From the IMG/VR virus record IMGVR_UViG_3300045988_175628: a stretch of 64,000 nt of DNA. One strand, 5' to 3'. The notes below the pieces were generated by a model. That model made no database searches and was not told the DNA's origin. It saw only the letters and a program-made list of their open reading frames with translations. How positions within the stretch are numbered: position 1 is the stretch's first letter; each line of letters starts with the position of its first letter. This document shows, piece by piece, positions 1 through 64,000 of the stretch. The position numbers and the translations under genes were made by a program. The stretch comes from a virus.

Positions 1-385
1 CTATCTGTATAATAGCTTCCTGTGTTTCCTCAAATTTTTTATTTGTATATTTAATGAGAGGGGGATTGATTTGTAATTTAGGTCTAGAAACTATTCCAAA
101 ATCATTAGCAATAATATTTAAGGCTTTCCCGTAAGAACATTGAAATTTATACATTACAACCGAAATGAAATTACCTGAAAAATCACCACGGAAGTCCTTA
201 AATATAAGATCTCCTTTTTTGTTTCTATAAAAAGCACAAGTGGGTTTATTATCTTGTCTTAATGGAGATTTTAGGAGTCCCTTCTTCACTGGGACTCCTA
301 AATAATGCTCCATCAAAGTTTCTTCACTTACACTGTTAAGAATTAGTTCTTTAGTAACAGTAATCGGTCCTAATGTAAACTGCAT
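1..385 (-). CDS. hypothetical protein, truncated at window edge (start ATG at 383-385, continues below coordinate 1)
   Basis: Open minus-strand frame from ATG at 385 to window edge; no recognisable motif. Confidence 0.4.
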   Translation of the reverse strand, partial: MQFTLGPITVTKELILNSVSEETLMEHYLGVPVKKGLLKSPLRQDNKPTCAFYRNKKGDLIFKDFRGDFSGNFISVVMYKFQCSYGKALNIIANDFGIVSRPKLQINPPLIKYTNKKFEETQEAIIQI

Positions 386-396
386 TTATTTTCTAA

Positions 397-1089
397 TTAG
401 AACGGCAAATCATCTTCATCATCAATCGAACTAGAAGACGTATCGTCTAGTTCATCAATATCACGACGCATGCTATCAAGCTCAGAAGTAGTGTTTGCCA
501 TATTAGTAGGTTGAGCAGCACTTGCCTTATCAATTTGAGCTTTTTCATAAGCAGACAGAGTTAAATCCTGTCCAATGAATGAAGTACGCAGGAAAAGATC
601 TCCGTTCTTATTAATACCAGCAGGGAATCCAGGGAATCCACAGAAACGTCCATTAGGTAGAAGCTTAATTTGCACTTCTGTTCCAACTGCTGGATCAAGA
701 ATCTTCTTGACAAGCTTAATAAGAGTGTCAAAATCACTTGGTGCAAACTTAGCTGTTCCATCCTGAATTTTCTTATATACTGTAGGATTTAGAGCAGAAA
801 TAATTTGCATAAGTTTACACATAAACTGCTCTGACTGAGAAGGATCAGTAATTGCAGAATTAAAACGATTAGGCATACGTTCTGCTGATTTAGGCTCAAA
901 CATACGTTCATTATGAATAGCTCCTACTTCCCCTTCATCAATTCCCTCGAAAGAGAAATCAATTGTTGAATATTCACTAGTTCCTTTTTCAACACCAGTA
1001 AATCTTACATTGTGAATACCTGCACGCAAATAGCTCGCCGCAGGCACGACCTCAGCACGAGCCGCGCTGGTAGCATCATACATTCCCAT
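397..1089 (-). CDS. putative ssDNA-binding-like protein with SSB-type acidic C-terminal tail (…DDEDDLPF)
   Basis: 230-aa ORF, TAA stop; C-terminus ends in acidic run + LPF resembling the bacterial SSB 'DDDIPF' tip; sits next to a Sak4-like ATPase and DnaB. Confidence 0.4.
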   Translation of the reverse strand: MGMYDATSAARAEVVPAASYLRAGIHNVRFTGVEKGTSEYSTIDFSFEGIDEGEVGAIHNERMFEPKSAERMPNRFNSAITDPSQSEQFMCKLMQIISALNPTVYKKIQDGTAKFAPSDFDTLIKLVKKILDPAVGTEVQIKLLPNGRFCGFPGFPAGINKNGDLFLRTSFIGQDLTLSAYEKAQIDKASAAQPTNMANTTSELDSMRRDIDELDDTSSSSIDDEDDLPF

Positions 1090-1106
1090 ATTATTTATTT
1101 TTTTAT

Positions 1107-1601
1107 TTAAAAAGGTAAATTATCTAATTCTTCAAAATTTGTTATATCTAAATCAATAGTTTCTTCTTTTAGTTCTTCAGAAGCCAATTCAGGACTAGAA
1201 TCTTCAGTAACTGCAATTAGATTAAATACTTGCTCTCTGTTACTTTGTTCTAATTTGAATATAGTACCATATTGTAACAACATGGTTCTTTGCTTTCCTT
1301 TGAATGAGACTGTATTTGATTTAGTTAGCTTATTCCCTGCATCCTTATCTGCAAACATTTCTGATTTGCCAATAAGAGGAATAGTTACCTCATTAGATTT
1401 TTGAGAATAGGCAATTGAAATTCTATCTCCAGCAGATGCCTCAATCAAAGCAACTGCTTCAGGAGAAATAATTAATTTATTTTCTCCTACTTCAACTATA
1501 GGTTGGCCATTAGAATTAATCTTTGGAGATTTAATTTCTTCACATTTAAGATTAGTAATAGCCTTTGTTATTTCGTCGAAATTAAATGTTATTTTAAGCA
1601 T
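1107..1601 (-). CDS. hypothetical protein with SSB-tail-like C-terminus (…EELDNLPF)
   Basis: 164-aa ORF, TAA stop; second protein in a row ending in D-(D/N)-L-P-F. Confidence 0.35.
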   Translation of the reverse strand: MLKITFNFDEITKAITNLKCEEIKSPKINSNGQPIVEVGENKLIISPEAVALIEASAGDRISIAYSQKSNEVTIPLIGKSEMFADKDAGNKLTKSNTVSFKGKQRTMLLQYGTIFKLEQSNREQVFNLIAVTEDSSPELASEELKEETIDLDITNFEELDNLPF

Positions 1602-1606
1602 ATAAC

Positions 1607-2365
1607 TTATTTAGCCAGGGATGGATAAATTCTTTCCCAATGAGATACAAATGTACCATCTTCTTGATATTCAGCTACAATAACATCTTTATTTGCTAAA
1701 TGAGCTGGTCGAGCACCACACAGTACTTCTCCATTCATACCAAAATTGATACACAAATTTGATTCCTCATCACGATGAACAAACCCAATTGCATCAGATT
1801 TAGCAGATAAAACTCGTTTGGTTTTACCTACAAGATCTAAGTCTTTTACAGACCCATCAAGTCCTTCAGATAATGCAGTGTCCTTAACGTGACCACAAAT
1901 AATCAGATTAGGAGCAGCAGATGCAATCAAGTCAATTACAGCTTCTAAAGCCTGTCTCCAAAAAGAATATCCTGCACCATTAGGAACTTGAGTAACATCT
2001 TTCACCTCATATTTTGTAGTAAATTGAGGCGAATTTTGCCACATTTTAAGAGCCATGTCTTTGGTCATTTCTTCCAAGGCTGTAATTGTATCAATTGTAA
2101 TATAAGTATATGGTTTTCCTGCATCCTTAATAGCCTTAATAGTTTCTTTTAAATCTTTAAGATTATTAATTTTAACTTTAAGAGCATCTACATATGTAGA
2201 ACCATTTTCAAAATCTAAAATAAGATTATTTTCTAATGTACTAAGGATGGTGGTTTTTCCTACTTTAGGAAGCCCAAATAAAATTAAATTTTTAGGATCC
2301 TGAGTTTCAGCGGGAACCTTCGCTGTTGGCAATACAATAGACATATTATGATAAACTATATACAA
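1607..2365 (-). CDS. Sak4-like RecA-fold AAA ATPase (ssDNA annealing/recombination)
   Basis: Walker A 'GLPKVGKTT', about 250 aa, adjacent to SSB-like and DnaB genes as in phage recombination modules. Confidence 0.55.
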   Translation of the reverse strand: MYIVYHNMSIVLPTAKVPAETQDPKNLILFGLPKVGKTTILSTLENNLILDFENGSTYVDALKVKINNLKDLKETIKAIKDAGKPYTYITIDTITALEEMTKDMALKMWQNSPQFTTKYEVKDVTQVPNGAGYSFWRQALEAVIDLIASAAPNLIICGHVKDTALSEGLDGSVKDLDLVGKTKRVLSAKSDAIGFVHRDEESNLCINFGMNGEVLCGARPAHLANKDVIVAEYQEDGTFVSHWERIYPSLAK

Positions 2366-3440
2366 TGTTGTTTCTATCTTTTTCTACTGTATCTACTACA
2401 GCTGTATCTATACCTCTAATATTAGCATTGATATCTAGATATTTTGTGAAATCAGTGATATCTCTTCCTAAAGGAAGTTCTTTAAATCATCCGACCTCTC
2501 CATAAAATCCACATCCTATTACTCTATCTGCAATACCATATCTATTCTTAGATACGATAATACTTCTGAATCTTCCAGCTAAACTATGAGGTCCGAGAAT
2601 TTTATATTCTCTATATGTTGGAATTTTATCTCTAGCAGGATAATATAATTGAAGAACTACATCACTATCTTGAACAGGTCCTCCTGAATCTTTTACGTCA
2701 TTTAAACCTGGTTCATTAAGTTCCGCTTTTCTTCTGTCCATAGAGGAGGACTCTCTATTCTGTTGCATTAAAGCCATTCAAGAAAGATAAAACTTGCGTT
2801 TTAGTGTAACCATAAAAGATGAAGTAAGATCAATCTCTGCTTTTAGAGTTCTACCTTCTTCAGGCCTAATTAGTGACATGTGATCAATAACTCCAATTAC
2901 CTTCTGTTTAGGATGTTTTGGAACATAAACTTCTTTAGTTCCAACTTGTTCTACAGTCCCTAATTTTTTCATTAATTCGCATACTTCTTTATAAAGAATG
3001 CGAGCGTTAAGTCCCTTGTCAAGAATAATTAATCTAGAACCTAGAGTTGCTACCCAATCTCTTGCTTTTTTAAGATACTGATAATCAGAATCGCTAAGAA
3101 TAGAATCAAAAGAAAGAATATCATTTATAGTAAGATATACACCAAATTCTTCAGCACAATACAAAGCCATAAGTTTTGCCAAAAGTACCTCAGAACCGAT
3201 TTCCAAACTAAAATATACAAGATATATAGGCTCTTTTGGATAATCCTTAAAAAGTCGGTAAATAAAATACAAAACTAAAGCAGTTTTTCCTGCAGAAGAA
3301 GCTCCAGATATACAATAATATCTTGAGGGTTGTATTCCCCCAATAATTTTATCTAATTTTGGCAATCCTACTGATAAACCTTTATTTTCTCCTTTTCTAC
3401 CTTGCTCAATTAAATGCCAAAGTAAATTTAGATCCTCCAT
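2346..3440 (-). CDS. dnaB: DnaB-family replicative helicase (RecA-like C-terminal domain); read through two in-frame TGA
   Basis: Walker A 'GASSAGKTAL', C-terminal 'VSKNRYGIAD' DnaB motif; ORFs 2778..3440 and 2487..2777 are joined in frame by TGA at 2778-2780, and the frame continues past TGA 2487-2489 to TAA at 2346-2348. Confidence 0.75.
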
Positions 3441-4039
3441 TAAAAATCCTGATATACATCAAAAGAAGTACCAATGTCAGGACTAAATCCTTCAGCCTTC
3501 ATCTGTGCAAATTCATTCCACTTATGAGAAGCAACAAATTCAAGTATAGAAACTTTACAAAGTTTATTCTCACGTGCCCATCGCAAAATTTCCATAACTT
3601 CTTTATGCTTCTCTGGATTATGTCCTATTTGAGAAGAATAATAAAAATAAAACTCTTCTAAAGTATAAAATTTCTTAGCAATATTTCTAAGACTAGCCAT
3701 TTTTCCATTAATCTGAATGAATGGTTCATAGCTATCAAATAATTCCTTCCCAAGAACTCCTGATTGTTTATAATACTTTTTTAGAAAATTCTTATTAAAT
3801 TCAATCTCATTAGGTATATAAGACTCTGGATTATAATTTTTCTTGATTATGGACTTTTCTTTTAAACTTTCAAACATGGTTTTCAGCTTTTGTTTTCCTT
3901 CACAATCTGTCCACCATTTTAAGAAAAGCTCAGAATGACCCTCCTCATCCCGAGCATAGAGAGTTAATCATATTAGTAATAATTCATCTGCACTAATATG
4001 ATATTCAGCCATTATATTAAGTATTGTATTTAACTCCAT
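3440..4039 (-). CDS. hypothetical protein upstream of dnaB (function unknown; positional candidate for a helicase-associated factor)
   Basis: ORF 3440..3877 extends in frame through TGA to ATG at 4037-4039; TAATG overlap with dnaB start. Confidence 0.45.
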
Positions 4040-4104
4040 TTATATGATTTTGGAAGTTAAATTCAAACCTAAGTACCTACGGTCATTACGATACTTAGTA
4101 TTAT

Positions 4105-5325
4105 TTAAAATCTATAATTAGTGATTATATCATCTCGTTTTCTTGTGATTACTTCTTCTCCTTTTAAAACTAAATCAAGTTGGCTTTCAGTAATAGTAAT
4201 ATAAGAAATCCCCTGGTGTGCCTTATTAAATCATGCCTCTTCATTAGTTCCTTTAATTACTAAAGTGAAGACTTCAGTAATCTTGTTACTAACATAACGT
4301 AATCCTCTTCCAAGAATTTGTTTTGCATCAATACCAGAACTAGTTCCACTAATTCTAATTTCGCAATTTATATCTGGGCAATCTAACCCTGCGTTTGCAG
4401 CTTTAGAAGTATTAAGTACACCAGAAGACTGCGCTTTAAATAAAGCAATAGTTTCGGAATTTTCCTTTTTTTTCTTTTTACTATGAAGAGTATATCCCAC
4501 TTTCAGAGACTCTGCATCCTTAATTGTTGCTGAAAAAGTAATAATTTTCTTATCCTTTCTTGCTTCTATAATTTTTTTAGCAATTTCGAATTTTTTTGGG
4601 TGCGACATAACAAATTTTTTACGCTTTTGCATTAGTTGCATTCACGCCATAGCAGAACTTAAAACTTGCTTCTTGTTATATCCCATCTTATAAGCATAAT
4701 TATTACGGAACTTTCAATCTGTTGCACATTTCATTGCTGCATCGAAATCAAAATTAAAAAATGCAAAAACAGAATTAAATTTTTGATTCATTACATAGTA
4801 ATCCTCCATGTCATCAACATCCACAAGAACTTTATAATATCTGAATGGGGATAGCCATCCATTTTTTATTGCTTCTTCAGTTGTAATAACATCAATTACT
4901 TTAGTATATAAGGAAAGTAACTCTTCTCTTCCATCAAGCCTTTCTAAAGTAGCTGTTAATCCTAAAAAGAAATCATACTTGACCTGATCAAATATTTTTA
5001 TAGATTGCTCTGACACAGCAGTATGAAGTTCATCAATTATTAAAAAATCTACTTTTCAGGATTTTTTTAAAATAGAATTAATAACCTCAACAGTAACATT
5101 CCCAAAGAATTTAGTTTTAGCTACATCTCTTAACCATTGTTCTTTAAGAATTGTCGTGGGTACAGAAATTAGGATTTTAGCATCTGGTCTGACTTTTAGT
5201 AACTTTACACAAGCCATTAAGGCCCCAAATGATTTTCCAACACCAGTACTTCAAACCCAAATTCCGTTCCCTTTATTATTAATTCATTTTTGAACGCCTA
5301 ACCTTTGACGTTGAGTTTTATCCAT
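4105..5325 (-). CDS. SF2 (DEAD/DEAH-box) helicase with several in-frame TGA codons
   Basis: Motif I 'STGVGKS', motif II 'DELH', helicase C-terminal domain; single frame 5325→4105 containing TGA at 5041-area, 4714-4716, 4642-4644, 4231-4233; TAA stop at 4105-4107. Confidence 0.7.
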
Positions 5326-6263
5326 TAGTCACGTCAATAGTAATTGCACTCATCACATCTATAAGTTTTGCAATTTGCACATTTATCTGCTAAATTCTCA
5401 TAAAAAGCTTCATCAGAGTCTTGATAAGCATAAACATGTTCTGTTTCTCCAGGAGGCCAACTAAAATCAGAATACCTAGGATATGAACCAGAGAGATCAG
5501 CAGTGTGCTCATAAACTTTATCATTAAGTTTGATAATATCTAAAATAAAGTTTAAACAATTATTTAACTCAGTTAAGTTGCCGTACTCTTTATGAGTATG
5601 AGCGCAATAATATCCGCACGAAATATTAACCGCAGACAAATTAATGTTTTCTTTTAAAGTTCCTACATCTGTCATTGTACCTCGTGCCTCTTTGTACTTG
5701 TACTTTTCTAGAAGACTATCTATATCTTCCAGAAATTCATCTGAAGTAATATCTATACCATTAGTATGTGTAATTAAATCTTGACCTCCCATTCTATCAG
5801 CTTGCAGTAAAAATCTACAATTATCAAAGAAATCAATGTTTAAACCTGCAACTTCAGCTCCTATACAACCCATCTCTTCTTGGGTTGTAAAACAAACTTT
5901 TAAGTCTGGGAGACAATATAAACAGTGTAAACAAATATAGATGCCAAAACAGTCATCTAATCCAAGTCCACACTGTTTTCCTGTCTTTTTATAATAACCA
6001 TAAATTTTATTTCCTTTGATTTTTGCACATTTTACACCTGTATAGTGTAGAATTTCATCAAGATGTGCCACTAGACAAGGATACACTGTTGGGTTTGTAG
6101 TGTTTTTTGTGATAAAAAGATTATTTTCATCATCCATTTCAAACTTTATACCTTCTATTGTATAACAAAAGTTAAGTATATAAGTTATCATAGCTTGTTC
6201 CTGTCTAGAAGGATGTACTATTTCGCATAGAGCTTTTAATAGTGTTGTATTTACTTGTTCCAA
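5325..6263 (-). CDS. cysteine-rich hypothetical protein (possible Zn-binding)
   Basis: 309-aa ORF with many Cys/His clusters; ends …CNYY-TGA(W)-R-D-TAA overlapping helicase start (TAATG). Confidence 0.45.
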
Positions 6264-6288
6264 AATTACTAAAATAAATTTTTAGAAC

Positions 6289-6876
6289 CTAATCTAAATT
6301 CCAATTTTTATATTCTGCTACTCGTTCAATATCTTTCTTAATTTTCATCCATTTATTGATATGATAATCAAGATCATTATCTAAAAGAAGCAGAACTTTG
6401 TCTCTGAGAGTTTTAAGAGCAATTGTAGATAAAGAGGATATTCTGGGGAGATCGGAAAGCTGGATTAAGGCTCGGAATTCTGCAAAAGACAATCCTGTAG
6501 GACTTACACGCAGCCTAATATCAGGATTAAGACAAAGCCTTTCCTTAATAACTTCCATTCTATTTCTAATTTTACCTCCAGCCTCTAATTCTGTAAGTTC
6601 GCGTTTTTCTTCATCTGTGAGCCAGATTCCTTGTGCAATAATAAACTTATCTGTAATCATCTTTTTGTTGAGAACATCAAGTTTATCAAAACATACATCC
6701 ATTAATTTTCCTACTGTAACTTTCTCATAGATAGGAGGAAGTCCTGTAAATAAAACAGAAATACTATCTTCCACATCTACATTATTAACTTTTCTTTGTA
6801 CATTAATAAAATCAAGTAGATCTTTATTAGTTTTAATGTCAGTCTCACAATCATGCATTAGGTACCTTGCAAACAA
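6289..6876 (-). CDS. hypothetical protein
   Basis: 195-aa ORF, terminates with TAG (only TAG stop I noticed). Confidence 0.4.
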   Translation of the reverse strand: MFARYLMHDCETDIKTNKDLLDFINVQRKVNNVDVEDSISVLFTGLPPIYEKVTVGKLMDVCFDKLDVLNKKMITDKFIIAQGIWLTDEEKRELTELEAGGKIRNRMEVIKERLCLNPDIRLRVSPTGLSFAEFRALIQLSDLPRISSLSTIALKTLRDKVLLLLDNDLDYHINKWMKIKKDIERVAEYKNWNLD

Positions 6877-7425
6877 TTCAGCATTGCAAGAATCTCAACA
6901 CTTTTGGATGTTTTCACGAATTACTAATTTTCCAGGTTTATAAATATCCCTATTAGTTAGCATTTGCTCGCAATGACGATGATATCGTTTTAGTTCGTTC
7001 TGAGAAATATCCATCAAGCGGATATTCATTCCAGATTTATCCTTTCACACTAAACTATTGATATCATTGTCTTTAGCAGTTATAGCTTCTTTCAACTTAG
7101 CTCCAAATTCTGTACCCATATTTAATCAAACTTAAATTCTTTCATACTATTCATCTCTTTATGTTTAATGAAGTTTATAAAATAATTAGCATTAAATTTA
7201 TAAACTGCAAAATCTTGTATTTCTCTATCATATCACTGAGTTTTTCCTGCTTCCACACTTTCGAATTGTAAATATCCAATATCCCCGATTTTAAGAGTAT
7301 CCTTATAATCTCAATTGGGAAGCATTACAACAGTAACATATTTTAAATCGTCACAAGGATCTCGATTAAGATCCTCAAACACTAATTTAGAATATTGTCC
7401 AGTTTGAATAGCAACTAAACAACAT

Positions 7426-8181
7426 TTAATTGTAATCATTATAACAATATCTAGAAAGGTAATTAATACCAAGTAAATGAAACCTGGTATTATCTACAGT
7501 AGTATCCATAGTACTATGGTAATGCCCATAATACCAATCTTCTACCAATCCTTTTTTAGACATTTCTTCATAGCAAGTCTGGAGATAGTTTCTTTCTTCA
7601 AGTAGTTCTTCTAGTAAAGTATCATCCCCATCACAAAATTCCATTACTAATTTTCCTATTCCATAAGGATATGCGCAGGTCGGGGCACAATGAGATGCAA
7701 TAATTTGACAATATGGGATTTCTTCAAAATTAGTTAACTCAATAATCTTTTCATCTTCCCAATATCCCCATTTATTATCCTTTCTATAAATTCTATCTAC
7801 AGAAGTTCCTCCTCCGATACATAAAATATTTTTATCCTTAAATTGAACTACAGAATAATCCTCAACAGCTTTAAATCTTTTATTATAAATTCCCTTGAAG
7901 AATTCTGGATTGTCATGATTGCCTCTTATAGCTATAATATAGTTATTAGTTTTTTCACAAAGTTTATTTAAGAATGAAATTTTCATGTTTTCAAGATTAG
8001 GAGAAAATCCCAATCCTACATCCCCACACAAAACAATACAGGAGTTGGATATTTTTTGGGAAAATCCAACTCCTGTTTTTATGAAATATTTCAAATAATC
8101 TAAATTTCCATGAATATCACCACAAAAATAAAGATTTTCTATATTTTCAGGTAATTTAATCAACATCTCCTTTGTAAGCAT
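7426..8181 (-). CDS. calcineurin-like metallophosphoesterase
   Basis: 'GDIHGN', 'GNHD' metallophosphatase motifs; TAA stop. Confidence 0.7.
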   Translation of the reverse strand: MLTKEMLIKLPENIENLYFCGDIHGNLDYLKYFIKTGVGFSQKISNSCIVLCGDVGLGFSPNLENMKISFLNKLCEKTNNYIIAIRGNHDNPEFFKGIYNKRFKAVEDYSVVQFKDKNILCIGGGTSVDRIYRKDNKWGYWEDEKIIELTNFEEIPYCQIIASHCAPTCAYPYGIGKLVMEFCDGDDTLLEELLEERNYLQTCYEEMSKKGLVEDWYYGHYHSTMDTTVDNTRFHLLGINYLSRYCYNDYN

Positions 8182-8803
8182 TCATAATGGACTTCTCCTT
8201 ACGAAGCCAAGAACCTTCCTCCATTGCAATATCTAGAGCTGTACGAGAAATAGATTCTTCTTCAACTTGTTCTTGAACAAGTCTACCAGTTTCATCACTA
8301 TCTCCATTTAACCAATTAAAAGTAGCCCAATCTCCTTCATCAAAAGCTGCATCTACAATTTCATAGATAAGTTGAGTTGTTTCAATTTCCTTATCTACAG
8401 TTAATTTAAATGGGGTTACGTTATCCTCAAAAGTTTCACTAATTGCAGGAATATCAGGATAGATATACGCTGCATCATTTTCATTCATATATGTACGAAT
8501 CCACGAATGATGCAGATATTCTTCATCTGCACGTTCTTTATAATACTGTTCCAAAACAGCTAATCCTTGAACTCCATAAAAATTAGAAAAGCTCATATAA
8601 AGATTATGATTATATAGTTCGTGCTTTAATTGTCTTAATAAAAGCTTTTGAATATTTTCGGATAATGTACACTTTCTTCTCTTAATGTCTAGTTTTTCTG
8701 TTGATTCTTGTGCCTCAGTTTTTGTTTTCATTGTTTTTGCGTTCCTTGGTCATGAAACAGCGTAACTTCTTATTATACACTGTCATCTCTTCAATTTCCT
8801 CAT
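8156..8803 (-). CDS. ferritin-like iron-storage protein (extends 5' through TGA codons)
   Basis: Similarity to non-haem ferritin FtnA: '…DWATFNWLNG…EQVEEE' vs E. coli 'DYPTFNFLQWYVSEQHEEE'; frame continues upstream of 8731 through TGA 8750-8752 and 8783-8785 to ATG 8801-8803. Confidence 0.65.
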
Positions 8804-8878
8804 CGGTTTCGTAATCTTTAGCATACACTAAATAACAACCATTAGGAGTAATCTGCGTTATGCGGATTTCATATTTCA

Positions 8879-9244
8879 TTACCAGATATGTAATTTATAG
8901 AGATTTTCATGAAAATTTAAATTGAATTGTAATTCAAAACATCCAAATAAATAAGCATCAATCTCAAATTCATGGTCATTAACTTCAAATCTGAGATTGA
9001 AATCATCATCAGTAGTATAGTACTTTGTGATATCAGCCTCGTTAAAGAAGATTAAATTAACATCCTCTATAATTATTGGAATTTCTTCCAATTCTATAGT
9101 AACTTCATCTATGTATCCAGATAATGTGGAATATCTATTGAGATACTTCTCAATTTTTGGATCTAGCGATATATCACTGCCGTACTCATGATTAATACAT
9201 GGATACCAGTGATTTCCTATTTTTTTAATTTTAAAATGAGCCAT
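8879..9244 (-). CDS. hypothetical protein
   Basis: 121-aa ORF, TAA stop. Confidence 0.4.
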   Translation of the reverse strand: MAHFKIKKIGNHWYPCINHEYGSDISLDPKIEKYLNRYSTLSGYIDEVTIELEEIPIIIEDVNLIFFNEADITKYYTTDDDFNLRFEVNDHEFEIDAYLFGCFELQFNLNFHENLYKLHIW

Positions 9245-9674
9245 TATCTTCTGGTAAATCTAAGCAATCACTTGCATGAGTAGCAAACAAATCTGCTAAC
9301 TCATTAAATTTATTGTTATTATGTCCCTTTACTCATACAAAGGTAACCGTATGAAACTTTAATAATTCATAAATCGGATATCACAAATCAAGATTCTTTT
9401 TGGATTGATCATTGTCTTCAACCCACTTTGTAAGATGCTTGTTGTTAATACTCGATACTACATATTGAGAATCCGAATATATGGTTATTTGTTCAGGATT
9501 TACAAAATATCTGAGACATTCTAAAACCCCTAAAAGTTCCATACGGTTATTAGTAGTATTTTTATAACCCCTATAAAGTTTTTTTACAACTTTTCCATTT
9601 TGGGTTATGATTGCAGAGTATCCTCCACAGTTAATTGATGGTTTGTAACTACCGTCAGTTCAGCATTCAAACAT
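9231..9674 (-). CDS. rnhA: ribonuclease H (RNase HI family); three in-frame TGA codons, one at the conserved Trp of WVKGH
   Basis: Hand translation gives …ECWTDGSY…NNRMELLGVLECL…FVWVKGHNNNKFNELADLFA…; TGA at 9334-9336 encodes the W of 'WVKGH'; not in ORF list because it is split by TGA. Confidence 0.8.
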
Positions 9675-10021
9675 TCAAATACTTTATTAATTAAAAATCC
9701 CTGCAAATAACATAGAACTTCTTCATCAAGTCCTATCCCTCTAAATATACAAATTTTATGAGCTGCATGAAGACATTCATGTATAACGTTATAAGCAGAA
9801 TCTTTCACATCTGTATCATCATATAATGCAATGTATAGATACTCATCAACGTCTGATTCATCAGAATAAAAAGTTTCTGCAACTACGTTCGGAGCACTAT
9901 GTCCAAATACTCTATTATGAACATCTTGAAGATAATTCTCAACAGATTGCGGACTTCCAATCAAAATTGACACTTTAACGTCAAAAATAGGAACAACAAA
10001 TTCTCTAGCTTTCTGTATCAT
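9605..10021 (-). CDS. putative HExxH zinc-metallopeptidase-like protein
   Basis: 'HECLHAAH' HExxH motif; 138 aa. Confidence 0.35.
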   Translation of the reverse strand: MIQKAREFVVPIFDVKVSILIGSPQSVENYLQDVHNRVFGHSAPNVVAETFYSDESDVDEYLYIALYDDTDVKDSAYNVIHECLHAAHKICIFRGIGLDEEVLCYLQGFLINKVFECLNAELTVVTNHQLTVEDTLQS

Positions 10022-10171
10022 CCTTTACCTCCTCATACTCTGCAAATTCATAGATATAAGTTTTTCCCATAAAGGTGGAGTCACTATCTGTTAAAGCTTT
10101 TTCGAAGCATTCTTTGAATTTGTCTACATTTTTAGTAGAAACTTTACCATGAATTAAAACTTCGTATTCCA

Positions 10172-10537
10172 TTAGAATTTTTTAGGATTCATTGACCATA
10201 CTTCTTCTTCAATAGCTTGAGATACAGCTATTCGTACTTCACGAATATTATCTTTTGTAACCTCAGCTACTTTAAAAGGATGTTCAAGAGCTCTTTTGTA
10301 TGCTAACTCACGACCAACCTTTTTAATAAAACGATCTTTAGTTGAACATACTGCTACTCCAAAGGATAGTTTAGTACGATCCTCACTCAGTAGACTGCAA
10401 ATGGTGATTCTCGGCATAGGTTGGATTGAATGTTTATAAAACCCAACAACATCATCAAGATTAAAATCTTGAGTACCTACGACTAAGGCTTTTACAGTGC
10501 TTAATGGAAAACTGTAATAAAAACGTGCATTTTTCAT
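10172..10537 (-). CDS. hypothetical protein
   Basis: 121-aa ORF. Confidence 0.4.
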   Translation of the reverse strand: MKNARFYYSFPLSTVKALVVGTQDFNLDDVVGFYKHSIQPMPRITICSLLSEDRTKLSFGVAVCSTKDRFIKKVGRELAYKRALEHPFKVAEVTKDNIREVRIAVSQAIEEEVWSMNPKKF

Positions 10538-10538
10538 A

Positions 10539-11894
10539 TTATAAATTAATTAATTGTCCTCCAGTATTATGAAGTCTATAAAGTCCCGAAGTAGTTAATA
10601 ACTCTCCTCGTACAGAATCAAATATACAAAATGTATCCACATAAGGAACAGGACCAGTATAGTTAACTAGGCCTTCTCTGAAAATTCTATAACTGGGAAT
10701 AGGTGATTCAGAGTAAGTTTTCATATCATATATAGTTTTACCCACCTTATAAAAATCTATAGGAAATTGTTTTGCAATGATTTTTGCAAATTTTACATTA
10801 TAAAAAGGACTAATAGAATAGATTCTATCCAAGAAATATAAAGAATCATTAATTTTCCAGAGAAGCGCTCTTGCGCAAATCTTTTTTTTCTCATCAAGAG
10901 CTACCACAATTTTTGTATGAGCTCGCTCATAAAATTCAAAAAAATCTTGACATTCTGGAAATCTCATACAGGAATGATGTAATGTAGAACTAATACAGTC
11001 AAGTTCTTCTGCATAATTGTCTTCTAAATAACCCTCTCGAATTCTTTCAGAATCCCAAATTTCTACATTTAGCTCTTCTCCCCATCCAGAAACAAAATTA
11101 GATATTCTTTCAATATCACATCTGTCTAAATAAGGTTTCCAATTAAATTTATTAAGTAGTCTTCCAATAGTAGTTGTTCTCCTATTAGAGCTCTCCCAAG
11201 GATTGGAACATTGCTCAATCTTTTCTATCGGAAGATATGAAACTTTACCAGTATTAAAGTCTATATCAATAAAATTGAGTTTCGGAGAAGGATTTAGTTC
11301 TAAAATAGCATCTAATCCTGCGGGAAACTCTTTCATTACAGATGTAAACTTATCAGACATTTTAATAATATTCCTATCCAAATCATATTCCTCAAATTTA
11401 ATAGGAACATCGCATTCAGTTATAGAAGTTAATATCCAACTAGATACAGAAGAAATAACTCTCGCACCTTTTTTGGGAGGTTTCCTAAACCCCATTGTGT
11501 CAAAAGTTCTTATTGGAACTAACTGTCCTTGCCATAGTAACTCTCGTATACTTCCATGTAAATACTCTTCATAATCATATTCACTGTCAGAATAATACAA
11601 TGTAATGGGATCTAGAGTATGAGCTTTCTTTTTAAGTTTTTCTTTTAAACTTTCCTCCCTATTACTCCAAAGTTCATGCACCTCCTTCCATGATAAATCC
11701 TTTGGACTAGGAGTGTCTATCCAGCGTAAGGAACAGTTAAATATATCTGGAGTTATACGAGATAAAATAAATGGTTTGCAGCTTAACTCATAACGATAGC
11801 CTTTTATACGCAATCCTTTATTAAATTGTTCTACTAAACCGAGTTCATTACAGAATGTAACGAACTCCTCGTAAAAAAAATCTAATACATCCAT
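10539..11894 (-). CDS. hypothetical protein (451 aa)
   Basis: Long uninterrupted ORF, no recognisable motif. Confidence 0.45.
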   Translation of the reverse strand: MDVLDFFYEEFVTFCNELGLVEQFNKGLRIKGYRYELSCKPFILSRITPDIFNCSLRWIDTPSPKDLSWKEVHELWSNREESLKEKLKKKAHTLDPITLYYSDSEYDYEEYLHGSIRELLWQGQLVPIRTFDTMGFRKPPKKGARVISSVSSWILTSITECDVPIKFEEYDLDRNIIKMSDKFTSVMKEFPAGLDAILELNPSPKLNFIDIDFNTGKVSYLPIEKIEQCSNPWESSNRRTTTIGRLLNKFNWKPYLDRCDIERISNFVSGWGEELNVEIWDSERIREGYLEDNYAEELDCISSTLHHSCMRFPECQDFFEFYERAHTKIVVALDEKKKICARALLWKINDSLYFLDRIYSISPFYNVKFAKIIAKQFPIDFYKVGKTIYDMKTYSESPIPSYRIFREGLVNYTGPVPYVDTFCIFDSVRGELLTTSGLYRLHNTGGQLINL

Positions 11895-12280
11895 TTTTTA
11901 TTTCTCTTATATATCTTTTTTGACTCTTTAATTTTAGTTTTGGGAAGAGGTTTTCCATATAATTGGATTTCCTCTTCCCGTGATTTTTTTCTTACAGCTT
12001 TTACGTAATCCAAAATACGTCTATTTTCTAGAGAATTTAGCTTTCCACTCATCTCCCCATCTTTTTCCTTTTTCATAACGTAGATCGATTGTGTAATCAC
12101 TATAATCGTAGTCGCTAACTATTGTCTTGGGATTGGGAATATTACAATCAAAATCCTCATCTTGCAATCTTAAAAAATTACTTTTTAGATAATTTTTTAT
12201 TCTTCTTTTAATAATTCTGTGATAAATTCCTTTAAGACCTTTATCTTTAAAAATTGGAAGCTTGCGACTCTTTGACATAG

Positions 12281-12772
12281 TTAAATTTTACGATTTAAAT
12301 AATTACTGAAATCTGTTTTCACAGGACAGTATTCTTCATTAGCAAATAATGATGATGTAAGAATCATATCTGCAGTTGTTCTATTTGTAGCAAAAGCAAT
12401 GTTATATAAAGAAGCTAGTCGTGTTAATGCCGATATATCTGTTTGATGCCCTTGTTGAATAAGATTATCACAAAAGAAAATCAATACATCAACTTGCCCT
12501 TGAGCAATCATAGCTCCTATCATCTGATCTCCTCCAAGCGGACCTGATAGAACTGGAATTACATTTAGAGGAGCTGTATATTGATTATAATAACAACAGT
12601 GAACAGAATCATAATCTCCAAAATCTACTCTAATGGAACTAAGTAACTTAGCGGTTGTTCCAGTGGCAATTAAATGATGAGAATATAATGTTGTTCCATT
12701 AAATCTAACCCAATCAACTAACTCTTGTTTTCGAGCATCATGTGCAATAAGTGCAATATTAAGTATCTTCAT
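12281..12772 (-). CDS. mgsA: methylglyoxal synthase-like protein
   Basis: 'IALIAHDARK', 'ATGTTAKLL', 'GPLGGDQMIGAMIAQGQVDVLIFFCDNL' match MgsA signature regions. Confidence 0.75.
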   Translation of the reverse strand: MKILNIALIAHDARKQELVDWVRFNGTTLYSHHLIATGTTAKLLSSIRVDFGDYDSVHCCYYNQYTAPLNVIPVLSGPLGGDQMIGAMIAQGQVDVLIFFCDNLIQQGHQTDISALTRLASLYNIAFATNRTTADMILTSSLFANEEYCPVKTDFSNYLNRKI

Positions 12773-13096
12773 TTAAAACAATTTTTCTGGATCTTTAAAG
12801 TTCAATAATTCATTAGGTGAAATATAATAGTAACCTATTTTGTAGTCTGCATATTTCACAGTTTTACATTGCTTATAAACCTTAACATCAGGAAATCCTA
12901 AAGGAAATAACCAATAATAATAAATATCCTCAGAAGTACTGGTTTCCCAATTTTTATTTCCAAATCTAGATAGCAAGATCATTTTAATCTGTGCTTTAGT
13001 TAATTCAATGTAGTCTCCTCTTTCTCCGTGAACTACTCTTTCAAACCCATCTGCAAATAAAAATCCATTTTTAAGAAACAATTTTTGCTCAATCAT
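12773..13096 (-). CDS. hypothetical protein
   Basis: 107-aa ORF. Confidence 0.35.
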   Translation of the reverse strand: MIEQKLFLKNGFLFADGFERVVHGERGDYIELTKAQIKMILLSRFGNKNWETSTSEDIYYYWLFPLGFPDVKVYKQCKTVKYADYKIGYYYISPNELLNFKDPEKLF

Positions 13097-13111
13097 AATT
13101 CACATTTTATA

Positions 13112-13187
13112 GGGTGTATAGTCGAATTTGAATCGACGACCTCCAGAGTCACAATCTGGCACTCTAACCAACTGAGCTATATACACC
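13112..13187 (-). tRNA. tRNA-His (anticodon GTG)
   Basis: Cloverleaf: acceptor GGTGTAT/ATACACC, D-arm AGCTCAGTTGGTTAGAGT, anticodon loop TTGTGAC, T-loop TTCAAAT. Confidence 0.8.
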
Positions 13188-13386
13188 ATGTAGGAGGTTA
13201 TTCCTCCTTATATACCTTGTTCTCTTTTAAGAATTTACCAATATAAACTCCTACACTTAAAGGAGCATAGACTCCTGCAAATAATAAAAGTATGTAATCA
13301 GAAAATTTCCAAGTTTTCCCATTGTCGGATCCCAGAATAATTCCTGCACAAATTAAATAATATACTAAAGAAAATAGCATCATAAT

Positions 13387-13881
13387 TTATTCTTTAGGGA
13401 TTATAAAACTAGACGGGATTTTAACAAGAAAAGTACTGTCAACTTTGACAATTGCATCTAGTCTACCTTTACGTCTGTATACTTTAAACATAGCTTCTCT
13501 ATCAGTAGTAAAACTGCTAAAATCAATTTTACCTTTTAGAGAACGTATTAAAGAAATTCTAGGACAAACACACCATGATGTACCTAACTCAAAGACTATA
13601 TAATCTGCTTGTCCAAACAACCATCCTTTTTCTCCATTTACATTTCTTAATTCAATCCAATGAATACAATAATTAGGAAGAGAATCAGAACGATTAGTTT
13701 TCTTTGCAGCTTTCACATCAAAACTGTTTGTCCCAATCCAAATATCAATGTGACGATAAATATCATCTTCCTTACTAGCTTCCTCTACCAAAGAAGATGA
13801 TAACCCTCTAGCTTTACAAAAATCAGAAGCAAACTCTGCTTCCTTTTTCTTACCTTCTTCTAGAAAATTATTAGGAATCAT
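13387..13881 (-). CDS. hypothetical protein
   Basis: 164-aa ORF. Confidence 0.4.
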   Translation of the reverse strand: MIPNNFLEEGKKKEAEFASDFCKARGLSSSLVEEASKEDDIYRHIDIWIGTNSFDVKAAKKTNRSDSLPNYCIHWIELRNVNGEKGWLFGQADYIVFELGTSWCVCPRISLIRSLKGKIDFSSFTTDREAMFKVYRRKGRLDAIVKVDSTFLVKIPSSFIIPKE

Positions 13882-14129
13882 GTTTGCAATGAGCTTCTAC
13901 CTCTTCTAAAGAACTAAATATTTTATCTTCTCTAATAGATTCTTGTTTCCCATCAAGACGATAATAGATACTTACGTATCCTGGGTATGTGTTCTAATAG
14001 AGGTAATTCTATAAGGGGTTGTATCAGGAACTTCTACATCAATAAAGTATCCTCTAGAAAAATCAAGAGCAGTTTTCTTTAAATAAACTTCTTGCCCTAT
14101 AGCGTATTTTGTATGTATTATTAATTCCA

Positions 14130-14675
14130 TTAATCTACAATTTGCACAAATCTTTGTTTTTCTGTAGTTACATAAGGATTTTTATCCACTACATCAACAG
14201 TTACAATTTTTTGTTTTTTCGTAAACCATCTTGGAAGGAACCACTTCCTTTGCTTAATTGGTTCTTTTTTCCAAGAAGTAATAATATACTTTTCATTGTT
14301 AAACTCGCTTGACACTCCTACTTCATTTGGATATTCAAGATGTAGACAAGTTTTAGCCCATTTATCTTGAATACACGTATCAAGTTTAAAACCAGGATCT
14401 TTAAATATAGTATCTCTAATAAAAATAGTATCTGACTTAGAAATATGTTCTAACTGATATTGTAAAGATTCTAATTTCTTATCCTTTATTTTGAGTTCTT
14501 GGGCTACTTCTTGCATTTTCACAAGAATTGAATCATTCATGTGGGTCATTTGAGCTAACTCAAATCTAAAAACTATATTACTCTCTTTCAAGGCTGAGTT
14601 TTCAGCCGAGTATGCTTTTTCATTATTAACGGATATATCTAATGATTTATTTAAATCATTTATCCTTACATTCAT
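14130..14675 (-). CDS. hypothetical coiled-coil protein
   Basis: 181-aa ORF. Confidence 0.4.
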   Translation of the reverse strand: MNVRINDLNKSLDISVNNEKAYSAENSALKESNIVFRFELAQMTHMNDSILVKMQEVAQELKIKDKKLESLQYQLEHISKSDTIFIRDTIFKDPGFKLDTCIQDKWAKTCLHLEYPNEVGVSSEFNNEKYIITSWKKEPIKQRKWFLPRWFTKKQKIVTVDVVDKNPYVTTEKQRFVQIVD

Positions 14676-14824
14676 GAAGTAAACAGTTATTCCTAAAATA
14701 ATTGCAACTCCACTTAAAATTTTAGTTATTCAACTTCTCATACGTTATATGTTTATAAATAGCCCATAACATAGGACTAAGTATGATAGCAATAGCTAAT
14801 AGTAATCCAATCAACCACCACATA

Positions 14825-15361
14825 TTAATTATCGCAAAGTTCAACAATTTTGAATCTTAGTGCTTCACTAAATCGAATTAGTTCCATACGATCTTTTATT
14901 CTTTTCCCATACCATTTACCAGCTCCAGGATTATGTAGTTTAATTGCTCTATCAATATCTCTAGTTGGATTATAATGGTCATTCATCATTTCAAACATAG
15001 TTAAAGCTTTATCAAGATCCCAAGCATCCTCTAACACAAAATTAGTGTTATATAAGTTATTAACTTCATCAACATAAATTTTAGTAATTTGGAATGGGCC
15101 TATTGCATTTTTACTAGATTTTACTTTTGGATTTCTCTCACATTCTACTTCAACAAGTGCCATGATAAAAACTTGCCATTCTGTAAGAGAATCACGAGTT
15201 TCTGTGATTGTAGTAATTGGATTAGTTAGAACTACGGGATTTGGTTTAATTGGGCTCCCAAATATTGCAAATATTCCAATAATAGTTACACAACCTATAA
15301 AAATTCGTTTATAAATCATATTTTTAAGTTTTATAGCAGAGGTGGCAGGACTCGAACCCAC
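14825..15361 (-). CDS. putative lysozyme-like/lytic transglycosylase-domain protein with N-terminal TM segment
   Basis: TM helix then '…EVECERNP…GPFQI' reminiscent of SLT E…GxxQI motif. Confidence 0.35.
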   Translation of the reverse strand: MGSSPATSAIKLKNMIYKRIFIGCVTIIGIFAIFGSPIKPNPVVLTNPITTITETRDSLTEWQVFIMALVEVECERNPKVKSSKNAIGPFQITKIYVDEVNNLYNTNFVLEDAWDLDKALTMFEMMNDHYNPTRDIDRAIKLHNPGAGKWYGKRIKDRMELIRFSEALRFKIVELCDN

Positions 15362-15420
15362 ACCTGGAGTTTTGGAGGCTCCCGTTTACGGTTTTGCTTA
15401 CCACTACAGTTTTCACTGCC
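15341..15420 (-). ncRNA. atypical tRNA-like element (T-arm GGGTTCGAGTCC, CCA-anticodon-like loop CTCCAAA, no canonical acceptor pairing)
   Basis: Strong T-arm and a Trp-like anticodon stem-loop, but I could not find a 5' acceptor strand complementary to the 3' end. Confidence 0.3.
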
Positions 15421-15479
15421 TTTCGTTTGTGGTCTAGAGTACGTCTTCACCATATCTTTCGACTTAGGTGCACGATTAT

Positions 15480-15890
15480 CTACTCGTTCGCGGCTAGAAT
15501 TCCTTCTATTCCGACGTCGTTACCATCAGCATTATCTGTTAAGGATTCAACGTTATCATCGTGTCCACTATTAGTGTTTCCACTAATAGGCTCCATTTGT
15601 TTAAAATTATTTTTGTAATCTTGACAACTGTTTACGCCAATAGAACTTCTATACTGAGAAGAGAAATGCACAGGTAAAATATATAAGTCTTTAGTATCTA
15701 AGTCAACTCCAATAAAATAATCTATATCTTTTTCAGTATACAGTTTTACTTTATATTCTCCCATATTATGAGATATTTTTCTCACTGGAATTATTCTTCT
15801 ACCATTACTTTCTATTTGTATAGTTTTAATCTGCAGTTTAATATATTTATTATCTTTTTCTGCAATTAAATCTACTTTTCCATTCTCCAA
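15480..15890 (-). CDS. small PD-(D/E)xK-like nuclease candidate
   Basis: 'VDLIAEKDNKYIKLQIKT' resembles D…(D/E)xK nuclease core; paralog of 30759..31157; sits immediately upstream of tRNA-like element 15341..15420. Confidence 0.3.
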   Translation of the reverse strand: MENGKVDLIAEKDNKYIKLQIKTIQIESNGRRIIPVRKISHNMGEYKVKLYTEKDIDYFIGVDLDTKDLYILPVHFSSQYRSSIGVNSCQDYKNNFKQMEPISGNTNSGHDDNVESLTDNADGNDVGIEGILAANE

Positions 15891-16044
15891 AACAGGTTTA
15901 AATAGATTATACCCGTTTTCAATAAATTTCTGTTCTACTAGCAGGCTACCTAAGTAACCTTTTTCAATTGTTTTTCAATCACTCATAATTTTATTCAGTT
16001 AAAGACCGCTGTGCTACCATTACACTACACCCCTATTCTTTCTA

Positions 16045-16497
16045 TTATTTCTTTCGACTCCTATGAATTAGATCTTCTTTACCTTTAATAGGTGCCTTTT
16101 CTACAAATAGTTCTCCAGAAGGCCCTAAAATAGTAGCATAAACATTAAATCCATTTATAGTAAGATATGTGTAAATTACATCTAGTTCAGAACCAATATA
16201 AGATTTTATAAGACGAGATAGTCCATAATCACCTTCTATAGAAAGTACTCGGGAACCTTTTGCATGCCAAAGACATTTTTCTTGTTCATTCCAAGTAGGA
16301 GGCATTGTAGAAACACAAGCCTTGCCTCCAGTTATATATAAATAAAGTTCTTCACTCATAGGAAGTTTAGTTATAGTATAATTGTCATAAGTATAAGGAG
16401 AACTACATATACCTTCAGTACTAATAGTAAAACTAGGTATACTAGATATGTCAGTTATATTTCGACATGAAATCATTAATTCTCCAGGGAGTCCCAT
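16045..16497 (-). CDS. hypothetical protein
   Basis: 150-aa ORF. Confidence 0.4.
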   Translation of the reverse strand: MGLPGELMISCRNITDISSIPSFTISTEGICSSPYTYDNYTITKLPMSEELYLYITGGKACVSTMPPTWNEQEKCLWHAKGSRVLSIEGDYGLSRLIKSYIGSELDVIYTYLTINGFNVYATILGPSGELFVEKAPIKGKEDLIHRSRKK

Positions 16498-16602
16498 ATC
16501 GCCTTTGGGACCTGGATCACCTCCTCAATTTGATCCTACTGGAAATGTTGTTGTTGAATTAGAATTTGTATTATTCATTTTTTAACATATTTAAAATATT
16601 TG

Positions 16603-16690
16603 TACCTCTGACAGGACTCGAACCTGCACCCTACTATTACTTCAGACTACGGCCTAAACGTAGCGTGTCTACCAGTTCCACCACAGAGGC
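16603..16690 (-). tRNA. tRNA-Leu (anticodon TAG), type II
   Basis: Acceptor GCCTCTG/CAGAGGT, anticodon loop TTTAGGC, long variable arm, T-loop TTCGAGT. Confidence 0.75.
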
Positions 16691-16695
16691 CTCTT

Positions 16696-17196
16696 TTATA
16701 GTAATAAATGTAATTGATTTATATCAGTTACTACTGTAACCATTTCTTTCACATTATCTTGAATTAATGGGCAGTCTAGGAACCATTGCCAATGATTTCC
16801 AATTAAACAAATCAATGGTTTTTTCTTACGTCGTCTACATTCATCTAGTGTTAAGCATAATTCTGCTAAAGTGCCAATTCCTCCAACCTGAACAATAAAT
16901 ACATCACTTGAGGAAATTAACATTCTAAGTCTATGATAAATATCAGGAGCTACAGTGTATTTGGTTAAATATGGATTACCTTTAGTAAATCCAAATGTAG
17001 CACAAGTAAAACCTTCCACTTCAGCTCCAACAGCGCTAGCTCCTAACGAGACAGCTTTCATCAATCCTCCATAACCTCCGTTATAGACTTTGTAGCCACA
17101 TTCAGCAAGAATATTTCCTATATAGACAGAATCTGAATATTCTTTAGAAGCCTCATCTGTTCTTGCTGCTCCAAAAAAAGTTGCTATTTTACCCAT
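16696..17196 (-). CDS. LOG-family (TIGR00730) nucleotide-binding/phosphoribohydrolase protein
   Basis: 'GGYGGLM' and 'GGIGTLAEL' LOG signatures. Confidence 0.7.
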   Translation of the reverse strand: MGKIATFFGAARTDEASKEYSDSVYIGNILAECGYKVYNGGYGGLMKAVSLGASAVGAEVEGFTCATFGFTKGNPYLTKYTVAPDIYHRLRMLISSSDVFIVQVGGIGTLAELCLTLDECRRRKKKPLICLIGNHWQWFLDCPLIQDNVKEMVTVVTDINQLHLLL

Positions 17197-17391
17197 ATAC
17201 TTTCTCTAGTTGAAGTTCAACTACATCTTTAAAAACTTTATACTTATCATCAAGTAAGTTTACTGAAGCTGTACGTTTATCTTTATTAAATGTAAACATT
17301 GTTACATGTGAAAAGTTAAAAACATATGTATCTCCAGTTTCTAAAACTATCCTAATTACTAACGGTTTCATAATTTATACTTTCATTTTTG

Positions 17392-17476
17392 CGGAGAGCA
17401 GTGGAATCGAACCACATGCCAGAAAGGCACACATTGCTTAGCAGGCAAGCCCTATCACCATCAAGGATTACTCTCC
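17392..17476 (-). tRNA. tRNA-Ser (anticodon GCT), type II
   Basis: Acceptor GGAGAGT/GCTCTCC, anticodon loop CTGCTAA, long variable arm, discriminator G. Confidence 0.7.
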
Positions 17477-17482
17477 AAACCT

Positions 17483-17863
17483 TTAGACGTCCTTCAAAAA
17501 ATTAAATCTAAGGACAATGTAAATTATTCCTGTTATTACTATTGCTTCAGCAAGTAATCCAATAGAAATCATACTTCCTAGAGCTGCAATAACCCAAATG
17601 AGAATTGCTGTTGTTAAGTTAGCTATATTAGTGGATTTGTCCTTCCAAATGATTCCAGCACCAATAAAGCCAACTCCAGAAGCTATCTGGGCAGCTACTC
17701 TAGAAGGGTCTCCACCTATTCTTGTAGAGATATATGTAAATATAAAAGATCCTAACATTAGTAGAACAACGGAACGAATTCCAATTACCTTGTTAGTTTT
17801 TTGTCTTTCATATCCAAGAACTGCTCCACAAAAAATTAATATAGCTAAATTAAGAAAGAACAT
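17483..17863 (-). CDS. MgtC/SapB-family membrane protein
   Basis: 'LGYERQ' motif and multi-TM profile typical of MgtC. Confidence 0.65.
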   Translation of the reverse strand: MFFLNLAILIFCGAVLGYERQKTNKVIGIRSVVLLMLGSFIFTYISTRIGGDPSRVAAQIASGVGFIGAGIIWKDKSTNIANLTTAILIWVIAALGSMISIGLLAEAIVITGIIYIVLRFNFLKDV

Positions 17864-18208
17864 ACTAAATATAAACTAACTTGTTACATTTTGGACATGA
17901 ATAGATGCTTATAACATTTCCATTAGCATCCTTAGTTTCTCCTATATATCGTAAAGGAGATCCACATATATTACAGTAAAGCATTGTTAAAATTATTTAA
18001 ATATACTGTTAAAAACAACCCAAGCCCATACTTCCTCATAGGCTATGATTTTCTCACACATGCAAAAAGCATATCTGCCATAAGGATGAATAAAAATATG
18101 CTCCTGAGTCATGTTATTTCTAAAAGTATAACCTTTCTTTTTAAGGTATCTTAAAAGGAACCACCTAGAAAATTTGTTTGTATGTATATAAATATACTGT
18201 GTCATAAA

Positions 18209-18640
18209 TTAATTGACTTTAATTTTTCCATTCCATTTTGGCAAACTTTTTCCTTCTTGTACTGCTTTCCGCCAATCATGTTCATAATCAATAACTTTTT
18301 GAATATAATCTAGAAGTTCATGTCTCTTATAATTGCTCAATAATGTAATAATATTTTCCCTTCCAACAGGATTAGCAGACTGACTAGCAAACTCAGGAAG
18401 TTTTTTACCCTCATCAATACACCGATCCACAATATACTTAGCTATATCATATCCAGATTTCTCTTCCCCTAAATCATGATCTAGACAAATTGCATCAGGC
18501 CATTCTTTCTCAAGAAAATCAATCGCTTCTTGGTAAGATTGAGCCCATATTACTTTACAATTTCTACCAATTGGACTAAAATTCATCCAATCATCTTCCA
18601 TTGGATTCCTAGCGTCATCTACCCAAAGAAGTGTTTTCAT
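18209..18640 (-). CDS. receiver (CheY-like)-domain protein
   Basis: 'LLWVDDARN…DHDLG' acidic pocket pattern of receiver-like domains. Confidence 0.45.
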   Translation of the reverse strand: MKTLLWVDDARNPMEDDWMNFSPIGRNCKVIWAQSYQEAIDFLEKEWPDAICLDHDLGEEKSGYDIAKYIVDRCIDEGKKLPEFASQSANPVGRENIITLLSNYKRHELLDYIQKVIDYEHDWRKAVQEGKSLPKWNGKIKVN

Positions 18641-19095
18641 TATTCTTAAATTTTTCTTTTAAATATACAGAGGTATTTATATAAAGGTGCAAATTGAGGT
18701 ATAACAACTTCTTGTATAAGTTCCCATCCTTGATCTCCGTGTAAATTTAGCCAATCAATAAAATCCTCACCTTGATATGGAGTAAAAGTATCTTCCTTGT
18801 ATTCTCATTTTGTCATTGTACTTTAACTTACTATATAAGATTTAATGCTCTTATAATTCCAGCTTCTAAACAATCTAGATAACTAGTATATACTTCAGAG
18901 AAAGTATCATATGGTTCATCCTCTTGAGAATCAATTTTATAAATAACAAACATCCAACCATGAGGATACCATTGTATCTCTACATGTAGGAATTTTTTCT
19001 CCCGCAGCCAATCCAAAATATCATATAAACTAGAAGAGTTATTATATAATGGAATCTTTTTATTAGCTAACTTTTTAATTTGGTCATTAATCATT

Positions 19096-19284
19096 TTATA
19101 ATTCTTTAGTCTTTCCACAACTAATACACTTACTATATGTAGTACAAGCTAAATTAGACGTTCCAAGGGAAAGTAAACTTGAAAAAATTCTTGCTACACC
19201 AGAAGCCCCATATCCATCTTCTGTATAAATAACATGAATAGTTTCCCTACCACAATTTGGACAGTATGTTTTTATTTGTTTCAT
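19096..19284 (-). CDS. small zinc-ribbon protein
   Basis: CPNCG…CISCG paired CxxC. Confidence 0.4.
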   Translation of the reverse strand: MKQIKTYCPNCGRETIHVIYTEDGYGASGVARIFSSLLSLGTSNLACTTYSKCISCGKTKEL

Positions 19285-19548
19285 ACTAAAAGCATAATAA
19301 TTTTGATAGTTGGTCTACATTTGTCCTATATAAGTCATTAGGCCAAATATCTAATTCTCCATGAATATCTATTCGACATACCTGACCTTTATATACAATA
19401 TAGTACCCTCTTAGTTTGTTTTCCATGATTTGAATACGAACATCATTAAAAGCTAGTTCATTTTCTATAATTCCAACTAACTTACCTTCAGGATTATATA
19501 AAGGAACATGATCTTCTTCAATGTTATTGTTAATTTTAATCTCTTTCA

Positions 19549-19923
19549 TTATAGTTCAATTAATCCATCCTCAATAGTAAGATTTTCTAAATCAACAATA
19601 GATTTTAAAGTAGCAATTGTTTCAGGTTTAAATGTTACAGGAAAACCCATAGAATAATCTCCTTCAAAAACACATTCATTTTTATAAACCTTTCTAAGCA
19701 CATTGTCATCTCCATAATCATTCACTTCATAATAACCAGGAGTTTCAAAATAACTTTCAGGTATCCTAGCTGTTATAATATGGTTGTAGTCCAGAAATGG
19801 AGACCATGTACTTTCTGATTCTTTATGAATTTCACAATTTTTAAACCTGAAAATATAAACTTTTTCAGGTTTTACTTTGGAGAACATTAGGTCTCCATTT
19901 TTATCTCTGTATATCCATGCCAT
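19549..19923 (-). CDS. hypothetical protein
   Basis: 124-aa ORF. Confidence 0.35.
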   Translation of the reverse strand: MAWIYRDKNGDLMFSKVKPEKVYIFRFKNCEIHKESESTWSPFLDYNHIITARIPESYFETPGYYEVNDYGDDNVLRKVYKNECVFEGDYSMGFPVTFKPETIATLKSIVDLENLTIEDGLIEL

Positions 19924-19939
19924 ATTATAATGTTATTAG

Positions 19940-20024
19940 TACGGAGGGTGGGACTCGAACCCACAATGGCTATTCAGCCGCCAGTTTAGAAGACTGGTCC
20001 ATTATCCATTCTGGTCACCTCCGC
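19940..20024 (-). tRNA. type-II tRNA with anticodon loop CTTCTAA (anticodon TCT); isotype uncertain
   Basis: Acceptor GCGGAGG/CCTCCGT, anticodon stem CCAGT/ACTGG, extra arm GGCTGAATAGCC, T-arm GTGGG-TTCGAGT-CCCAC; an Arg anticodon on a Ser/Leu-like long-arm body is unusual. Confidence 0.55.
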
Positions 20025-20212
20025 AAACCTTTAATTACTCTATCCTATCTTTTAATATATTAAGATAATAAATAGTAAGCACGATCATTCCTCCGAAGTA
20101 GAATATTCCCCAAGGAGCAGACCACATAGTTAATGCAAATCCAAGTCCTAATAATAAACATAAAACAAAGATTCCAAAAACTATTACTGTGTATAAATCA
20201 AGATTATTCATT

Positions 20213-21274
20213 TTATTTGTAATAAGCATTTCTTTCAGAAGGAGACATATATTCCCATTCTACATTCTTAAACTCTTGAAGAGTTCTACATCCAGTATAA
20301 GACATAGCAGATCTTAATGCGGAATCAAATTGAGAAAGTAAAGACTCAAGAGTATATTCAACAGGAACCCAAATCTCGATTCCTTCTTCAGCCTTTTTAG
20401 TATCAGAAATGTCCTTTTGACCACGTTCACTTGCCATTCCGTAGTATAGTCTTTCTTTGGGGTACAGTCCAATAACTCGTTCTCTGTCTGCTTTAGTTAG
20501 AGACATAAAATATCTAAGCGTCTCAGGATTATCATCTAGTCCTTTTGTCCGAGTTTGCCCGCAAGCCTCCTCACATTGTGCAAACATTTTGCCCATCATT
20601 ACATAATCTGCACCCAAAGCTAAACATTTTATAGCTCTATCTATTGTAGAAATTCCTCCATCTGCAATGATTTTTGGAGCTTTTTTAGGTTTAGGAGAAT
20701 CTTTAATCATGGATTTACAATTAGATAGATGTCGTAACAACCATTCCATTGAAGCATGTATCCCAGTTTTTACTCCAGTAGTACACACACTACCAGTTCC
20801 AATTCCTACTCGAACATAATCTACTCCTGCATCATAGCATTCCCAATAAAGATCTGGATGTGCGATATTTCCTACCATTATAATAATAGTTCCCCATCTC
20901 TCCTTAGCCTTTTTGACTAATTCATAGATTTTTTTCATATGTCCATTAGCTAAATCAATAAGTACTAAAGGACACTCATCCGCTACTTCTCCTTCACAAA
21001 AGAAAGTCTCAAATTCTTTTAAACTAAATGCACACCATACATGATTACATGCATTAAGTCTAAATTGTAAATTATCAACACGTCGGGGAATAATAGGAAG
21101 AACATCGGCATCTGTAAAAAGTTGATAATTTGATTCATCAATTACAGATGTCATAGGAGCAACAAAGATAGGATAGGTTCCTAAATCTCCTAAAGGATCA
21201 CATTCACTACGACTTACAATATCAGTAGCTTTTGAACTAGGTAAAATACCTATTTCATCTAAACTATACATCAT
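20213..21274 (-). CDS. guaC: GMP reductase / IMPDH-family protein (GuaC-like)
   Basis: 'GIGTGSVCTTGVKTG', 'IIADGGI', about 350 aa without CBS insert. Confidence 0.7.
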   Translation of the reverse strand: MMYSLDEIGILPSSKATDIVSRSECDPLGDLGTYPIFVAPMTSVIDESNYQLFTDADVLPIIPRRVDNLQFRLNACNHVWCAFSLKEFETFFCEGEVADECPLVLIDLANGHMKKIYELVKKAKERWGTIIIMVGNIAHPDLYWECYDAGVDYVRVGIGTGSVCTTGVKTGIHASMEWLLRHLSNCKSMIKDSPKPKKAPKIIADGGISTIDRAIKCLALGADYVMMGKMFAQCEEACGQTRTKGLDDNPETLRYFMSLTKADRERVIGLYPKERLYYGMASERGQKDISDTKKAEEGIEIWVPVEYTLESLLSQFDSALRSAMSYTGCRTLQEFKNVEWEYMSPSERNAYYK

Positions 21275-21476
21275 CTTCTATTTCTTTTAAAATCTCGCAA
21301 ATTCAATATTCAGGATCGTTAATCAAATAATGATTCCCAAATTCATTTCTTAAGCACATTTCTTCATTCACTTTTGTGTCAGATAATGTTCTTAATGAAT
21401 TATACCTAAATCCTTCTCCTTCAGGAGCTTCAATTGATTGTATTCTATATAAGACAGTTTTCATACCTTTATTTTA

Positions 21477-21548
21477 GAGGTTCTAGAAGGATTCGAACCC
21501 TCGTTCTCAGATTCGTATTCTGAAGTTTTTCCAATTAAACTATAGAAC
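21477..21548 (-). tRNA. tRNA-Arg (anticodon ACG)
   Basis: Acceptor GGTTCTA/TAGAACC, anticodon stem TCAGA/TCTGA loop ATACGAA, T-loop TTCGAAT. Confidence 0.75.
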
Positions 21549-21918
21549 CAAAAGGTGGAATATTCCACCTTAGAATTATTCTGCTACCTTTTCACAGCCT
21601 ACTTCTGGAATTTCTGTAAAATACTCATTGTAAATTTTCTGAGCAATTTCCAGACAAATTTCGGCACTACGAAGATCATCACGCAGCTTAAACATTTGAC
21701 TTACCCACTCATCTGCTTTAAAGTCTGTGCCTACTACCAGTGATTCAGTAGATTTAATTGACAGATCCTCAAGATTCATAATCTTTGATTTAATCTGCCG
21801 AATTTCCTTTTCAATGAGATTAACTTGATCCTTTGCTGCTTCACGAGCATCAGCATTAATAATCTCTGCACGTTTCTTGAGTACTGCAGTACCAGTAGCA
21901 CTCAGAATTTCATTAAAT

Positions 21919-22722
21919 TTATTTATAAACTTTTTTTACTATTATATTATTTGGAAGTTCTTCTTTATCCCAATCCTTATAAGAATTAGAGATTGTTATT
22001 GTTTTATAAAGTTGAGCAAGCTTTATCAAAGGCTCTTTCTGAATCGCATGTACAACACACAAAGATATATCTTTAGCTCCTTTATCTTGCAGTGCCTTAT
22101 GAATTGCAAAGAAAGTTCCTCCTCCATCACATAAGTCATCAACAACAGTGATAGATTTACTTGAATCTATTTCTGAAGTAATTGTTACCTCCAATTTATC
22201 CTTTGAAACTCTATGTTTTTCAGCACAATATATTGACTCGAACATAAAATAATCCTCATAACGTTTCTGTGCTCCTTTGTCAGGAAATAAAACTGCACCA
22301 TGAATATTATTTGGAAGTACTTTTGCAGATTCTGTCAGATTGGGTAAAATTATTCCATCAGAAATTAATTTGCTAGAATGTGGCTCTATTACTGATGTAA
22401 TTTGCGCTTGTACAAAGGTAAGACATTTTCCAACAAGTTCCAAATCCAAGGCTTCATTGAAAGAAAATAATCTATCAGTTCGAGCTGCAAACAAATATGC
22501 TATTTGTAAATGAGAAATCTGGATACCTTGACGATGACAAATATCTGCTATTTGCATCAAAATCCAAATATCATTTAAATTAGACAGTCGAGTATAAATT
22601 GTCAAGGTTTTCTTCCTATCTAATTCAGTTTCAAGTACAAGATGAGATTGAGAGTCAGGATAGGTATCAATTCGATATTTTACTTCCGACTTCTCTGGGT
22701 ATATAAAATCAATTACTTGCAT
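21919..22722 (-). CDS. ribose-phosphate pyrophosphokinase (PRPP synthetase)-family protein; candidate ADPR-PP synthetase (Adps-like)
   Basis: PRTase motif 'ITVVDDLCDGGGTF'; Prs-like N-terminus. Confidence 0.65.
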   Translation of the reverse strand: MQVIDFIYPEKSEVKYRIDTYPDSQSHLVLETELDRKKTLTIYTRLSNLNDIWILMQIADICHRQGIQISHLQIAYLFAARTDRLFSFNEALDLELVGKCLTFVQAQITSVIEPHSSKLISDGIILPNLTESAKVLPNNIHGAVLFPDKGAQKRYEDYFMFESIYCAEKHRVSKDKLEVTITSEIDSSKSITVVDDLCDGGGTFFAIHKALQDKGAKDISLCVVHAIQKEPLIKLAQLYKTITISNSYKDWDKEELPNNIIVKKVYK

Positions 22723-23801
22723 ATAGAGCTGAAATTATGCTTGTAAGTTTTAACTGAATAACTACAAAGAGTTGCTAATGTATGCCCTTCACATATATCA
22801 CAACAAGTTTCTATCGCTCTTGTTGGATACCAACCCTTAAATTTGGATTGAACATGATTTATTCCATATAAGACAAGTTCTTCATTAAATTCATAAGTCC
22901 AAAATTCTCCCTGAAACAAATTATTTCTATTCGTTTCATACGGATTTTGAATTTCTTTGAATACAGAGTCTCCTACTGGACCTTTACCATGTCTCGTTAA
23001 ATAGGATCTATAAACAAAATTAATAGTTATTTGATCTTTAGTTATAAAAGAAGGTAAAATATCAGGAGATGGACAACATGTAATTGGTGTTGTATATTTA
23101 TGAGATAGACCCACATCAGGATCTAAAAGAACACCTTGAGAACCCTCAAAGATTATTGAAGTATTTGAAGACCTAAATCCATATGGTTCACCAAGAAGTA
23201 CATTAGAATAAAAGGTTTTACAATAAGTATCAACAAGAGAATCCAAGTTATCAAACACATGACGAAACCTATGATAAGTTTCATCAAATTGTATTTTTTC
23301 TTCTGCCCATTCTCTGATTAATTTAAGCTTCATTTTTACAACTTGAGGAAAAGATAAATCTTTTATATATAATGACATTCCTTCTCGTTCTCTACAAATT
23401 GTCTCCCATATACCCTTCCCAACAGTACCTCCTAGATTCCTTTCAGAATTAAGCATTACATCAAATGGAGTAGTTATTTGTACATAAGGATCAAAATATT
23501 GAAGAGGAACATCGCACCCAAGTGTCCCTAATTGTCTATATTCTTGTAACCATTGTAAAGGATCCATAACACACTTAGACATCCAGTATGTAGGAGCATC
23601 TACAAATGTACCAGAGCCAAAACAAGAAAATATATGAGTTTTCCCTGATTCAGTAGTAACAGTATGACCCGCTTGTTGCCCTCCTGAGAATCTAACAACT
23701 ATAGGATTTAAATGATTTCTTTTGGCATCACAGCAGAGAGCATGGGTAACTTGACCTTTTCCTTCGTCACCAAATGTACAACCTACTACAATATTATGCA
23801 T
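22713..23801 (-). CDS. adenylosuccinate synthetase-family protein (short PurA homolog; PurZ-like length)
   Basis: 'GDEGKGQ' P-loop, 'GGQQAGHTV', 'TVGKGIW'; only 362 aa versus about 430 for canonical PurA. Confidence 0.7.
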   Translation of the reverse strand: MHNIVVGCTFGDEGKGQVTHALCCDAKRNHLNPIVVRFSGGQQAGHTVTTESGKTHIFSCFGSGTFVDAPTYWMSKCVMDPLQWLQEYRQLGTLGCDVPLQYFDPYVQITTPFDVMLNSERNLGGTVGKGIWETICREREGMSLYIKDLSFPQVVKMKLKLIREWAEEKIQFDETYHRFRHVFDNLDSLVDTYCKTFYSNVLLGEPYGFRSSNTSIIFEGSQGVLLDPDVGLSHKYTTPITCCPSPDILPSFITKDQITINFVYRSYLTRHGKGPVGDSVFKEIQNPYETNRNNLFQGEFWTYEFNEELVLYGINHVQSKFKGWYPTRAIETCCDICEGHTLATLCSYSVKTYKHNFSSICK

Positions 23802-24685
23802 TACCGTTTCCCTAAAGTAAATAAATTAGATTTTGTTGGAATAGTTTCTTCAGAAACTTTTGTAGATATTTCCTCTGTTGCAAAACCTTTCAAAGTTTTA
23901 CCCATAGCATCACAAATAGATTCTACAACTTCTTCAGGTTTACATACAATAAGATTATCTCGAAGAAATTCTTTCATTTGCTTTTTTACTACCTCATCAT
24001 AATATCCACCACCGTGGTGAACATGAATATGAAATACATGATATTTCTCGCAAGCTAATTCGTAAGCTTCTTGCCAAGTATAATCACGTTCATATTTTAC
24101 ACCAGTCAAATTAGTTAAAGTTTCCTTACTAATCCTAGACAAAGTAGGTTCATCTCCAACAGTAAAAAGAAATCCTTTTTGGTTTCTCTTTTCATAACTA
24201 TCAATAGAAGTATGATTTCCAGCAATAATCCAAGGCAATAAATAAGATTCTCCATTATTACCACCTCCACGTCCTTCTAAGTAAATTCTAGAAAGACATT
24301 GATTAATCGCGATAGTTGAGGATTCGAATTGCCCTACTTGACATGGGCAAGAATCACATTCATGATCTCCCACTCCCATAAAAAGAATCTGAGGATGTTT
24401 AATCCCAATAGAATCAATAATGGAATCCATTAATTTAGGGAGATAATCTCGAATCATTTTATCAGGAACTGATCCCATTGAACCAGTTTCATCTAAAGCA
24501 ATAAAAACTGGAAAAGATTCAGGATGTTCCTCAGAATCTCTTGATTCTCTGATATGTGTTTTACTTTTCGTTAAATCCATTTCTTCATGCAGAGATCGCT
24601 GATGAAAAATTTCTTCTCTGGATTTTGTAGAGTAAGCAGCAGTTGTTGCTCTATATGTATTTGTACTCCATGATCCACTTCCCAT
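23801..24685 (-). CDS. von Willebrand factor A (vWA) domain protein
   Basis: MIDAS 'DETGSMGS'. Confidence 0.55.
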   Translation of the reverse strand: MGSGSWSTNTYRATTAAYSTKSREEIFHQRSLHEEMDLTKSKTHIRESRDSEEHPESFPVFIALDETGSMGSVPDKMIRDYLPKLMDSIIDSIGIKHPQILFMGVGDHECDSCPCQVGQFESSTIAINQCLSRIYLEGRGGGNNGESYLLPWIIAGNHTSIDSYEKRNQKGFLFTVGDEPTLSRISKETLTNLTGVKYERDYTWQEAYELACEKYHVFHIHVHHGGGYYDEVVKKQMKEFLRDNLIVCKPEEVVESICDAMGKTLKGFATEEISTKVSEETIPTKSNLFTLGKR

Positions 24686-24689
24686 ATTA

Positions 24690-25481
24690 TTAAAATATTT
24701 TAATTACATGATCTTTATGATAAGCATTTTCATGTAATTTTAAGATTTGTGATTCAATTTCAGTAAATGGACTCTTAAGATGTCCTGTACGATCTAATCG
24801 CTCCATTTTTTCAATGAGAACATCAAGCTCTTGATAAGTAAATCCAAAATTTTCTTCATCAGATCTGCCTGTTAATCCGTCTGCAGGAACTTTATGAACT
24901 AAATTATAAGGCAACTCCATGAAGTCTCCTAGTTTTACAACTTCTGTACAAGTCAAACGTGCAATTGGATTAATATCACAAGCCATATCTCCCCATTTTG
25001 TACACCATCCAATAAATGCTTCGGATTTGTTACCTGTTCCAGCTACTCTGTAACCCAAAGACTGAGCAATCGCATATAGAATTGTCATGCGAATGCGAGG
25101 TGCAATATTAGTTAAAGCTTTATCAGAAATTATAATTGAGGAACCATCTGAAACAAGATTAGGAATTCCTACATCTATGGATTTTTCTAAAGTGGTTCTT
25201 TCGATAGAACTCAACAGTGAGGTAAAAGGATGTGAAATATTTATTAGTATATGTCTGATATCTAAATATTTGCATACTTCTAAACTATCACTGATATCCT
25301 TTTGCTCTCCATTAGGCATTAAAACACCTAATACATTTTCTTTTCCTATAGCATCCACTAGAAGCTTAGCTACTATAGTAGAATCCTTCCCTCCACTAAT
25401 GCCCAGGACATAACCACGAGCATTAGTGTGAGTTTGGTAATTCTTAAGGAAGGATATTATTTTTTTGTATTCTTTTTCCAT
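24690..25481 (-). CDS. nadE: NH3-dependent NAD+ synthetase
   Basis: PP-loop 'GISGGKDST', length and C-terminal region match NadE. Confidence 0.8.
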   Translation of the reverse strand: MEKEYKKIISFLKNYQTHTNARGYVLGISGGKDSTIVAKLLVDAIGKENVLGVLMPNGEQKDISDSLEVCKYLDIRHILINISHPFTSLLSSIERTTLEKSIDVGIPNLVSDGSSIIISDKALTNIAPRIRMTILYAIAQSLGYRVAGTGNKSEAFIGWCTKWGDMACDINPIARLTCTEVVKLGDFMELPYNLVHKVPADGLTGRSDEENFGFTYQELDVLIEKMERLDRTGHLKSPFTEIESQILKLHENAYHKDHVIKIF

Positions 25482-26965
25482 TAAAATCTTCCGTTCCAGA
25501 GAATTTTACGAATCTCAGTAAGAGAGGTTTCTTCAATCATTTTTCCATCAACAAAAATAGGACGAAGAAGATTAAAGGGTTCCTCATGGGCCTCTTTCAG
25601 AGTCATGCCCTCATCACAGTCAAATTCGTTTGTTACATGATTATAGAAAACAGCACAACACCCTTTGTGTGACTTTTTCATCCCTGAATCTGTTTTAGGA
25701 TCTTTGTAAACCATAATAGGTTTAATTACCCCATCAATAGTTTGTTCAACATAACTACATTTAATTGCAACATTAAATGTATCACGAGAAAACATATCAA
25801 CTCGTCCTGATTCATCCATATAAGAAAGCATAGAAAATCCTCCTGCTCCCAAAGCTACATTTTCCACAGAAAATCCTTGCTCATCAAGAATTTGATAAAT
25901 TTGCTTTGTTCGTAATTGAGTAATACCGTCTCCATATAGAGCTCTAACATGAGAGTCAAGAACTTTATATCCTTTAGAATTAATTGTGCCTCCAAATGTA
26001 TCCCAAAGGCTAAAAACAGTCTCAGTTACAATTTCTACAGGATCTCCTGAATCCCCTCTAACATATAAAGTTCCATTTCTACTTAAAATTTCTTGTTTAA
26101 GACTTGGAAGAATAGTATCAACAACATTCCAATAATCATAAGAATCACTTACCATAGAAAAGGATCCATTAGGATATACTTCGGTAAGAAGACGACGAAT
26201 CATGCTAATTTCATTTCCGTCAATAGCAGCAGAGCTACACATCACAGAATGCTCTGTTGATGCCATTCCTCCTCCTACTATAGACATAGGAGTATTGTAA
26301 TATTTAGAGGCATACATGATGCCAGGAATAGTAGCAGTCTTATTGAAAGAAAGTAAAAATCCACAAGACGCCTTTATTGCTCCATGAAGTCCTACTAAAC
26401 TTCTAAATCCGAATTCAGAAATAGCAGAACGACCAGAAATATCAGAAGTTTTAGTATAGTAATCATTTACTATATTGCGATATTTAGTCACAGCAGTTGC
26501 TACACACATTGGGTACCAAAGTTCAGAAAGCATTAAAGTTTCAATAAAATTAGTACACCATGCAAATTCAGGCAAAGTATTAGAAATTTCAATACATGGT
26601 ACATTCATTCCTATTTTATATCCTTCAGGTAATGCCCAAATTTCAACAGGAAGATACCCAAGTTGATGAAGCTTTTTTATTTTATCCGAATTAACCCTAT
26701 TAGCTCCCATAGTAGAAGATATTACAAATTCGTATTCTGCAATAACTTCATCTAAAGAGCGATTAAAGAAGGTTTCGTTCATATATTCAATCAGATATTC
26801 CTTAATAAATGCTTGAATGCCAAAAACTACAACCTTATTAAATTCAGGGATTCTAGTTTTACGAGGAACATAATATGAAACTACTTTAGTAATGCTGGGA
26901 TCATATTGTTCTGCATGACACTGTTTATAAAAATCCGTAAGCAGAATTCCGCAAGGTTTAAACAT
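25481..26965 (-). CDS. nicotinamide phosphoribosyltransferase-family protein (NAMPT/NadV or Namat-like)
   Basis: 494-aa NAPRTase/NAMPT-fold protein next to Prs-like and NadE genes. Confidence 0.75.
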   Translation of the reverse strand: MFKPCGILLTDFYKQCHAEQYDPSITKVVSYYVPRKTRIPEFNKVVVFGIQAFIKEYLIEYMNETFFNRSLDEVIAEYEFVISSTMGANRVNSDKIKKLHQLGYLPVEIWALPEGYKIGMNVPCIEISNTLPEFAWCTNFIETLMLSELWYPMCVATAVTKYRNIVNDYYTKTSDISGRSAISEFGFRSLVGLHGAIKASCGFLLSFNKTATIPGIMYASKYYNTPMSIVGGGMASTEHSVMCSSAAIDGNEISMIRRLLTEVYPNGSFSMVSDSYDYWNVVDTILPSLKQEILSRNGTLYVRGDSGDPVEIVTETVFSLWDTFGGTINSKGYKVLDSHVRALYGDGITQLRTKQIYQILDEQGFSVENVALGAGGFSMLSYMDESGRVDMFSRDTFNVAIKCSYVEQTIDGVIKPIMVYKDPKTDSGMKKSHKGCCAVFYNHVTNEFDCDEGMTLKEAHEEPFNLLRPIFVDGKMIEETSLTEIRKILWNGRF

Positions 26966-26966
26966 A

Positions 26967-27548
26967 CTAGTCTCGATTAATTATATGCATTTGTAATCCT
27001 TTCATAACATCTAATGCTTTATCATGTAGTTCTTTATCATTAGATCGACAAAGACTTGCGTCAACTATAATATCTGCATTAGGAAAAATTGTTTGAAAAC
27101 TAACTGCACAAGAAAGTACACAAATATTTGTAACAACTCCTACAATAGTAATTTCATCGATTATATTATTTGTAATACAATCAAGATTAGGACCTCCTGC
27201 GAATGACGCATCTTCTAAAGCTTCTGGGCTAAATCCAAAAGAATTAATTTTATCAAGAATATAGCAAGAATTTTGAAAAGGTTTAAATTCTTTACAAATA
27301 TTCCATCCCTCTGAAGATTCTATACAGTGAATAGGAAGATATATTCCTTCTCTAGTGTTTTTATAAAGATACTTCGTTGAATACGTCGCATCATAATGAG
27401 TGTCTCTTGTAAATAATACAAGATCATCTTCAGTAAGATATTCATCAATTTTTGATTTAATACCAGGAATAATTTCTTCAGCACCAGGAACTCTTAAGAC
27501 ACCCCGTACAAAATCTTCCTGCATATCAATTACTGCAAGTAATCGCAT
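26967..27548 (-). CDS. isochorismatase-family hydrolase, probable nicotinamidase (PncA-like)
   Basis: 'MRLLAVIDMQEDF' N-terminal Asp motif of the cysteine-hydrolase family; NAD-salvage context. Confidence 0.65.
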   Translation of the reverse strand: MRLLAVIDMQEDFVRGVLRVPGAEEIIPGIKSKIDEYLTEDDLVLFTRDTHYDATYSTKYLYKNTREGIYLPIHCIESSEGWNICKEFKPFQNSCYILDKINSFGFSPEALEDASFAGGPNLDCITNNIIDEITIVGVVTNICVLSCAVSFQTIFPNADIIVDASLCRSNDKELHDKALDVMKGLQMHIINRD

Positions 27549-27832
27549 ATATCTTTTTCATTTAAAATTAAATAACTATTCTTGTCAAAAAGAATCACAC
27601 TAGAATCAGTTTGACCAATTATATTTATAATTACTTCTTTTTTTAGATCCCAAATAAAAATTTGCAGAAGTCTACTTGTTTTCTTCATAATCCAAGCTTT
27701 ATATACTCTTTTGTTAGTAATTATAAATACATCATCAAATTGTTCTAAATTTGCCACTTTTTTAAAAGATTCTTCAGTATTTTCAGTTACTTTATTAAAT
27801 CTTTCAAAAACTTTTAAGAGCCATCTCTTCAT
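27530..27832 (-). CDS. hypothetical protein
   Basis: 100-aa ORF. Confidence 0.35.
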   Translation of the reverse strand: MKRWLLKVFERFNKVTENTEESFKKVANLEQFDDVFIITNKRVYKAWIMKKTSRLLQIFIWDLKKEVIINIIGQTDSSVILFDKNSYLILNEKDICDYLQ

Positions 27833-28012
27833 CGCCTAAATTTTTTCTTTACTGGAGGCTTCCCTCCTTCTTGTTCTTTAAATTTCTTAGGCCGTTTCGG
27901 CATTCTAGGTTTATCTTCTTCACAATAATCAGGAATTTGATAATCTCTAAGGTACTTACCCATAATTAGATTATTAATAAAAGGCTCCAGTAAAATACTG
28001 GAGCCTATCAGT

Positions 28013-29740
28013 TTACATCTTAATGAAAGATAGAATCTCTTGATTCATAGCTTCATCAAACAGATCACGTGTAGTTTGTACTTTTCCATTTAAGAATGAC
28101 ACAATCTGTGCAGAATACCCAGACATATAATAAACATTCTTAACATCCCCATATGTTTGGAAAGGTGTTCGGTCGAGCTGATAATAATGATTTCTTAGAT
28201 TCCAGAGACAAACAACAAAATTGTTAATATACTCCTCGGAAAATCCTCCTCTCCTTAGTGTAGAATGAACCCTCTCTACGGAGGTCTTATTTAAGCATGA
28301 AGGATTAAACTCACAATCACTAATACATAGAATTCCTTTAGGAAATTCCTCTTCTGGAATACCCTGCGATTTTAGTCTAACGAAGAGATCAATAACGCTC
28401 TCAAAGTTAGTACTGCCGTAATATCCAGAATGGTCATTATACCACTTCTCTAAAGGTGTATTTCCTCTCCATTCATGAAGCTGGGCGTTTGAATTAAACT
28501 CAATCCACGCATTTTGGAATCTTCCTTTCAAGAAATATGAGAAGTATAAAGCTATTGCTTTACTTATATTATAACAAGACATAGATACTCCCGTTGCATC
28601 GGAACTCATAGAACCAGAAGTATCACGAACTACAATTAAATCTGTAGTATTTCCCTCATTTTGACACTTGTTAACAAGTGTCATAAATTGTTTATTAATA
28701 GTGTCTTGAATATGCTTCTCTATGTTATGCAAAGCTTTATTACAGATAGGTTGAAAAAGTTCATGTACAAATCCTGTATATTTTACTTCTTTTACCTCGG
28801 GACTACCAACCCACTCTTGATACTTTTCTTTAAGATTATGATTCTCTAAAAATTTTGAATGAACCAAAATATTTAAAGCACGACCATGAATCTTATCAAA
28901 GTCAATTTCTGCATATTTTTGCTTTGAAATAAGTTGTTGCCAACTGTGTGCAGTTCCAGATGCTTTCATTCTGGCATAACAACGATACACCTGATACTTC
29001 TCAGCTTCTGATCTTTCTTTTGATGTTCCATAAAGTTTGGAACACAACCACTTAGCAATTATACAATTTGCTTCTGCCTCTATTGTAGTACATTTTGAAC
29101 GAGCTTTAATTTGAGGGAGATACTTACGAACTAAATTAGTCTGAGAATCTGAGTTAAGTCCAGATAGAATTAAATCTCCAAAACGTTCCCAATCTAAAAC
29201 TCGATTTTCCCAACCATTATAAATTAAATCGTAGCGTAGCATGACAAATAAGTCCTTCCAAGAACCTACTAAGGGAATTAGCCAAGCATTTTTCCAGAAC
29301 ACTTCCTTATCTTTAGTATGTAGCCAGATAAGTCGCATAATTCCTTCATGACGTAATTCAGAACCTTTTTGTGCTTCCTTAGTGCCATGATCTTTATCAT
29401 TAATCTTACGACAAATCATTCGCAAGAAAAAGATAAATTTAACAGCATCTTCCTTATTTATAGCCCATAAAATCTCACAATCTTTAGCGATTTCTGAGAA
29501 GGGACGAATTTCTTTGTACTTAGAAGTACTTCCAAACTGATCAACAAATGGATCCCCAGTTGAATTATAAGCTTTTGCACCATTTCCTGTAAGAATCTCT
29601 GCTGAGATTTTTAATCCTGCTTGAACAAAAGTAGATTTAGATGTTGATTTACTGTCATTAGCAGTAAATAGGGTTTTCTTTTTTGCTTCGAACATCTTAT
29701 TAAAGTTTTTAAAAATAAAGCGGATATTGAACAATGTCAA
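28013..29740 (-). CDS. large vWA-domain protein (DUF2828-like architecture)
   Basis: C-terminal MIDAS 'VVRDTSGSMSS'; 575 aa. Confidence 0.5.
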   Translation of the reverse strand: MTLFNIRFIFKNFNKMFEAKKKTLFTANDSKSTSKSTFVQAGLKISAEILTGNGAKAYNSTGDPFVDQFGSTSKYKEIRPFSEIAKDCEILWAINKEDAVKFIFFLRMICRKINDKDHGTKEAQKGSELRHEGIMRLIWLHTKDKEVFWKNAWLIPLVGSWKDLFVMLRYDLIYNGWENRVLDWERFGDLILSGLNSDSQTNLVRKYLPQIKARSKCTTIEAEANCIIAKWLCSKLYGTSKERSEAEKYQVYRCYARMKASGTAHSWQQLISKQKYAEIDFDKIHGRALNILVHSKFLENHNLKEKYQEWVGSPEVKEVKYTGFVHELFQPICNKALHNIEKHIQDTINKQFMTLVNKCQNEGNTTDLIVVRDTSGSMSSDATGVSMSCYNISKAIALYFSYFLKGRFQNAWIEFNSNAQLHEWRGNTPLEKWYNDHSGYYGSTNFESVIDLFVRLKSQGIPEEEFPKGILCISDCEFNPSCLNKTSVERVHSTLRRGGFSEEYINNFVVCLWNLRNHYYQLDRTPFQTYGDVKNVYYMSGYSAQIVSFLNGKVQTTRDLFDEAMNQEILSFIKM

Positions 29741-29754
29741 TATCCGCTAATTGT

Positions 29755-30366
29755 TTACAATGAACCTCTGTAAAAAGTAATTGTCTTTCCTAATAAATTT
29801 TCTCCCCAGTCAGATATATTTTGAAGAGCATGATTTTCATCATAACCTATTCCCCAAATTCTGTCAAATGGAGAAGCCTCAACAAAAAATTTATTGTCTA
29901 GTATAGGATCTTTGAGCTTATCCATCAAATCCTTGTTTTGACTAAATTTTTCTTCTAAGGCCATATACATTTTCGATATTTTAACCTCGTCCCAAGATTT
30001 GCTATCAAAATTTTTAACTTGCCTTCCTAGTTTTTTAGCTTCTTTTGGAGTAACCGCTGACAAAATTTTCTCCGCAACTTCTAAATCACCAAAATATAAG
30101 GCTTTCAAGTACATGAAAAGCTGCTCAGATGATTTGAATACTTTGGAATCGAATATTATCCTACAGGGATAGAAATTACTTAACCAACCATCCCAAAAGA
30201 ATACAAAATTATTTGTAATTTTCATATAATTACTATTTATAAAATAAGATTGTGTGTTGTTACACCAAATGCTCAAAGGGCCTTTATTAGCATTGGAACA
30301 GAAGTTTATATACCTTGCGACCTTCTTCTCTCTTTTCGTTTTCCTACTCATCAAGGGAATTATCAC
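29755..30366 (-). CDS. NADAR (YbiA/DUF1768) domain protein
   Basis: 'FYPCRIIFD…FKSSEQLFMYLKALYFGD…AKKLGRQV…EASPFDRIWGIG' fits the NADAR family profile. Confidence 0.8.
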   Translation of the reverse strand: MIIPLMSRKTKREKKVARYINFCSNANKGPLSIWCNNTQSYFINSNYMKITNNFVFFWDGWLSNFYPCRIIFDSKVFKSSEQLFMYLKALYFGDLEVAEKILSAVTPKEAKKLGRQVKNFDSKSWDEVKISKMYMALEEKFSQNKDLMDKLKDPILDNKFFVEASPFDRIWGIGYDENHALQNISDWGENLLGKTITFYRGSL

Positions 30367-30661
30367 GTAATCCCGAATCCTTAATTGCAGGTTCCTCCCG
30401 TACTATTGCAACTTACTAATAAATGTATTACATCCCTGCCATATAGATCAAGCCTTATAGAACCCTCGATATTTCAATCTATGATAAGACTTTTTCAAAT
30501 TTTCAGTTTCATACTCCCTGTGGTATAATCTCTGAACTTAGTATAGTTAATTACAGAGTTTCTTGTCCACGCTATAATAGCTTGTTATAGTTTAACTTCC
30601 ACTCGCAACTCCTTAGAGGATGCATACCATCAATGCCACCTTCAACCTTATTTTAATTAGT

Positions 30662-30757
30662 CCCGCCGTAAGGATTCGAACCTCACTACCCCAAAGTCCA
30701 TTACACCAATTTGTTAACGGGGATTTGATTTACAGTCAAACGGTGTTACGTCGGGAT
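30662..30757 (-). ncRNA. atypical tRNA-like element (T-arm TGAGG-TTCGAAT-CCTTA plus 3' acceptor CGGCGGG; anticodon-like TTTGA-CTGTAAA-TCAAA; no regular cloverleaf)
   Basis: Possible acceptor CCCGACG/CGGCGGG with one mismatch but about 94 nt and no foldable D-arm; could be an intron-containing or degenerate tRNA. Confidence 0.3.
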
Positions 30758-30758
30758 T

Positions 30759-31157
30759 TTATAACTCTACTTTATATTTATCATATTTACCACATAAGGA
30801 AATTGATGTTCTAATTCCTTCAAGTTCTTTAACTGGAATTGAATAAAATTCTTTGAAAGAAGTTACAACAAATAGAAAATCACTAGAGTTATTATTGAAA
30901 GTCTTAGCTCAATAATTCTTTCGATTTCCTCCACAAGTTCTCAATCCTACTTGGAAATTTCCAGTCCTTTTATCTACCTGCGTGGTAGTTTTAACTTGAA
31001 TCTTCAATATATTTTCCCCATTATCTACGAGTAAATCGTAGTCCTGAGAATCTGTCATAGGAATAGATACTATTCACCCTAATTTTGAATAAAATGCGAT
31101 AGCATATGCCATCCCAACATTTCCTTGCAGTTTAGAATTTTTTAAATGTGAAAACAT
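30759..31157 (-). CDS. small PD-(D/E)xK-like nuclease candidate (contains 2 TGA)
   Basis: Hand translation MFSHLKNSKLQGNVGMAYAIAFYSKLGW…QDYDLLVDNGENILKIQVKTTT…; paralog of 15480..15890; abuts tRNA-like element 30662..30757. Confidence 0.35.
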
Positions 31158-31217
31158 AAAATAAAGTTAAATTCTAGTGGGCGTATTTCAGCCCACTAGA
31201 AAAATCAAAGAAGTTAA

Positions 31218-32777
31218 TTATTTAACTTCGGGAAATTTTGTTTCCTCAAGTTGTTCTTCTAATGCCTTTGATACTCCAGGAATTTTCATTTCTTTCATAA
31301 CATTCAGCATAGGTGATATTTGTGACACCAGACTCTGCATAACGTTTGTAAGACCACCGCCTTTTGTAGTGTCCATAATAGTTACATTACCAAAGTTCAT
31401 GTGCTTATAAGCTTCAACCTGTTGTCTAGCAATGTTTTCATAGGTTCCTTCCTGAACCATCTTAAACTGAATTGCAATTGCAGGATCTGTTTGAGCCGCT
31501 TCGATCATCTCACGGAAACCATCAGCCTGGGCTTTCAAAGATGCTTTTTCTGCTTCAGCCTGAGCAAGACCCTTTTGACGGACAACTTCTGCTTCTGCCA
31601 AACCTTTAGCAGTAATAGCTTTAGCCTCACCCTCACCCTTAAGAGCCTCAGCCTGAGCTTTACCATCTGCTTCGATTTTGATTTTATTAGCATTAGTTTC
31701 AGCAATCTTTTCTTGCTCTAACTGATAGGCTTCAGCACGCAGAAGACTTTCCTTTTTAGAAATTTCTGCAGGCACAATCTTATCAGCACGTAATGCAGCT
31801 TCTTGACGCTGAGCACGAGCTTCTTCCGCAATTTTCTGAGCGAGCTCTTCTTCTTTAGCAACTTCTGCTGCTGCCCTCACGCGTGCAGTATTTGCAGTTT
31901 TTTCAGCTTCAGCGCGCACAACTTCCAGTTCAGCATTCTTATCAGTTACAGTCTTCTCTGCTTCAATTTTTCCAATTTCACCTTCGGCCCTTGCTGCAGC
32001 CACGTTAATATCACGTGTACGTTGAGTTTCTGCAACTTTTGAATCTCTTTCTGCATTAGCTTCGGCTACTGCAATAGCTTCTTCACGTTGAGTTGCAGCA
32101 ACTTCAGAATTTTTAATTTTATTCTGTTCTGCAGTTTGAGTAGCACCATCCTTCTCAGCTTTAGCTATTTCAACATTTGCCTTATTAAGAGCAATTGCCT
32201 TATCCTTCTGACCTAATGCAATGATATACCCTGCTTCATCCCTAATATCGGTAATATTAACGTTAATAAGATGAAGACCAATCTTACGAAGTTCTCCTCC
32301 AACAACATTTTTTACTTCCTCTAAGAACTTATCACGTTCAGAGTTAAGCTCCTCGATAGTCATGTTAGAGACAATCAAACGCATTTGACCATACACAATA
32401 TCCTTAACGAGATCCTCAATTTGATCATTAGTTAACCCAAGAAGCCGCTCTGCAGCCATTTGCATTACTTCTGGCTCTGTAGAAATACCCACAGTTACAG
32501 TAGTTGGAACATCTACTCGAATGTTTTGTGAAGATAGTGCTTTTTGCAAATTACACTCAAACTGAAGAGGTTTAAGTGACATAAAACTGTATCCCTGAAC
32601 AATGGGAACCACAAAAGCTGCTCCACCATGAATACATTTAGCAGATTTCCCACCTCCTGTTTTACCATAAATTACAAGAATTTTGTCAGAGGGACATTTT
32701 CGATACCGTGAGAGAATTCCCACTACTGAGAGTAATACTAATAATAGAGCTGCTCCAAGGATAATAAATAAAGTCAT
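31218..32777 (-). CDS. SPFH/band-7 (flotillin-like) protein with long Ala/Glu-rich coiled-coil
   Basis: N-terminal TM, SPFH-domain core, about 250-aa EA-repeat coiled coil. Confidence 0.75.
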   Translation of the reverse strand: MTLFIILGAALLLVLLSVVGILSRYRKCPSDKILVIYGKTGGGKSAKCIHGGAAFVVPIVQGYSFMSLKPLQFECNLQKALSSQNIRVDVPTTVTVGISTEPEVMQMAAERLLGLTNDQIEDLVKDIVYGQMRLIVSNMTIEELNSERDKFLEEVKNVVGGELRKIGLHLINVNITDIRDEAGYIIALGQKDKAIALNKANVEIAKAEKDGATQTAEQNKIKNSEVAATQREEAIAVAEANAERDSKVAETQRTRDINVAAARAEGEIGKIEAEKTVTDKNAELEVVRAEAEKTANTARVRAAAEVAKEEELAQKIAEEARAQRQEAALRADKIVPAEISKKESLLRAEAYQLEQEKIAETNANKIKIEADGKAQAEALKGEGEAKAITAKGLAEAEVVRQKGLAQAEAEKASLKAQADGFREMIEAAQTDPAIAIQFKMVQEGTYENIARQQVEAYKHMNFGNVTIMDTTKGGGLTNVMQSLVSQISPMLNVMKEMKIPGVSKALEEQLEETKFPEVK

Positions 32778-32784
32778 CTTTTAA

Positions 32785-33273
32785 TTATTTGATTGTTACT
32801 TGATTTCTAGTGCCTTCCACTACAACTGTGTCGCCAGGTTGATAATCTACATTTTTTGTAGATATAGCATCTATATACACAAGCCGTCCTTCTAATTTTA
32901 CTACTACCTCTCCCTTATTTAATTCAGAATCCCAGTAATAAACCTGTGCAGACGTTTCCTTAATTACAGTTTCATAAATAATTTCCTGACGTAGATGTTT
33001 ATATATATATTTATAAAGATAGAATAACATTACTGTAAACAATACTCCAACTAAAACAGCTACGAAGGTAGATAATAGTGATACTCCTCCCATTACAGTT
33101 AATGTTAGGGAAAAGCCAAACACAAAGTGAACAATACCTTTAAAAGATAACATGTCACTGGAATCAAGATCGGTATCTGTGTCGATGTCAAGTTCTCCTC
33201 CTATAAAGGATAGAATTGTTTGTCCAATTAAAACACAGGTAGAAATTAATAGTAATAGTAAATACCAAGTCAT
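32785..33273 (-). CDS. NfeD-like membrane protein (SPFH partner)
   Basis: Multi-TM N-terminus plus C-terminal beta-rich OB-like region; directly upstream of the SPFH gene. Confidence 0.55.
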   Translation of the reverse strand: MTWYLLLLLISTCVLIGQTILSFIGGELDIDTDTDLDSSDMLSFKGIVHFVFGFSLTLTVMGGVSLLSTFVAVLVGVLFTVMLFYLYKYIYKHLRQEIIYETVIKETSAQVYYWDSELNKGEVVVKLEGRLVYIDAISTKNVDYQPGDTVVVEGTRNQVTIK

Positions 33274-33363
33274 ATTTTAAATAATCAATTTCAAAAAAAG
33301 AAAGGCTACTTCATCATCCAAAATTATTATATAATAAAATCATTGCTGTATGTAGCCTATTAG

Positions 33364-33436
33364 CGGGACTGGAACGAGTTGAACGTTCACCTTTGGATTT
33401 TCAGTCCAACGCGCGCACCACGCACACCGCAGTCCC
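33364..33436 (-). tRNA. tRNA-Phe (anticodon GAA)
   Basis: Acceptor GGGACTG/CAGTCCC, anticodon stem TTGGA/TCCAA loop CTGAAAA, T-arm GAACG-TTCAACT-CGTTC. Confidence 0.7.
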
Positions 33437-33584
33437 AAATAAAAATTCCAGTATTTCTACTGGAATTAGATCCATAGCAGGGCTCTTCAGCCCCGAAAAC
33501 TTTTTTCTTTAACGTCTGATTTATAAGCTCTTAACAGATTACAGTACTCTTTCTATATAGAATCCTAGTCTATAGAAGATTGTG

Positions 33585-33654
33585 GACACATGTGGGATTC
33601 GAACCCCTCTATTTCCGTGCAAAGGAAATGTGCTCGCCATTACACTACATGGCC
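33585..33654 (-). tRNA. tRNA-Ala-like (anticodon TGC) with imperfect acceptor stem
   Basis: D-arm GTGT…GCAC, anticodon stem TTTCC/GGAAA loop TTTGCAC, T-loop TTCGAAT; 3' acceptor strand does not pair with 5' GGCCATG. Confidence 0.4.
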
Positions 33655-33665
33655 CATAAAAATAG

Positions 33666-33737
33666 AGGCTCCTAACGGTTACGATCCGTTCTCTTGGGGT
33701 TACAAAGCCCATATTCTACCAAATGAACTAAGGAGCC
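33666..33737 (-). tRNA. tRNA-Thr (anticodon TGT)
   Basis: Acceptor GGCTCCT/AGGAGCC, anticodon loop TTTGTAA, T-arm AACGG-ATCGTAA-CCGTT. Confidence 0.7.
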
Positions 33738-33966
33738 TAATAAACACTATCGTAGTTTACACGTCTGATTTTTTTTGCCACAGAAACTCCATATGAATGA
33801 TCAACTCATATGTTAAGAGTTATTACGCCGTTAAATAAGTTTACTGAGTGAAACTATTTAGTTTCTTTATTGTCTATCAGTTTCGACTTTACTCTAACAT
33901 TTAGAGAGTGCTCATTACCTTGTACTTCGGTAGTTTGTTCGAATAGGCTTTGAGCTAGCCTATAAA

Positions 33967-34701
33967 TTATTTATTTTTAGAGTATCGATATCGTCTAGTA
34001 CTATTTTTATTCCTTGATCCAAAATGTTCAGTCATTGCATGATGATTTGGACACAAAACCTGGAGATTTTCTTCTTTATTGTTAGTTGCATCTCCATCAA
34101 TATGATGTATCTGAAGAATGGATAAATTAGTATAAGGATTAATGAAATTACATCCACATCCTGGAATTTCACAGGTATAATTAGCCTTCTCTAATAAATA
34201 TCGTCGAATATGTGCAGATAATCCATCTTCACCTGCCATTCCTAATTCTTTACCTTCTTTTCAGCGTTTGATAAATTCCTTGTAGGCATATTCAGCTTGG
34301 CATTTGTGATTACAATATTGATTTCTTGCAGGTACTACATTTCCACAATTTACACAGATAGAAGTAGCACCACGAACATACTTACCACTTGACTTAGCGC
34401 CTCTTTTTAAATTTATATATGTAGCACTGCATGAATGGGAACAAAAGTCATTGGCTCTCTTACTTCATGAAATTGCACTTCCGCATTGTTTACATAGTTT
34501 AGGATTCTTTTCATAACTATCTTTTGTAAGTATGTTAGTAACAGGAATCTCCACTTTATTTTTAACTGCCCATTCTTTTAATTTATTTCTATTAGAAATA
34601 TTATCATGAATTTCTAACTTTTTACAAATTTCAAACAAACTTTTACTGTTATTTCACACAGTTCTGATTATATCATCTGAAAGTTCTTTAAAACGTTTCA
34701 T
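33967..34701 (-). CDS. HNH homing endonuclease (3 in-frame TGA)
   Basis: C-terminal 'LQIHHIDGDATNNKEENLQVLCPNHH'; frame continuous from ATG 34699-34701 through TGAs; embedded in tRNA cluster. Confidence 0.7.
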
Positions 34702-34736
34702 TAATTTAGTTTATTAATAATTATTAGTTACAATTG

Positions 34737-34808
34737 AGAGGTATAAGAGATTCAAACTCTCCCCTTGTGATTGGAAGTCACATATGCTATCACTAACACC
34801 AATACCTC
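34737..34808 (-). tRNA. tRNA-Gly (anticodon TCC)
   Basis: Acceptor GAGGTAT/ATACCTC, anticodon stem TGTGA/TCACA loop CTTCCAA, T-loop TTTGAAT. Confidence 0.75.
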
Positions 34809-35033
34809 ATAAAAGGTCTCCATAAAGCTCCGTAGATTAAAAGTCTATTGCTAAATAAATTTGCTGTAAGAGACCTTATAAACACAACTGTGAAATTTTC
34901 GCTTTGAATCATTTCTGATCTCTGGACTAATACTGATAGATTAGAGTGCCTTCATATCAGAGCCTGCAATGTCCATACCCCACTCTGGGCTTTACATTTC
35001 ACTACAAATCTTAATTGTGTTATTAATATTAAG

Positions 35034-35106
35034 CGGGAGCAAGAGGATTCGAACCCCTGTTACCGAAATTAACAGTTTCGTGCTTAAACCACTCAGCCAT
35101 ACTCCC
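35034..35106 (-). tRNA. tRNA-Asn (anticodon GTT)
   Basis: Acceptor GGGAGTA/TGCTCCC, anticodon stem CGAAA/TTTCG loop CTGTTAA, T-loop TTCGAAT. Confidence 0.75.
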
Positions 35107-35175
35107 AAAGGGCTAGGTTACTTTCATTACATCCTACCATTAGACGACCTATAATACTTTTCAGCCCGAAATTTC

Positions 35176-35250
35176 TTATAGACTGGGATTCGAACCCAGA
35201 TCGCTGTTAAAACAAGACAGTCTAAGTTTAAAGCTTGCTGAAGTAACCTT
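35176..35250 (-). ncRNA. tRNA-like element (T-arm CTGGG-TTCGAAT-CCCAG; GTT-containing anticodon-like loop; acceptor strands not complementary)
   Basis: Canonical T-arm plus stem-loop CTGTC-TTGTTTT-AACAG but no 5' strand pairing with TCTATAA. Confidence 0.3.
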
Positions 35251-35347
35251 GTGTTTACAAAGATACGTATTTTATTTTAATTAATCAAACACTTTATCTA
35301 TTTTCTTACCTATTTCACCTAAATGTTTTACGTTCTTTATATCCATA

Positions 35348-35420
35348 GTGACCCCACAGGGACTCGAACCCTGATATCTGCATTAAAAGTGCAGGATAAT
35401 AACCAGTTATATTATAAGGT
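35348..35420 (-). tRNA. tRNA-Lys (anticodon TTT)
   Basis: Acceptor GACCTTA/TGGGGTC (two G·T), anticodon stem CTGCA/TGCAG loop CTTTTAA, T-loop TTCGAGT. Confidence 0.7.
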
Positions 35421-35432
35421 CTCCTAAAACTA

Positions 35433-35510
35433 GGTAACAATAAGGACTTGAACCTTTTCGCTAAATTAAAAGAGAAATTTTGCTTAAACCATTTACTTTG
35501 CTGTATGTTA
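35433..35510 (-). ncRNA. tRNA-like gene with 8-nt anticodon-type loop (AAATT-TCTCTTTT-AATTT)
   Basis: Acceptor GTAACAT/TTGTTAC (6 bp), T-arm AAAGG-TTCAAGT-CCTTA; anticodon loop cannot be drawn as 7 nt. Confidence 0.35.
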
Positions 35511-35540
35511 CCTATTCATTGTAAAACTGTAAAGAATTTG

Positions 35541-35648
35541 TGGCCATGGAAGGACTCGAACCTCCACACACTTATGAACCTAGAATATATAAGCAGCTTT
35601 ACCACTTTGCTTACAGGGCCATAAAATGGAGAAGCAAGCATGGCCCGC
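35541..35648 (-). ncRNA. tRNA-like gene with two alternative 5' acceptor strands (79-nt or 108-nt form) and no clear anticodon arm
   Basis: 3' end CATGGCC pairs imperfectly with GGCCCTG (35613-35619) or perfectly with GGCCATG (35642-35648); T-arm GGAGG-TTCGAGT-CCTTC; internal region contains …TTCTAGG…. Confidence 0.35.
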
Positions 35649-35780
35649 TTACTTCCCCTTCATTGATGAATTACAGTATTCTTAAATATTGTACGATAAT
35701 GTGCATCTAACTCACTTTAACTTATTGTATTCATACGAGTTAACCATTTCTCCAATTCGCCATATAGTGATTTAATTAGC

Positions 35781-35810
35781 GGCGAATGGGGGACTCGAAC
35801 CCCCAGTCTT
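35781..35810 (-). ncRNA. tRNA 3'-half-like fragment (T-arm GGGGG-TTCGAGT-CCCCC plus ATTCGCC)
   Basis: Perfect T-arm followed by 7-nt acceptor-like strand; its complement lies on the wrong side (35755-35761), forming a local hairpin rather than a tRNA acceptor. Confidence 0.3.
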
Positions 35811-35982
35811 ATGATTTTTTTTTATTAGTGAATTAGCACATCCTTATTAACTTGAGACTAAAGCTTTTGACGCAACACTAAATCTTATGTAGCTCCTTGT
35901 AATTTATCTAGGATATTACAGCTCTTTGCTACTTAGTCTAAGTCTGAAGCTAAGTCTATCGTCAAATATTTTGTTTGTTTTA

Positions 35983-36768
35983 TTACCTACCTTGGAGATA
36001 GTTCAGCAGCCATTCTGAATCCAGATTGGATTTTACTGCTTCTACCTCATTTGCTACTTTCAGTGCAGCAATAGTTGCTGACAGAAGAGTACTTCTACGC
36101 TGAAGAGCTAATGCTCGCTGACGAGGGGTCCACTCACCAGAGAAACGCTGCATGGTGTAATCACCAAGCTCCATCACAGTATCTTTTACTGCAATTTGGG
36201 GCTGATAGTGAGTTGCACTGCCGAGCTTCTGAACATTCGGATCTTCTAAAATGTACTGAGTCTTAGTGATAGACTTTTTAGTACCTTTCAGAAGGGGAGA
36301 CTGCATAATTGCTCGACCTGCATACATTTCTTCAGTACATGGTTCCCAGATCTCAGAATCTTTACGAACGGGAATGTTCTGGAACATCTCCTGAAGCTGA
36401 GGATTTTCCAGAAATGACTTGAGCTTAAGAAGCTCCAGACTGCTCAGATTAGCAATTACATTGCCATCTACAACCAGATCTGCACGAGCAGTTCCCGATG
36501 CATTAGTTGCTTCACAATTGAACATCTCACTGATATAGCTTTTTACCATATTAGTGAAATAGTCGAATTTCTCATCTACGGTTGTTACAACCGCAATGAG
36601 TTTACGTTCACTGGGAAGATCTACAGTGTCAGGACGAGGTTCGTAGGTATTTTTAACACCTCGAAAGTTGTCTGACTCCTTCTTAAAGAAGGTTGTATAA
36701 TCTCGAAGGAGAGCTTTAAACTGGGAAGCACCCTGCTCCAGTTTTGCGAGTAATACATTTAATTTCAT
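35983..36768 (-). CDS. hypothetical protein (compositionally less AT-rich than its surroundings)
   Basis: 261-aa ORF inside the tRNA cluster. Confidence 0.4.
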   Translation of the reverse strand: MKLNVLLAKLEQGASQFKALLRDYTTFFKKESDNFRGVKNTYEPRPDTVDLPSERKLIAVVTTVDEKFDYFTNMVKSYISEMFNCEATNASGTARADLVVDGNVIANLSSLELLKLKSFLENPQLQEMFQNIPVRKDSEIWEPCTEEMYAGRAIMQSPLLKGTKKSITKTQYILEDPNVQKLGSATHYQPQIAVKDTVMELGDYTMQRFSGEWTPRQRALALQRRSTLLSATIAALKVANEVEAVKSNLDSEWLLNYLQGR

Positions 36769-37340
36769 ATTAAATTAATTTTAAGTTCTTTAACATATTT
36801 TCGAATTTCTGGATCTTTCCAAATTTCATAAATCGTACTGTCAGGTAACGTTTGAAATTCACAAGAGCCATACTTAACTTTAATTTTTTTCTTTTTGCAC
36901 TTTTCTAAATTTATTAAAATAGTTCGAATTACTTTGATAGACGTATCATTTGGTTTTTTCTTCGGAATTAATTGTCTTTCCTGAATATTTATTTTCTGCT
37001 TTAAATTACTAATCTGAAGTTTTAACTCTTCATTCTCCTTAACAAGACTTTTTTGATATGTAGAATCTCCAACCAAAAATAAAGAAGCATGTAATACAAT
37101 ACCTCTGATTAAAGTTTTACACTCCTCATAAGAAATAAGACTTACTTTATTAGTTGATGGAACATAAAGTATATAATTATTTCTGTCAATAATTATTGAT
37201 ATATTCCCAGAAGAATTTTTCCCAATATGATTAGATACTCTAACGATTAAATCCCCAATAGTATAATACCTAGATTCCTTTGTCTTAGAGGTTTCAATTT
37301 TGTATGCAAACCTTCTTAAATATTTGTCAATTTTATTCAT
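36765..37340 (-). CDS. hypothetical protein
   Basis: 191-aa ORF. Confidence 0.4.
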   Translation of the reverse strand: MNKIDKYLRRFAYKIETSKTKESRYYTIGDLIVRVSNHIGKNSSGNISIIIDRNNYILYVPSTNKVSLISYEECKTLIRGIVLHASLFLVGDSTYQKSLVKENEELKLQISNLKQKINIQERQLIPKKKPNDTSIKVIRTILINLEKCKKKKIKVKYGSCEFQTLPDSTIYEIWKDPEIRKYVKELKINLI

Positions 37341-37355
37341 AATTTTGAATTATAG

Positions 37356-37431
37356 TCAGAGTGACAGGATTCGAACCTGCGAATTCGTGCTCCCAAAGCA
37401 CGCGCCTTAGACCTAGCTGGGCTACACTCTG
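37356..37431 (-). tRNA. tRNA-Pro (anticodon TGG)
   Basis: Acceptor CAGAGTG/CACTCTG, anticodon stem CGTGC/GCACG loop TTTGGGA, T-arm GCAGG-TTCGAAT-CCTGT. Confidence 0.75.
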
Positions 37432-37440
37432 ATAAAAAGT

Positions 37441-37516
37441 CTCTATTATATTAACTATCGCTCTACCAACTGAGCTACCAATAGAACCCAGTCTATTGGA
37501 CGGGACTCGAACCCGC
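37441..37516 (-). ncRNA. split/permuted tRNA-like locus: 3' half and 5' half of one tRNA in reversed order
   Basis: On the minus strand the 3' half (T-arm GCGGG-TTCGAGT-CCCGT + acceptor-3' CCAATAG) lies 8 nt upstream of the 5' half (acceptor-5' CTATTGG + perfect D-arm TAGCTCAGTTGGTAGAGC); the two 7-mers are exact complements. Confidence 0.35.
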
Positions 37517-37726
37517 GACCTGCAGTTCCCCATTAAAATTATTTGCTGAAGAGACTTTATAAAAATAATAGCTTTTTAACACATGTTGGAGGTAGCTATT
37601 TAGATAGGGCTTTTCAGTCTACTCAGTCATTTCCTACTGTAGCTTTGTCTCTATCACCTGCCTGTCATCACGACGCATTCGTGCACAAGCTGTTATTGTC
37701 CTAGTTGCGTATTCAAATAACTGCTG

Positions 37727-37818
37727 CGGAGGAGAAGGGATTCGAACCCCTGCAACGTCTTCTAAACGTCCTAACGCATTTCAAGTGCGCCCCCTTATAA
37801 CCACTTGGGTACTCCTCC
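37727..37818 (-). tRNA. tRNA-Ser (anticodon TGA), type II
   Basis: Acceptor GGAGGAG/CTCCTCC, anticodon stem GCGCA/TGCGT loop CTTGAAA, long variable arm, discriminator G. Confidence 0.7.
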
Positions 37819-37910
37819 ATATATTCTTTACTTATCTAGATATATCTTGAGAGCTGTTCACCTATATAAGGGATTAGCGCCTATCATTTAGTCTAAATTA
37901 GTAAGAATTT

Positions 37911-38387
37911 TTAATTTTTATCTTTCTGATTAACTAATTTTATATAACTCAGTAACAGGTTCTCATATGAATCTCTGCTCTGTTTAAGTCGTTGTTCCAA
38001 ATCTTTTTGACGTTGAACTAAAAGTTTGTATGTGTATTCTTCACAAACTTTAACTTTTATTTCTTTTCTTTCTTCTTTAGGAATATTCAAATATAGAGCA
38101 TCAACAGAAACTGGTCTATCCTCTAACTCTGCAATGTAAGATTCTAGTTCTCCAATTCTTTGCAAAGCCTGTTTATATTTTACATCAGATTTAATATCTT
38201 TAAGTAAATTATTGTTGGCTTCTTTAAGTTCAATTATTTTATTATTTAATTGCTTAATTTGAGATTTCAAAGTGTCAATATATCCAAAATTATTTTGAAT
38301 TTGGAATATTTCTTCTAATTTGGCAATTATTCTTCTTTGTTCCCAAGCTGATTCTTCAGAGAACCAAGCTATAAACTTCTTCAACAT
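37911..38387 (-). CDS. hypothetical coiled-coil protein
   Basis: 158-aa ORF. Confidence 0.4.
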   Translation of the reverse strand: MLKKFIAWFSEESAWEQRRIIAKLEEIFQIQNNFGYIDTLKSQIKQLNNKIIELKEANNNLLKDIKSDVKYKQALQRIGELESYIAELEDRPVSVDALYLNIPKEERKEIKVKVCEEYTYKLLVQRQKDLEQRLKQSRDSYENLLLSYIKLVNQKDKN

Positions 38388-38404
38388 AATCTATATATAT
38401 TTTG

Positions 38405-38480
38405 TAGCGGGAGTGAGATTCGAACTCACGTAGATCGGCTTATGAGACCGAGCTGGGAACCATCTCCAGTCTATCCCGCT
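38405..38480 (-). tRNA. tRNA-Met (anticodon CAT)
   Basis: Acceptor AGCGGGA/TCCCGCT, anticodon stem TCGGT/GCCGA loop CTCATAA, T-arm GTGAG-TTCGAAT-CTCAC. Confidence 0.65.
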
Positions 38481-38495
38481 ATATAAGTTAATAAG

Positions 38496-38569
38496 AGACG
38501 CCTGTAGGATTCGAACCCACACAAAACTGCTTTGCAGGCAGCTCCTTTAACCAATTCAGGCAAGGCGTC
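38496..38569 (-). tRNA. tRNA-Cys (anticodon GCA)
   Basis: Acceptor GACGCCT/AGGCGTC, anticodon loop CTGCAAA, T-loop TTCGAAT. Confidence 0.7.
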
Positions 38570-39015
38570 CTATTTCAGAGTCCAGAAATAATATAATGTA
38601 AATAAATGTATGATGGGACAGAAAATATAAAATGTATCTTCTTTTTCCCATTGAACTATAGTATTTACTAATCCGAACTTAGTTGCAAAGAAAAACATAA
38701 TTCCTGAAACTACCAAAAGATAGAGGATAAAAATTACTAAAATAATTTGCCAAATCATAACTGTTGTTTATATATGTTTTAATATCTTATCTTAATTCAA
38801 GTTAAAATAGACTATTGAATTAGTTACCTTTGATCCAATTATCATATTGCGTAGAATCTATTTTCGGAGGATATCGATTGTTATGATTATAACACAATGT
38901 ATCCTGTGTACTTTTGTTTATATCTCTTATGGATTTTAGTTCATACTTAGAACACGAAACCAAACTCGAGATAAATATTAATAATAATACCCTATACATT
39001 ATAATTTAAAATTTG

Positions 39016-39087
39016 TTGATCCGCCCTGACTCGAACAGGGATTCCAAGAACCAAAATCTTGTGTGGTAACCATTACACTACGGATCA
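39016..39087 (-). tRNA. tRNA-Gln (anticodon TTG)
   Basis: Acceptor TGATCCG/CGGATCA (U1:A72 as in E. coli tRNA-Gln), anticodon stem CAAGA/TCTTG loop TTTTGGT. Confidence 0.75.
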
Positions 39088-39120
39088 GTGTGTCAAATAA
39101 ATATTGACACGTGAATATTA

Positions 39121-39999
39121 TTATAGTGACATAAATTGACTATAATTGTCAGTATAACTTATATTTGTATTAACAAGAAGTTCTCCATGCATACTTTTTC
39201 CAGGCATAGGTACCATAAAATCTGGACCATATATACTAACTAAAGCTCCCATGTAAACTTCAGGTGCTGGAAATATCCAATCCATAAATTTTAAATATAC
39301 AGTATTCTTATAATGTTCTGCATATCTAAGACTTTGAATTTTACCTGGGAAAGTTAAATTAGCAAAGTATTCTGTTTGTACATGATTATATTTTTGCCGA
39401 ATTTCTTGATATTGATCCCTTAACTGAATTAGCCTAGAAAGATTACTAGAAGACTTATCATAACATTGATATCGTGTTTTTATACATATAGCTTCTAACT
39501 TTATCAAATGAAGTTGATGCAAAAGTTTCTGCCTTTCCTTTAAATCATCAGGAACATTATCAAATGGACAAATATCAATAAATATACCTTGATTAAATGG
39601 AAATTTTGCTTCTAAATCTTTTTTGTGAATACATGTAGTATCACTTCGCCGAAGTTTGGAACAGCAATAAAAAGTACTGTCTGTTCAATCATTCTGTAAA
39701 AAATATGGATATTTTAATTCCTTAGAAGCATATTGGACGAATTTATCATAATCCTTTCTGGGCATCGTTATATCAATATCATCATCCCAAGGAATAAAAC
39801 CTCCATGTCTAACAGCTCCTAAAAGTGTACCTCCATCTAATCAATAAGTCAATTTATACTTCTCGCAAATCTTCCTAAACTGCCATAATAGATCTAACTC
39901 AATTGCTCAAAGTTCTTTTCTGGTTTCGGATATCAAAAATCCATTTTGAGATTCTTCTTTAAAAAAAGAAGGGGAAAGTTTAATTTCTAAATTTACCAT
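39121..39999 (-). CDS. LicD-family nucleotidyl/phosphotransferase (3 in-frame TGA)
   Basis: Hand translation across TGAs: '…[26 protein letters not shown]…', the LicD signature; continuous with ORF 39121..39522. Confidence 0.75.
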
Positions 40000-40672
40000 T
40001 TATTATAGACATAGCTAAGTCTAAATCATCAGACATTGTTATTTTGAAATTCTGTAAATCTCCTTTAATATAAGTTACTATATTTCCAGAAAGTTCAAAT
40101 AAATGTGGTAGTGTCTGACAATCATCTATATTATCTATACTTTCAACAGCTCTACAAATATCACTGAACATAAATGTTTCTGGAGTTTGAAGAATAGATA
40201 TACGATCTTGAATTAATTTTGGAGCATGAATATTTTTAGAGTATTTTAGTGCACTTACAGTCTCGATAAATGGTACTACACAAGGGGTGTAACTTTTGCA
40301 AGTAGATATACACTTAGTTATAAGAGTTTCTGATACAAAAGGACGCACCGAATCATGAAACATTACTTTATCGATCTGATTAATGTGTTTTATTGCACTT
40401 AATCCAGCAATTCTTGATCTTAAACAAGTTGTACTTCCTTCTACAACAATGACATTACTGTCATATAGTTCACGTAGCCTATTAATATATTCAGGAAGAG
40501 TAACAACAACTATTACAGAAAAAAGTTTAGTGAAGAGAAACGTATCTAAAGTATAATCTAGAATAGTATTTCCCCTATATATAGAGCGATATGAAATTTC
40601 TGTAAATTGTTTGGGTATATTACTGTTACATCTACTCCCTATTCCAGCAGCATTTATTACAAGTGCATTCAT
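39980..40672 (-). CDS. IspD/TarI/LicC-family sugar-phosphate cytidylyltransferase
   Basis: N-terminal 'LVINAAGIGSR' nucleotidyltransferase motif, about 230 aa. Confidence 0.7.
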   Translation of the reverse strand: MNALVINAAGIGSRCNSNIPKQFTEISYRSIYRGNTILDYTLDTFLFTKLFSVIVVVTLPEYINRLRELYDSNVIVVEGSTTCLRSRIAGLSAIKHINQIDKVMFHDSVRPFVSETLITKCISTCKSYTPCVVPFIETVSALKYSKNIHAPKLIQDRISILQTPETFMFSDICRAVESIDNIDDCQTLPHLFELSGNIVTYIKGDLQNFKITMSDDLDLAMSIINGKFRN

Positions 40673-40688
40673 AATTTGTTAATTTTAG

Positions 40689-40762
40689 TATCTACAGAAT
40701 GACTCGAACATTCAACCTCTTCCTTATCAGGGAAGTGCGCTAACCAATTGCGCCATGTAGAT
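40689..40762 (-). tRNA. tRNA-Ile (anticodon GAT)
   Basis: Acceptor ATCTACA/TGTAGAT, D-arm GCGC…GCGC, anticodon stem CTTCC/GGAAG loop CTGATAA. Confidence 0.75.
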
Positions 40763-40863
40763 ATTTATAGTAGATGACATTTATTATTCAAGCCAAACAG
40801 AATATTAAAATAATTTGCTGTATGTCACCTTATAAAGCCTTTAATCATCAATCAGATAGATTG

Positions 40864-40950
40864 TACCGAGAACGGGAGTCGAACCCGCACGGCCATTACT
40901 GACCAGTGGATTTTCATCTGAATTTGATCAGATCGGACTATGTCTTCTCC
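40864..40950 (-). ncRNA. tRNA-like element (T-arm GCGGG-TTCGACT-CCCGT + TCTCGGT) with upstream TCA-containing hairpin ATCTGA-TCAAAT-TCAGAT
   Basis: No complementary 5' acceptor; 27-nt gap between the TCA hairpin and the T-arm is too long for a regular tRNA. Confidence 0.25.
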
Positions 40951-41059
40951 ATGCTTTTCAGTTTAGGAGGTGAGTATATAGTCTCTACACATTTAGAAAT
41001 ATTTCTATTTCACTTAGCTCGGCGTTATTATGGGCGGTTAACTCCATACCTTCACCGAA

Positions 41060-41605
41060 TTAGCCCACATTCACATCAGAAGTTTCCTTCTGAGTGCTCA
41101 ATCCTTCATCAATAGTACTATTGATAGATTTAGTAGATTTTCGTATTTTTTGTCTTTTACAGTAAGAATCTGTTTGTGAATGACAATTAGGACAAAGAAT
41201 TTGTAAATTTTCTAGTCTATCATCTAATGGATTTCCATTGATATGGTGGAGTTGTAGAGTAATAGGATTTCCTAATCACTCTGAAATACCACATATTTCA
41301 CATTTGTATTGTTTAAGTTTATGATTTAACACAAATTCCTTTGTTTTGGCACTTGGTTTTTTCCTTTCTCTTAAAACTAATACTTTAGTTACATCAATAT
41401 TATTACCAAAATTTGGATGACCATATTGGTTTCATCTTTGTCCAGTAAAATGTGATGTATCTATTTTAAATTCTTTACATCTATTTTGGAGATTAGAATA
41501 ATTTCCTCCCGTCTCCTTTAAATTAAAATACAGTATTAACTGTCTTCAAGAAGTGCAATTCTTAACTACACTTTCTAACATTTCCTTTGTATATTTTTTA
41601 TTCAT
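41060..41605 (-). CDS. HNH homing endonuclease (in-frame TGA)
   Basis: Hand translation '…KQYKCEICGISEWLGNPITLQLHHINGNPLDDRLENLQILCPNCH…'; W from TGA; not in ORF list. Confidence 0.6.
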
Positions 41606-42285
41606 ATCACAAAGATAAATATTATTTTTGAAAACAGCAAATACAAAGACAAAAATTACTTATGTCTACCTATAAAGTCCACTGCGGCTGCCATTTCGCC
41701 ATCTCGGTATCTTGTTTTGACTAGCTTTCTCGAATTATCTTCGACTCTTCACAAGACTGTAGCACTTTTTGCGTTTTCCTGCCTTTGTTAGATTGGTGTA
41801 TTTTACCATTAAATCTACAACGATGGACTATTTTTCTTCTAGTTGAAGTAGTATAGTTACTAACCTAATACTAAGTGTTAGGATTTTTGGATTTATATTG
41901 TAAATCCTAAATGGTCTAAAAAATAAATAAAATATACAACCATACTTAGTGCTATGAGCTTCCTCTAAGTTACTTACGCGTTTTCGCTTAGAAAATTCTA
42001 AACTAAGTGATCCTACTCTTTGGTAGATTAATTATGGCTGCCACTTAGTGACAGAATTTAACTCTCGTTTTACGTATATTTTTATTTAGTAAAATAAAAG
42101 ATTTCAATGAATATATATCTCCCAAAGATAATTCATCGTGAATTCATACATAATCAATTCTCATCAAGTTAATCACCAGTGATCTTGGGAAATCACTATC
42201 TGTTGACCATAGATTATTTCGAACTATCACTTCACTGTTTTCTTAATAATAGAATTTTATAAAATATTAAGTTATCAGCTGTATT

Positions 42286-42645
42286 TTATAGCATCTTCAA
42301 TGCAGCCTGTAATCCAGATTCTAAACAATCCTCATACTGACCACACCAAATTTCTTGGGCTACCTTGGACTCTTGGATTGAAGATTTAGGATGTAAGGGA
42401 ACTATAATCCAGTAATATGATAGAGTCTCGTCTAATGTTACTAATACAGCTATTCCATGTTCTTCTCTCAGCCACTGTTGTAATTCTGCTTGATAGGGGG
42501 CTGAGCAATCAAAGTCAGGAATAATTCCTAAACTATAATTATGCTCAGTAACGAGATTACCATGTTTATTATAAAAAGTTTCATCATATTCTAAATAGCC
42601 TTTTTCAAAAGCTAATTTTGCAGTTTCATAACTAATCCTTTTCAT
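42286..42645 (-). CDS. hypothetical protein
   Basis: 119-aa ORF. Confidence 0.35.
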   Translation of the reverse strand: MKRISYETAKLAFEKGYLEYDETFYNKHGNLVTEHNYSLGIIPDFDCSAPYQAELQQWLREEHGIAVLVTLDETLSYYWIIVPLHPKSSIQESKVAQEIWCGQYEDCLESGLQAALKML

Positions 42646-42889
42646 AGTATATCCATCTATACGTTGTATCAGTATCTCTTATAGTATATACTTTTCCAAG
42701 TTTTCCTTCTTCATATGCTTTCATATGCATATTACATACCAGATCACTTTTAGTAAAAAAAGCTATCGCCACAAATATACTAAAATATATTATGGATACC
42801 AAAGCTTTTTCATAAAAATTTTCACAACCATTAAGCATTCCAACGTAAATGATTGTTAAAATTACAATTATCCAAACCAAAAATCCCAT
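42632..42889 (-). CDS. small membrane protein
   Basis: Two predicted TM helices. Confidence 0.35.
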   Translation of the reverse strand: MGFLVWIIVILTIIYVGMLNGCENFYEKALVSIIYFSIFVAIAFFTKSDLVCNMHMKAYEEGKLGKVYTIRDTDTTYRWIYYEKD

Positions 42890-42890
42890 A

Positions 42891-43184
42891 TTATCCTACT
42901 CCGTATTCTTTAAGAAAATCAATATTTCTACGACAAAGTCCTCTTATAGTAGCCACTTTGTGTGCAAAATTACCAGTTGTGGTTTCTGAAGCCAATTGAA
43001 TAATATTCATAAGATTACAATATGGCATACCTTTTCCATATTGTTTATTTACTTCATATGCCATAGAACCACAAATTCCAACAATGTAAAGCATTTGTTG
43101 AGGAACATTTTGTGCAGTTGTTCCGTTACAAGCTCTAATAACCCTCTGGAATGTTGCTATAATATTTTTTATTTCGATTTTCAT
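42891..43184 (-). CDS. hypothetical protein
   Basis: 97-aa ORF. Confidence 0.35.
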   Translation of the reverse strand: MKIEIKNIIATFQRVIRACNGTTAQNVPQQMLYIVGICGSMAYEVNKQYGKGMPYCNLMNIIQLASETTTGNFAHKVATIRGLCRRNIDFLKEYGVG

Positions 43185-43200
43185 ATTTAAATCATATTAG

Positions 43201-43274
43201 TGGACCCTACAGGGCTTGAACCTGTGACCTCCTGATTATGAGTCAGATGCTCTAACCAACTGAGCTAAGGGTCC
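43201..43274 (-). tRNA. tRNA with CAT anticodon (Met or lysidine-type Ile2)
   Basis: Acceptor GGACCCT/AGGGTCC, D-arm GCTCAGTTGGTTAGAGC, anticodon stem TCTGA/TCAGG loop CTCATAA, T-loop TTCAAGC. Confidence 0.7.
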
Positions 43275-43864
43275 ATAAATCCTATCTCTTACTTAGTCAT
43301 TGATAGGACAAAATGGCTTTCAAGTATGCAAGTACCAACAGAGAATTCGTTAAACATTCCTATTATTGGATTCACTAAGTCTTTTACTTAAGCCTGAAAG
43401 TCTATTAAAAAGATCATGTTACTTTCTTATTGGGAGAGCGAGCCTTACGTTTATGTCTCCACTTATTGTCTTAAAAATGCGCATTATCGACAGCTCTAGA
43501 GTTATATCCAGTCTTTCGGTCCAGTGTAACATCTGGAGAAGTAAAGATTGTTTAATGATCACTCAACAATCTCGCATGATCTAAAAACAATTACTCCTAT
43601 CAGTTAAATTAATAAGCGTTTGTAATAGATGTTGTATCTATCACTCCTTTTAATTCTTCATCTTTTAACTTCGAATAATCAAAATCTGGAGATGCTAAGA
43701 TTTTAGGAATATATTTCTCTCGAAACATATTAATAAAGAAGGGTTTATCAATAATCTTTGCTTTTTTAAACTCTATTAAGCAAATTCCTACCTGCAGAAA
43801 TAATATTTGTGGTACTTCGTACTCCTTTTGTTTATAATAAATAGAATACATAAATTTAAGCTTT

Positions 43865-44143
43865 TTATCCTTTAATCCTTAGATATTCTATAGGAATTCC
43901 AAATATCTCAGAAATTTCCTTCTTGGAAATCTCACGATATTTTGGCCATAAAGTTTTATTAGAATTACCATCTTTGATATTAGTAATGGTATTTTCATCA
44001 AGATATCCAGTGTATTTACCACTACCAAGATTAGCAAATACAAATGAATTATTTTGATCTTCTTCAGCAAGCACTACATAATGTTTTTTACATACAGTAG
44101 TTATTATCATCCCTGCAGCTAATTCAACCCCTCTTAATTTCAT
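43865..44143 (-). CDS. hypothetical protein
   Basis: 92-aa ORF. Confidence 0.3.
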   Translation of the reverse strand: MKLRGVELAAGMIITTVCKKHYVVLAEEDQNNSFVFANLGSGKYTGYLDENTITNIKDGNSNKTLWPKYREISKKEISEIFGIPIEYLRIKG

Positions 44144-44146
44144 AAT

Positions 44147-44512
44147 TTATTCTTCTTGCTTTTCTTCAGGAACGATAGAATCTAAAAATCGGTTAAGAGC
44201 TTCAAAAGATTTTTCGGGTAGCTCTTGCAAGGCTTTAGAATCCTTGATTATCTTTGTTGCTACGGTGATTCCAAGAATCTGATAAGAGGTTTCCTTTGAA
44301 GGGATAAGTACTGTCAAGAACAAAGAGGGGATTCCAATTATTAAAAATTTTTTCCACCACCTCTTAGCCGTTGCTAACTCACAGTCCAAGTTAGCGTAGG
44401 TAATAGCGGTGACGATAAACCCAACTATACTAATAACTAAAAATAGTGTTGCAACAGATTTTACTCCATCAGCTATTGAACAAAGGTACATTAACCAACC
44501 TAAATTTTCCAT
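44147..44512 (-). CDS. membrane protein
   Basis: 3 TM segments. Confidence 0.35.
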   Translation of the reverse strand: MENLGWLMYLCSIADGVKSVATLFLVISIVGFIVTAITYANLDCELATAKRWWKKFLIIGIPSLFLTVLIPSKETSYQILGITVATKIIKDSKALQELPEKSFEALNRFLDSIVPEEKQEE

Positions 44513-44731
44513 AAGATTTATCTTTACAAAATTGTTTCTAATTATCGTTCGAAATTATATGCTAAACTAAGAAAAGCTATAATCATCATTATTGTATTAA
44601 CAATAGGGACTGCTATCAATATAAATCTTACCACAGCTCCTAGGTCCTCTGTTTCCTGCAAGTATACATACGTTACAAAGGCACTGATTTCATAGACGAT
44701 TGTAAAGCACACTATAAGAATATCCATCAAC

Positions 44732-45004
44732 CTAATTCTTCCATGTTTCTATTTTATATAAACTGTTTAATGTTCTAAATTCTGTGTCAGAAATAATTTC
44801 AGTTACCAAGGATGTGTGAAAATTAGGTGTATTGGTAATAGAAATTCTGTTATAGGGATAAAGGAAGAACATCTCTCCTACTTTAGGAGGCTCTAACATA
44901 TAACCCTCTTCCGTATAACCTTGTTCAATCCCATTGGGATGGAATCCAGCAGGAATTCGACCTGTAATTCCAGTTTTAATAAGTTTTACGCGCTTATATT
45001 TCAT
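44732..45004 (-). CDS. hypothetical protein
   Basis: 90-aa ORF. Confidence 0.3.
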   Translation of the reverse strand: MKYKRVKLIKTGITGRIPAGFHPNGIEQGYTEEGYMLEPPKVGEMFFLYPYNRISITNTPNFHTSLVTEIISDTEFRTLNSLYKIETWKN

Positions 45005-45094
45005 TGATTATCTCCGAATATTTTTCAACTACTAGTTCTCTTACTTTTTTAGAAAAATTACTTTGATGCTTTCTAATATTATAATATGCAACTT

Positions 45095-45367
45095 CTAAAT
45101 CTCCCATGAAACAACTCCTGCATCAAAAAGAATCTTGTCTCTTGTTCTTTTTTGCTTTCCTTTAAACGGAAGAAAAAGAATCATAAAATCCGTATACTCA
45201 TACAATACGAGATCAAAATTAGCATCTAATTCCGCCTTATTAAGATTCTCCTGTACAAGTTCAATTTCTTTTATTTCTTTAGGAATCTCAAAATTATCTT
45301 TTCCATATATAAGGAATTCTGAGGCTTCTGTAGAATATTCTGTAAGTTTATATTTATTAAGTTTCAT
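45095..45367 (-). CDS. hypothetical protein
   Basis: 90-aa ORF. Confidence 0.3.
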   Translation of the reverse strand: MKLNKYKLTEYSTEASEFLIYGKDNFEIPKEIKEIELVQENLNKAELDANFDLVLYEYTDFMILFLPFKGKQKRTRDKILFDAGVVSWEI

Positions 45368-45385
45368 AATTTCAAAAAATATTAG

Positions 45386-45458
45386 TAGTCTGTAGAGGAT
45401 TCAAACCTCTGTTTTAGGCCTGAGAAACCTATATCCTGGATCACCAGATGAACAGACC
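45386..45458 (-). tRNA. tRNA with anticodon loop TTCTCAG (anticodon CTC, Glu-like)
   Basis: Acceptor GGTCTGT/ACAGACT, anticodon stem TAGGT/GCCTA, T-arm AGAGG-TTTGAAT-CCTCT; D-arm weak. Confidence 0.5.
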
Positions 45459-45655
45459 AAATTGAATATTACCAAAGAGGATACCCTTGAGCTCCTAGTT
45501 GGTAATACCCGATGGATTTTTTACTGTGAGGATCAACTACCCAAAAAACCTTCATAATAAGTTTAACGAGATTTCCAGCATGAGCTCGGCTATTTTCAAG
45601 GTAAATGCAACCTACGCATTATATAGGAGCGTCCCTAACTAAAACAAGTTTAGTG

Positions 45656-45726
45656 TAGTGGAGAGTAGATTCAAACTACTGTTTCCAGCTGAGAACTGAC
45701 GTCCTAAGTCACTAGACGACTCCACC
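45656..45726 (-). tRNA. tRNA with anticodon loop TTCTCAG (CTC); body paralogous to tRNA-Glu(TTC) at 54908..54981
   Basis: Acceptor GGTGGAG/CTCCACT, D-arm GTCT-AGTGACTTA-GGAC nearly identical to the Glu(TTC) tRNA, anticodon stem only 4 bp. Confidence 0.5.
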
Positions 45727-45773
45727 ATAAAAGTCAGGGAATTAATCCCTGACTAAAATTTCAAAGAACCTTT

Positions 45774-45932
45774 TTACTTCCATTTAAGAAGGTAGGCTGC
45801 GTTGTGGCGCACCATACGTTGAATACGCTGATAGACGATTTCGCCATCCTTGTTACGCTTTACATTACCCTCTGCATCGTATACTTTCTCTTTAAAGTAC
45901 ATAGGAAAAGCCTTGAAATTGATTTTACTCAT
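45774..45932 (-). CDS. small hypothetical protein (52 aa, MSKINFKAFPMYFKEK…), higher local GC
   Basis: Hand-translated minus ORF between tRNA and ABC ATPase gene. Confidence 0.35.
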   Translation of the reverse strand: MSKINFKAFPMYFKEKVYDAEGNVKRNKDGEIVYQRIQRMVRHNAAYLLKWK

Positions 45933-46761
45933 GTGTTTCTGACATTATTTGTTCTACTTGTTTCACATAATTTGCAAATGCTGTTGTTTGTCGAATTGCG
46001 TCTGTTCTCCTACCGTCAAAGTGGACATCAATGACAGCCTGAACTTTACAGGGATTAGGAGCCAAAATATAAATTCGATTTGAGAGATATACAGCCTCCT
46101 CAATGCTATGTGTAACATTAAGGATTGTAGGATCGAATTTGGCGTTATAATAGATATCCAAAATAGTGTTTTGAATCTCTCGTTTCATAACAATATCTAA
46201 TGCACCAGTTGCTTCATCTAACAAAAGAATTTTGTTATCCGCAACTAACGCTCTTGCCATCGAAACTCTCTGGAGTTGTCCTCCTGATAAAACAGGATAT
46301 TGCCCCCATTTAGTTTCATTACCTTCCAGACCTACAATTTTAATCATTTCCATAGCCTTTTCGGTAGCTTCTTTGTCAGAAACTCCTCTGAGGATGAGCG
46401 GAAGTTTTACATTGTCAAGAACTGACATCCATGGAAATGACGAATATTGTTGAAATACCATAGGAATTTTTCCTGTTTGAGGTTTCCCATAAACAAGAAC
46501 TTCACCTGAATCAGGTTTTGTCAAACCTGAGATGATTTTTAGAAGTTGAGATTTACCACAACCACTTTTTCCTAAGATACTGATGAATTGTCCTTCTCCT
46601 GAAAAATCTTTAATGTCCAAATTAAAATCCTCAAAAAGAGTAAATTTTCCTTTAGGAGTATCAAAGGACTGGTTAAGATTCTTCAAATTAATTACATCTA
46701 CAGCTTCATAACGAGCTGTAGAAACTGGGATGGTCCCAGTTAAACCATCAAAGAGTCCCAT
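45925..46761 (-). CDS. ABC transporter ATP-binding protein (SsuB/TauB/NrtD-like)
   Basis: Walker A 'GKSGCGKS', signature 'LSGGQLQRVSMARAL', Walker B 'LLLDEATGALD'. Confidence 0.85.
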   Translation of the reverse strand: MGLFDGLTGTIPVSTARYEAVDVINLKNLNQSFDTPKGKFTLFEDFNLDIKDFSGEGQFISILGKSGCGKSQLLKIISGLTKPDSGEVLVYGKPQTGKIPMVFQQYSSFPWMSVLDNVKLPLILRGVSDKEATEKAMEMIKIVGLEGNETKWGQYPVLSGGQLQRVSMARALVADNKILLLDEATGALDIVMKREIQNTILDIYYNAKFDPTILNVTHSIEEAVYLSNRIYILAPNPCKVQAVIDVHFDGRRTDAIRQTTAFANYVKQVEQIMSETHE

Positions 46762-46763
46762 AC

Positions 46764-47600
46764 TTATTTCATTATTTTGGATTTGATGGACGGTTTATTA
46801 TACTTTGAAGGAAAAAGTATAACATCCAATTTTTTCAGAAGGACATCTTGGAAAATTCCGATAGCAATAATCAAGAAGAGAAGTGCATAAACCTCAGCAG
46901 TTCTTGATTGTCTACTCATTATATTTATCAACGCACCGATTCCCCCTTCTTTATTAAGAGTTTCCGCAATTACTATATACGTATAAGAAATTGCGGTTAA
47001 ATTAATGACATCGGTTGAAACTCGTTGCATCACATAAGGAAAATAAACATATCGAAATTTTTGCCAATTAGTAGCACCTAACGTTGAGATGGTTTGTAAA
47101 TACACATAATCCTTGTCATTAGCAGGATTCTGAAGTTCAGAAACTCTTTGTACAACAACAGGAAGAATGTAAATAATGATACCGAAAGCCAAGAAACTAG
47201 CTTTCATTTCAAATCCTATACCTATGGCAGCAATAAAAATGCCAGATACTGCAGGAATAGGCAAATATCGAAGAGCATCAAAATACTTACCAAACAACGC
47301 TTTGGTAACGGGAAACAATCCTATAATAAGGCCCAAAGGGATTGCAATAATTAAAGCATAGAAGTATCCCATGAGATTCAGCTTTATTGTATACCAGGTA
47401 TTGGTAAAAAGAGCTGAATTAGAGATTAAATCTGGATATGCCTTGAGCACATTTACAGGATTAGGTAAAATCTGAGGGCGAATAATTTCTCCTGACATGG
47501 TAACTAAGTACCACAGGAGCAACAAAACTACTGCTCCTATGATACCTGTTGCCAATGCTTGTTTATGGGTGATCGTCCCACCCATTTTGAACAGTTCCAT
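46764..47600 (-). CDS. ABC transporter permease (SsuC/TauC-type BPD transmembrane domain)
   Basis: 6-TM permease with EAA-like loop; adjacent to ATPase and binding protein. Confidence 0.75.
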   Translation of the reverse strand: MELFKMGGTITHKQALATGIIGAVVLLLLWYLVTMSGEIIRPQILPNPVNVLKAYPDLISNSALFTNTWYTIKLNLMGYFYALIIAIPLGLIIGLFPVTKALFGKYFDALRYLPIPAVSGIFIAAIGIGFEMKASFLAFGIIIYILPVVVQRVSELQNPANDKDYVYLQTISTLGATNWQKFRYVYFPYVMQRVSTDVINLTAISYTYIVIAETLNKEGGIGALINIMSRQSRTAEVYALLFLIIAIGIFQDVLLKKLDVILFPSKYNKPSIKSKIMK

Positions 47601-47601
47601 A

Positions 47602-49128
47602 TTACTCAGTTACGAGCATAAAGTCCGTCGTTCGATAGTTGATGTTAGAACCCTGCACACCATCACGGATTGCATTTTTGGGACCGTTACCAACAATAAT
47701 GAACCGATTAGGATCGAAGCCATAGTAATTAATTAAATAATTAGCTACAGCTTGAGCCCTTCGAGATGAAAGAGCCTCATTATATGCGCGATTTCCCGTA
47801 TTGTCAGTATTACCTTCAATACGAACACGCGCATTATTGAACTGTTTAGCAATAGGAACAAACTCCCTATCAATAAGAGCTCGAGCATCATTGTCAAGAG
47901 TATTGCCATTAACAGGGAAATTAATGGTCAACTTCTTATTAGAAATTGCTTCCTTCTCCCTAACCTCTGACGTTACGGCAGAAAACTTAACCGCAGGTTG
48001 CGGAGCCTGATTGCCTTGCACAGTACCTTCTACAGAAAGCTCCTCAATAAAGGACATATCAGAAACTTTACGCCACCCCAAAGGACTTTTAGTAAGTCCC
48101 AGACCAGCATAGGTTCGAGCCATTTTTGAATAGATTTCCTCAGCCTTCATTCCCATATAATCAGAAGTCATACCAAAGAAATTCTCTTCATCACCAAGGG
48201 TTGCAAACCAGATATTTCCACATCCTACCTCAGCAAATTCGGGATCCGTACCAAATGCTTTAGCAAAGATCTTTGCAGCTTCTTTTACTGCACTCGGGTT
48301 TTGATTCAAGGTAGAATTGGCATAAAGAATCGCAGAAATAAGCTTTTTAACATTGTCATGATTCTTATCCAGCCACTCTGCCTTTCCTACGAGACCATCC
48401 GTTACAAGATCTTTTGCATGCTTAGTCGAAACAAGTACTCTTGAGCCTGGAATAGCATCTACACAAGCTTGATCATCAGGAGCCCATGTAACACAAGCAT
48501 CCACCTGTCCAGCCTTAAAAGTATCCGCTGCAGCACCTCCATTATCAACTTTCACAAGTGTTACGTCATGCTGGCTAATTCCATTCGTTTCAAGAACATT
48601 CAGGAGGAGTGTATGAGATGCAGTTCCTTCGGCTACCGCAATCTTTTTACCCTTCAAATCCGCAACAGTACGAATGTTTTTAGTAACTACCATTGCGTCT
48701 GCCCCCTGAGAACGATTAAGCATCATCACATACTTAGCATTATTCATCGCGGAGCCTTCACCCATCTCTACAGCTAATACATCTGTAGTACAATAGATAA
48801 GATCAATATCTCCGTTAAGAAATGCATTCCGTCCAGCAACAAAATCATCCTGAATAATGATATTAGCACGAATGCCATACTCTTTAGTCAGGATAGACTC
48901 ATCATTAGGACGAAGACCACCATTAATCCACACGATGGGAGCAAAGCCTGCATACGTGTTAACTCCGATGTTGATGGTCGGTTTTCCTCCGAAGATGTCG
49001 CCGAGACCCGAAGTAGAGGATGATCCCGACGACGATGAGGAAGGGACGACAGCTTTGATTACGAAAAACGCTGCAATTACAGCGACCATGATCAGGACTA
49101 TCTTGAATCCTGGTTTAAGTTGTGCCAT
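47602..49128 (-). CDS. ABC substrate-binding protein (NMT1/SsuA/TauA-like) fused to C-terminal OmpA/MotB peptidoglycan-binding domain
   Basis: N-terminal signal/TM, periplasmic binding fold, C-terminal 'NTDNTGNRAYNEALSSRRAQAVANYL' OmpA-like motif. Confidence 0.7.
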   Translation of the reverse strand: MAQLKPGFKIVLIMVAVIAAFFVIKAVVPSSSSSGSSSTSGLGDIFGGKPTINIGVNTYAGFAPIVWINGGLRPNDESILTKEYGIRANIIIQDDFVAGRNAFLNGDIDLIYCTTDVLAVEMGEGSAMNNAKYVMMLNRSQGADAMVVTKNIRTVADLKGKKIAVAEGTASHTLLLNVLETNGISQHDVTLVKVDNGGAAADTFKAGQVDACVTWAPDDQACVDAIPGSRVLVSTKHAKDLVTDGLVGKAEWLDKNHDNVKKLISAILYANSTLNQNPSAVKEAAKIFAKAFGTDPEFAEVGCGNIWFATLGDEENFFGMTSDYMGMKAEEIYSKMARTYAGLGLTKSPLGWRKVSDMSFIEELSVEGTVQGNQAPQPAVKFSAVTSEVREKEAISNKKLTINFPVNGNTLDNDARALIDREFVPIAKQFNNARVRIEGNTDNTGNRAYNEALSSRRAQAVANYLINYYGFDPNRFIIVGNGPKNAIRDGVQGSNINYRTTDFMLVTE

Positions 49129-49894
49129 TTTGTATTTTCTTTAAAATTTTTTCTAATTCAGTCAATCGTTGTAAAACTTCATCATTATTGTCCGAAGTAA
49201 CTTCATCAATAAATACAGATGATACAAATCCCATTCCGAATATACCAAAAACGAGAACTATACATGCTAAGAAGAACTTAGACAAATACCCCACTACATA
49301 GGAACTATGTTCAGCAATAGCATTTGGAATATCATACCAACCCTCAATAGAAAACAATCGGAAAACAGAATAAATACTTTCAAGGGGATTTCCAAAATAC
49401 TCTGGAACTATATTTCCATATAAGGATGATAAAATAATTGATAGTAGGAAAATTAATATAGATAATCCTACTAAAATTCCAACACAACTTCGAACTACTA
49501 ATTTAAAATTAATCAGCAGTTTCTTGTAATTTGGAATTAATTCAAATAATCGAAGACTCTTAAATATTCGAGTCAATCGCATTACTTGAATCCAATCTAA
49601 ACTAAATAATCCAAATAGTGGAATAGTTGAAATTACAACAATTGATAAATCAAACACACATTCTTTATCCTTAAAGAAAGTTTTACCAAAATATTTAATT
49701 TTGATAATCATCTCTATAATAAAGAATATGGTAAATGCCACATCAAGTGGCAAAAGTACATACTGAAATCGATGAAAAGACAATAAAAAAATCACTATAG
49801 TATTCAAAAGAATACATATAGCGATATTTCTATTATTCAAAAAGAATCTACTCACCCCAGAAATCGTCGAGAGATTTGGGAGTTTCGTTACCAT
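49115..49894 (-). CDS. ion-transport (voltage-gated-channel-like) membrane protein
   Basis: S4-type helix with Arg every third residue 'MRLTRIFKSLRLFELI', 6 TM. Confidence 0.55.
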   Translation of the reverse strand: MVTKLPNLSTISGVSRFFLNNRNIAICILLNTIVIFLLSFHRFQYVLLPLDVAFTIFFIIEMIIKIKYFGKTFFKDKECVFDLSIVVISTIPLFGLFSLDWIQVMRLTRIFKSLRLFELIPNYKKLLINFKLVVRSCVGILVGLSILIFLLSIILSSLYGNIVPEYFGNPLESIYSVFRLFSIEGWYDIPNAIAEHSSYVVGYLSKFFLACIVLVFGIFGMGFVSSVFIDEVTSDNNDEVLQRLTELEKILKKIQNGTT

Positions 49895-50879
49895 TTACAG
49901 GAACTTTGAGGATTTCTTGGAATTGAACATATTCCCCTACTTTAGGTGCAGAGATAGCCTTACGACTATCAGAGAACTTATTGAAGAGGCTATCAATTCC
50001 TGATTTATTATACCGCTCCAGTAATTCCTCTGCTCTCATGTTGGCAACTCCATTCTTTGCATCCAGATCAGCCAACATACCCGTAGTAGAATCAATGACA
50101 TGTTCCATTTCTCCAATTTTATCAGAGATATCTTTTGCCATGAAATCCATAGCATCAGTAAACATTGCCAATTCGTCAGGATCCCCCTTGACAATAGACA
50201 TTACGGATTTGAAAGCTTTATGCTGTGCACGGATACGTTCAAATGTTTTCTTACGAATATTTACTTCGTTAGTTACATCCTGAATCGTAAGATTAGCATA
50301 CTCTTCAAGCTTCTTTAACTTTTCAAACCACATTTCTGAGTTTTTAAGAGCAAGCAGCTGATCATCTAACGATTCTTTAAGACGAAGTGCCTGTCGTTTC
50401 TGAATAGTTGCCATTGCAACATTTCCATTACGTTCAGACACTTGTGCTTCATCCATACAGTTTCGCATTTCTTTAGTATCGTTCTGAATATCATTTTTAG
50501 AACGAATAATGCATCCTCTGAGATCCCCCATTACTTTCTTAATGTCAGCAGACTTTTTTTGCATATCACGGATACGCTGTTCCACGATAGCAATAGGATC
50601 AATTTCAATAACTAATCCTGTTAGCTTTCTCATTAACATGAAGTAAGTGGCAGAACAAATTTTTCGGAATTTGGGATCACACAGAAGATAAATAATTCCT
50701 GCAATTAATCCCAAAAGCAAACCAAGATACAGTGTATTGGATGCTAAGGTAATCAGGAAAGGCAATGCTTTATAAAAAAGCATTAACCCTCCTGCACCTA
50801 ACAAACCCAAAACTACCATACCAGTTTTACCTCCTGGTTTTTCCCAGTTAGAAAGACTAGAACCTTCAGGTAGCATCAT
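49848..50879 (-). CDS. membrane-anchored coiled-coil protein
   Basis: 343 aa, 2 TM then long coiled coil. Confidence 0.4.
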   Translation of the reverse strand: MMLPEGSSLSNWEKPGGKTGMVVLGLLGAGGLMLFYKALPFLITLASNTLYLGLLLGLIAGIIYLLCDPKFRKICSATYFMLMRKLTGLVIEIDPIAIVEQRIRDMQKKSADIKKVMGDLRGCIIRSKNDIQNDTKEMRNCMDEAQVSERNGNVAMATIQKRQALRLKESLDDQLLALKNSEMWFEKLKKLEEYANLTIQDVTNEVNIRKKTFERIRAQHKAFKSVMSIVKGDPDELAMFTDAMDFMAKDISDKIGEMEHVIDSTTGMLADLDAKNGVANMRAEELLERYNKSGIDSLFNKFSDSRKAISAPKVGEYVQFQEILKVPVNGNETPKSLDDFWGE

Positions 50880-50881
50880 GT

Positions 50882-51562
50882 TTACAGAATTTGTGCCAGT
50901 CGAGTTTTATCCTCATTCAGGCGATTCGTAACTTTGTCGATAGTTGCGTTCGTTCGAGCTTCGAAAGCTGTTGTTTCGGCTGTGTTCTTCTGAATCTCAG
51001 AATTGAGATCGATTGACTTGTCCGTGAGAGTTTTCAACTCTTCACGAAGTTGTTCAATACGAAGGTTCGTAGCTTTCAGTTCCTCAACCTTATCTTCGAC
51101 AGTTTCTTTACGAAGTTTCTCCATGCGAAGCTTTGCTTTCCCTCGTTCAGCTTCAATTACACCTAAATAGGTGTCAATTGATGCCAAGACAACCTCCTTT
51201 GTCATTCGAGGATCCATACCTTGAATAGAGCCAAAGGCTGCCTTAAGACGAGTAGTCTCGTCGGGAATGTATTGCCGCATCTGCTCTGCTGACTGAAGAA
51301 GCTCCAGATAATCAGGACCAGGAAGATTTGCTTCATTGATTTTACGTTCCAGAAGCTCAACCAGTTTAGTATCCACATCTCCTGCTGCCACAATCGGAGG
51401 CGTAGGAGTGGGAACTACTACTGAAATCTCCTGTTTGACAGGTTCAACAGTCGGCTTAGGCTCTTTATTGGAGTCTTCTACGAACATCCAACCAAAAAGA
51501 CGATTTTTTGCCATTGTTTTATTTATTTTGATAGTTTTCAAGTCTAGGAATAGATTCCTCAA
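50882..51562 (-). CDS. coiled-coil protein
   Basis: 226 aa, heptad-rich. Confidence 0.4.
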   Translation of the reverse strand: MRNLFLDLKTIKINKTMAKNRLFGWMFVEDSNKEPKPTVEPVKQEISVVVPTPTPPIVAAGDVDTKLVELLERKINEANLPGPDYLELLQSAEQMRQYIPDETTRLKAAFGSIQGMDPRMTKEVVLASIDTYLGVIEAERGKAKLRMEKLRKETVEDKVEELKATNLRIEQLREELKTLTDKSIDLNSEIQKNTAETTAFEARTNATIDKVTNRLNEDKTRLAQIL

Positions 51563-51920
51563 GAATGAAATTGATAACTTCAGTTTTTTCAGGATCCAAA
51601 ACTGCGGAATATGTATAAGTAGAATCCCGAGTAACTGCTATTACCATATATTCAGAACATCCGTCAGGCAAGTATTGAATTAAAGAAATACTTGTGATCT
51701 TTACTGGAGTACAATAAGTTTTAGTGAAATTAGAAATTATGTCACGAACATTTTCCTTACGATCATTACTATGTTCTACAGTCAGTAATAGCATTACTAT
51801 CCCTAGAAGTACTCCAGGTAATAGTATTAATAGGGAAACAGCGCTCTCAGAATACTTTATAGCCATACCACAGAGCACTATAATACCTAACCCTATGAGA
51901 ATGACTAATATTGTTGACAT
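51519..51920 (-). CDS. membrane protein
   Basis: 2 TM. Confidence 0.35.
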   Translation of the reverse strand: MSTILVILIGLGIIVLCGMAIKYSESAVSLLILLPGVLLGIVMLLLTVEHSNDRKENVRDIISNFTKTYCTPVKITSISLIQYLPDGCSEYMVIAVTRDSTYTYSAVLDPEKTEVINFILEESIPRLENYQNK

Positions 51921-52049
51921 GGTGTTGGAAAATTTGATTCAGATTCTCGAGCTTCAATACATGAATCATCCACGAATTCATCAGGATCTGTACATCCTGT
52001 ATCAGGTACATTAACTTCTTCCATTATATAAATTTTAAAAGTAAATTTT

Positions 52050-52100
52050 GGGGAGCTGAGGGATTCGAACCCTCTAATTATCATAAGCTCCTGCAGGTTT
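52050..52100 (-). ncRNA. tRNA top-half-like minihelix (GGAGCT…GAGGG-TTCGAAT-CCCTC-AGCTCC)
   Basis: T-arm flanked by a complementary 6-bp acceptor-like stem only 17 nt upstream; no D or anticodon arm. Confidence 0.3.
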
Positions 52101-52397
52101 AAGCCACTTCGGGCTTGAAATGTGTGATTTCCTTGAATTCAATAGGTCTTCCCTTTGCATCCCATTTTACAGGAATTTTCTGGACACGAGTACGTTCCAG
52201 AAATGCTTTTCGCTGTGCTTTTTTGAGTGCTTCAAGACGAATCATTCGTCTTACCTGTCCGATAATTGCCATGTTTTTAATATAAAAAAGATGTATAACT
52301 GTAACTTACAGAGATATCGTCAAACTGTTCTTTGAGATAATTCATATACTCTATAGCTTCTTTTTTGCTCGGGAATTCCTCCCAAGATTTTTCTCCG

Positions 52398-52910
52398 TTA
52401 TGGAAGATCAGTACTATGTGTCTCATTAATAGAACGAATTACTAACTCTATAGAGTCTTTTGGAATATTACTAGAAATAGTAATTTTTACTTTTTCTGTT
52501 GGAACTGTAGTTTTAGGCTTTTCAAGACCCCCTACCGTAACTACTAATAAGGCTTGAATAATAAAGGTTCCTATCAAACAAGCCCAGAAGCATTCATTTT
52601 TATCAGAAGTATTTTGAATCCATGCTAACCTTACAATAAACCACATTGAAAAACTGAGTATTGTCAGCATTGCCCAAAATATATATATTGCAATCATAAA
52701 ATTCAACTTAAAAAGTATCTGCATTGTCAACGCTTGCCAGGCTACAGATACGAACACATAATTAATGGCTATTAAATAATTATAATCTTTACACTCTTTG
52801 GACAAACAAAGAAAGTAGGAGCATTCAAGTAAAGATTTTCTTGCTGTGTCGACAAAGTAGACATTCTTTGGACCTTGGCTCAAGTCTCTTACTTCTTTCC
52901 CGATCTCCAT
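52398..52910 (-). CDS. membrane protein
   Basis: 4 TM segments. Confidence 0.4.
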   Translation of the reverse strand: MEIGKEVRDLSQGPKNVYFVDTARKSLLECSYFLCLSKECKDYNYLIAINYVFVSVAWQALTMQILFKLNFMIAIYIFWAMLTILSFSMWFIVRLAWIQNTSDKNECFWACLIGTFIIQALLVVTVGGLEKPKTTVPTEKVKITISSNIPKDSIELVIRSINETHSTDLP

Positions 52911-53375
52911 AAGGGAACTCGCTTAGTAAGTCAAGCTACATCTATAAGACTGACTAAATCTTATAAACTTGTAAAGTTATTTAAATGGGTTTAAGGACTG
53001 GTTAGTCCAAACTTTACAACCCGTAGGTTACTTCTTACGAACAAGAACCTACAATCAAAGAAAACGATTCACCTTAAATCAACCAAACACTTATTCATCT
53101 ATTGCACCACCAATAGAAGTAGAATACAGGCTTTTAATCTTGGAATGCCTTTAATCCCCTCTCTGGATAAACCGTCTTCGAGGTTTAATCCAATTGATTT
53201 AAGTTATGTAAAAAGAAAACAACAGCAGACAGCGCGTATTTCGTTATGGCGAGGCTGAGATAGTGACCATCACCGACCTGCGTTCATAGTAGACTCTTTT
53301 CAGAGTTCTACTTAATCACACGTGCGAAAATCGTAGCAGGCATAAAGTTAAAAAACTTTATTAACTTATGAAGAC

Positions 53376-54131
53376 TTACCGAAGCAAATCTTCATACGCT
53401 CTCTCCCACTCTTTGCGGGATTCAGTGAGCGGCATCTTGAATAAACTCAGTCGCTTAATATATGTCTGAATATTCGGAATCTTGTTCCACACACGGTAGA
53501 ATGCGACTACAATATCCCGACGAAATACAACTTTAGTGTTAAGCTTCTCTGAAATGAGGTACAAAGCACCAGCTTTTTCAACTGCAGCCATGTACTCTTT
53601 ATCCGAGATTTCCAGAGTTCCTTCTTTGAAATCCTTTGTGGAATGCTTACCCTTAATGAGCTGAATTGCAGCTTTAAGTTCGAACTCAGGGTAAGCCTTC
53701 ATGAAATCACGAAGCTGTTCGTAACCATGAACTCCTCCCTCCAGATAAGCTTCCATGTAGTCGTTGGTCGACCAGTTCAAGTGTTTGGCATTGAACATGA
53801 TGGCCAGCTGCAGAGGACTCTTATCAGAATCAACGACCATTACACGGATCGCTGTTTTATTTTCTGGATATTTCTCCTTAAGCATACGGAATGCCGCCAG
53901 ACGATTTTGACCATCCAGCACCTGTCCGTTAGGAAGAACATAGATAGGAGGAAGCCATTCCCCATCAAGGAAAGCTTTGAAAATGCGCTTCACATGTGCC
54001 ATTCTCAGGTTTCGATTACCAGGAATGAACGAGAGCTGTTTGACGTTTTCTACGAGATAGCACTTCTCAAAAGGAGTGCGGTTCGAAAACAATTCTTTTA
54101 TCATAATACAATTTGTGTTATTGTTAAACAT
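53376..54131 (-). CDS. ParB-like nuclease (ParB/Srx fold) domain protein
   Basis: 'VLDGQNRLAAF' resembles the ParB-N 'GERRxRA' arginine patch region. Confidence 0.55.
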   Translation of the reverse strand: MFNNNTNCIMIKELFSNRTPFEKCYLVENVKQLSFIPGNRNLRMAHVKRIFKAFLDGEWLPPIYVLPNGQVLDGQNRLAAFRMLKEKYPENKTAIRVMVVDSDKSPLQLAIMFNAKHLNWSTNDYMEAYLEGGVHGYEQLRDFMKAYPEFELKAAIQLIKGKHSTKDFKEGTLEISDKEYMAAVEKAGALYLISEKLNTKVVFRRDIVVAFYRVWNKIPNIQTYIKRLSLFKMPLTESRKEWERAYEDLLR

Positions 54132-54134
54132 TTG

Positions 54135-54208
54135 TAGTGGTTAGAGGACTCCAACCTCTGTTTCCAGAATGAGACTCTGGTATCCTAACGCAACTAGATG
54201 AAACCACC
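54135..54208 (-). tRNA. tRNA with anticodon loop GTCTCAT (anticodon CTC, Glu-like)
   Basis: Acceptor GGTGGTT/AACCACT, D-arm ATCT…GGAT, anticodon stem CCAGA/TCTGG, T-arm AGAGG-TTGGAGT-CCTCT. Confidence 0.55.
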
Positions 54209-54218
54209 AGTAAATTAT

Positions 54219-54455
54219 TTACTTCTTAGATTCACTCTTAAAAAGACATGTAAAGAGTATAGCTACTCCCAAAGAGAGGGCAAGAGAAAGTTTACCTACA
54301 ATATACCCTTCTGCTACAAGTTTAGGAAATACTGCAGGAATCACTACAGGCCAGAGCAAATAAATGAAAATACTCATAAAGAAAGCCGTAACAGCAATAC
54401 TTACAATAATTGCTATAATTGCAGCTAAACAGCCTCCTAATGTTTCGTTATCCAT
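54219..54455 (-). CDS. small membrane protein
   Basis: 2 TM. Confidence 0.35.
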   Translation of the reverse strand: MDNETLGGCLAAIIAIIVSIAVTAFFMSIFIYLLWPVVIPAVFPKLVAEGYIVGKLSLALSLGVAILFTCLFKSESKK

Positions 54456-54595
54456 TTCTTCGAATTAATGAAATTTGATGAAGCAAGTAACTTCATAGTA
54501 TTTCTTGCTTCAGTTTCATCTTTGGCAAGAACAGAGAGAGGTTTGAATCGAAATCCCTTCTTCATTGTAGAAGTGATATGTTACGAGAAAGGGTG

Positions 54596-54889
54596 TCATT
54601 TGTAATGGTAAGTAGTATCTTGCTTAATGAGATTACCATCAGATTGGATAGTAGTAATTACAGTTTTTATCTTACCTCTGTGATAATCTTCCAAAACATG
54701 TTGAGCTGAATCTTCGGTAATTGCTTTAATGCCAAGTCCGAGAAAACAACTCCAAATTGACATTGCAATTACAACTAAAATGGTTCCAACAATAGGAAAA
54801 TCTCCAGTTACTTCATCCCAAGCTCTTACGAGAGCATAAGAACAAATCATTATTAAAAACCCGCAGGCAATACAAATAGGAATTAGCAT
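54596..54889 (-). CDS. small membrane protein
   Basis: 2 TM. Confidence 0.35.
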   Translation of the reverse strand: MLIPICIACGFLIMICSYALVRAWDEVTGDFPIVGTILVVIAMSIWSCFLGLGIKAITEDSAQHVLEDYHRGKIKTVITTIQSDGNLIKQDTTYHYK

Positions 54890-54907
54890 ACTCTTAGTTT
54901 TAAATTG

Positions 54908-54981
54908 TACTCGGTATGGGATTCAAACCCATGATCTCCTCATAGAAAGTGAGGTGTCCTAGATCACTAGACGAACCGAGC
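54908..54981 (-). tRNA. tRNA-Glu (anticodon TTC)
   Basis: Acceptor GCTCGGT/ACCGAGT, D-arm GTCT-AGTGATCTA-GGAC, anticodon stem CCTCA/TGAGG loop CTTTCTA, T-arm ATGGG-TTTGAAT-CCCAT. Confidence 0.7.
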
Positions 54982-55454
54982 AAAATTGCTGTTTGAAATA
55001 CTTAGTTTACTCAAACTGTTTTCTTTCTTCTTACTCTTGGATTACAGCAAATCCTTAGAATTTAAACTTACACATTAAATTCGGAAACAATCTTACAAAA
55101 AGGGAACGAATTTCATTGAGAGCCTATGAAACCGATCAAAGTTTCATAGACTAGTTTTGTAGGTCGGGTTAAGGCTTGATAGCACAAATGGAACAGAGCG
55201 TATAAAACTATTCTCTGAAATACGTCATTGACCAATTAACGTATTTGAATGTATTACTGTCTCGAAGGAACTGAATACATTCTCCGTGCCCGTTAATTTA
55301 TATATAAGTTTAATATAAAACGGGCTAATTAATACAATATGATAGGAATTTAAGGATAGGATTCTAAATTCCCCTTAAAATTACCCTCTGGTCTTTATGA
55401 CCAGAGACGCTCTAAGCTTAAAATTCTGTTTATACTCGCTTAGACGAGTTCCCA

Positions 55455-55796
55455 TTACTCAACAACGACATAACGGGACAGGATGACTCCTGCCTTACGG
55501 AGGTTATCCGCCAGAGTCTCCTGGTTCGGGTCGGCCAGATATGCCTCCTTGGCCGCTGTGATGTTGAGGATACGCTGCTGAGCTCGTTTCTCTTCGGCAC
55601 GGATCGAACGCAGATGCTCCACGTGATCTGCTACGATGCTGTCGACGGCTCCGAGGGTATCGATGATGATCTGTTCCTGTTTTTTCTTCCGCTCTTCGTT
55701 GTAGCGCTGAACGGCACTCTTGACAGCTTCAGAGGTCGGGGTGTGATCTGCGAGGATTTCTTCGATGGTCTGCGTCTTGATTTCTTTCTTTGCCAT
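55455..55796 (-). CDS. hypothetical protein encoded in GC-rich island
   Basis: 113-aa ORF with much higher GC than the rest of the window. Confidence 0.45.
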   Translation of the reverse strand: MAKKEIKTQTIEEILADHTPTSEAVKSAVQRYNEERKKKQEQIIIDTLGAVDSIVADHVEHLRSIRAEEKRAQQRILNITAAKEAYLADPNQETLADNLRKAGVILSRYVVVE

Positions 55797-56998
55797 GATC
55801 TTTTTAGCTTTTAGTTATGTCAATATTTGTTTCTTCTTTGATATAGTTGGTAAGAACGTAAACAGGAATATTTGTAAACTGAAGAGAGTTTTCTACATTC
55901 TCTAATACTTGCTTAACCTTAGCTATACGTTCTTTGAGTTCTTCCCTACCAACCAGTGTTAATGTTGATTCCATAGGCATCGTAGAAGGCTTGAGCTTGA
56001 GTTACAGAGATTTCGATTGCGGGCGAAGACCCTTTCTGAAGAAAGAATCCACGCGTAGTTCGAAAGAGTGTTTCTTTCGTGTTGTCTTCAGTGGTTGCGA
56101 TGTGCATACGATAGCCAGACTTTCTGGCTTTAAGAGACTTAAAGTCCTTCGATCGCATCGTTTTCTTGGAAATTGCAGTATACTCCATAATGTACAATTT
56201 TAGATATTGTTAAACTGTTTATTTTATTTAGGAAATCTGAGGTTTAATGAAAAGCCCAGCATCTTTGAGCTCATCTTCCTTAGCTTTCTGTTCCCCTTCC
56301 TTTTTCTTTGCTGCGAAACTCTCACAGAACTCCATAACTGCTTTTGCATGAATAGGAATGAGATCTTCCTTGGTAAAAGTCTCTTTGCCAGACTCTTCCA
56401 AAGCCTTATTGAAATGGCCCCCCAGACCCATTCCAATCATCATGATAATTACTTCTATCGGCATATTATTTAAATATTTGTAATTTGTATCTTTGAGTAG
56501 AAACGTGAAGAGGCTTTCTAGATTTTATATTTTCATTAATTGGAAGGTTTTCTATAACAAGATCTCCCGAGAGGTCTTCTATAGAAAAATGTCGATTTCC
56601 AATAAGAAGATGGAATTTAGAAAGATTAATAGTTGTAGCGTCTTTAGTATTAGGGTTGAGAATAAGTGTCATGTGGAAGAGTATTAATGAGGAATTTGGA
56701 ATTTAAGGAAGGGAAAAAGTTTCTGGAGAGGAAGGGAGAATTTGACTGTCCCCACTACCCTTCATCTTTCTTACACTCTCAAAATATTCCATTAACATCT
56801 TCCTATTCCAGTTTATAGTCGAATTTTCTTTAAGTGGATACTTTTTATCGTCACTAGGAAGTATTGACTGTGATATATTTAGTGCAGAATACTCTGGCAT
56901 AATTTCGAATTTGGAAGGAAAAATTTGATTCTATAATATAATATAGAGTCAAACATCTAACTCATTGATAATCAGCCTCTTATAGGGATTGGACTTGT

Positions 56999-57084
56999 CT
57001 CACAGTTAAGAAAACTTATACCACAGTTAAGGAAAGTTTCCTCACAGTTAAGGAAAGTTTCCAAAAAAGGAAAAAAAGTTTCCA
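56999..57084. repeat. tandem direct repeats (about 22-bp unit CACAGTTAAGGAAAGTTTCC ×3–4, plus AAGTTTCC half-sites)
   Basis: ctcacagttaagaaaactta / ccacagttaaggaaagtttcc / ctcacagttaaggaaagtttcc / …aaaaagtttcc in a non-coding stretch. Confidence 0.6.
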
Positions 57085-58210
57085 AGTCTCGGAAAAAATC
57101 TTTACATTTGTGGAAAGATTTATTAACTCTAATGCAAGAATTTTTATGGGAAAGGCAATTACCAATGAACAAATCATCAAGAGAAAAAATGAAGCTGGAG
57201 AGATTATAGAAGAGGTTAGAAGTAAAACCTGAACCTTCTCCAGAGGCTCTGAGCCCTTCTTTTTGACTTATTTAAATTGTATCTCTTGAATGTACAATTT
57301 AAAAAGTATAACAACTATTAAAGTTCTTTATAAACTATTAGAAGCCTCAAACTTTAATAAAGGAACTGTTGATATTTCAACAACTAGAAGACAAACTATT
57401 TGTAAAGAATTGGGTATTTCAGATACCTCTTTTTCTAAGGCATTACGTTCTCTTATAGAACTAAATATCTTTAGTGGAGAAAAAGGAACATATGCTATTA
57501 ATGCAGAGATATTTTGAAAAGGAGATTACAAAACTAGAGAAGCATTACTTAATTCTGGGTGTAAAATTACAATCGAACCAAATGATGAATTTAAAATTGA
57601 AGAATAGAAGATTTATTCTCCTATTCTTCAATTTTTATTTCCGTAACAGATTCTTTTCGGATAACTACATCATCTGCTTTGATTTCAGAGGTTTGCTTTA
57701 CAAAGAGCTCTAATTTAGCATACCTCTCTAAAGTAATGCCCATATCCTCAAACGCAGCTTTCATAGCTGCTTTCGCCATATCTTTCATAATCTTAAAAAG
57801 AAAAAATTCACTCATTTCTGTCACAGATAAAGAGTGAAACAATCACTTTACATAAATTAAAACATTGACTATCAAAAGTTCTTAGAGACCAAGAGACCGA
57901 TCAAAGTCTAATGATCATCCTTTCCAAAGAGTTTTTCACATATGATGCAGAATACTACTATGAGAATAAGTACTCCTACATATCCTCCATTTCCCTCGTT
58001 TCCAAGAGGATTAAAATTTAAGAAATACATATCGTATCAATTAATCGGTATTTACGTTCTCCTTTAGTATTCCACAAATTCATACGCATAACAATACAAA
58101 ATCGTGGTTCTTTGAAAGGTTTACAAATACTATTTGAGAGAGGGAATTTAGTATCCCCAACTCTCAAATAGTTTTGTTCGTCGAGTCAAGCTCGAACGGT
58201 GAAGCACGGA

Positions 58211-58774
58211 TTACTCCTGCGGCTCGTCGGTCGGGTCGATCTGGACATAGGTGTCTTTGAGGTACTCCTCGACTGCCTTTGCGGCCTCGGCATCGTTGAT
58301 GCCCTTGCCATCTTCCACCTTGTAACCAAATGCCTTGGTCTTGGTGTACATCGGCTTGCCGTCCTCGGTCAGATTCCGCTGGCCGTTTGCATCGTAGGAG
58401 AAGTCGTTCACATCTTCGTTCACTTCGTTGACCGTCAGGATCTTACCTGCTGCGAGCTTGTTGAAAGCCTTCGAACCACCACGATAGGTCGTTGCGTTCA
58501 CCTTGTCGCTCATAACGAGCTTCTTGGTTTCACGATCGACACGAGCCAGCTGATTGAAGTAGACGGGCTTTACGATCATCGTATCGTCTACGAGGAAGAC
58601 TGCGAGAACGTGAGCACGTGAATTGGCATTCGTGCCACGCTGTTCAGCCAGCCAGATAGGATTCTTCGGGATGTAGAAACGATCACCCTTCTCCAGAGCG
58701 GACATCGGAATGATGTTGTTTTCGACGATGTGCAGAATAGCATCACCGCCGATCTGTTTGAGATTTACTACCAT
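58211..58774 (-). CDS. hypothetical protein, GC-rich, paralog A (187 aa, acidic C-terminus)
   Basis: Paralogous to 58916..59488 (shared …EKG(D/A)R(F/L)YI.K.PIW(L/I)A… and …AGK(I/F)LTV… blocks). Confidence 0.5.
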   Translation of the reverse strand: MVVNLKQIGGDAILHIVENNIIPMSALEKGDRFYIPKNPIWLAEQRGTNANSRAHVLAVFLVDDTMIVKPVYFNQLARVDRETKKLVMSDKVNATTYRGGSKAFNKLAAGKILTVNEVNEDVNDFSYDANGQRNLTEDGKPMYTKTKAFGYKVEDGKGINDAEAAKAVEEYLKDTYVQIDPTDEPQE

Positions 58775-58875
58775 ATTTTTATTATATTAAAAATTTCATT
58801 TTTCGACGATAAATACGTTCTATCGTCAAAGAATCGTTGTAATACAACTACATATCTCGGGGGCCCCATAGCCAC

Positions 58876-58901
58876 AAAAAAAAGCGGGGATTGCTCCCCG
58901 C
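58876..58901 (-). terminator. rho-independent terminator (GCGGGGA-gcaa-TCCCCGC followed by T8 on minus strand)
   Basis: Plus-strand aaaaaaaagcggggattgctccccgc, immediately downstream of the 58916..59488 gene. Confidence 0.7.
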
Positions 58902-58915
58902 CTTATTTATTCGGT

Positions 58916-59488
58916 TTATTCTTGTTCCTCTGGTGGAACTTTGGTGAATTGTCGCTCGATTGCCTCCATTATTATTTTTGTGGCTTGTTCGTCGTCGATA
59001 TTGTCCGCCTTTTCGATTTTCCACGAGTAGGCAAAACGTTCGTCGTAGTCGTTTGTATAGGCTTTCGCCGTTTGGTCGTATTTATGCACTTTGACCGTCT
59101 TAGTGTCCGCAACCGTTAGGAATTTTCCCGCACAGAGTTGGTCAATAATTGTATTTTTGACTCCTGCACGGTGAATTTTGGTATTTACCATATCGGTAAA
59201 CGCTAATTTTCCCTGTTTGCGCTTTTCTACCGTCGTTCCCTCCTCGTCAATTCGCGCAATTTGTGTTAAGTACATAGAACGCGCAAAAGGTGCGGCGGGA
59301 TCGGTAAAATCCACCATAAACAACCGTTGTTTTATTTCCGCCCCATATTGGCTAACGGTCGCGATCCAAATCGGTTTTTTGGTGATATAAAGCCGTGCAC
59401 CCTTTTCTAATGTGGGAACCGAAACTATATCGTTTTGCATAAATCTAACCGTTTCCCCCGTTCGGGGATCTATCATTAAATGTATCAT
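58916..59488 (-). CDS. hypothetical protein, GC-rich, paralog B (190 aa, acidic C-terminus)
   Basis: Tandem paralog of 58211..58774. Confidence 0.5.
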   Translation of the reverse strand: MIHLMIDPRTGETVRFMQNDIVSVPTLEKGARLYITKKPIWIATVSQYGAEIKQRLFMVDFTDPAAPFARSMYLTQIARIDEEGTTVEKRKQGKLAFTDMVNTKIHRAGVKNTIIDQLCAGKFLTVADTKTVKVHKYDQTAKAYTNDYDERFAYSWKIEKADNIDDEQATKIIMEAIERQFTKVPPEEQE

Positions 59489-59519
59489 TGTCGTAAAATT
59501 TAGGGTTATTTAATAAGAT

Positions 59520-59828
59520 TTAAGGCTTTTGCTCCTTTGTAAATTTGTAGGTTGGCAGTGGTTCGTTGTCATAATTGAAACTGTTAACCTCCATTTCCTG
59601 CCAGTTCTGCAAATCAATAATCCAATTTTCGACAATCTTTACTCTAACGTCGGTTGCAATAATAGTTACCATGATTGTAAAGTGATTAAAAGGTTTGTAA
59701 AAAATTTTATTAAAGCTCAAACATTTCAAAGACCGTGCGCGGCTATCGTTGTTCCCTAACCGCATTACAAAGATAGTGAAAAAAGATGAAACACCAAAGA
59801 AACACCCAAAAAATTGCACATTTCGCAT
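59520..59828 (-). CDS. hypothetical protein
   Basis: 102-aa ORF; last minus-strand gene before the strand switch. Confidence 0.35.
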   Translation of the reverse strand: MRNVQFFGCFFGVSSFFTIFVMRLGNNDSRARSLKCLSFNKIFYKPFNHFTIMVTIIATDVRVKIVENWIIDLQNWQEMEVNSFNYDNEPLPTYKFTKEQKP

Positions 59829-60020
59829 AAATGTTTAATAATTGAACACCCCACCCCGCTGATTATTTCCATTTGTTAAAAAATTGAACCAAAAAATTAA
59901 ACGATTTTCCAAACGAAACGGGAGGGGGCGAAAAAAGCTAACTGTCCTCTCCCTCACAATACCTACACAATTTCTTGTTTTTTCTCGAAAGTTTTTCTAA
60001 ATTTGCAAAAACAATAAACT

Positions 60021-60509
60021 ATGGCAAAAGAAAGAAATATATTCGAATTCCCAGAAACTTTCAAAGTTTCATGTTTAATTAAGTCTCCAAAACAATATGA
60101 TGTTGAAGAATTAATTAAAGTCATAGGAAATAAAATTCTTGGCTATAATGAGGCTAACATTATAGTTCAATATAATGATAAGATTTTAAATCGATTTTCA
60201 ACAGATGATTGTGAACTGCAAGCTTTATTAGATAAAAGTATTGTACCTCACACTTATAACCTAATGATTCGAACAAGATTTCAAGAAAGTTTAGAAACAA
60301 TTATTTGTCATGAAATGAAACACTTTGATCAATATGAGAAAGGTGATTTAGAAATTAGAAAAGATGATTCTGGTTTAGCATTTATATATAAAGGTAAGGA
60401 ATATAAGTCCTCAACAGATTATTATTCTAGACCTTGGGAAAAAGAAGCCAGGTCTGCACAGTTTGAACTGTGAAAAGAATTTAAAAAACTATATTATAAA
60501 AATGAATAA
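60021..60509 (+). CDS. small HExxH zinc-metallopeptidase-like protein (one in-frame TGA)
   Basis: 'ICHEMKHF' HExxH; frame continues past TGA 60471-60473 to TAA 60507-60509. Confidence 0.4.
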
Positions 60510-60595
60510 TTTATTTATTGCTCAAAATGTTCCTCACATCATATTAGGGGGGGGGATCTAAAATACTCATAGATATAGAAGTTACAATTACTTCT

Positions 60596-60898
60596 TTGAT
60601 TTCTATTCCGACAAAATATCCATCCTGTGTATTTTCTTGTACACCAATAATGCAAGATATGGATAATAGTGGACAGTTTCTTATGCCAATAACTGGTCAT
60701 ATTAGTTCTTCTGAATTAGGACTTGCTACTAAAAAGTTATTGACACAAAGATTTGAATTCGATATGAGAGAAATGGATGGAGTAGAAATGGAAATATTAA
60801 CAAAAGACTCTGGCAATCCATATTTATCGATTTATAACCCAGATACTGAAGAAGAATATGCAGGAAGATATAATATTGATGTTTATTTTAAAGATTGA
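60596..60898 (+). CDS. hypothetical protein
   Basis: 100-aa ORF. Confidence 0.35.
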   Translation: MISIPTKYPSCVFSCTPIMQDMDNSGQFLMPITGHISSSELGLATKKLLTQRFEFDMREMDGVEMEILTKDSGNPYLSIYNPDTEEEYAGRYNIDVYFKD

Positions 60899-61050
60899 AA
60901 CGGGGATCTCATGTCAGATATAGCTACAGAAAATGGTTTACAAACAGATAGTTATAGCATAGGTCTGCCAGATCCTTTGAATCAAGAATATCCAGAAATC
61001 GAAGAAAATCGTGAGTATATTTTGGGAATAGATATTACAATAGTACAGTA

Positions 61051-61491
61051 ATGCAAGCAAATAAATATTTTGATATTAAAGAATTAGTATCATCAAATAT
61101 CTACAAAGAATATGGGGATAATGCTATAAAATTTTTAGATCCAAAAGCACTTAAAGCTTTAGAAAATGTTAGAGAGATTTTAGGAGTCCCTCTAATATGT
61201 AATAATTGAGCAGCAGGTGGATCTAGAAATTATTGTGGTTATAGAGAGTCAGGATGTGGAGTTGGAACTCCTACTGGCTTTCATTACAAAGGTCAGGCAT
61301 TTGATTTAATATCAAGTAAAATGACAGCTAAGGAGATGAGAGATAAGTTAGAACAGAATCAAGATAAACTTATCTATCCAATTCGTGTTGAAAAATGAGA
61401 AGGTAACAAAGAGATCACTTGGTTACATATCGATATTTCGAGTAATACACACGGACAAAAATTATATTTTTTCAGAGCATAATAACAAAAA
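61051..61491 (+). CDS. peptidase M15-family (LAS metallopeptidase) protein, candidate endolysin/cell-wall peptidase (2 in-frame TGA)
   Basis: Hand translation '…NNWAAGGSRNYCGYRESGCGVGTPTGFHYKGQAFDL…WLHIDIS…' with H..G.AFD and HxD-type motifs; coordinates ±2 nt. Confidence 0.55.
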
Positions 61492-61522
61492 TTAACAATT
61501 AAAAATGAAATGATATATTAAA

Positions 61523-61891
61523 TTGTTGAGATGGATCTGGGAGTTTCCTCAGTGTCTTCTAGGTCTCATCTTGACTGAATGCTACAATGTAGAGCATAAA
61601 GAAGAATTCAAAGGAATTCCTATTTATGCTGGAAATTTTCCAGGAGGTATTTCTTTAGGATTATATATTCTAATGGGGGAGTCTAGCTGGAAATATAATA
61701 GGAATTACATTAAAGATCATGAATGAGGACATACTAGGCAGTCTTTATACTTAGGTCCTCTCTATCTATTAGTAATTGGCCTTCCAAGTATTGTTTGGGC
61801 TGCTATTCACACTCCAAAGTCTAAAAGATCCTATTATTCTTTCTTTACAGAAAGATGAGCAGATAAACTTGGAGGAATACCTGAAAGATAA
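61523..61891 (+). CDS. membrane protein (continues through TGA at 61724-61726 and a second TGA)
   Basis: ORF 61523..61726 extends in frame to TAA 61889-61891; hydrophobic segments. Confidence 0.35.
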
Positions 61892-62137
61892 CATGGATAC
61901 TTTAAAACAAAATGCTATAAAAAACTCGAAACTCACTTTGTGAGATTTCTTAAAGAAATTTGGTAATGTATAAATTTTGGTATGTTATAGGTCTAATATT
62001 TATAGCACTATTTTTTCTTAAAAGCATTTCAACTATATGCCCAATGTATATATTATTAAGTTTGGTTTGTTTTATAATTAGTGGTAAATATTATGAAAAA
62101 GAAAAGGGAGCTAAATAAGCTCCCTTTTTCCTTTTGT

Positions 62138-63163
62138 TTAGAATCAAACCTCTAAATTTTTCTGAACATTTACATGTTTAGAAACTCCATTTAATCTTAT
62201 AATTAAATAATCTCTCGTAGTTGTATTAGTTACTTTTATTGAAGAATCAACTAACTTATATCCTCCTAAATACGTCTGTCAATTATCTTCTCCAGGAGCA
62301 TAACTGTTAGTAATAAGTCTAGTACCTGTACTACCGAATTCATCACTTTCATATACGTCTACTGTACACTCAGTATCATTTAAATCTCTAGTACTACATA
62401 CTGTAATATTACATGTTATGTACTCTGGAGGAGTAGGTGTTGAACCTGAGGCCGTGTACTGAGTTAAATGTAGGAAGGTCGCATATCCCAGTGCAATCAT
62501 TCCTATACTTGTAGGCCGTGCACCCTCAGATAACGAATATATTCCTCTATTTTCACCATTAACAAAGGCTCTAACTTTACCGTCACCACCGTAAATCTCC
62601 AGATAATGAGTATAAGCATTACCAAGTATAGGCCCATATGTAATAGCTTGTTCATATAAACCATAATTCATAGTACCCGTAATTCCAGTTTCATCTACGT
62701 CATTAAATATATTTAGTTTGTAATTACCAGTATCGTCCTCTGGAATAGATTGAGAAGCCGAAGCAGAAGAATACATACCAGAATTATAATCGAACGTTGT
62801 AGTGATAATCTTTGATACTGAAGTAACTAAAGCCCTTACACTGCCTCCTCTATTATAAGTCCCAAGTGAATTATTATCCGTAACGTTACGTACATCTGCA
62901 GATACAAAAAACTGAGATGGAGCATTACTTATACTTAATCGCGTTAACGCATTTATAGAAATTCCACTAGATAAAATAGGTATAGTTTTAGTAACTAAAG
63001 TCATACTAGGAATTGTATAACTTATATTATTTACTGTTCCTCCACTCATTGAATTAATCACTGCACAGGTAACTTGTAAAGGATATAAAGTTCTGTTGTT
63101 ATATTGAAGACGAATTTCCTTAGAATTGGAAGGTACATTCTGTGCAAAAAATATACTATTCAT
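62138..63163 (-). CDS. Ser/Thr/Asn-rich hypothetical protein, possibly structural (in-frame TGA at 62279)
   Basis: 294-aa ORF continues past TGA; low-complexity beta-rich composition reminiscent of fibre/adhesin proteins. Confidence 0.35.
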
Positions 63164-63357
63164 TAGTTCTTATCTTTAAAATATTTATCATAAATATGTT
63201 TAAGATACCATCCGCAAGCTCCTCCTACTATTAAACTAACTAAAGCCAATAGTAAACTTCCGAAGCTCATTGCTGATACAATGCCACAACCTGCTAACAC
63301 TAAAGCAATAACAATTGCAGCAATAATTAATTTTGTTTTCCAAGTCATTGTTTTCAT
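63163..63357 (-). CDS. small two-TM membrane protein (holin-like size)
   Basis: 64 aa, 2 TM, basic C-terminus. Confidence 0.3.
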   Translation of the reverse strand: MKTMTWKTKLIIAAIVIALVLAGCGIVSAMSFGSLLLALVSLIVGGACGWYLKHIYDKYFKDKN

Positions 63358-63360
63358 ACT

Positions 63361-63612
63361 TTATTTATATGTTAAATTACTATAAGTTGTTCCATTTTCA
63401 GAAACTATATAATTTTTATGATCTTTATATAAATATAATATTTCTCCATCTTTTCCACTTATAAAGGCGTATGTATCATCATAGAAAGGATAATTTTTTA
63501 CTCCTTCTTCAAATTCTTCTGGAGAACGTTCTTTTGTAATTAATGTGTAGTGATTTCCTAAATCGAAATTCATTTCTACACCAGTTTTTGTAATTTTTCT
63601 TAATGTAAACAT
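63361..63612 (-). CDS. hypothetical protein
   Basis: 83-aa ORF. Confidence 0.3.
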   Translation of the reverse strand: MFTLRKITKTGVEMNFDLGNHYTLITKERSPEEFEEGVKNYPFYDDTYAFISGKDGEILYLYKDHKNYIVSENGTTYSNLTYK

Positions 63613-64000
63613 ATATGTATTTATTTATAATGTAAATTTGAATACTATTCCATATAATAGTATCCATAATATCTATCTATTATATCTTTGACCTCATCAT
63701 TATATCTTTTATTTCTATTATTTCAATATGGGGCATGCATATACTGTGGAGTTTCTCCTGAAGTGACTCTATCTCGATTGTATCTATCATAGTCTTCTTG
63801 AGAATGTAGGGTGGTATCTAATTCAGGGTTATTAATCCTATTTACAAAATCCTCAATAGAATCAGACTCTCACCAAGGCCCATTCAAATTCCCTATACCA
63901 TATCGTTTATTAAGGTATGCAATAGTCGCATCTCAGGATTCCTCTTTGGTCTTATAAGAAGCTTTTTTGCCTCCATTAATCAAAAGCCCAAAGTAATTAT

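What the first reader, a model, noticed from the sequence alone, without database searches (positions are those of the whole stretch)
2346..9674. TGA is a sense codon genome-wide; evidence favours TGA→Trp (genetic-code-4-like recoding)
Long genes read straight through in-frame TGA codons on the minus strand.
- DnaB: plus-strand 'tca' at 2778-2780 and 2487-2489.
- SF2 helicase: 4231, 4642, 4714 and others.
- RNase H, ferritin, LicD (39121..39999), both HNH endonucleases, and the plus-strand M15 peptidase.

In RNase H the TGA at 9334-9336 sits exactly at the conserved Trp of the 'WVKGH' motif. Other TGAs fall in aromatic or hydrophobic contexts such as GIWVWSTGVGKS, AMAWMQL and [10 protein letters not shown].

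Every stop I checked was TAA, plus one TAG at 6289. Such codon reassignment in a phage-like element has consequences for host range, for the timing of late-gene expression, and for gene calling, since standard-code callers will shred this genome. I did not find a tRNA with a UCA anticodon in this window. Either the host itself uses code 4/25, or the suppressor is encoded elsewhere or hidden among the atypical tRNA-like loci.
Basis: partly seen in the sequence, partly recalled or inferred. Interest (0 to 1): 0.85.

Follow-up and report, generated by a model that had tools for sequence, protein, structure and literature searches.

The report
Phage reads TGA via split tRNA
This window is part of a common ~175-kb gut phage that reads the stop codon TGA as tryptophan in most of its genes, and the missing decoder is in the window after all: a tryptophan-type tRNA gene with a UCA anticodon that is split by an intron and has an unusual second, CCA-bearing anticodon-like arm.

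Summary
Single Pfam domains run straight through in-frame TGAs. Freeing TGA raises coding density from 0.77 to 0.87 in the window and from 0.70 to 0.91 in the rest of the genome. Freeing TAG or TAA does not.

TGA means Trp. It aligns with conserved Trp in RNase H and LicD. Across relatives the dominant alternative codon at TGA columns is TGG, and the reverse holds too; GGN never appears.

Recoding is not uniform. Two blocks (10.1-30.5 kb and 42-60 kb; metabolic genes and tRNAs) are essentially TGA-free: 2 TGA against 117 TGG. TGA is never used as a stop.

At 15336-16034 (-) lies a Trp-like tRNA gene whose UCA anticodon is split between U34 and C35 by a 605-nt intron. The intron carries an I-Ssp6803I-family endonuclease gene. 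More than 40 intron-less relatives in metagenomes share its odd design: a UCA anticodon arm followed by a second hairpin that keeps the Trp CCA loop. Both stems covary.

No other tRNA, release factor or TrpRS motif was found in the remaining 135 kb of the genome. TGA-recoded phages are known. This suppressor tRNA architecture matched nothing in the literature or the GenBank phage records I searched.

The parts
2346..3440 (-). DnaB-like replicative helicase, 364 aa, in-frame TGA at 2778-2780 and 2487-2489
   Evidence: The Pfam DnaB_C match covers residues 21-319 and spans TGA221. One close relative has TGG at codon 318. Public calls give 364 aa in code 4 against 220 + 143 aa in code 11.
3440..4039 (-). 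Hypothetical protein, 199 aa, one in-frame TGA (codon 24)
   Evidence: Code-4 ORF. Relatives carry TGG or TAT at that codon.
4105..5325 (-). SF2 helicase, 406 aa, six in-frame TGAs including 4231-4233, 4642-4644 and 4714-4716
   Evidence: Pfam ResIII, DEAD and Helicase_C match across the TGAs. In relatives, codons 239 and 376 are mostly TGG. Public code-4 calls give 406 aa.
6289..7119 (-). Hypothetical protein, 276 aa, two in-frame TGAs, TAG stop
   Evidence: Public code-4 calls give 276 aa.
7122..7439 (-). Hypothetical protein, 105 aa, two in-frame TGAs and no TGG
   Evidence: Relatives show TGA with occasional TGG or TAC.
9231..9674 (-). RNase H, 147 aa, in-frame TGA at 9660-9662, 9381-9383 and 9333-9335
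   Evidence: The Pfam RNase_H match covers residues 6-135. In PDB alignments TGA98 aligns with the conserved Trp of 'DLW', TGA114 with W, K or F, and TGA5 with F or Y. Coordinates.
10100..30500 (-). TGA-free block A, compatible with the standard code: metabolic genes (GMP reductase/IMPDH-like, PurA, NAMPT, NAD synthase), five ordinary tRNAs and the suppressor tRNA gene
   Evidence: 2 TGA against 84 TGG in 23 genes of 100 aa or more; both TGAs lie near uncertain starts. Pfam annotations. Stops are TAA 21, TAG 5, TGA 0.
16002..16034 (-). Exon 1 of the suppressor tRNA gene: acceptor strand, D arm, and the 5' half of the anticodon arm ending ...GCGGT CUU (U34)
   Evidence: Found by ARAGORN in intron mode. 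Identical in 9 of the 10 related contigs examined. The joined exons match intron-less relatives across the junction.
15397..16001 (-). 605-nt intervening sequence between U34 and C35; it follows a U and ends in G; probably a group I intron
   Evidence: Boundaries come from ARAGORN and from intron-less alleles. The 3' 244 nt fold with z = -2.67. No Rfam group I match was found, so the intron type is inferred.
15480..15986 (-). Intron ORF, 168 aa: PD-(D/E)XK homing endonuclease of the I-Ssp6803I family
   Evidence: Public calls annotate it PF11645 PDDEXK_5. It matches PDB 2OST at E = 0.005 over residues 13-118.
15336..15396 (-). Exon 2: CAAA ACCGU completes the UCA anticodon arm; then a linker; then a second hairpin GGAGC-CUCCAAA-ACUCC with a CCA loop; then the T arm, the acceptor strand and G73
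   Evidence: The family alignment shows covariation. The two halves match canonical tRNA-Trp.
30759..31157 (-). Free-standing PD-(D/E)XK endonuclease gene with two in-frame TGAs; present in some strains only
   Evidence: Pfam PDDEXK_5 covers residues 7-121 across both TGAs. It is absent from L003 and L006.
33967..34701 (-). HNH endonuclease gene, 244 aa, three in-frame TGAs
   Evidence: Pfam HNH_3 and DUF2116. Public code-4 calls give 244 aa.
39121..39999 (-). LicD-family transferase, 292 aa, three in-frame TGAs
   Evidence: Pfam LicD covers residues 45-258. TGA53 aligns with the Trp of FKRP 'YWLEGGSLLGA'. Public calls give 292 aa.
40863..41708 (-). Second split tRNA gene: tRNA-Leu(UAA) interrupted at CUU|AAAA (U34|A35) by a ~760-nt intron holding an HNH endonuclease ORF (41060-41605, three in-frame TGAs)
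   Evidence: ARAGORN in intron mode calls it Phe(gaa) with boundaries one base off. Strain L003 has a homologous intron-less Leu(UAA) gene next to tRNA-Ile. The 3' 161 nt fold with z = -3.29.
42000..60000 (-). TGA-free block B: ABC transporter genes, an OmpA-domain binding protein, small ORFs, tRNA-Met and tRNA-Glu genes, and a Pistol ribozyme
   Evidence: 0 TGA against 33 TGG in 13 genes of 100 aa or more. Pfam annotations. Stops are TAA 17, TAG 5, and TGA 1 in a doubtful ORF.
60021..61891 (+). Plus-strand cluster of four genes, all with in-frame TGA, including an M15-type peptidase at 61051-61482
   Evidence: The Pfam Peptidase_M15_3 match is weak (E = 0.004). Codon 116 of the peptidase is TGG in two relatives.
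62138..63163 (-). Hypothetical protein, 341 aa, two in-frame TGAs, one of them just before the TAA stop
   Evidence: Public code-4 calls give 347-349 aa.

Best explanation
The window comes from a widespread gut phage of about 171-179 kb. It has a portal, tail fibres and 24 or more tRNA genes.

TGA is a tryptophan codon in replication, structural, lysis and homing-endonuclease genes. It is never used as a terminator. Stops are TAA (about 80%) and TAG (about 20%).

The decoder is phage-encoded. It is a tRNA-Trp-derived gene at 15336-16034 (-) with anticodon UCA. In this strain the gene is interrupted between U34 and C35 by a 605-nt intron carrying an I-Ssp6803I-type homing endonuclease gene, so the tRNA must be spliced before it can work. 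This is most likely self-splicing of a group I intron.

The spliced RNA is about 93 nt. It has a canonical acceptor stem, D arm and T arm, and a UCA anticodon arm. Where the variable arm would sit, it has a second hairpin that preserves the tRNA-Trp anticodon loop (U-CCA-A).

The tRNA gene sits inside a block of tRNA and metabolic genes that contains no in-frame TGA. The likely order of events is:
1. The host's standard-code machinery translates the TGA-free genes.
2. The suppressor tRNA is made and charged with Trp by the host TrpRS.
3. The TGA-containing genes then become translatable.

What is shown: in-frame TGA, its Trp meaning, the block structure, the split gene and its family, and the absence of other candidate decoders. 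What is inferred: splicing, charging with Trp, host code 11, and the temporal switch.
For: In-frame TGA and its specificity.

Trp meaning.

Block structure:
- TGA/TGG counts are 18/25, 2/84, 12/10, 0/33 and 8/4 along the window; Fisher p = 1e-16.
- TGA is never a stop.
- In the rest of the genome there are 195 TGA and 281 TGG, and 69 of 112 genes carry TGA.

The split tRNA:
- ARAGORN in intron mode finds exactly two intron-containing tRNAs. Both are on the tRNA strand and each encloses an endonuclease ORF.
- The same mode gives 0 hits in the 135-kb rest of genome, 0 in reversed decoys, and 1 in five shuffles.
- The exon junction sequence GCACAGCGGTCTT|CAAAACCGT occurs uninterrupted 56 times in metagenome contigs. 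Every one of the 30 distinct full-length genes recovered from them has the same two-hairpin layout.

Structure of the family:
- 98.1% of cells are paired, and 15 pairs show changes on both sides, against 8.8 in shuffles.
- All 5 pairs of the second hairpin and all 7 acceptor pairs are compensatory.
- Ten further members, found through the two loops alone, have covarying first-arm stems: CCGGT/ACCGG, CTGGT/ACCAG, CCGGA/TCCGG, GTGAT/ATCAT and GCAGA/TCTGT.

Identity and context:
- Both halves match canonical tRNA-Trp genes of cultured phages.
- The intron ORF resembles I-Ssp6803I.
- A second tRNA, Leu(UAA), is split at the classic U34|A35 site, and one strain has an intron-less allele.
- One strain (L302) carries a different 91-nt UCA tRNA at the same locus.
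- The rest of the genome has no tRNA by ARAGORN or Rfam.
- No release-factor or class I synthetase motifs were found.
Against: - Rfam finds no group I intron at either split gene, even at E up to 5. I saw R/S-like core elements by eye only in the Leu intron. Splicing is therefore unproven, and the gene could be disrupted.
- The rest-of-genome survey used a 96-100% identical IMG/VR relative, not the window's own genome.
- The release-factor and TrpRS check was a motif search only.
- No expression, tRNA or peptide data exist.
- The long extra arm plus G73 are also seryl-tRNA synthetase identity features (PMC5389517), so charging with Trp rests on the codon evidence alone.
- The early-to-late interpretation of the blocks is by analogy with published recoded phages. 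Here the replication genes are recoded too.
Confidence: 0.75

Rival explanations
1. The split tRNA gene is a dead remnant. UGA would then be read by the host's own tRNA-Trp(CCA) through near-cognate pairing, perhaps helped by a phage factor that weakens RF2, or by another host-supplied decoder.
For: - No Rfam group I match in the intervening sequence.
- All nine close strains that carry this gene have the interrupted form.
- Borges et al. detected TGA suppressor tRNAs in only 35% of code-4 phages.
Against: - The exons are intact and identical across strains. When joined they give a full-scoring tRNA that matches a covarying family.
- The insertion obeys group I boundary rules and carries a tRNA-intron-type endonuclease.
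- About 195 TGAs outside the window, with up to 13 per gene, need efficient decoding.
- The one strain without this gene has another UCA tRNA at the same spot.
Confidence: 0.12
2. The host itself uses genetic code 4 (a Mycoplasmatota-like organism), and the phage simply mirrors its host. No switch is involved.
For: - Low G+C, 31-38%.
- TGA is never a stop.
Against: - TGG is still the majority Trp codon: 281 against 195 outside the window.
- About 38 kb of the window avoids TGA almost entirely (2 against 117).
- The phage carries its own UCA tRNA.
- The closest DnaB relatives are phages of Bacteroides and crAss-like phages.
Confidence: 0.07
3. TGA encodes glycine (code 25) or serine, the latter because of the tRNA's long extra arm and G73. 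It does not encode tryptophan.
For: - ARAGORN labels the tRNA 'SeC'.
- A long variable arm plus G73 are SerRS identity elements (PMC5389517).
Against: - No GGN, TCN or AGY codons occur at TGA columns in relatives; TGG dominates, then TAT.
- TGA aligns with conserved Trp in RNase H and LicD.
- The tRNA body is tRNA-Trp, with a 7/5 acceptor/T structure and a 4-bp D stem, unlike tRNA-Sec.
Confidence: 0.03
4. The in-frame TGAs mark pseudogenes, split genes or assembly errors.
For: Code-11 gene calls on some public contigs show fragments.
Against: - The same TGAs recur in independent assemblies from hundreds of samples.
- Domains continue in frame across them.
- The density gain is specific to TGA.
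Confidence: 0.01

Closest known systems
TGA-recoded (code 4) gut phages: Ivanova et al. 2014 (from my own knowledge); Borges et al., bioRxiv 10.1101/2021.08.26.457843 (clades Jade, Sapphire, Agate and some crAss-like phages)
   Same: - A large gut phage with in-frame TGA read as Trp.
- TGA abandoned as a stop codon.
- Code-change machinery encoded in a standard-code region.
- Structural and lysis genes recoded.
- Recoded and non-recoded blocks coexist in one genome.
   Different: - Here the replication genes (DnaB, helicase, RNase H, and DNA polymerase in the reference strain) are recoded as well. The TGA-free part is the tRNA and metabolic region.
- No RF1 or TrpRS motifs were found.
- The suppressor tRNA is intron-split and has a second anticodon-like arm.
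- Clade membership could not be tested because no reference sequences were available.
Group I introns in bacterial tRNA anticodon loops: cyanobacterial tRNA-Leu(UAA), and the Synechocystis tRNA-fMet intron that encodes I-Ssp6803I (from my own knowledge; PDB 2OST)
   Same: - Insertion inside the anticodon loop directly after a U.
- The intervening sequence ends in G.
- The window's Leu(UAA) gene is split at the classic U34|A35 site.
- The UCA tRNA intron ORF belongs to the I-Ssp6803I PD-(D/E)XK family.
   Different: - The setting is a phage, and the gene is a suppressor tRNA.
- No match to the Rfam group I model.
- Self-splicing is untested.
Canonical tRNA-Trp and its opal-suppressor or code-4 derivative tRNA-Trp(UCA), as in Mycoplasma and mitochondria. 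A distant relative of this phage (L081/L086) has an ordinary 74-nt version.
   Same: - A1-U72 in 28 of 31 members, and invariant G73.
- D arm and T arm of tRNA-Trp type.
- CUUCAAA anticodon loop.
- Both halves hit tRNA-Trp genes in BLAST.
   Different: - About 92-94 nt instead of about 75 nt.
- A complete extra hairpin with the wild-type Trp loop (U-CCA-A) lies between the anticodon arm and the T arm.
Class II tRNAs, tRNA-Sec and the 'allo-tRNAs' with long variable arms (Mukai et al., PMC5389517)
   Same: - A long extra arm between the anticodon arm and the T arm.
- A UCA anticodon.
- ARAGORN labels them 'SeC'.
   Different: - A 7/5 acceptor/T-stem arrangement and a 4-bp D stem, not 8/5, 8/4 or 9/3.
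- The extra arm is a copy of an anticodon arm, with a 5-bp stem and a 7-9-nt loop containing an invariant UCCA.
- The codon evidence points to Trp, not Ser, Sec or Cys.

Membership tests
Stop-codon-recoded phage, genetic code 4 (TGA = Trp) | In-frame TGA inside conserved protein domains of many genes | tested here: met
   Pfam domains span the TGAs in DnaB, helicase, RNase H, LicD and PDDEXK_5. Outside the window, 69 of 112 genes carry TGA.
Stop-codon-recoded phage, genetic code 4 (TGA = Trp) | A gain in coding density that is specific to freeing TGA | tested here: met
   Window: 0.768 rises to 0.868, against 0.784 (TAG) and 0.794 (TAA). Rest of genome: 0.695 rises to 0.914, against 0.733 and 0.776.
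Stop-codon-recoded phage, genetic code 4 (TGA = Trp) | TGA columns correspond to Trp, not Gly | tested here: met
   Conserved Trp in RNase H and LicD. TGA and TGG interchange dominates in relatives, and GGN never appears.
Stop-codon-recoded phage, genetic code 4 (TGA = Trp) | A tRNA with a UCA anticodon is available | tested here: met
   Split gene at 15336-16034. Intron-less family members exist. Function was not tested.
Stop-codon-recoded phage, genetic code 4 (TGA = Trp) | Peptides showing Trp at TGA positions | not testable with these tools
   No proteomic data are available.
Group I intron in a tRNA anticodon loop | Insertion within the anticodon loop, defined against an intron-less allele | tested here: met
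   UCA tRNA: CTT|CAAA, against 56 uninterrupted copies. Leu(UAA): CTT|AAAA, against L003.
Group I intron in a tRNA anticodon loop | The 5' exon ends in U and the intron ends in G | tested here: met
   Sequences. The Leu boundaries were re-read with the help.
Group I intron in a tRNA anticodon loop | A conserved catalytic core (P3-P9) recognisable by a covariance model | tested here: not met
   No Rfam Intron_gpI match at E up to 5 over 15000-42000. The only support is stable folds (z = -2.67 and -3.29) and R/S-like motifs seen by eye in the Leu intron.
Group I intron in a tRNA anticodon loop | Self-splicing in vitro | not testable with these tools
   This needs an experiment.
Canonical class I tRNA-Trp | Sequence homology to tRNA-Trp, G73, and A1-U72 | tested here: met
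   BLAST of the 96-nt RNA hits annotated tRNA-Trp genes with positions 1-42 and 47-96. G73 is invariant and A1-U72 occurs in 28 of 31 members.
Canonical class I tRNA-Trp | A cloverleaf of about 76 nt with a 4-5-nt variable loop and a single anticodon arm | tested here: not met
   92-94 nt with a fifth, covarying helix.
tRNA-Sec (the ARAGORN label) | An 8/5 acceptor/T arrangement and a 6-bp D stem | tested here: not met
   The fold is 7/5 with a 4-bp D stem. TGA columns are Trp.
Named recoded clades (Jade, Sapphire, Agate) or Crassvirales | Placement in a terminase or portal phylogeny with reference genomes | not tested
   No reference sequences were at hand. DnaB is only 26-34% identical to crAss-like and unnamed gut phage records. 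The portal is 44-49% identical to unnamed gut phage records.

The most novel reading that the evidence does not exclude
The second hairpin may be a functional 'identity arm', not a leftover. On this reading it displays the wild-type Trp anticodon loop (U-CCA-A) to tryptophanyl-tRNA synthetase, so that a tRNA whose decoding anticodon has been changed to UCA is still charged efficiently with Trp by the unmodified host enzyme. A variant of the idea is that the RNA switches between two folds, using one arm for charging and the other for decoding. That would be a previously undescribed way of separating tRNA identity from decoding. In this strain it would be combined with an intron that makes code switching depend on RNA splicing.
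Probability: 0.3. Interest if true: 0.85.

Novelty: new variant of a known kind. Interest (0 to 1): 0.65.

Why it matters
Gene calling:
- Standard-code callers shred this very common gut phage. Public calls give DnaB as 220 + 143 aa instead of 364 aa.
- The largest ORF outside the window grows from 973 to 2490 aa in code 4.

Finding decoders:
- Default tRNA searches miss the decoder in this phage.
- About two thirds of published code-4 phages have no detected suppressor tRNA. Intron-split or atypical genes like this one may account for part of that gap.

tRNA biology:
- The two-hairpin Trp-type UCA tRNA recurs in dozens of large gut and rumen contigs, with covariation in both hairpins.
- It therefore seems to be a selected design. 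It gives a directly testable handle on how an opal suppressor keeps its amino-acid identity, and possibly a useful part for engineered UGA reassignment.

Tried and rejected
- **Source contig.** An exact 40-mer from the window found nothing in IMG/VR. Megablast of 12 kb against GenBank phages also found nothing. The phage is not a deposited record.
- **TAG recoding.** The window has a CUA-anticodon tRNA-like gene, so I checked TAG. I found no in-frame TAG that continues a gene. Freeing TAG adds no density. Rejected.
- **Decoder elsewhere in the genome.** I walked all of the 178,874-bp relative IMGVR_UViG_3300003155_000005 that lies outside the window's region, using chimeric two-protein queries. 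I assembled 135,190 bp without conflicts. ARAGORN and Rfam found no tRNA there.
- **Phage-encoded RF1 or TrpRS.** No GGQ, HIGH or KMSKS motifs in six-frame translations.
- **Other tRNA-like loci as the decoder.**
  - The RNA at about 37440-37560 is a Y-RNA-like (YrlA-type) permuted tRNA mimic, not a decoder.
  - The tRNA at 54134-54208 has the loop GUCUCAU, read as Glu(CUC).
- **Rfam for group I introns and for the L302 tRNA-like RNA.** No matches.
- **BLAST of the split gene against GenBank phages.** No match.
- **Literature.** Searches for a tRNA with two anticodon arms found nothing relevant.
- **Code of the metagenomic contigs that carry the tRNA family.** Only 7-8 of 20 loci of 5 kb or more show a clear TGA-specific density gain. 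The rest are tRNA arrays too short to judge.

Full report
**1. The observation**

The plus-strand 'tca' triplets at 2778-2780 and 2487-2489 (DnaB) and at 4231-4233, 4642-4644 and 4714-4716 (helicase) are correct. The TAG stop at 6289-6291 is correct.

I placed X at every TGA and scanned against Pfam. Single matches run through the TGAs: DnaB_C residues 21-319, RNase_H 6-135, LicD 45-258, PDDEXK_5 7-121, and ResIII/Helicase_C.

I ran the same simple greedy gene caller under four codes.
- Code 11 gives a coding density of 0.768.
- TGA as sense gives 0.868.
- TAG as sense gives 0.784.
- TAA as sense gives 0.794.

The gain is therefore specific to TGA. It is largest at 1-10 kb (0.77 to 0.914), 30-42 kb and 60-64 kb.

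Public gene calls on near-identical contigs show both outcomes. A contig called in code 11 has DnaB as 220 + 143 aa and RNase H as 53 aa. Contigs called in code 4 have DnaB at 364 aa and the helicase at 406 aa.

Ferritin is not a case. Its TGAs lie upstream of the ATG of the 191-aa gene.

**2. What the element is**

Exact-protein look-ups place the window on contigs of 170-175 kb in many human gut assemblies. The index lists the proteins in hundreds of sample blocks. IMG/VR holds relatives of 172-179 kb. Beyond the window lie a P22-type portal, tail-fibre-like proteins and very large structural proteins.

DnaB is 26-34% identical to replicative helicases of crAss-like and unnamed gut phages. 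There is no close GenBank record.

**3. Which amino acid**

- RNase H TGA98 aligns with the conserved Trp of 'DLW'. TGA114 aligns with Trp in E. coli ('WVKGH') and with Lys or Phe elsewhere. TGA5 aligns with Phe or Tyr.
- LicD TGA53 aligns with the Trp of FKRP 'YWLEGGSLLGA'.
- DnaB TGA221 aligns with Val or Ile, which is uninformative.

The strongest evidence comes from codon columns in relatives.

| Identity band | Window TGA columns | Window TGG columns |
|---|---|---|
| 95% or more | TGA 514, TGG 64, CGA 2 | TGA in 60 cases |
| 80-95% | TGA 129, TGG 21, CGA 1 | TGA in 26 cases |
| below 80% | TGA 40, TGG 12, TAT 9 | TGA in 41 cases; TAT is the main replacement |

No GGN, TCN or AGY codon appears at a TGA column. 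These counts are sequences, not independent events. The direction is unambiguous all the same: TGA is synonymous with TGG.

**4. Not uniform**

In curated genes of 100 aa or more, the TGA/TGG counts along the window are as follows.

| Region | TGA | TGG |
|---|---|---|
| 1-10.1 kb | 18 | 25 |
| 10.1-30.5 kb | 2 | 84 |
| 30.5-42 kb | 12 | 10 |
| 42-60 kb | 0 | 33 |
| 60-64 kb | 8 | 4 |

Fisher p is 1e-16. Both TGAs in the second row sit near doubtful starts.

The TGA-free blocks hold GMP reductase/IMPDH-like, adenylosuccinate synthetase, NAMPT, an SPFH protein, an ABC transporter and most tRNA genes. In these blocks, ORFs end in TAA (38) or TAG (10). Only one doubtful ORF ends in TGA. TGA is therefore not used as a terminator anywhere.

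For the rest of the genome I used 135,190 bp of IMGVR_UViG_3300003155_000005, assembled without conflicts from 12 loci. The results there are as follows.
- Density rises from 0.695 to 0.914 when TGA is freed.
- Freeing TAG gives 0.733, and freeing TAA gives 0.776. Using TAA as the only stop gives 0.915.
- Mean ORF length rises from 190 to 310 aa, and the maximum from 973 to 2490 aa.
- There are 195 TGA and 281 TGG, and 69 of 112 genes carry TGA.
- Stops are TAA 89 and TAG 23.

DNA polymerase and the structural genes are recoded. TAG is not recoded.

**5. The decoder**

Default ARAGORN finds 20 tRNAs. Rfam adds Gly(UCC) and a Glu(CUC). None has a UCA anticodon.

No tRNA of any kind lies in the other 135 kb, by ARAGORN or by Rfam. 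No release-factor or class I synthetase motif was found.

ARAGORN in intron mode finds two more genes, both on the tRNA strand. Its false-positive rate is low: 0 in the 135-kb reference, 0 in reversed decoys, and 1 in five shuffles.

(a) The gene at 15336-16034 reads as follows:
- Exon 1: AGGGGTG TA GTGT AATGGTA GCAC A GCGGT CTT
- Intron: 605 nt
- Exon 2: CAAA ACCGT AAACG GGAGC CTCCAAA ACTCC AGGT GTGGG TTCGAGT CCTGC CACCTCT G

Joined, this gives a CUUCAAA loop with anticodon UCA on a tRNA-Trp body. The intervening sequence follows a U and ends in G. Its ORF (15480-15986) is annotated PDDEXK_5 in public calls. It matches PDB 2OST at E = 0.005. From my own knowledge, 2OST is I-Ssp6803I, the endonuclease of the Synechocystis tRNA-fMet group I intron.

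(b) The gene at 40863-41708 is a tRNA-Leu(UAA) split at CTT|AAAA (U34|A35) by an intron carrying an HNH ORF. Strain L003 has the homologous uninterrupted gene at the same place.

Rfam does not recognise a group I core in either intron. The 3' parts fold more stably than shuffles, with z = -2.67 and -3.29. Intron type and splicing are therefore inferred, not shown.

**6. The tRNA family**

The joined junction sequence GCACAGCGGTCTTCAAAACCGT occurs uninterrupted 56 times in JGI metagenome contigs. Many of these contigs are 100-230 kb.

All 30 distinct full-length genes recovered from them share one layout:
1. Acceptor stem and D arm.
2. A first arm with the loop CUUCAAA.
3. A linker of about 5 nt.
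4. A second hairpin whose loop always contains UCCA, mostly as CUCCAAA, the normal Trp anticodon loop.
5. A 4-nt linker, the T arm, the acceptor strand, G73, and usually an encoded CCA end.

On the 31-sequence alignment, 98.1% of cells pair. Fifteen pairs change on both sides, against 8.8 ± 1.2 in shuffles. All five pairs of the second hairpin and all seven acceptor pairs show compensatory changes. Sliding the partner columns destroys the signal. In that set the first arm was fixed by the search pattern.

A second search keyed on the two loops and the T loop found ten more members in genome bins. Their first-arm stems differ and covary: CCGGT/ACCGG, CTGGT/ACCAG, CCGGA/TCCGG, GTGAT/ATCAT and GCAGA/TCTGT. 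It also found one probable true tRNA-Sec.

In GenBank phages no record matches the RNA over its full length. Positions 1-42 and 47-96 each hit annotated tRNA-Trp genes. The molecule therefore looks like a tRNA-Trp with a duplicated anticodon arm whose first copy became UCA.

Default ARAGORN labels the intron-less forms 'SeC(tca)'. Earlier surveys may thus have counted them as suppressors without comment. I found no description of the architecture in the searchable literature. That library is incomplete.

One strain (L302) has a different contiguous 91-nt UCA tRNA at the same locus. It also has a CCA-containing extra hairpin and is followed by an HNH gene. A distant relative (48% portal identity) has an ordinary 74-nt Trp-like UCA tRNA.

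**7. How it most likely works**

Shown:
- TGA is a Trp codon in most genes and is never a stop.
- A Trp-type UCA tRNA gene exists. In this strain it needs removal of a 605-nt insert.
- The gene lies in a TGA-free block.
- No other decoder, release factor or TrpRS was found.

Inferred:
- The host reads TGA as stop. The TGA-free genes and the tRNA are therefore expressed first, and the remaining genes become translatable once the spliced, Trp-charged tRNA accumulates. This is the switch proposed for recoded phages.
- The first arm is the decoding arm. It follows A26 as in any tRNA, and the second hairpin then occupies the variable-arm position, which ribosomes tolerate in class II tRNAs.

Why the second hairpin keeps a perfect Trp anticodon loop is open. 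From my own knowledge of E. coli TrpRS identity elements (CCA and G73), my preferred idea is that it preserves recognition by TrpRS. This is untested.

**8. Comparison and verdict**

TGA-recoded gut phages are established. On that level this is another member of a known kind. It has one departure: the replication genes are recoded too, and the standard-code part is the tRNA and metabolic region.

What I could not find described is the decoder. It is a two-hairpin tRNA-Trp(UCA) family, here additionally split by an endonuclease-bearing intron at the position classic for bacterial tRNA group I introns.

I rate the finding a new variant of a known kind.

Noticed in passing
window 55379-55449 (-): A full-length Pistol self-cleaving ribozyme (Rfam RF02679, 72.8 bits against a gathering score of 34.5) lies in the TGA-free block among small ORFs, about 0.4 kb from tRNA-Glu(UUC).
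   Followed up: no
window about 37440-37560 (-), between tRNA-Pro and tRNA-Ser(UGA): A Y-RNA-like (YrlA-type) RNA. A long closing stem (AAAGTCTCT/AGAGACTTT) encloses a permuted tRNA mimic: a T arm, an acceptor-like stem closed by a loop, and a D arm. The Rfam YrlA match is below threshold (35.8 bits). Strain L001 has compensatory changes in the acceptor-like stem. The 560-aa DUF2828/DUF7788 protein at 28013-29695 might be its Ro-like partner.
   Followed up: partly
window 35541-35620 (-): An 80-81-nt tRNA-like gene (Rfam tRNA, 39.4 bits) has a CUA (amber) anticodon in a 13-nt loop, or equivalently on an 8-bp stem with two mismatches. It is conserved in all strains, with an A/G change that keeps the loop-closing pair. 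Yet TAG is used only as a stop and is never found in frame. Its function is unexplained.
   Followed up: partly
L302 5305-5400 (same locus as window 15336-16034): One strain replaces the split tRNA with a contiguous 91-nt tRNA(UCA). It has a 3-nt D loop, an ATCGTTA T loop and a CCA-containing extra hairpin, and is followed by a free-standing HNH gene. Rfam does not recognise it.
   Followed up: partly
L001 2533-3451 (corresponds to window about 37430-37730): Strain ERR14037750_7765 carries an extra canonical tRNA-Trp(CCA) next to an inserted 276-aa HNH gene. The window lacks both.
   Followed up: no
window 5325-6191, 36759-37340, 62138-63163, 54581-54943 (all -): Four ORFs have an in-frame TGA only 1-4 codons before the TAA stop. 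These could be former TGA terminators backed up by TAA. This is slightly more than I would expect by chance, but I ran no formal test.
   Followed up: no
window 20213-27548, 39121-40672 and 45925-49128 (-): A dense set of host-like metabolic genes: GMP reductase/IMPDH-like, adenylosuccinate synthetase, NAMPT, NAD synthase, isochorismatase, IspD plus LicD, and an ABC transporter whose substrate-binding protein is fused to an OmpA domain.
   Followed up: partly
window 30759-31157, 33967-34701 and 41060-41605; loci L001-L009: Homing-endonuclease genes (HNH, PD-(D/E)XK, LAGLIDADG, GIY-YIG, Endonuclease_7) are scattered through the genome and differ between near-identical strains. Those inside the otherwise TGA-free tRNA region do contain TGA.
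   Followed up: partly
L250 18667-20229 (reference strain, outside the window): A 521-aa ORF begins and ends like a ThyX-type thymidylate synthase, judged by eye from the sequence. In the middle it has a segment resembling a LAGLIDADG-type intein.
   Followed up: no
window 45655-45726 (-) and 54134-54208 (-): Two low-scoring extra tRNA-Glu(CUC) calls appear only at relaxed ARAGORN settings, one of them supported by Rfam. This would give three Glu(CUC) genes in one window. The gene at 54134-54208 has an unusual G32 in its loop GUCUCAU.
   Followed up: no

Follow-up and report, generated by a model that had tools for sequence, protein, structure and literature searches.

Seven loci in a viral window of 64,000 nucleotides (IMG/VR record IMGVR_UViG_3300045988_175628) carry a tRNA-type T-arm and, after it, a 3' acceptor strand, and very probably represent four different things that have nothing but this T-arm in common: two tRNA genes interrupted by group I introns, one variant tRNA-Tyr, three circularly permuted Y-RNA-like tRNA mimics with at least four shorter relatives, and one minihelix. 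A first-pass annotation had taken the loci for a single family of atypical elements, named here by their first positions, in which no complementary 5' acceptor strand exists at tRNA distance. The T-arm and 3' acceptor strand proved genuine at all seven, and the idea of one family did not hold.

The plus strand reads the reverse complement of the T-arm and then of the 3' acceptor, so that the seven loci belong to the minus strand, as does every called tRNA. The default tools gave 20 tRNA calls with ARAGORN and 22 with Rfam, none of them overlapping any of the seven loci. We counted 32 copies of the T-loop core RNTCGAAYC where 4.8 were expected, and none of 100 shuffles reached this number; the energies of single-sequence folds are for the most part ordinary (z from -0.8 to -2.9). 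The supposedly missing 5' acceptor strand is present in every case: 600-760 nt upstream and beyond an intron at 15341 and 40864, 8-21 nt downstream, in permuted order, at 35176, 35781 and 37493, and in normal order at 30662 and 52050. Its absence from tRNA distance was correctly noted for the first five loci and only partly so for the last two, since 30662 has a complementary strand (CCCGACG, 6/7) at normal distance and the partner strand of 52050 lies just 11 nt upstream.

The three permuted loci, which we call C, D and E, are the only ones where a 7/7 acceptor is closed downstream of the T-arm. They share the order T-arm, loop-closed 7-bp acceptor and D-arm, with the two ends paired in a long stem, which is the architecture of YrlA. 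Element C (35108..35256, minus strand; earlier locus 35176-35250), which scores 32.4 bits with R1, the covariance model that we used for Y-like RNAs, consists of the terminal stem AAGGTTACT/AGTAACCT, UCAGCAA, the T-arm, a 7-bp acceptor with a 21-nt closing loop and the D-arm, and its 3' end adjoins tRNA-Asn. Element D (35695..35850, minus strand; earlier locus 35781-35810; R1 24.3 bits, fold z=-2.9) has a long bulged terminal stem, a T-arm GGGGG/CCCCC, the acceptor ATTCGCC/GGCGAAT with a 19-nt closing loop and a GAGAAATGGTTAACTC-type D-arm, and is devoid of CAGCAA. Element E (37432..37568, minus strand; earlier locus 37493-37516) comprises the stem AAAGTCTCT/AGAGACTTT, UCAGCAAA, the T-arm, the acceptor CCAATAG/CTATTGG with an 8-nt closing loop and a canonical D-arm, and its 3' end adjoins tRNA-Pro. 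The Rfam YrlA model aligns to E with T-arm, acceptor hairpin and D-arm in matching order and scores 35.8 bits over this core, below the gathering score of 69. In the E family 99% of the cells are paired and 10 pairs have changed on both sides, a result matched by none of 500 shuffles, and all seven acceptor pairs are among those with changes on both sides.

Shorter relatives lie on the same strand. Stem plus CAGCAA-type modules devoid of a tRNA-like core are found at 33303..33358 (ACAGCAA; just downstream of tRNA-Phe), 34806..34890 (ACAGCAAA; adjoining the 5' end of tRNA-Gly; R1 35.6 bits, E=1e-5) and 40773..40829 (ACAGCAAA; upstream of tRNA-Ile), and a module at 35428..35510, adjoining tRNA-Lys, has the stem AGGTAACA/TGTTACCT, ACAGCAAA and the T-arm only. 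Three of the shorter modules, as well as loci 35176 and 37493, adjoin or closely precede a tRNA; co-transcription with this tRNA, and release by an RNase P cut at its 5' end, are therefore probable.

The window also encodes, at 28013..29695 on the minus strand, a 560-aa protein with the Ro60 fold, a helical-repeat ring together with a vWA domain, which matches Pfam DUF7788/DUF2828 and gives no match to Pfam TROVE. We propose that the Y-like RNAs go with this Ro60-like protein. When 64 distant phage loci encoding such a protein were searched with R1, 44 matches (E up to ~1e-4) were obtained in 38 of them, all on the strand of the Ro60-like gene, and in 33 of the 64 a match lies between -0.5 and +2.5 kb from the gene. 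In a 76-sequence alignment, which was itself fitted to the model, 95.1% of the cells are paired, compared with 57.5% after shuffling and 33-45% after sliding, and 598 cells show double changes against 163. The terminal stem and CAGCAA would dock the Ro60-like protein, and the domain formed by T-arm, closed acceptor and D-arm might recruit a tRNA-binding partner, for instance an exoribonuclease of the host or an enzyme of tRNA processing. The first-pass suggestion of regulatory tRNA mimics is thus borne out in spirit for these three loci.

Permuted elements and stem/CAGCAA modules could instead be mere processing or stability signals of tRNA transcripts (leader hairpins, or punctuation for RNases P, E or III) unrelated to the Ro60-like protein. 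Five elements adjoin or closely precede a tRNA, the tRNA-like core is missing from several modules that have stem and CAGCAA, and the Y-like RNAs of this window are 5.4-7.9 kb away from the Ro60-like gene, not beside it, all of which would fit such signals. However, covariation conserves the full tRNA-like core, a same-strand RNA is found within ~2.5 kb of the gene in about half of the distant phage loci, as counted above, and this synteny of RNA and gene is the published YrlA/Ro60 signature (PMC4201824). We therefore regard simple processing signals as unlikely and retain the Y-RNA-like reading.

Locus 30662 is probably a conserved non-canonical variant of tRNA-Tyr(GUA) (30661..30755, minus strand; earlier locus 30662-30757), as the first-pass mention of non-canonical tRNAs had allowed. 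Its T-arm is canonical and its anticodon loop is CTGTAAA; the acceptor is paired at six of seven positions, with a conserved A5.G68 mismatch, and there is no canonical D-arm, with only 8 nt separating the acceptor and anticodon stems. Compensatory changes were observed among 12 contigs in the acceptor, the anticodon stem and a CCCC/GGGG stem. The 38-nt variable region holds a D-loop-like GGTGTA(A/G)TGG, and the D-arm sequence has apparently been displaced into it; its GGTG could pair with a CACC where the D-stem would normally be, forming a candidate pseudoknot. Metazoan mitochondrial tRNA-Ser is a known non-canonical tRNA lacking the D-arm, and the short spacing of 30662 is reminiscent of such tRNAs, whereas its canonical T-arm and added variable region with a D-loop-like sequence set it apart. 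Directly upstream, at 30759..31157 on the minus strand, lies a free-standing PD-(D/E)XK homing endonuclease gene (PDDEXK_5, E=2e-19) with two in-frame TGA codons. This gene accompanies the variant in the aligned close relatives and is absent from the two contigs (L029 and L021) with a canonical tRNA-Tyr at the same site, which suggests that the variant tRNA is linked to it.

At 52052..52091 (minus strand; earlier locus 52050-52100), GGAGCT, 11 nt, GAGGG-TTCGAAT-CCCTC and AGCTCC form the acceptor/T-arm minihelix that had been recognized before, a fold that occupies 59% of the ensemble. Its acceptor covaries with that of relatives (GAGAGCT/AGCTCTC), which possess an extra D-arm-like segment and a hairpin with a 6-nt loop, and by this comparison the minihelix appears to be truncated from a fuller tRNA-like element. 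It is possibly a processing signal for RNase P or the CCA enzyme at the end of a small gene.

The truncation of this element relative to its fuller relatives, the position of 30662, which has no normal D-arm, beside an endonuclease gene, and the abundance of homing endonuclease genes in the region are what one would expect if recombination, integration or damage by homing endonucleases had left pseudogenes or dead 3' pieces of tRNAs at these loci. This origin, raised in the first-pass annotation, is unsupported because each locus has a covarying partner strand, with compensatory changes in relatives that keep the helices; furthermore, the intron-split genes yield canonical tRNAs for isoacceptors missing in the window. 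We consider it quite improbable that the loci are dead fragments.

The permuted loci might also be read as genes for circularly permuted pre-tRNAs, like those of the red alga Cyanidioschyzon, or as parts of a two-piece tmRNA, that mature to working adaptors. The order 3' half, linker and 5' half, together with an acceptor of 7 perfect base pairs, is that of permuted tRNA genes and tmRNA, and the Rfam permuted-tmRNA model matches one homologue (in contig L087). Against this, the mimics have no 7-nt anticodon loop; the equivalent of the anticodon stem opens to an internal loop, asymmetric and rich in A, and to a long terminal stem that carries the invariant CAGCAA; a tag reading frame would not fit; the L087 match is a composite with a genuine tmRNA directly downstream; and we know of no bacterial pathway for circularising pre-tRNAs. 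The chance that they are working adaptors is very small.

The Y-RNA-like interpretation was compared with the YrlA/Ro60 (Rsr) systems (Rfam RF02553; Chen et al. 2014, PMC4201824) and with the Ro60 and Yrl1/2 of Thermus phage phiLo (PMC12135203). The phage RNAs resemble YrlA in the permuted order of T-arm, closed acceptor-like stem and D-arm, in the long stem made of the 5' and 3' ends with a conserved motif beside the 5' strand, in their location on the strand of a gene for a Ro60-fold protein (which they adjoin in relatives), and in the presence of more than one RNA per genome, the short T-arm-only form resembling YrlB. They differ in reaching half of the Rfam gathering threshold, over the core only; in carrying CAGCAA and none of the motifs published as the contact to Ro60 (GNCGAA(N)G, CGAA); in a partner of the DUF7788/DUF2828 rather than the TROVE type; in having at least seven copies or derivatives scattered in the tRNA array; and in their long acceptor loops (8-21 nt). 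The 7-bp acceptor resembles that of Mycobacterium smegmatis YrlA, which is cleaved by RNase P, and by analogy the acceptor stems of the mimics may be RNase P substrates.

The two remaining loci are the 3' exons of tRNA genes with group I introns, one of the possibilities initially listed, and both introns are inserted between anticodon positions 34 and 35 and contain a homing endonuclease gene. At 40864, exon 1 (41675..41708, minus strand) carries ACCGAGA, the one tRNA-like 7/7 complement found upstream for the TCTCGGT of exon 2 (40864..40914), and is separated from it by an intron of 760 nt (40915..41674) between U34 and A35, with an HNH endonuclease ORF (41060-41605; HNH Pfam match, three in-frame TGA codons). 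The rest of the earlier locus 40864-40950 is intron stem P9, and the TCA loop at 40912-40930, previously taken for an anticodon hairpin, is this stem, with the 3' splice site right after it. Rfam Intron_gpI matches 40916-41123 over the full model with 30.8 bits (E=8e-6 in a local search), below the gathering score of 50. ARAGORN calls the joined exons tRNA-Leu(taa) at its default threshold, and they share 94% identity with their intronless counterparts, tRNA-Leu(taa), in two relatives (L002 and L006); self-splicing would yield tRNA-Leu(UAA).

The other split gene would produce a tRNA with anticodon UCA. Exon 1 (16002..16034, minus strand) comprises the acceptor AGGGGTG, which alone within 3.5 kb is a tRNA-like 7/7 complement of CACCTCT, the 3' acceptor, then the D-arm, the 5' strand GCGGT of the anticodon stem and CTT; it is also present in relatives L107-L118. 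The 605-nt intron (15397..16001) lies between U34 and C35, is preceded by U, ends in G and contains a PD-(D/E)XK endonuclease ORF (15480-15986; PDDEXK_5, E=1e-14) with an in-frame TGA. Exon 2 (15337..15396, the earlier locus 15341-15420) consists of CAAA, ACCGT, a long variable arm, the T-arm, CACCTCT and G73. The CCA loop at 15372-15385 had been seen as an anticodon hairpin; the sequence is real, as was that of the TCA loop, and the variable arm in which it lies is a complete copy of a CCA anticodon arm. The intron went undetected by the Rfam group I model; its P7-P8-P7' region is similar to that of the tRNA-Leu intron, with a covarying P7 (GAGTA/TACTC versus GAGCA/TGCTC). ARAGORN calls the joined exons tRNA(tca) at its default threshold. 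Among 18 related contigs, nine (L105 among them) have an intronless tRNA(UCA) allele in which GGTCTT runs directly into CAAAACC, one (L113) has the same intronless-type allele with a homologous ~600-nt intron exactly at this junction, and eight have the window-type, intron-containing allele. Such intronless alleles in related phages fix the predicted splice junctions of both tRNA(UCA) and tRNA-Leu exactly.

A group I intron in the tRNA-Leu(UAA) anticodon loop, at positions 34/35, is well known in cyanobacteria and plastids, and a tRNA-fMet intron encodes the PD-(D/E)XK endonuclease I-Ssp6803I, whose family we take to be the PDDEXK_5 family of the tRNA(UCA) intron ORF. The phage tRNA-Leu intron shares the insertion site and a core that fits the Rfam group I consensus, and one phage intron shares this type of endonuclease. 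The phage introns differ in residing in a large phage genome, in the second intron being in an opal-decoding tRNA and in the in-frame TGA codons of their endonuclease genes. The literature searched yielded no description of a phage tRNA gene with a group I intron.

The spliced tRNA(UCA) has a tRNA-Trp-like acceptor (A1-U72, G73), a class II shape and an anticodon arm closest to that of tRNA-Ser(UGA); it would read UGA and may be charged with Trp. The evidence supports the view that this opal decoder, whose body is tRNA-Trp-like, is the UGA-reading tRNA that had escaped notice in the phage, and likewise the suspicion that a missing suppressor was among the seven loci; with tRNA-Leu(UAA), it supplies isoacceptors otherwise absent from the window. 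That it is a selenocysteine tRNA, ARAGORN's label, is suggested by the anticodon UCA, the long variable arm and G73 and is extremely unlikely given acceptor/T stems of 7/5 rather than 8/5, a D-stem of 4 bp with a 7-nt loop, and in-frame TGAs at hydrophobic or aromatic positions of the endonucleases and LicD that interchange with TGG among homologues; nor was any selenocysteine machinery noticed in passing in the window.

An opal decoder fits the coding pattern of the window, in which TGA almost never appears as a stop and is in frame in endonuclease, LicD and other genes. Most of the 77 long minus-strand frames bounded by TAA or TAG have no TGA at all, and a handful have one a few codons before the end, at the position of a standard-code stop; a few genes apparently do use TGA as stop. 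Sense TGA occurs within Pfam-confirmed LicD, HNH and PDDEXK_5 proteins, and TGA and TGG swap at aligned positions of related endonuclease genes. The intron endonuclease genes, having in-frame TGA codons, should need for their own translation the suppressor that one of them interrupts. In TGA-recoded genomes suppressors were found in only 35%, and non-canonical tRNAs have been suspected (Borges et al. preprint, 10.1101/2021.08.26.457843). As in gut phages with TGA=Trp, for instance the 'Agate' clade, this is a large phage of low GC with depleted TGA stops, sense TGA in a subset of genes including the intron endonucleases, and a suppressor tRNA of its own; unlike in those phages, the intron that splits the suppressor gene hides it from standard tRNA finders.

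The window is low in GC (30-42%), nearly every gene and every tRNA lies on its minus strand, and the size of related IMG/VR contigs, up to 179 kb, indicates that it derives from a large phage. ARAGORN called 20 tRNAs in it and Rfam 22, a Pistol ribozyme was also called, and none of the tRNA calls of either program overlaps the seven loci at which the first-pass annotation had described a T-arm and 3' acceptor strand lacking a 5' partner. That description was confirmed: at each locus, on the minus strand, a 5-bp stem, a TTCGANT loop, a second 5-bp stem and a 7-nt acceptor-like strand can be read, with the default tRNA callers silent, and the T-loop core occurs 32 times in the window vs 4.8 expected. 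At a relaxed threshold ARAGORN misreads the locus at 15341 as tRNA-Trp(cca), that at 30662 as Cys(aca) and that at 40864 as Asn(att). A BLAST search of the region against GenBank phages gave no near match, the distant matches being ordinary tRNA-Pro genes only. Folding energies of single sequences had weak z-scores and form no part of the evidence. A scripted scan of all T-arms in the window located the 7-mer able to pair with the strand that follows each of them, and the positions of these partners place the seven loci in separate classes. Consequently, the proposal that they are a single family of elements is refuted in favor of four kinds, for all of which there are precedents, and the explanations offered for that family (intron-containing or non-canonical tRNAs, tRNA mimics) each apply to a subset of the loci only. 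A reading of the loci as dead fragments was considered and rejected.

Judged from their sequence, the loci at 15341 and 40864 are tRNA genes split by group I introns with putative self-splicing activity. The first exon of the 40864 gene begins with a perfect acceptor partner, ACCGAGA, at 41708, followed by a D-arm, the anticodon-stem 5' strand GTGGA and CTT; that of the 15341 gene begins with AGGGGTG at 16034, and its D-arm leads into GCGGT and CTT. When 41708-41675 is joined to 40914-40864, the product is a canonical tRNA-Leu(UAA) of 85 nt, 94% identical to an intronless tRNA-Leu in two close relatives; the tRNA formed from 16034-16002 and 15396-15337 is 93 nt long and has G73, a long variable arm and the loop CTTCAAA, in which the anticodon is UCA. 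Both spliced products have the cloverleaf of canonical elongator tRNAs, with an acceptor of 7 bp, an anticodon loop of 7 nt, a D-arm and a T-arm, and both are called by ARAGORN at its default threshold. In the group I check suggested in the first-pass annotation, the Rfam model (RF00028) aligned over its full length to 40916-41123; the score, 30.8 bits, falls short of the gathering score of 50 (local-search E=8e-6). R and S core elements, GUAGAGACUAUA and AAGACAUAGUCC, can be picked out by eye in this alignment, in which the TCA hairpin formerly taken as anticodon-like is intron stem P9. No group I match was found by Rfam in the 15341 intron, which has a P8/P7' region in common with the other intron type and a P7 pairing that covaries among relatives.

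The splice-site bases fit group I introns, since a U precedes the 5' splice site and the intron ends in G (CTT is followed by intron T at one junction, and intron G by C or A at the other). Furthermore, intron-plus and intron-minus alleles occur naturally and differ by exactly the intron, whose removal leaves an intact gene, so that both splice junctions are fixed. The site of tRNA(UCA) is occupied by an intronless allele, GGTCTT/CAAAACC, in nine of 18 related contigs and by the intron-containing allele of the window in eight, and in the remaining one (L113) the GGTCTT/CAAAACC allele is split at exactly the point of the slash by a 600-nt intron that starts with TAACTG and ends with AGTAAG; the gene is thus intron-split in 9 of the 18. 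ARAGORN in intron mode made spurious intron calls only and missed both real introns because of their insertion at position 34/35 and their length of 600-760 nt. Two other parsings were rejected. The heptamer GCCGAGC at 41024, a candidate 5' acceptor strand for the 40864 locus, belongs to intron stem P4/P6. Splicing out everything between positions 26 and 27 at the 15341 locus yields a perfect class I tRNA-Trp(CCA), but the 5' exon would then end in A, not U, and the natural alleles fix the junction at 34/35.

One of the intron open reading frames codes for an HNH endonuclease and the other for a PD-(D/E)XK endonuclease (PDDEXK_5). The site orthologous to window position 16034 (L105-L122) holds two unrelated tRNA(UCA) alleles in different relatives, one with a tRNA-Trp-like body and the other (GCGCCTG...) with the unusual T-loop ATCGTTA. 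The presence of the same intron type in both alleles suggests that the endonuclease may target the anticodon-arm sequence that they share, GGTCTTCAAAACC. Introns of the 40864 type, with insertions of differing length in the same intron loop, were also seen before T-arm/acceptor 3' exons in distant phages (L071, L021, L083, L084, L089 and L010), and from their recurrence intron-split tRNA genes seem to be common in this phage lineage.

The guess that one of the loci might be the missing suppressor of a TGA-recoded genome is supported by the UCA anticodon of the spliced 15341 product, which would read UGA, and by TGA codons in frame in window genes. Most of the 77 long minus-strand frames delimited by TAA or TAG have no TGA at all, and in a handful a single TGA, a few codons before the end, is the stop of the standard-code ORF. 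In-frame TGA codons are found in the endonuclease genes of both introns, in two endonuclease genes that are free-standing, in the gene of a LicD-family protein (Pfam E=7e-41 with TGA read through) and in others. Standard-code ORF calling truncates all of 39121-39999 (-), 6289-7119 (-) and 33967-34701 (-). Homologues aligned at the in-frame TGA positions have TGA, TGG or hydrophobic or aromatic codons; this interchange of TGA with TGG and these contexts favor Trp as the probable amino acid, and are not decisive. In TGA-recoded gut phages, intron endonucleases preferentially use TGA, and a suppressor tRNA is detectable in just 35% of the genomes (10.1101/2021.08.26.457843); the TGA pattern of the window agrees with that described there. 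In the window, the candidate opal-decoding tRNA escaped ARAGORN and Rfam because its anticodon is interrupted by the group I intron. As far as could be found, a putative phage opal-suppressor tRNA concealed by a group I intron is new. Intron-aware tRNA searches could recover suppressors missing from recoded phages, and would also tie code switching to intron splicing and to expression of homing endonucleases.

Two alternatives concern the identity of this tRNA. A bacterial tRNA-Sec would have acceptor/T stems of 8/5 bp and a D-arm with a 6-bp stem and a loop of 4 nt; the spliced product has 7/5 acceptor/T stems, a 4-bp D-stem and a 7-nt D-loop, and this identity was rejected. The second alternative starts from the variable arm, which is in fact a complete CCA anticodon arm (GGAG(C/T)-CTCCAAA-ACTCC), so that the RNA has two anticodon arms in tandem, the UCA arm first, in the decoding position, and the CCA arm of tRNA-Trp second, in the variable-arm position. 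The body, with A1-U72 and G73, resembles that of E. coli tRNA-Trp. A separate tRNA-Trp(CCA) is found in close relatives just upstream of the element at 37493, and is absent from this site in the window, where 37569-37725 (-) is about 150 nt of non-coding DNA between tRNA-Ser and that element. It is conceivable, if improbable, that the spliced RNA is a two-headed opal suppressor with a retained CCA arm and a splicing-gated, self-reinforcing switch of code. In such a model, tryptophanyl-tRNA synthetase would still recognize the RNA through its CCA arm, or one RNA would serve both UGG and UGA; output of tRNA(UCA) would be gated by a self-splicing intron whose endonuclease needs UGA read-through, and this gating would drive a self-reinforcing change from the standard to the recoded state during infection.

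A second group comprises three permuted tRNA mimics, C (35108-35256, the locus at 35176), D (35695-35850, that at 35781) and E (37432-37568, that at 37493), all on the minus strand. Among all T-arms scanned, only theirs have an acceptor strand with a perfect 7-bp partner 8-21 nt downstream; a D-arm with a GG dinucleotide comes next after the closed acceptor, and a terminal stem of 9-14 bp is formed by the flanks. Readings as a tmRNA, a two-piece tmRNA or a permuted pre-tRNA were considered and rejected. ARAGORN found no tmRNA in the window and Rfam tmRNA scores were at most 13.6 bits; the elements, 137-156 nt long and with no reading frame, show neither a tag frame nor pseudoknots between acceptor halves, the features of two-piece tmRNAs. 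A tmRNA gene was seen near a Y-like RNA, or immediately downstream of it, in two distant phages (L087:4768-5283, where an Rfam permuted-tmRNA match of 58.6 bits is a composite, and L073:12806-13208).

The order of parts is that of the bacterial Y RNA YrlA. Positions 37460-37520 of element E align to positions 27-81 of the Rfam model (RF02553), with T-arm, acceptor hairpin and D-arm in model order. The YrlA gathering score is not reached in the window (35.8 bits for E vs 69), because the Ro-binding part of the stem does not match the model, nor in any of 8 related loci holding strong homologues. The family consensus runs from the terminal stem through an invariant CAGCAA directly after its 5' strand, GGUC, the T-arm, the closed acceptor, UAGCUCAGUUGGUAGAGC, an A-rich tract and the stem 3' strand to UGAUAAG, and the GNCGAA(N0-1)G or CGAA motif near the 5' end, a proposed Ro60 contact, is absent from it. 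CAGCAA beside the stem is a new RNA motif and a candidate for protein binding. Shorter minus-strand modules of stem and CAGCAA occur without the tRNA-like core at 34806-34890, 33303-33358 and 40773-40829, and with a T-arm only at 35428-35510; three of the four abut or closely precede a tRNA and the fourth is just downstream of tRNA-Phe.

Among close relatives with a flanking gene whose protein product is 92-100% identical, elements C and E are only 70-85% identical; every helix remains paired in them, with 99% of cells paired and 7 of 7 acceptor pairs changed on both sides. A gene at 28013-29695 (-) codes for a 560-residue protein with the hallmarks of Ro60/TROVE proteins, a helical-repeat ring and a C-terminal vWA domain with a MIDAS motif. 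The Pfam TROVE profile gave no match to this protein, only DUF7788 (45 bits) and sub-threshold DUF2828, a sequence search of the PDB gave no Ro60 match, PHROG gave 'RNA-binding protein', and a literature search on DUF2828 found unrelated plant, tardigrade and similar papers only. The protein has 1,879 homologues at E up to 1e-5, and by means of the family alignment 80 loci of other phages were retrieved (42-84% protein identity). A covariance model built from the E family, applied to the window and to 64 distant loci, assigned 32 bits to C and 24 bits to D, and gave 44 matches (E up to about 1e-4) in 38 of the 64, all on the strand of the Ro60-like gene; in 33 a match lies -0.5 to +2.5 kb from that gene. 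In the window the Y-like RNAs are also on its strand, 5.4-7.9 kb away, vs within about 4 kb for the YrlA criterion. An alignment of 76 sequences has 95.1% of cells paired vs 57.5% when shuffled and 33-45% when slid, a figure somewhat inflated by fitting of the alignment to the model, and in the same model-fitted alignment 25 of 25 pairs have changes on both sides.

Pairs of Ro60 and tRNA-like Y RNAs have been described in bacteria and some phages, and the published features include same-strand proximity, a conserved stem-side motif, recruitment of host PNPase and cleavage by RNase P of a form with a 7-bp acceptor (PMC4201824, PMC12135203, PMC7824862). Together, the permuted architecture, covariation, synteny and published parallel lead us to interpret C, D and E as members of a Y-RNA family that is new and divergent, with a likewise divergent Ro60-like protein as the predicted binding and functional partner. 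As far as could be found, a widespread Ro60-fold family known as DUFs only, with its own Y-RNA family absent from Rfam, is new. This means that a large family annotated just as DUF7788/DUF2828 has the Ro60 fold, that it travels with a covarying Y-RNA-like mimic missed by Rfam, and that the range of Ro60/Y-RNA systems in large phages is wider. The Ro60-like gene lies between two gene groups, 20213-27548 (-) and 29755-32777 (-). One is a nucleotide/NAD cluster, with GMP reductase/IMPDH-like, PRPP synthetase-like, adenylosuccinate synthetase-like, NAD synthetase-like and nicotinamide phosphoribosyltransferase-like genes recognized by eye and a Pfam-confirmed isochorismatase-family protein; the other codes for a NADAR-domain protein and an SPFH/Band-7 protein.

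The locus at 30662 is a variant tRNA-Tyr. Its acceptor, CCCGACG/CGGCGGG, has a conserved A.G mismatch, only 8 nt stand in place of the D-arm, and after the anticodon arm, with the loop CTGTAAA, come a variable region of 38 nt and a T-arm of the normal form. It was not called as a canonical tRNA at default threshold, and relaxed ARAGORN alone called it, with the wrong anticodon. The variant is present in 12 contigs, in two sequence groups, and compensatory changes in the acceptor, the anticodon stem and a CCCC/GGGG stem indicate that it is under selection. Its variable region contains GGTGTA(A/G)TGG, resembling a canonical D-loop and 3' strand, and GGTG could pair as a pseudoknot with CACC at the D-stem position. 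Relatives without the adjacent PD-(D/E)XK endonuclease gene have at the same site a canonical tRNA-Tyr(GUA) with the same acceptor; this linkage suggests that the variant is a cleavage-resistant allele carried along with the endonuclease gene. A conserved tRNA-Tyr without a normal D-arm is new as far as could be found.

The fourth kind is the minihelix at 52050, which is no canonical cloverleaf and whose fold ensemble is dominated by the T-arm with a 6-bp acceptor stacked on it. Relatives have GAGAGCT/AGCTCTC where the window has GGAGCT/AGCTCC, and in addition a D-arm-like segment and a hairpin whose loop is 6 nt long. These fuller elements indicate that the window copy is truncated, and it is most simply a tRNA-derived element with a conserved acceptor and T-arm.

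Other small RNAs were observed in the window. A tRNA with anticodon CUA (amber suppressor) at 35540-35620 (-), labeled 'Pyl' by ARAGORN and scoring 39.4 bits with the Rfam tRNA model, is kept in close relatives; reading TAG as sense gains little ORF length in the window. Two tRNAs at the Rfam gathering score, 34737-34808 (-) and 54135-54208 (-), are missed by default ARAGORN and called Gly-UCC and Glu-CUC, respectively, when its threshold is relaxed. Finally, the Pistol self-cleaving ribozyme at 55379-55449 (-) is full-length (RF02679, 72.8 bits vs a threshold of 34.5) and lies directly downstream of an ORF at 55455-55796.

Follow-up and report, generated by a model that had tools for sequence, protein, structure and literature searches.

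Two I-Ssp6803I-family nuclease genes in the tRNA region of a TGA-recoded phage, one in a group I intron of a putative suppressor tRNA and one beside a pseudoknotted tRNA-Tyr-like RNA

Results

The two small nuclease genes of the window (the whole 64,000-nt stretch of DNA analyzed) are very probably selfish homing-endonuclease genes of the I-Ssp6803I family that reside in the tRNA region of a TGA-recoded phage, probably a large, crAss-like gut phage, and the RNA elements next to them would be the 3' exon of a suppressor tRNA and a pseudoknotted tRNA-Tyr. The nucleases are ordinary; the novelty lies in the two tRNAs. All features given with coordinates below are on the minus strand.

Gene 1 and gene 2 encode homologous PD-(D/E)xK nucleases

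The initial annotation of this DNA had proposed that two ORFs encode PD-(D/E)xK-like nucleases with a common sequence block. Both ORFs are real, and their products exceed the gathering cutoff of Pfam PF11645 (PDDEXK_5, 26.1 bits). Gene 1 (15480-15986) starts with an ATG at 15986, ends with a TAG and encodes a product of 168 aa, which matches PF11645 with 55.2 bits (E = 1e-14) and I-Ssp6803I in the PDB (2OST) with E = 0.005. The span first assigned to this gene, 15480..15890, was too short, the reading having stopped at an in-frame TGA, which is codon 4 of the gene (15975-15977). Gene 2 (30759-31157), which had been delimited correctly together with its two in-frame TGA codons, is free-standing, ends with a TAA and encodes a 132-aa product that matches PF11645 with 70.4 bits (E = 2e-19) and 2OST with E = 5e-12. 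A terminator-like hairpin precedes this gene. The common block reads VDLIAE...KLQIKT in gene 1 and YDLLVD...KIQVKT in gene 2, and the D...QxK positions of both align identically with those of I-Ssp6803I. Pairwise BLASTP aligned 96 aa of the two products with 26% identity (E = 9e-6). Altogether, these results show that gene 1 and gene 2 encode homologous PD-(D/E)xK nucleases of the family of I-Ssp6803I, a homing endonuclease of this fold (PMC3384342). In the 64,000-nt window, gene 1 and gene 2 proved to be the only PDDEXK_5 genes.

The RNA next to gene 2 resembles tRNA-Tyr(GUA) with a pseudoknotted D-stem

The RNA adjoining gene 2 (element 2) had been described as an atypical tRNA-like element at 30662-30757; its tRNA-like character holds, and the complete RNA, of 95 nt, spans 30661-30755. 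It is composed of a 7-bp acceptor stem (30749-30755 with 30662-30668), a U8-A (30747-30748), the helix strand H2a, equivalent to the D-stem 3' strand (30742-30746), an anticodon arm with the loop CUGUAAA (30724-30740), H4a (30719-30722), an invariant 11-nt linker (UUAACAAAU, 30708-30718), H2b, equivalent to the D-stem 5' strand (30703-30707), a D-loop-like AAUGG (from 30702 downward), H4b (30689-30692), a T arm (30669-30685) and A73 (30661). The D-stem 5' strand and the D-loop are placed within the variable-arm loop, and H2 and H4 interleave to form a pseudoknot. Over the 25 sequences, 98.6% of the pairing is maintained, with H2 and H4 each 100% paired and each supported by two covarying pairs, and an independent consensus fold by RNAalifold likewise produced element 2 without a 5' D hairpin. 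The element was not called by default ARAGORN, and no Rfam tRNA match was obtained at its position at E ≤ 10.

In 33 IMG/VR loci, 27 different sequences of the element 2 family were collected, all with the anticodon GUA; the search pattern prescribed the anticodon loop and three of the five bases of H2b, and the anticodon was checked afterwards with a looser pattern. In the tRNA array of the cultured phage crAss001, which has 25 tRNAs and none for Tyr, an RNA of this type occupies an unannotated gap at nt ~4138-4233. A collection of 185,579 species genomes contained only 2 true matches, both on MAG contigs, and element 2 was found almost only in phage DNA. A 2020 review of non-canonical tRNAs includes neither phages nor pseudoknots. 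These data suggest that element 2 is a phage-specific tRNA-Tyr(GUA) with a pseudoknotted D-stem, which would be aminoacylated and decode as such. It is less likely, although worth weighing, that element 2 only mimics tRNA-Tyr and serves to divert or soak up nucleases that attack this tRNA, to bind TyrRS or modification enzymes, or in some other regulatory role. Its chain departs from the canonical topology and none of the tRNA finders accepts it, and host systems, retron-Eco7 and Septu among them, cut tRNA-Tyr specifically in its variable arm and are blunted by an oversupply of this tRNA (PMC11555353, PMC13096335). A mimic, however, fits poorly with the fact that element 2 keeps all sequence needs of a working tRNA-Tyr, namely the 7-bp acceptor with A73 followed by C74, a 5-bp anticodon stem with the loop C-U-G-U-A-R-A, a T arm with GUUCRA, and conserved equivalents of U8, A14, G18G19, A21, G10-C25 and R26, and that it lies in tRNA arrays in which Tyr is missing and almost every other amino acid is represented.

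Gene 2 is optional and tied to tRNA genes

The stop codon of gene 2 lies 3 nt from element 2. The initial annotation had drawn attention to the adjacency of both nuclease genes to tRNA-like elements; proximity to some tRNA is in itself unsurprising, since at least 24 tRNA genes lie in the window (ARAGORN with and without the intron option, and Rfam), but the location of gene 1 inside a split tRNA gene (see below) and the 3-nt spacing of gene 2 are more specific, and both arrangements, inside a tRNA gene and close to a tRNA, recur in relatives. In 4 lineages, the Tyr-like RNA is flanked by a PDDEXK_5 gene, at offsets that differ, and most lineages with this RNA (>20) have no such gene nearby. 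The close relative L024 lacks gene 2 except for its last ~85-110 nt. Cultured phages have homologs of gene 2 within their tRNA arrays, immediately before a tRNA: the homolog overlaps the start of tRNA-Tyr in Vibrio phage Chester, abuts tRNA-Pro in River4, precedes tRNA-Ser by 13 nt in BCP78, and lies between tRNA-Gly and tRNA-Lys in Kahlid. Gene 2 is therefore optional and tied to tRNA genes, an adjacency that could partly reflect tRNA density.

We consider it improbable that gene 2, and perhaps gene 1, has been domesticated and serves the phage, for instance in the preferential inheritance or amplification of the neighbouring tRNA-Tyr locus, like SegB, or in the degradation of competitor or host DNA. 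SegB favours the inheritance and amplification of a tRNA-Tyr region, which counteracts Septu (PMC13096335, PMC2330249), the gene 2 homologs beside tRNA genes belong to four unrelated cultured-phage families, and the gene 2 ORF is intact in the window and in L021 (the L022 alignment has a 1-nt gap). Domestication is at odds, however, with the variable presence of gene 2 between close relatives such as L024, with its sporadic occurrence in 4 of >25 lineages at varying offsets, a pattern typical of mobile selfish genes, and with the ready decay of gene 1 copies.

A UCA tRNA gene is split by a 605-nt intron

The first element, at 15341-15420, had been taken to be free-standing. It actually consists of the last ~24 nt of an intron and a 60-nt 3' exon. 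ARAGORN run with the intron option (-i) placed a tRNA(UCA), interrupted by an intron of 605 nt, at c[15336,16034]. The 5' exon (AGGGGTGTAGTGTAATGGTAGCACAGCGGTCTT, 16002-16034) contains the acceptor 5' strand, the D arm, the anticodon stem 5' strand and the loop through U34, and the 3' exon, delimited by ARAGORN and mapping (15337-15396), contains CAAA of the anticodon loop, the anticodon stem 3' strand, an extra arm, the T arm and the acceptor 3' strand with the discriminator G73. Because the gene is split by the intron, neither default ARAGORN nor Rfam called it in the window. Of 20 related IMG/VR loci, 18 yielded a call for the same split tRNA(UCA), its intron measuring 527-707 nt; the tRNA of L018 was not called by ARAGORN, and the copy on the same contig, L175, was read by eye. 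Comparison of the ARAGORN-called loci, plus L174, L175 and L189 by eye, revealed the same 5' exon in these phages and covariation in the acceptor and anticodon stems, the latter across the intron (GCGGT/ACCGT, CTGGT/ACCAG, CGGGT/ACCTG). The variable region bears an extra hairpin (15366-15383) with the stem GGAG/CUCC and the 7-nt loop CUCCAAA. Five kinds of stem occur in this arm (GGAG/CUCC, GGGG/CUCC, CUGG/CCAG, UACGU/ACGUA and GGCAC/GUGCC) around a loop that is nearly invariant across relatives, (C/G)UCCAAA; L012/L013 and L174 lack the arm. The loop looks like the anticodon loop of tRNA-Trp(CCA), and the Rfam tRNA model aligns the extra arm as an anticodon arm.

The L163 homolog of gene 2 has TGG at the positions of both TGA codons, one of which aligns with a W of I-Ssp6803I, and TGA codons of a helicase and of a LicD-like gene align with W of XPB and of FKRP, respectively. 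This shows that TGA encodes Trp in this phage. No other UGA-reading tRNA was detected in the window by ARAGORN, with or without the intron option, or by Rfam; an amber suppressor tRNA(CUA) was also called by ARAGORN. Since TGA is read as Trp, the split tRNA(UCA) is the candidate opal suppressor of the phage, presumably aminoacylated and decoding accordingly. Both RNA elements are atypical, as first noted, but when compared they are unrelated, one being a Trp-type UCA tRNA and the other a Tyr-type GUA RNA. Together with the intronic location of gene 1 and the free-standing one of gene 2, this does away with the idea of a repeated nuclease-plus-RNA module.

The intron has a group I ribozyme core and houses gene 1

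The intron (15397-16001) separates U34 from C35 in the anticodon. The U that immediately precedes it pairs with a G in the guide sequence, and the last base of the intron is a G (15397); this U.G at the 5' splice site and the terminal G are present in every intron copy. In our manual model, the ribozyme core (15397-15594) comprises the guide sequence GAGCC (within 15583-15594), P2 with a GAAA loop (15568-15589), P3 (15558-15563 with 15471-15476), P4 (15548-15552 with 15515-15519), P5 (15523-15544), P6 (15491-15513), P7 (15481-15485 with 15437-15441), P8 with a CCUAAG/UAUGG 11-nt tetraloop-receptor motif (15448-15470) and P9 with a GAAA loop (15400-15433), in the order P3-P4-P5-P4'-P6-P7-P3'-P8-P7'-P9. 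Over 13 distinct sequences, 99.3% of cells were paired compared with 28-54% in slid controls, a measure inflated by the model having been built by eye on the same sequences. Double-change pairs numbered 19 versus 8.2 ± 1.8 in shuffled data, and none of 500 shuffles reached 19. Covariation was seen in P2, P3, P6, P7, P8 and both P9 helices; P1, P4 and P5 are invariant, and covariation says nothing on these helices. Rfam RF00028 gave no match to the core at E ≤ 10, nor to an ORF-less intron copy, and matched the tRNA-Leu(UAA) intron of the window with 28 bits. The modelled core pairing and its covariation identify the intron as group I, and it would be self-splicing.

The last ~37 codons of gene 1, which sits in loop L1, come from translation of the ribozyme core from P2 to P7. 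In L015-L020, the intron carries an HNH ORF joined to this same C-terminal tail encoded by the core. The introns of L007/L008, L011 and L014 contain broken ORFs, the gene 1 copies of L011 and L014 being frameshifted or truncated, and those of L174, L175 and L189 are ORF-less, with an L1 of 6-24 nt. Gene swapping, decay and loss thus occur within the intron. It is very unlikely that the intron is dead and the split gene a pseudogene, with TGA read by another host or phage tRNA. RF00028 fails to recognise the intron, the visible sequence is 64 kb of a larger genome, and the Lera phage has an unsplit SUP-TCA tRNA according to tRNAscan-SE (PMC12386605). In divergent copies from related phages, however, compensatory changes maintain the exons and the ribozyme helices even where the ORF is decayed or absent, the splice-site nucleotides are invariant, and the split gene recurs across the related contigs examined. 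Least credible of all is that the two proteins are RNA-processing enzymes acting on the neighbouring RNAs, for example by cleaving the tRNA intron or tRNA fragments, a role also raised at first: the PD-(D/E)xK superfamily does include tRNA-splicing endonucleases (PMC3424549) and each gene is closely linked to a tRNA-like RNA, but the specific match of both proteins is to the I-Ssp6803I family, which cuts DNA, a covariation-supported ribozyme core is present in the intron itself, and the intron persists where its gene is of the HNH type, broken or absent, so that the protein is dispensable for the RNA, and most phages have element 2 without any such gene.

Discussion

Our reading of both genes as selfish homing-endonuclease genes agrees in essence with the option of a homing endonuclease with its target site given in the initial annotation, and we infer DNA cleavage and the target sites of both nucleases by analogy. 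The tRNA(UCA) precursor would have to self-splice to yield a 94-nt tRNA reading TGA as Trp. The gene 1 endonuclease, by analogy with I-Ssp6803I, would cut intron-less tRNA(UCA) genes in co-infecting relatives, and repair would copy the intron into the cleaved gene. Since the early TGA of gene 1 is conserved, its translation may have to await the spliced suppressor tRNA and would be possible only once this exists. Gene 2, probably inserted 3 nt upstream of the phage tyrosine tRNA, presumably cuts the corresponding site in genomes lacking it and spreads by co-conversion, as SegB in T-even tRNA clusters.

Both genes belong to the family of I-Ssp6803I (2OST; PF11645), which reportedly resides in a group I intron within a cyanobacterial (Synechocystis) tRNA-fMet gene, although their identity to 2OST is low. 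Like I-Ssp6803I, gene 1 lies within a group I intron in a tRNA anticodon loop. In contrast to it, both genes reside in a phage, the tRNA interrupted by the intron is a candidate opal suppressor of the Trp type, the ORF of gene 1, located in L1, extends into the ribozyme core and contains TGA, the codon that its host tRNA would decode, and gene 2 is non-intronic. The intron shares with bacterial tRNA group I introns, exemplified by those of cyanobacterial and plastid tRNA-Leu(UAA) and Azoarcus tRNA-Ile (subgroup IC3), its insertion after position 34, the U.G at the 5' splice site, the terminal G, a compact core of ~200 nt, the P2 and P9 GAAA tetraloops and the P8 CCUAAG/UAUGG receptor. In its GAGCC guide sequence and its bulged P1, it presumably resembles the Anabaena tRNA-Leu intron. 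The intron differs from bacterial tRNA introns in its host gene, a phage suppressor tRNA, and in its ORF in L1, and from the tRNA-Leu(UAA) intron of the window in escaping RF00028. Close homologues of I-Ssp6803I are generally cyanobacterial (PMC3384342).

The nuclease-plus-tRNA-like-RNA module had not been recognised as described, but precedents exist in I-Ssp6803I, in its tRNA anticodon-loop intron, and in SegB of T4/T6 (PMC2330249, PMC13096335). SegB, like gene 2, is encoded by a free-standing gene among phage tRNA genes; T6 SegB adjoins tRNA-Tyr and the SegB family is statistically associated with tRNA genes (PMC2330249, PMC13096335), a habit that gene 2 and its cultured-phage homologs share. 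The fold is PD-(D/E)xK in gene 2 and GIY-YIG in SegB, and cleavage by gene 2 is predicted. The crAss-like, Agate, Jade and Lera recoded phages likewise have a phage tRNA(UCA) and in-frame TGA as Trp in a subset of genes, and Lera also has the amber suppressor tRNA(CUA) (PMC12386605). In contrast to other recoded-phage suppressors, the tRNA(UCA) described here is split by a 605-nt intron and bears a second, Trp-anticodon-like arm. Many TGA-recoded genomes are without a detectable suppressor (10.1101/2021.08.26.457843; PMC7886860).

As in bacterial class II tRNA-Tyr, element 2 has a 7-bp acceptor, A73, the loop CUGUAAA with GUA, a variable-arm stem in the canonical place and a canonical T arm. 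Unlike class II tRNA-Tyr, it has no D hairpin and only 8 nt between the acceptor and anticodon stems, its D-stem is formed by nt 10-14 and five bases of the variable-arm loop, followed by the AAUGG D-loop, and it contains the H2/H4 pseudoknot and the invariant 11-nt linker. D-armless mitochondrial tRNAs, allo-tRNAs and the permuted or split genes of Cyanidioschyzon and Nanoarchaeum also depart from the cloverleaf or from the gene order. Permuted and split genes yield a canonical mature tRNA, whereas element 2 shows no sign of rearrangement after transcription, and its relocated segment is internal rather than a circular permutation. D-armless mitochondrial tRNAs lose the arm, whereas element 2 relocates it.

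A split tRNA(UCA) gene and its intron

Running ARAGORN with introns allowed, we detected a tRNA with the anticodon UCA at 15336–16034 of the window, composed of a 5′ exon (16002–16034, minus strand), a 605-nt intron (15397–16001, minus strand), and a 3′ exon (15337–15396, minus strand). When spliced in silico, the exons gave a 94-nt sequence with a tRNA fold and the anticodon UCA. Both default ARAGORN and an Rfam gathering scan of the window missed this gene. Split tRNA(UCA) genes are also present in related contigs, where the introns measure 527 to 707 nt, always follow U34, and always end in G, and where the two exons covary in their acceptor and anticodon stems. The initial annotation had reported a tRNA-like element at 15341–15420 (element 1). 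The RNA is indeed atypical but is not an element of its own, since it consists of the last approximately 24 nt of the intron and the 3′ exon of tRNA(UCA). The Rfam tRNA model gives element 1 read as a stand-alone tRNA-Trp(CCA) 17.9 bits, yet we rejected this candidate: the strand that would form the 5′ side of its acceptor stem, the intron end GTGGTAAG, is constant while the 3′ strand varies in relatives, and it is instead the upstream exon (16002–16034) that pairs perfectly with the acceptor 3′ strand.

The Rfam group I intron model RF00028 produced no match at E ≤ 10 on the intron core of the window or on an ORF-less copy (L175); as a positive control, the core of the tRNA-Leu(UAA) intron of the window was matched with 28.2 bits (E = 1.2e-5, under the gathering score of 50). 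Because RF00028 fails on the tRNA(UCA) intron, a core model was built by hand and then tested on 13 distinct sequences. In this model, the guide sequence GAGCC, which lies directly upstream of P2 as ORF-less intron copies show, pairs with the exon sequence GG(U)CUU and places a U34·G pair at the splice site. The U34·G, U-A, C-G, and G-C pairs with the guide GAGC were found in 13/13 sequences, and the terminal G in all introns, so that the U·G pair in P1 and the terminal G typical of group I splice sites are both present, at positions whose invariance provides no covariation support. The core comprises P2 (GAAA loop), P3 to P7, P8 with the CCUAAG/UAUGG 11-nt tetraloop-receptor motif, and P9 (GAAA loop), and its helices follow the diagnostic order P3-P4-P5-P4′-P6-P7-P3′-P8-P7′-P9, including the P3/P7 pseudoknot. 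Across the 13 sequences, 99.3% of cells were paired versus 28% to 54% when the partners were slid, and 19 pairs had changed on both sides versus 8.2 ± 1.8 in shuffled alignments, none of 500 shuffles reaching 19. Compensatory changes occurred in P2, P3 (2 pairs), P6 (4), P7 (1), P8 (4), and P9 (3; both helices); P1, P4, and P5 are invariant and give no evidence either way. Two motifs considered for this model were dropped: AAGATATGGT, taken for the group I J8/7-P7 motif, is the UAUGG half of the tetraloop receptor in P8, and the exon-complementary AGACC after P7, taken for the guide, is in the wrong position and forms no G·U pair. On its structure we file the tRNA(UCA) intron as group I, an assignment under which it would be self-splicing.

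A divergent tRNA(UCA) with a non-standard T loop (AUCGUCA) hosts the ORF-less intron in L174, L181, L188, and L192. ARAGORN misses it even with introns allowed, and therefore intron-aware tools may miss more split suppressors. Most TGA-recoded phage genomes lack a detectable suppressor tRNA, which was found in 35% (Borges et al., 10.1101/2021.08.26.457843), and missing suppressors have also been noted elsewhere (PMC7886860, PMC12386605). In the window the suppressor is present, yet it is split by a 0.5- to 0.7-kb group I intron that makes it invisible to default tools. It is less ordinary for a recoded phage to have its opal-suppressor tRNA interrupted by a mobile and presumably self-splicing intron, and we found no report of an intron-split suppressor tRNA in the literature searched, the incomplete coverage of which leaves its absence unproven.

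Identity of tRNA(UCA) and meaning of TGA

After splicing, tRNA(UCA) has the features of a Trp-type opal suppressor, namely a UCA cloverleaf with A1-U72 and G73. G73 is found in all copies and A1-U72 in most, including that of the window (G1·U72 in L001–L003). We take its acceptor and anticodon stems to be close to those of E. coli tRNA-Trp. The variable region of the window copy (approximately 26 nt, with an extra hairpin) departs from class I architecture, in which the variable loop has 4 to 5 nt. In most tRNA(UCA) copies, this additional hairpin follows the anticodon arm and precedes the T arm, and only L012/L013 and L174 are class I, without the extra arm. The extra arm is built from 5 unrelated stems (GGAG/CUCC, GGGG/CUCC, CUGG/CCAG, UACGU/ACGUA, and GGCAC/GUGCC), all of which enclose the loop (C/G)UCCAAA, the anticodon-loop sequence of tRNA-Trp(CCA). 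It seems clear that the loop is under selection. The Rfam tRNA model takes the extra hairpin for the anticodon arm, and its spacing to the T arm is like that of a class I anticodon arm; the UCA arm has the spacing to the D arm that an anticodon arm would have. The extra arm could be an aid to identity for TrpRS, a decoy, or the relic of an intron-bearing UCA arm inserted into a tRNA-Trp(CCA) gene.

In-frame TGA codons occur in a subset of the window genes, comprising a helicase gene (with 9), a DnaB-like gene, a LicD-like gene, and all endonuclease genes, and are absent from most large genes. The long variable region of tRNA(UCA) had raised the possibility that TGA is read as Leu, Ser, or Tyr, which we rejected because the codons correspond to TGG or W and because acceptor and discriminator are of Trp type. 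Gene 2, a free-standing nuclease gene (30759–31157, minus strand), has two TGA codons, both of which are TGG in the L163 homolog (49% identical), and one of them aligns with a W of the homing endonuclease I-Ssp6803I; a TGA of the helicase aligns with W of XPB, and one of the LicD-like protein with W of FKRP. TGA in the window therefore corresponds to Trp.

Turnover of the ORFs within the intron

Gene 1, the other nuclease gene (15480–15986, minus strand), lies in loop L1 of the tRNA(UCA) intron. Its stop codon is TAG, in a genome that also carries an amber-suppressor tRNA(CUA). In 6 related loci (L015–L020), the same intron contains at the same site an HNH endonuclease ORF, fused in frame, as in gene 1, to a 37-residue tail (EPISGNTNSGHDDNVESLTDNADGNDVGIEGILAANE) that is the translated ribozyme core. 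The PD-(D/E)xK ORFs of L007/L008, L011, and L014 are truncated, frameshifted, or deleted, and the introns of L174, L175, and L189 contain no ORF. Because L1 measures only 6 to 24 nt in these ORF-less copies, we consider the gene 1-type ORF to be an insertion in L1. The intron ORFs show the classic homing-endonuclease cycle of invasion, replacement, decay, and loss, and the endonuclease gene is a mobile module separate from the intron. Intron endonucleases of recoded phages are known to favour TGA over TGG (Borges et al., 10.1101/2021.08.26.457843). Since a TGA is retained among the first 5 codons of every intact intron ORF, whether PD-(D/E)xK or HNH, translation of the endonuclease would require the product of its own host gene, tRNA(UCA), a self-referential dependence: recoding would depend on RNA self-splicing, and the endonuclease of the intron in turn on the suppressor.

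A rearranged tRNA-Tyr-like RNA downstream of gene 2

A terminator-like hairpin precedes gene 2, and only 3 nt separate the end of the gene from element 2, a tRNA-Tyr(GUA)-like RNA (30661–30755). The arrangement is the same in L021 and L022; in L024 only the last approximately 85 to 110 nt of the gene are left and element 2 is kept, and in L023 a 59%-identical gene occupies the position. We rejected the idea that gene 2, too, sits in a group I intron, as upstream there is only the terminator hairpin and no 5′ exon, and element 2 is intact in L024 without the gene. Low-threshold ARAGORN calls near gene 2 (a tRNA-Pro with a 249-nt intron and a tRNA-Gly on the other strand) were rejected as artefacts. 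Element 2 is separated from what is probably the true start of the following gene (MKITNNFVFFW...) by a window-specific spacer of about 400 nt (30226–30660, minus strand) that is absent from L021, L022, and L024, has no copy in any fetched locus, and gave no Rfam hit, no ORF of note, and a fold z-score of +0.8.

The sequence of element 2, CCCGACG UA ACACC G UUUGA-CUGUAAA-UCAAA U CCCC GUUAACAAAUU GGUGU AAUGGACUUU GGGG UAG UGAGG-UUCGAAU-CCUUA CGGCGGG A, was compared with L023 and 33 further IMG/VR loci (27 distinct sequences). It forms 5 helices: the acceptor stem, a Tyr-type anticodon arm, the T arm, a helix that we call H4 (CCCC/GGGG) at the position of a class II variable stem, and a helix that we call H2 (ACACC/GGUGU), in which the segment immediately after U8-A pairs with 5 bases inside the H4 loop. 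In 25 sequences, 98.6% of cells were paired versus 39% to 53% when slid, and the covariation score was 0.765 versus 0.21 in shuffles, with 0 of 500 shuffles reaching it. H2 and H4 were each 100% paired with 2 covarying positions, one H2 position showing 6 pair types. RNAalifold, which is blind to pseudoknots, independently recovered four helices, those of the acceptor, the anticodon arm, H4, and the T arm, with no D hairpin. Element 2 thus has the canonical acceptor stem, anticodon arm with 7-nt loop, T arm with GUUCRA, and discriminator, parts that covary over the 25 sequences, and only 8 nt between the acceptor and anticodon stems, where a tRNA has its D hairpin. ARAGORN at default, Rfam at gathering, and Rfam at E ≤ 10 made no tRNA call on it.

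The equivalent of the D-stem in element 2 is H2, a pseudoknot. Its second strand would correspond to the 5′ strand of the D-stem (G10, Y11...), followed by A14 and G18G19, and its first strand to the 3′ strand, preceded by U8 and an A fitting A21 and followed by R26 and the anticodon stem. If this equivalence holds in three dimensions, every conserved core nucleotide is present in element 2 and the segment 10–20 has been moved into the variable loop, where an invariant 11-nt linker (UUAACAAAU) precedes it. A tRNA-like RNA with its conserved tertiary-contact nucleotides in another strand order would be a natural experiment in tRNA architecture.

Searches in which the anticodon was left free found only GUA. 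Scanning one genome for each of 185,579 prokaryotic species revealed 2 true copies, both on MAG contigs of 59 to 78 kb, and none in host chromosomes. By blastn, element 2 was found in 31 deposited phage records, nearly all of crAss-like Bacteroides phages and always unannotated. In the cultured phage crAss001 (NC_049977.1, approximately 4138–4233; L193, 2480–2575), a copy with another compensated H2 (ACAUC/GAUGU) occupies the 170-nt gap that separates tRNA-Lys from tRNA-Phe. No tRNA-Tyr is present among the 25 annotated tRNAs of crAss001 or detected there by ARAGORN, an apparent lack that seems to reflect only that the gene was not recognised. The simplest reading is that element 2 is the tRNA-Tyr of these phages, which would be charged and used in decoding. 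The implications of such an RNA extend to RNase P, TyrRS, EF-Tu, and the ribosome, and one of the phages that carry it can be cultured.

Phage tRNA-Tyr genes counteract the nucleases of retron-Eco7 and Septu, which cleave tRNA-Tyr in its variable arm (PMC11555353, PMC13096335). The rearranged tRNA-Tyr fits this recent finding on bacterial defences, and we hypothesize that its remodelled variable arm is an escape form from such nucleases. The literature searched yielded no report of a pseudoknotted or rearranged phage tRNA-Tyr, with coverage too incomplete to prove its absence. We find the evidence evenly balanced for the joint reading in which element 2 is a working tRNA-Tyr with a topology described for no tRNA, the 5′ strand of the D-stem and the D-loop lying in a long variable-arm loop and the D-stem being a pseudoknot. 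In this joint reading, the RNA is nearly confined to phage DNA, occurs widely among large phages, both crAss-like ones (crAss001 among them) and others, and may have evolved to escape variable-arm nucleases of the PtuAB/Septu/retron-Eco7 type. Under the same reading, a mobile group I intron interrupts the opal suppressor of this genome and would explain some "missing" suppressors, and the second arm of that tRNA mimics the Trp anticodon loop, possibly as a TrpRS identity aid or as a relic of the acquisition of an intron-bearing arm.

Genomic context

The window has a G+C content of 33.7%, and its minus strand holds most genes and about 2 dozen tRNA genes. Nucleotide-metabolism and transporter genes are encoded in the region: the gene groups at 20213–26965 and 45925–49128 (minus strand) include auxiliary metabolic genes (IMPDH/GMP-reductase-like, adenylosuccinate synthetase, and nicotinamide phosphoribosyltransferase) and an ABC-transporter set with an OmpA-domain substrate-binding protein. 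Megablast with a 20-kb query found no close match among 50,697 deposited phage records; the relatives are IMG/VR contigs of 88 to 178 kb. TGA-recoded, intron-rich, and tRNA-rich crAss-like phages have been described (PMC7886860, PMC12386605), and the profile of the window would place it among them.

An 81-nt amber-suppressor tRNA(CUA) (35540–35620, minus strand), called "Pyl" by ARAGORN, coexists with the opal suppressor, a coexistence reported for phage Lera. A free-standing HNH endonuclease gene with 3 in-frame TGA codons (33967–34701, minus strand) lies between tRNA genes, and a full-length match to the Pistol ribozyme (55379–55449, minus strand; 72.8 bits versus a gathering score of 34.5) adjoins the tRNA genes at 54134–54208 and 54907–54981. 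The tRNA with anticodon UCU (Arg; 19939–20024, minus strand) has 86 nt, a long variable arm, and A73, which is unusual for tRNA-Arg; the relative L003 has a normal 75-nt version.

The nucleases and their association with tRNA genes

Both nuclease ORFs proposed in the initial annotation are real: they score above the curated cutoff of Pfam PF11645 (26.1 bits), with 55.2 bits for gene 1 and 70.4 bits for gene 2, and are related to each other at 26% identity. Gene 1 extends further than had been proposed, since it starts at 15986 and has a TGA at codon 4. Both proteins match the structure of I-Ssp6803I (PDB 2OST; E = 0.005 for gene 1 and 5e-12 for gene 2), and their blocks VDL...LQIKT (gene 1) and YDL...IQVKT (gene 2) align column for column with YDL...VQVKS of 2OST. 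The D ... Q/E-x-K motif is present in both, the catalytic residues being assigned from the literature. A search for further copies, as had been suggested, found no third PF11645 member in the 64-kb window. Among the functions initially considered, homing endonuclease is borne out by the PF11645/2OST matches and the intron location of gene 1, and an RNA-processing enzyme was judged wrong. Gene 1 lies within a group I intron at its own site and gene 2 is free-standing; presence or absence, replacement, and decay among close relatives, as expected of homing genes in general, were all observed. By sequence, both are new members of a familiar class, that of homing endonucleases specialised on tRNA genes, which they would cleave. 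Less ordinary than the nucleases are the intron-split suppressor, its Trp-anticodon-like extra arm, and the undetected tRNA-Tyr with a pseudoknotted D-stem.

A second split tRNA (40864–41708, minus strand) is a tRNA-Leu(UAA), mislabelled Phe(GAA) by ARAGORN, with a 760-nt group I intron after U34; the intron core matches Rfam Intron_gpI, and the intron holds an HNH endonuclease ORF with 3 in-frame TGA codons (41060–41605). In L001, L004, L005, and L015, a tRNA-Leu(UAG) has an intron of approximately 792 nt, and the tRNA-Leu(UAG) of the window (16602–16690) is intron-free. Because the HNH ORF of the tRNA-Leu(UAG) intron shares the tail GLSTQKETSDVNVG with that of the tRNA-Leu(UAA) intron of the window, where tRNA-Leu(UAG) is uninterrupted, the Leu intron varies in presence and apparently moves between Leu isoacceptors.

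The adjacency of nuclease and tRNA-like RNA, initially described as a repeated module, does recur as a habit of the gene family but not as a fixed unit: offsets differ and most lineages lack the gene. Genes of this family (PDDEXK_5) flank the Tyr-like RNA in 4 lineages, at differing offsets; more than 20 other lineages lack them. In the unrelated cultured phages Chester, River4, BCP78, and Kahlid (loci L303, for Chester, L305, L307, and L304), gene 2 homologs lie inside tRNA arrays, directly upstream of a tRNA. The homolog overlaps the start of tRNA-Tyr in Vibrio phage Chester (1495–1975 region of L303), abuts tRNA-Pro in River4, ends 13 nt before tRNA-Ser in Bacillus phage BCP78, and lies between tRNA-Gly and tRNA-Lys in Mycobacterium phage Kahlid; that of UPEC06 has no annotated tRNA nearby. 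The annotated tRNA-Tyr of Chester (72 nt) looks mis-bounded and reads as a class II tRNA-Tyr of approximately 88 nt whose first part overlaps the end of the nuclease ORF. All these I-Ssp6803I-like homologs in cultured phages are annotated as "hypothetical protein". For SegB, a comparable association with tRNA genes is documented.
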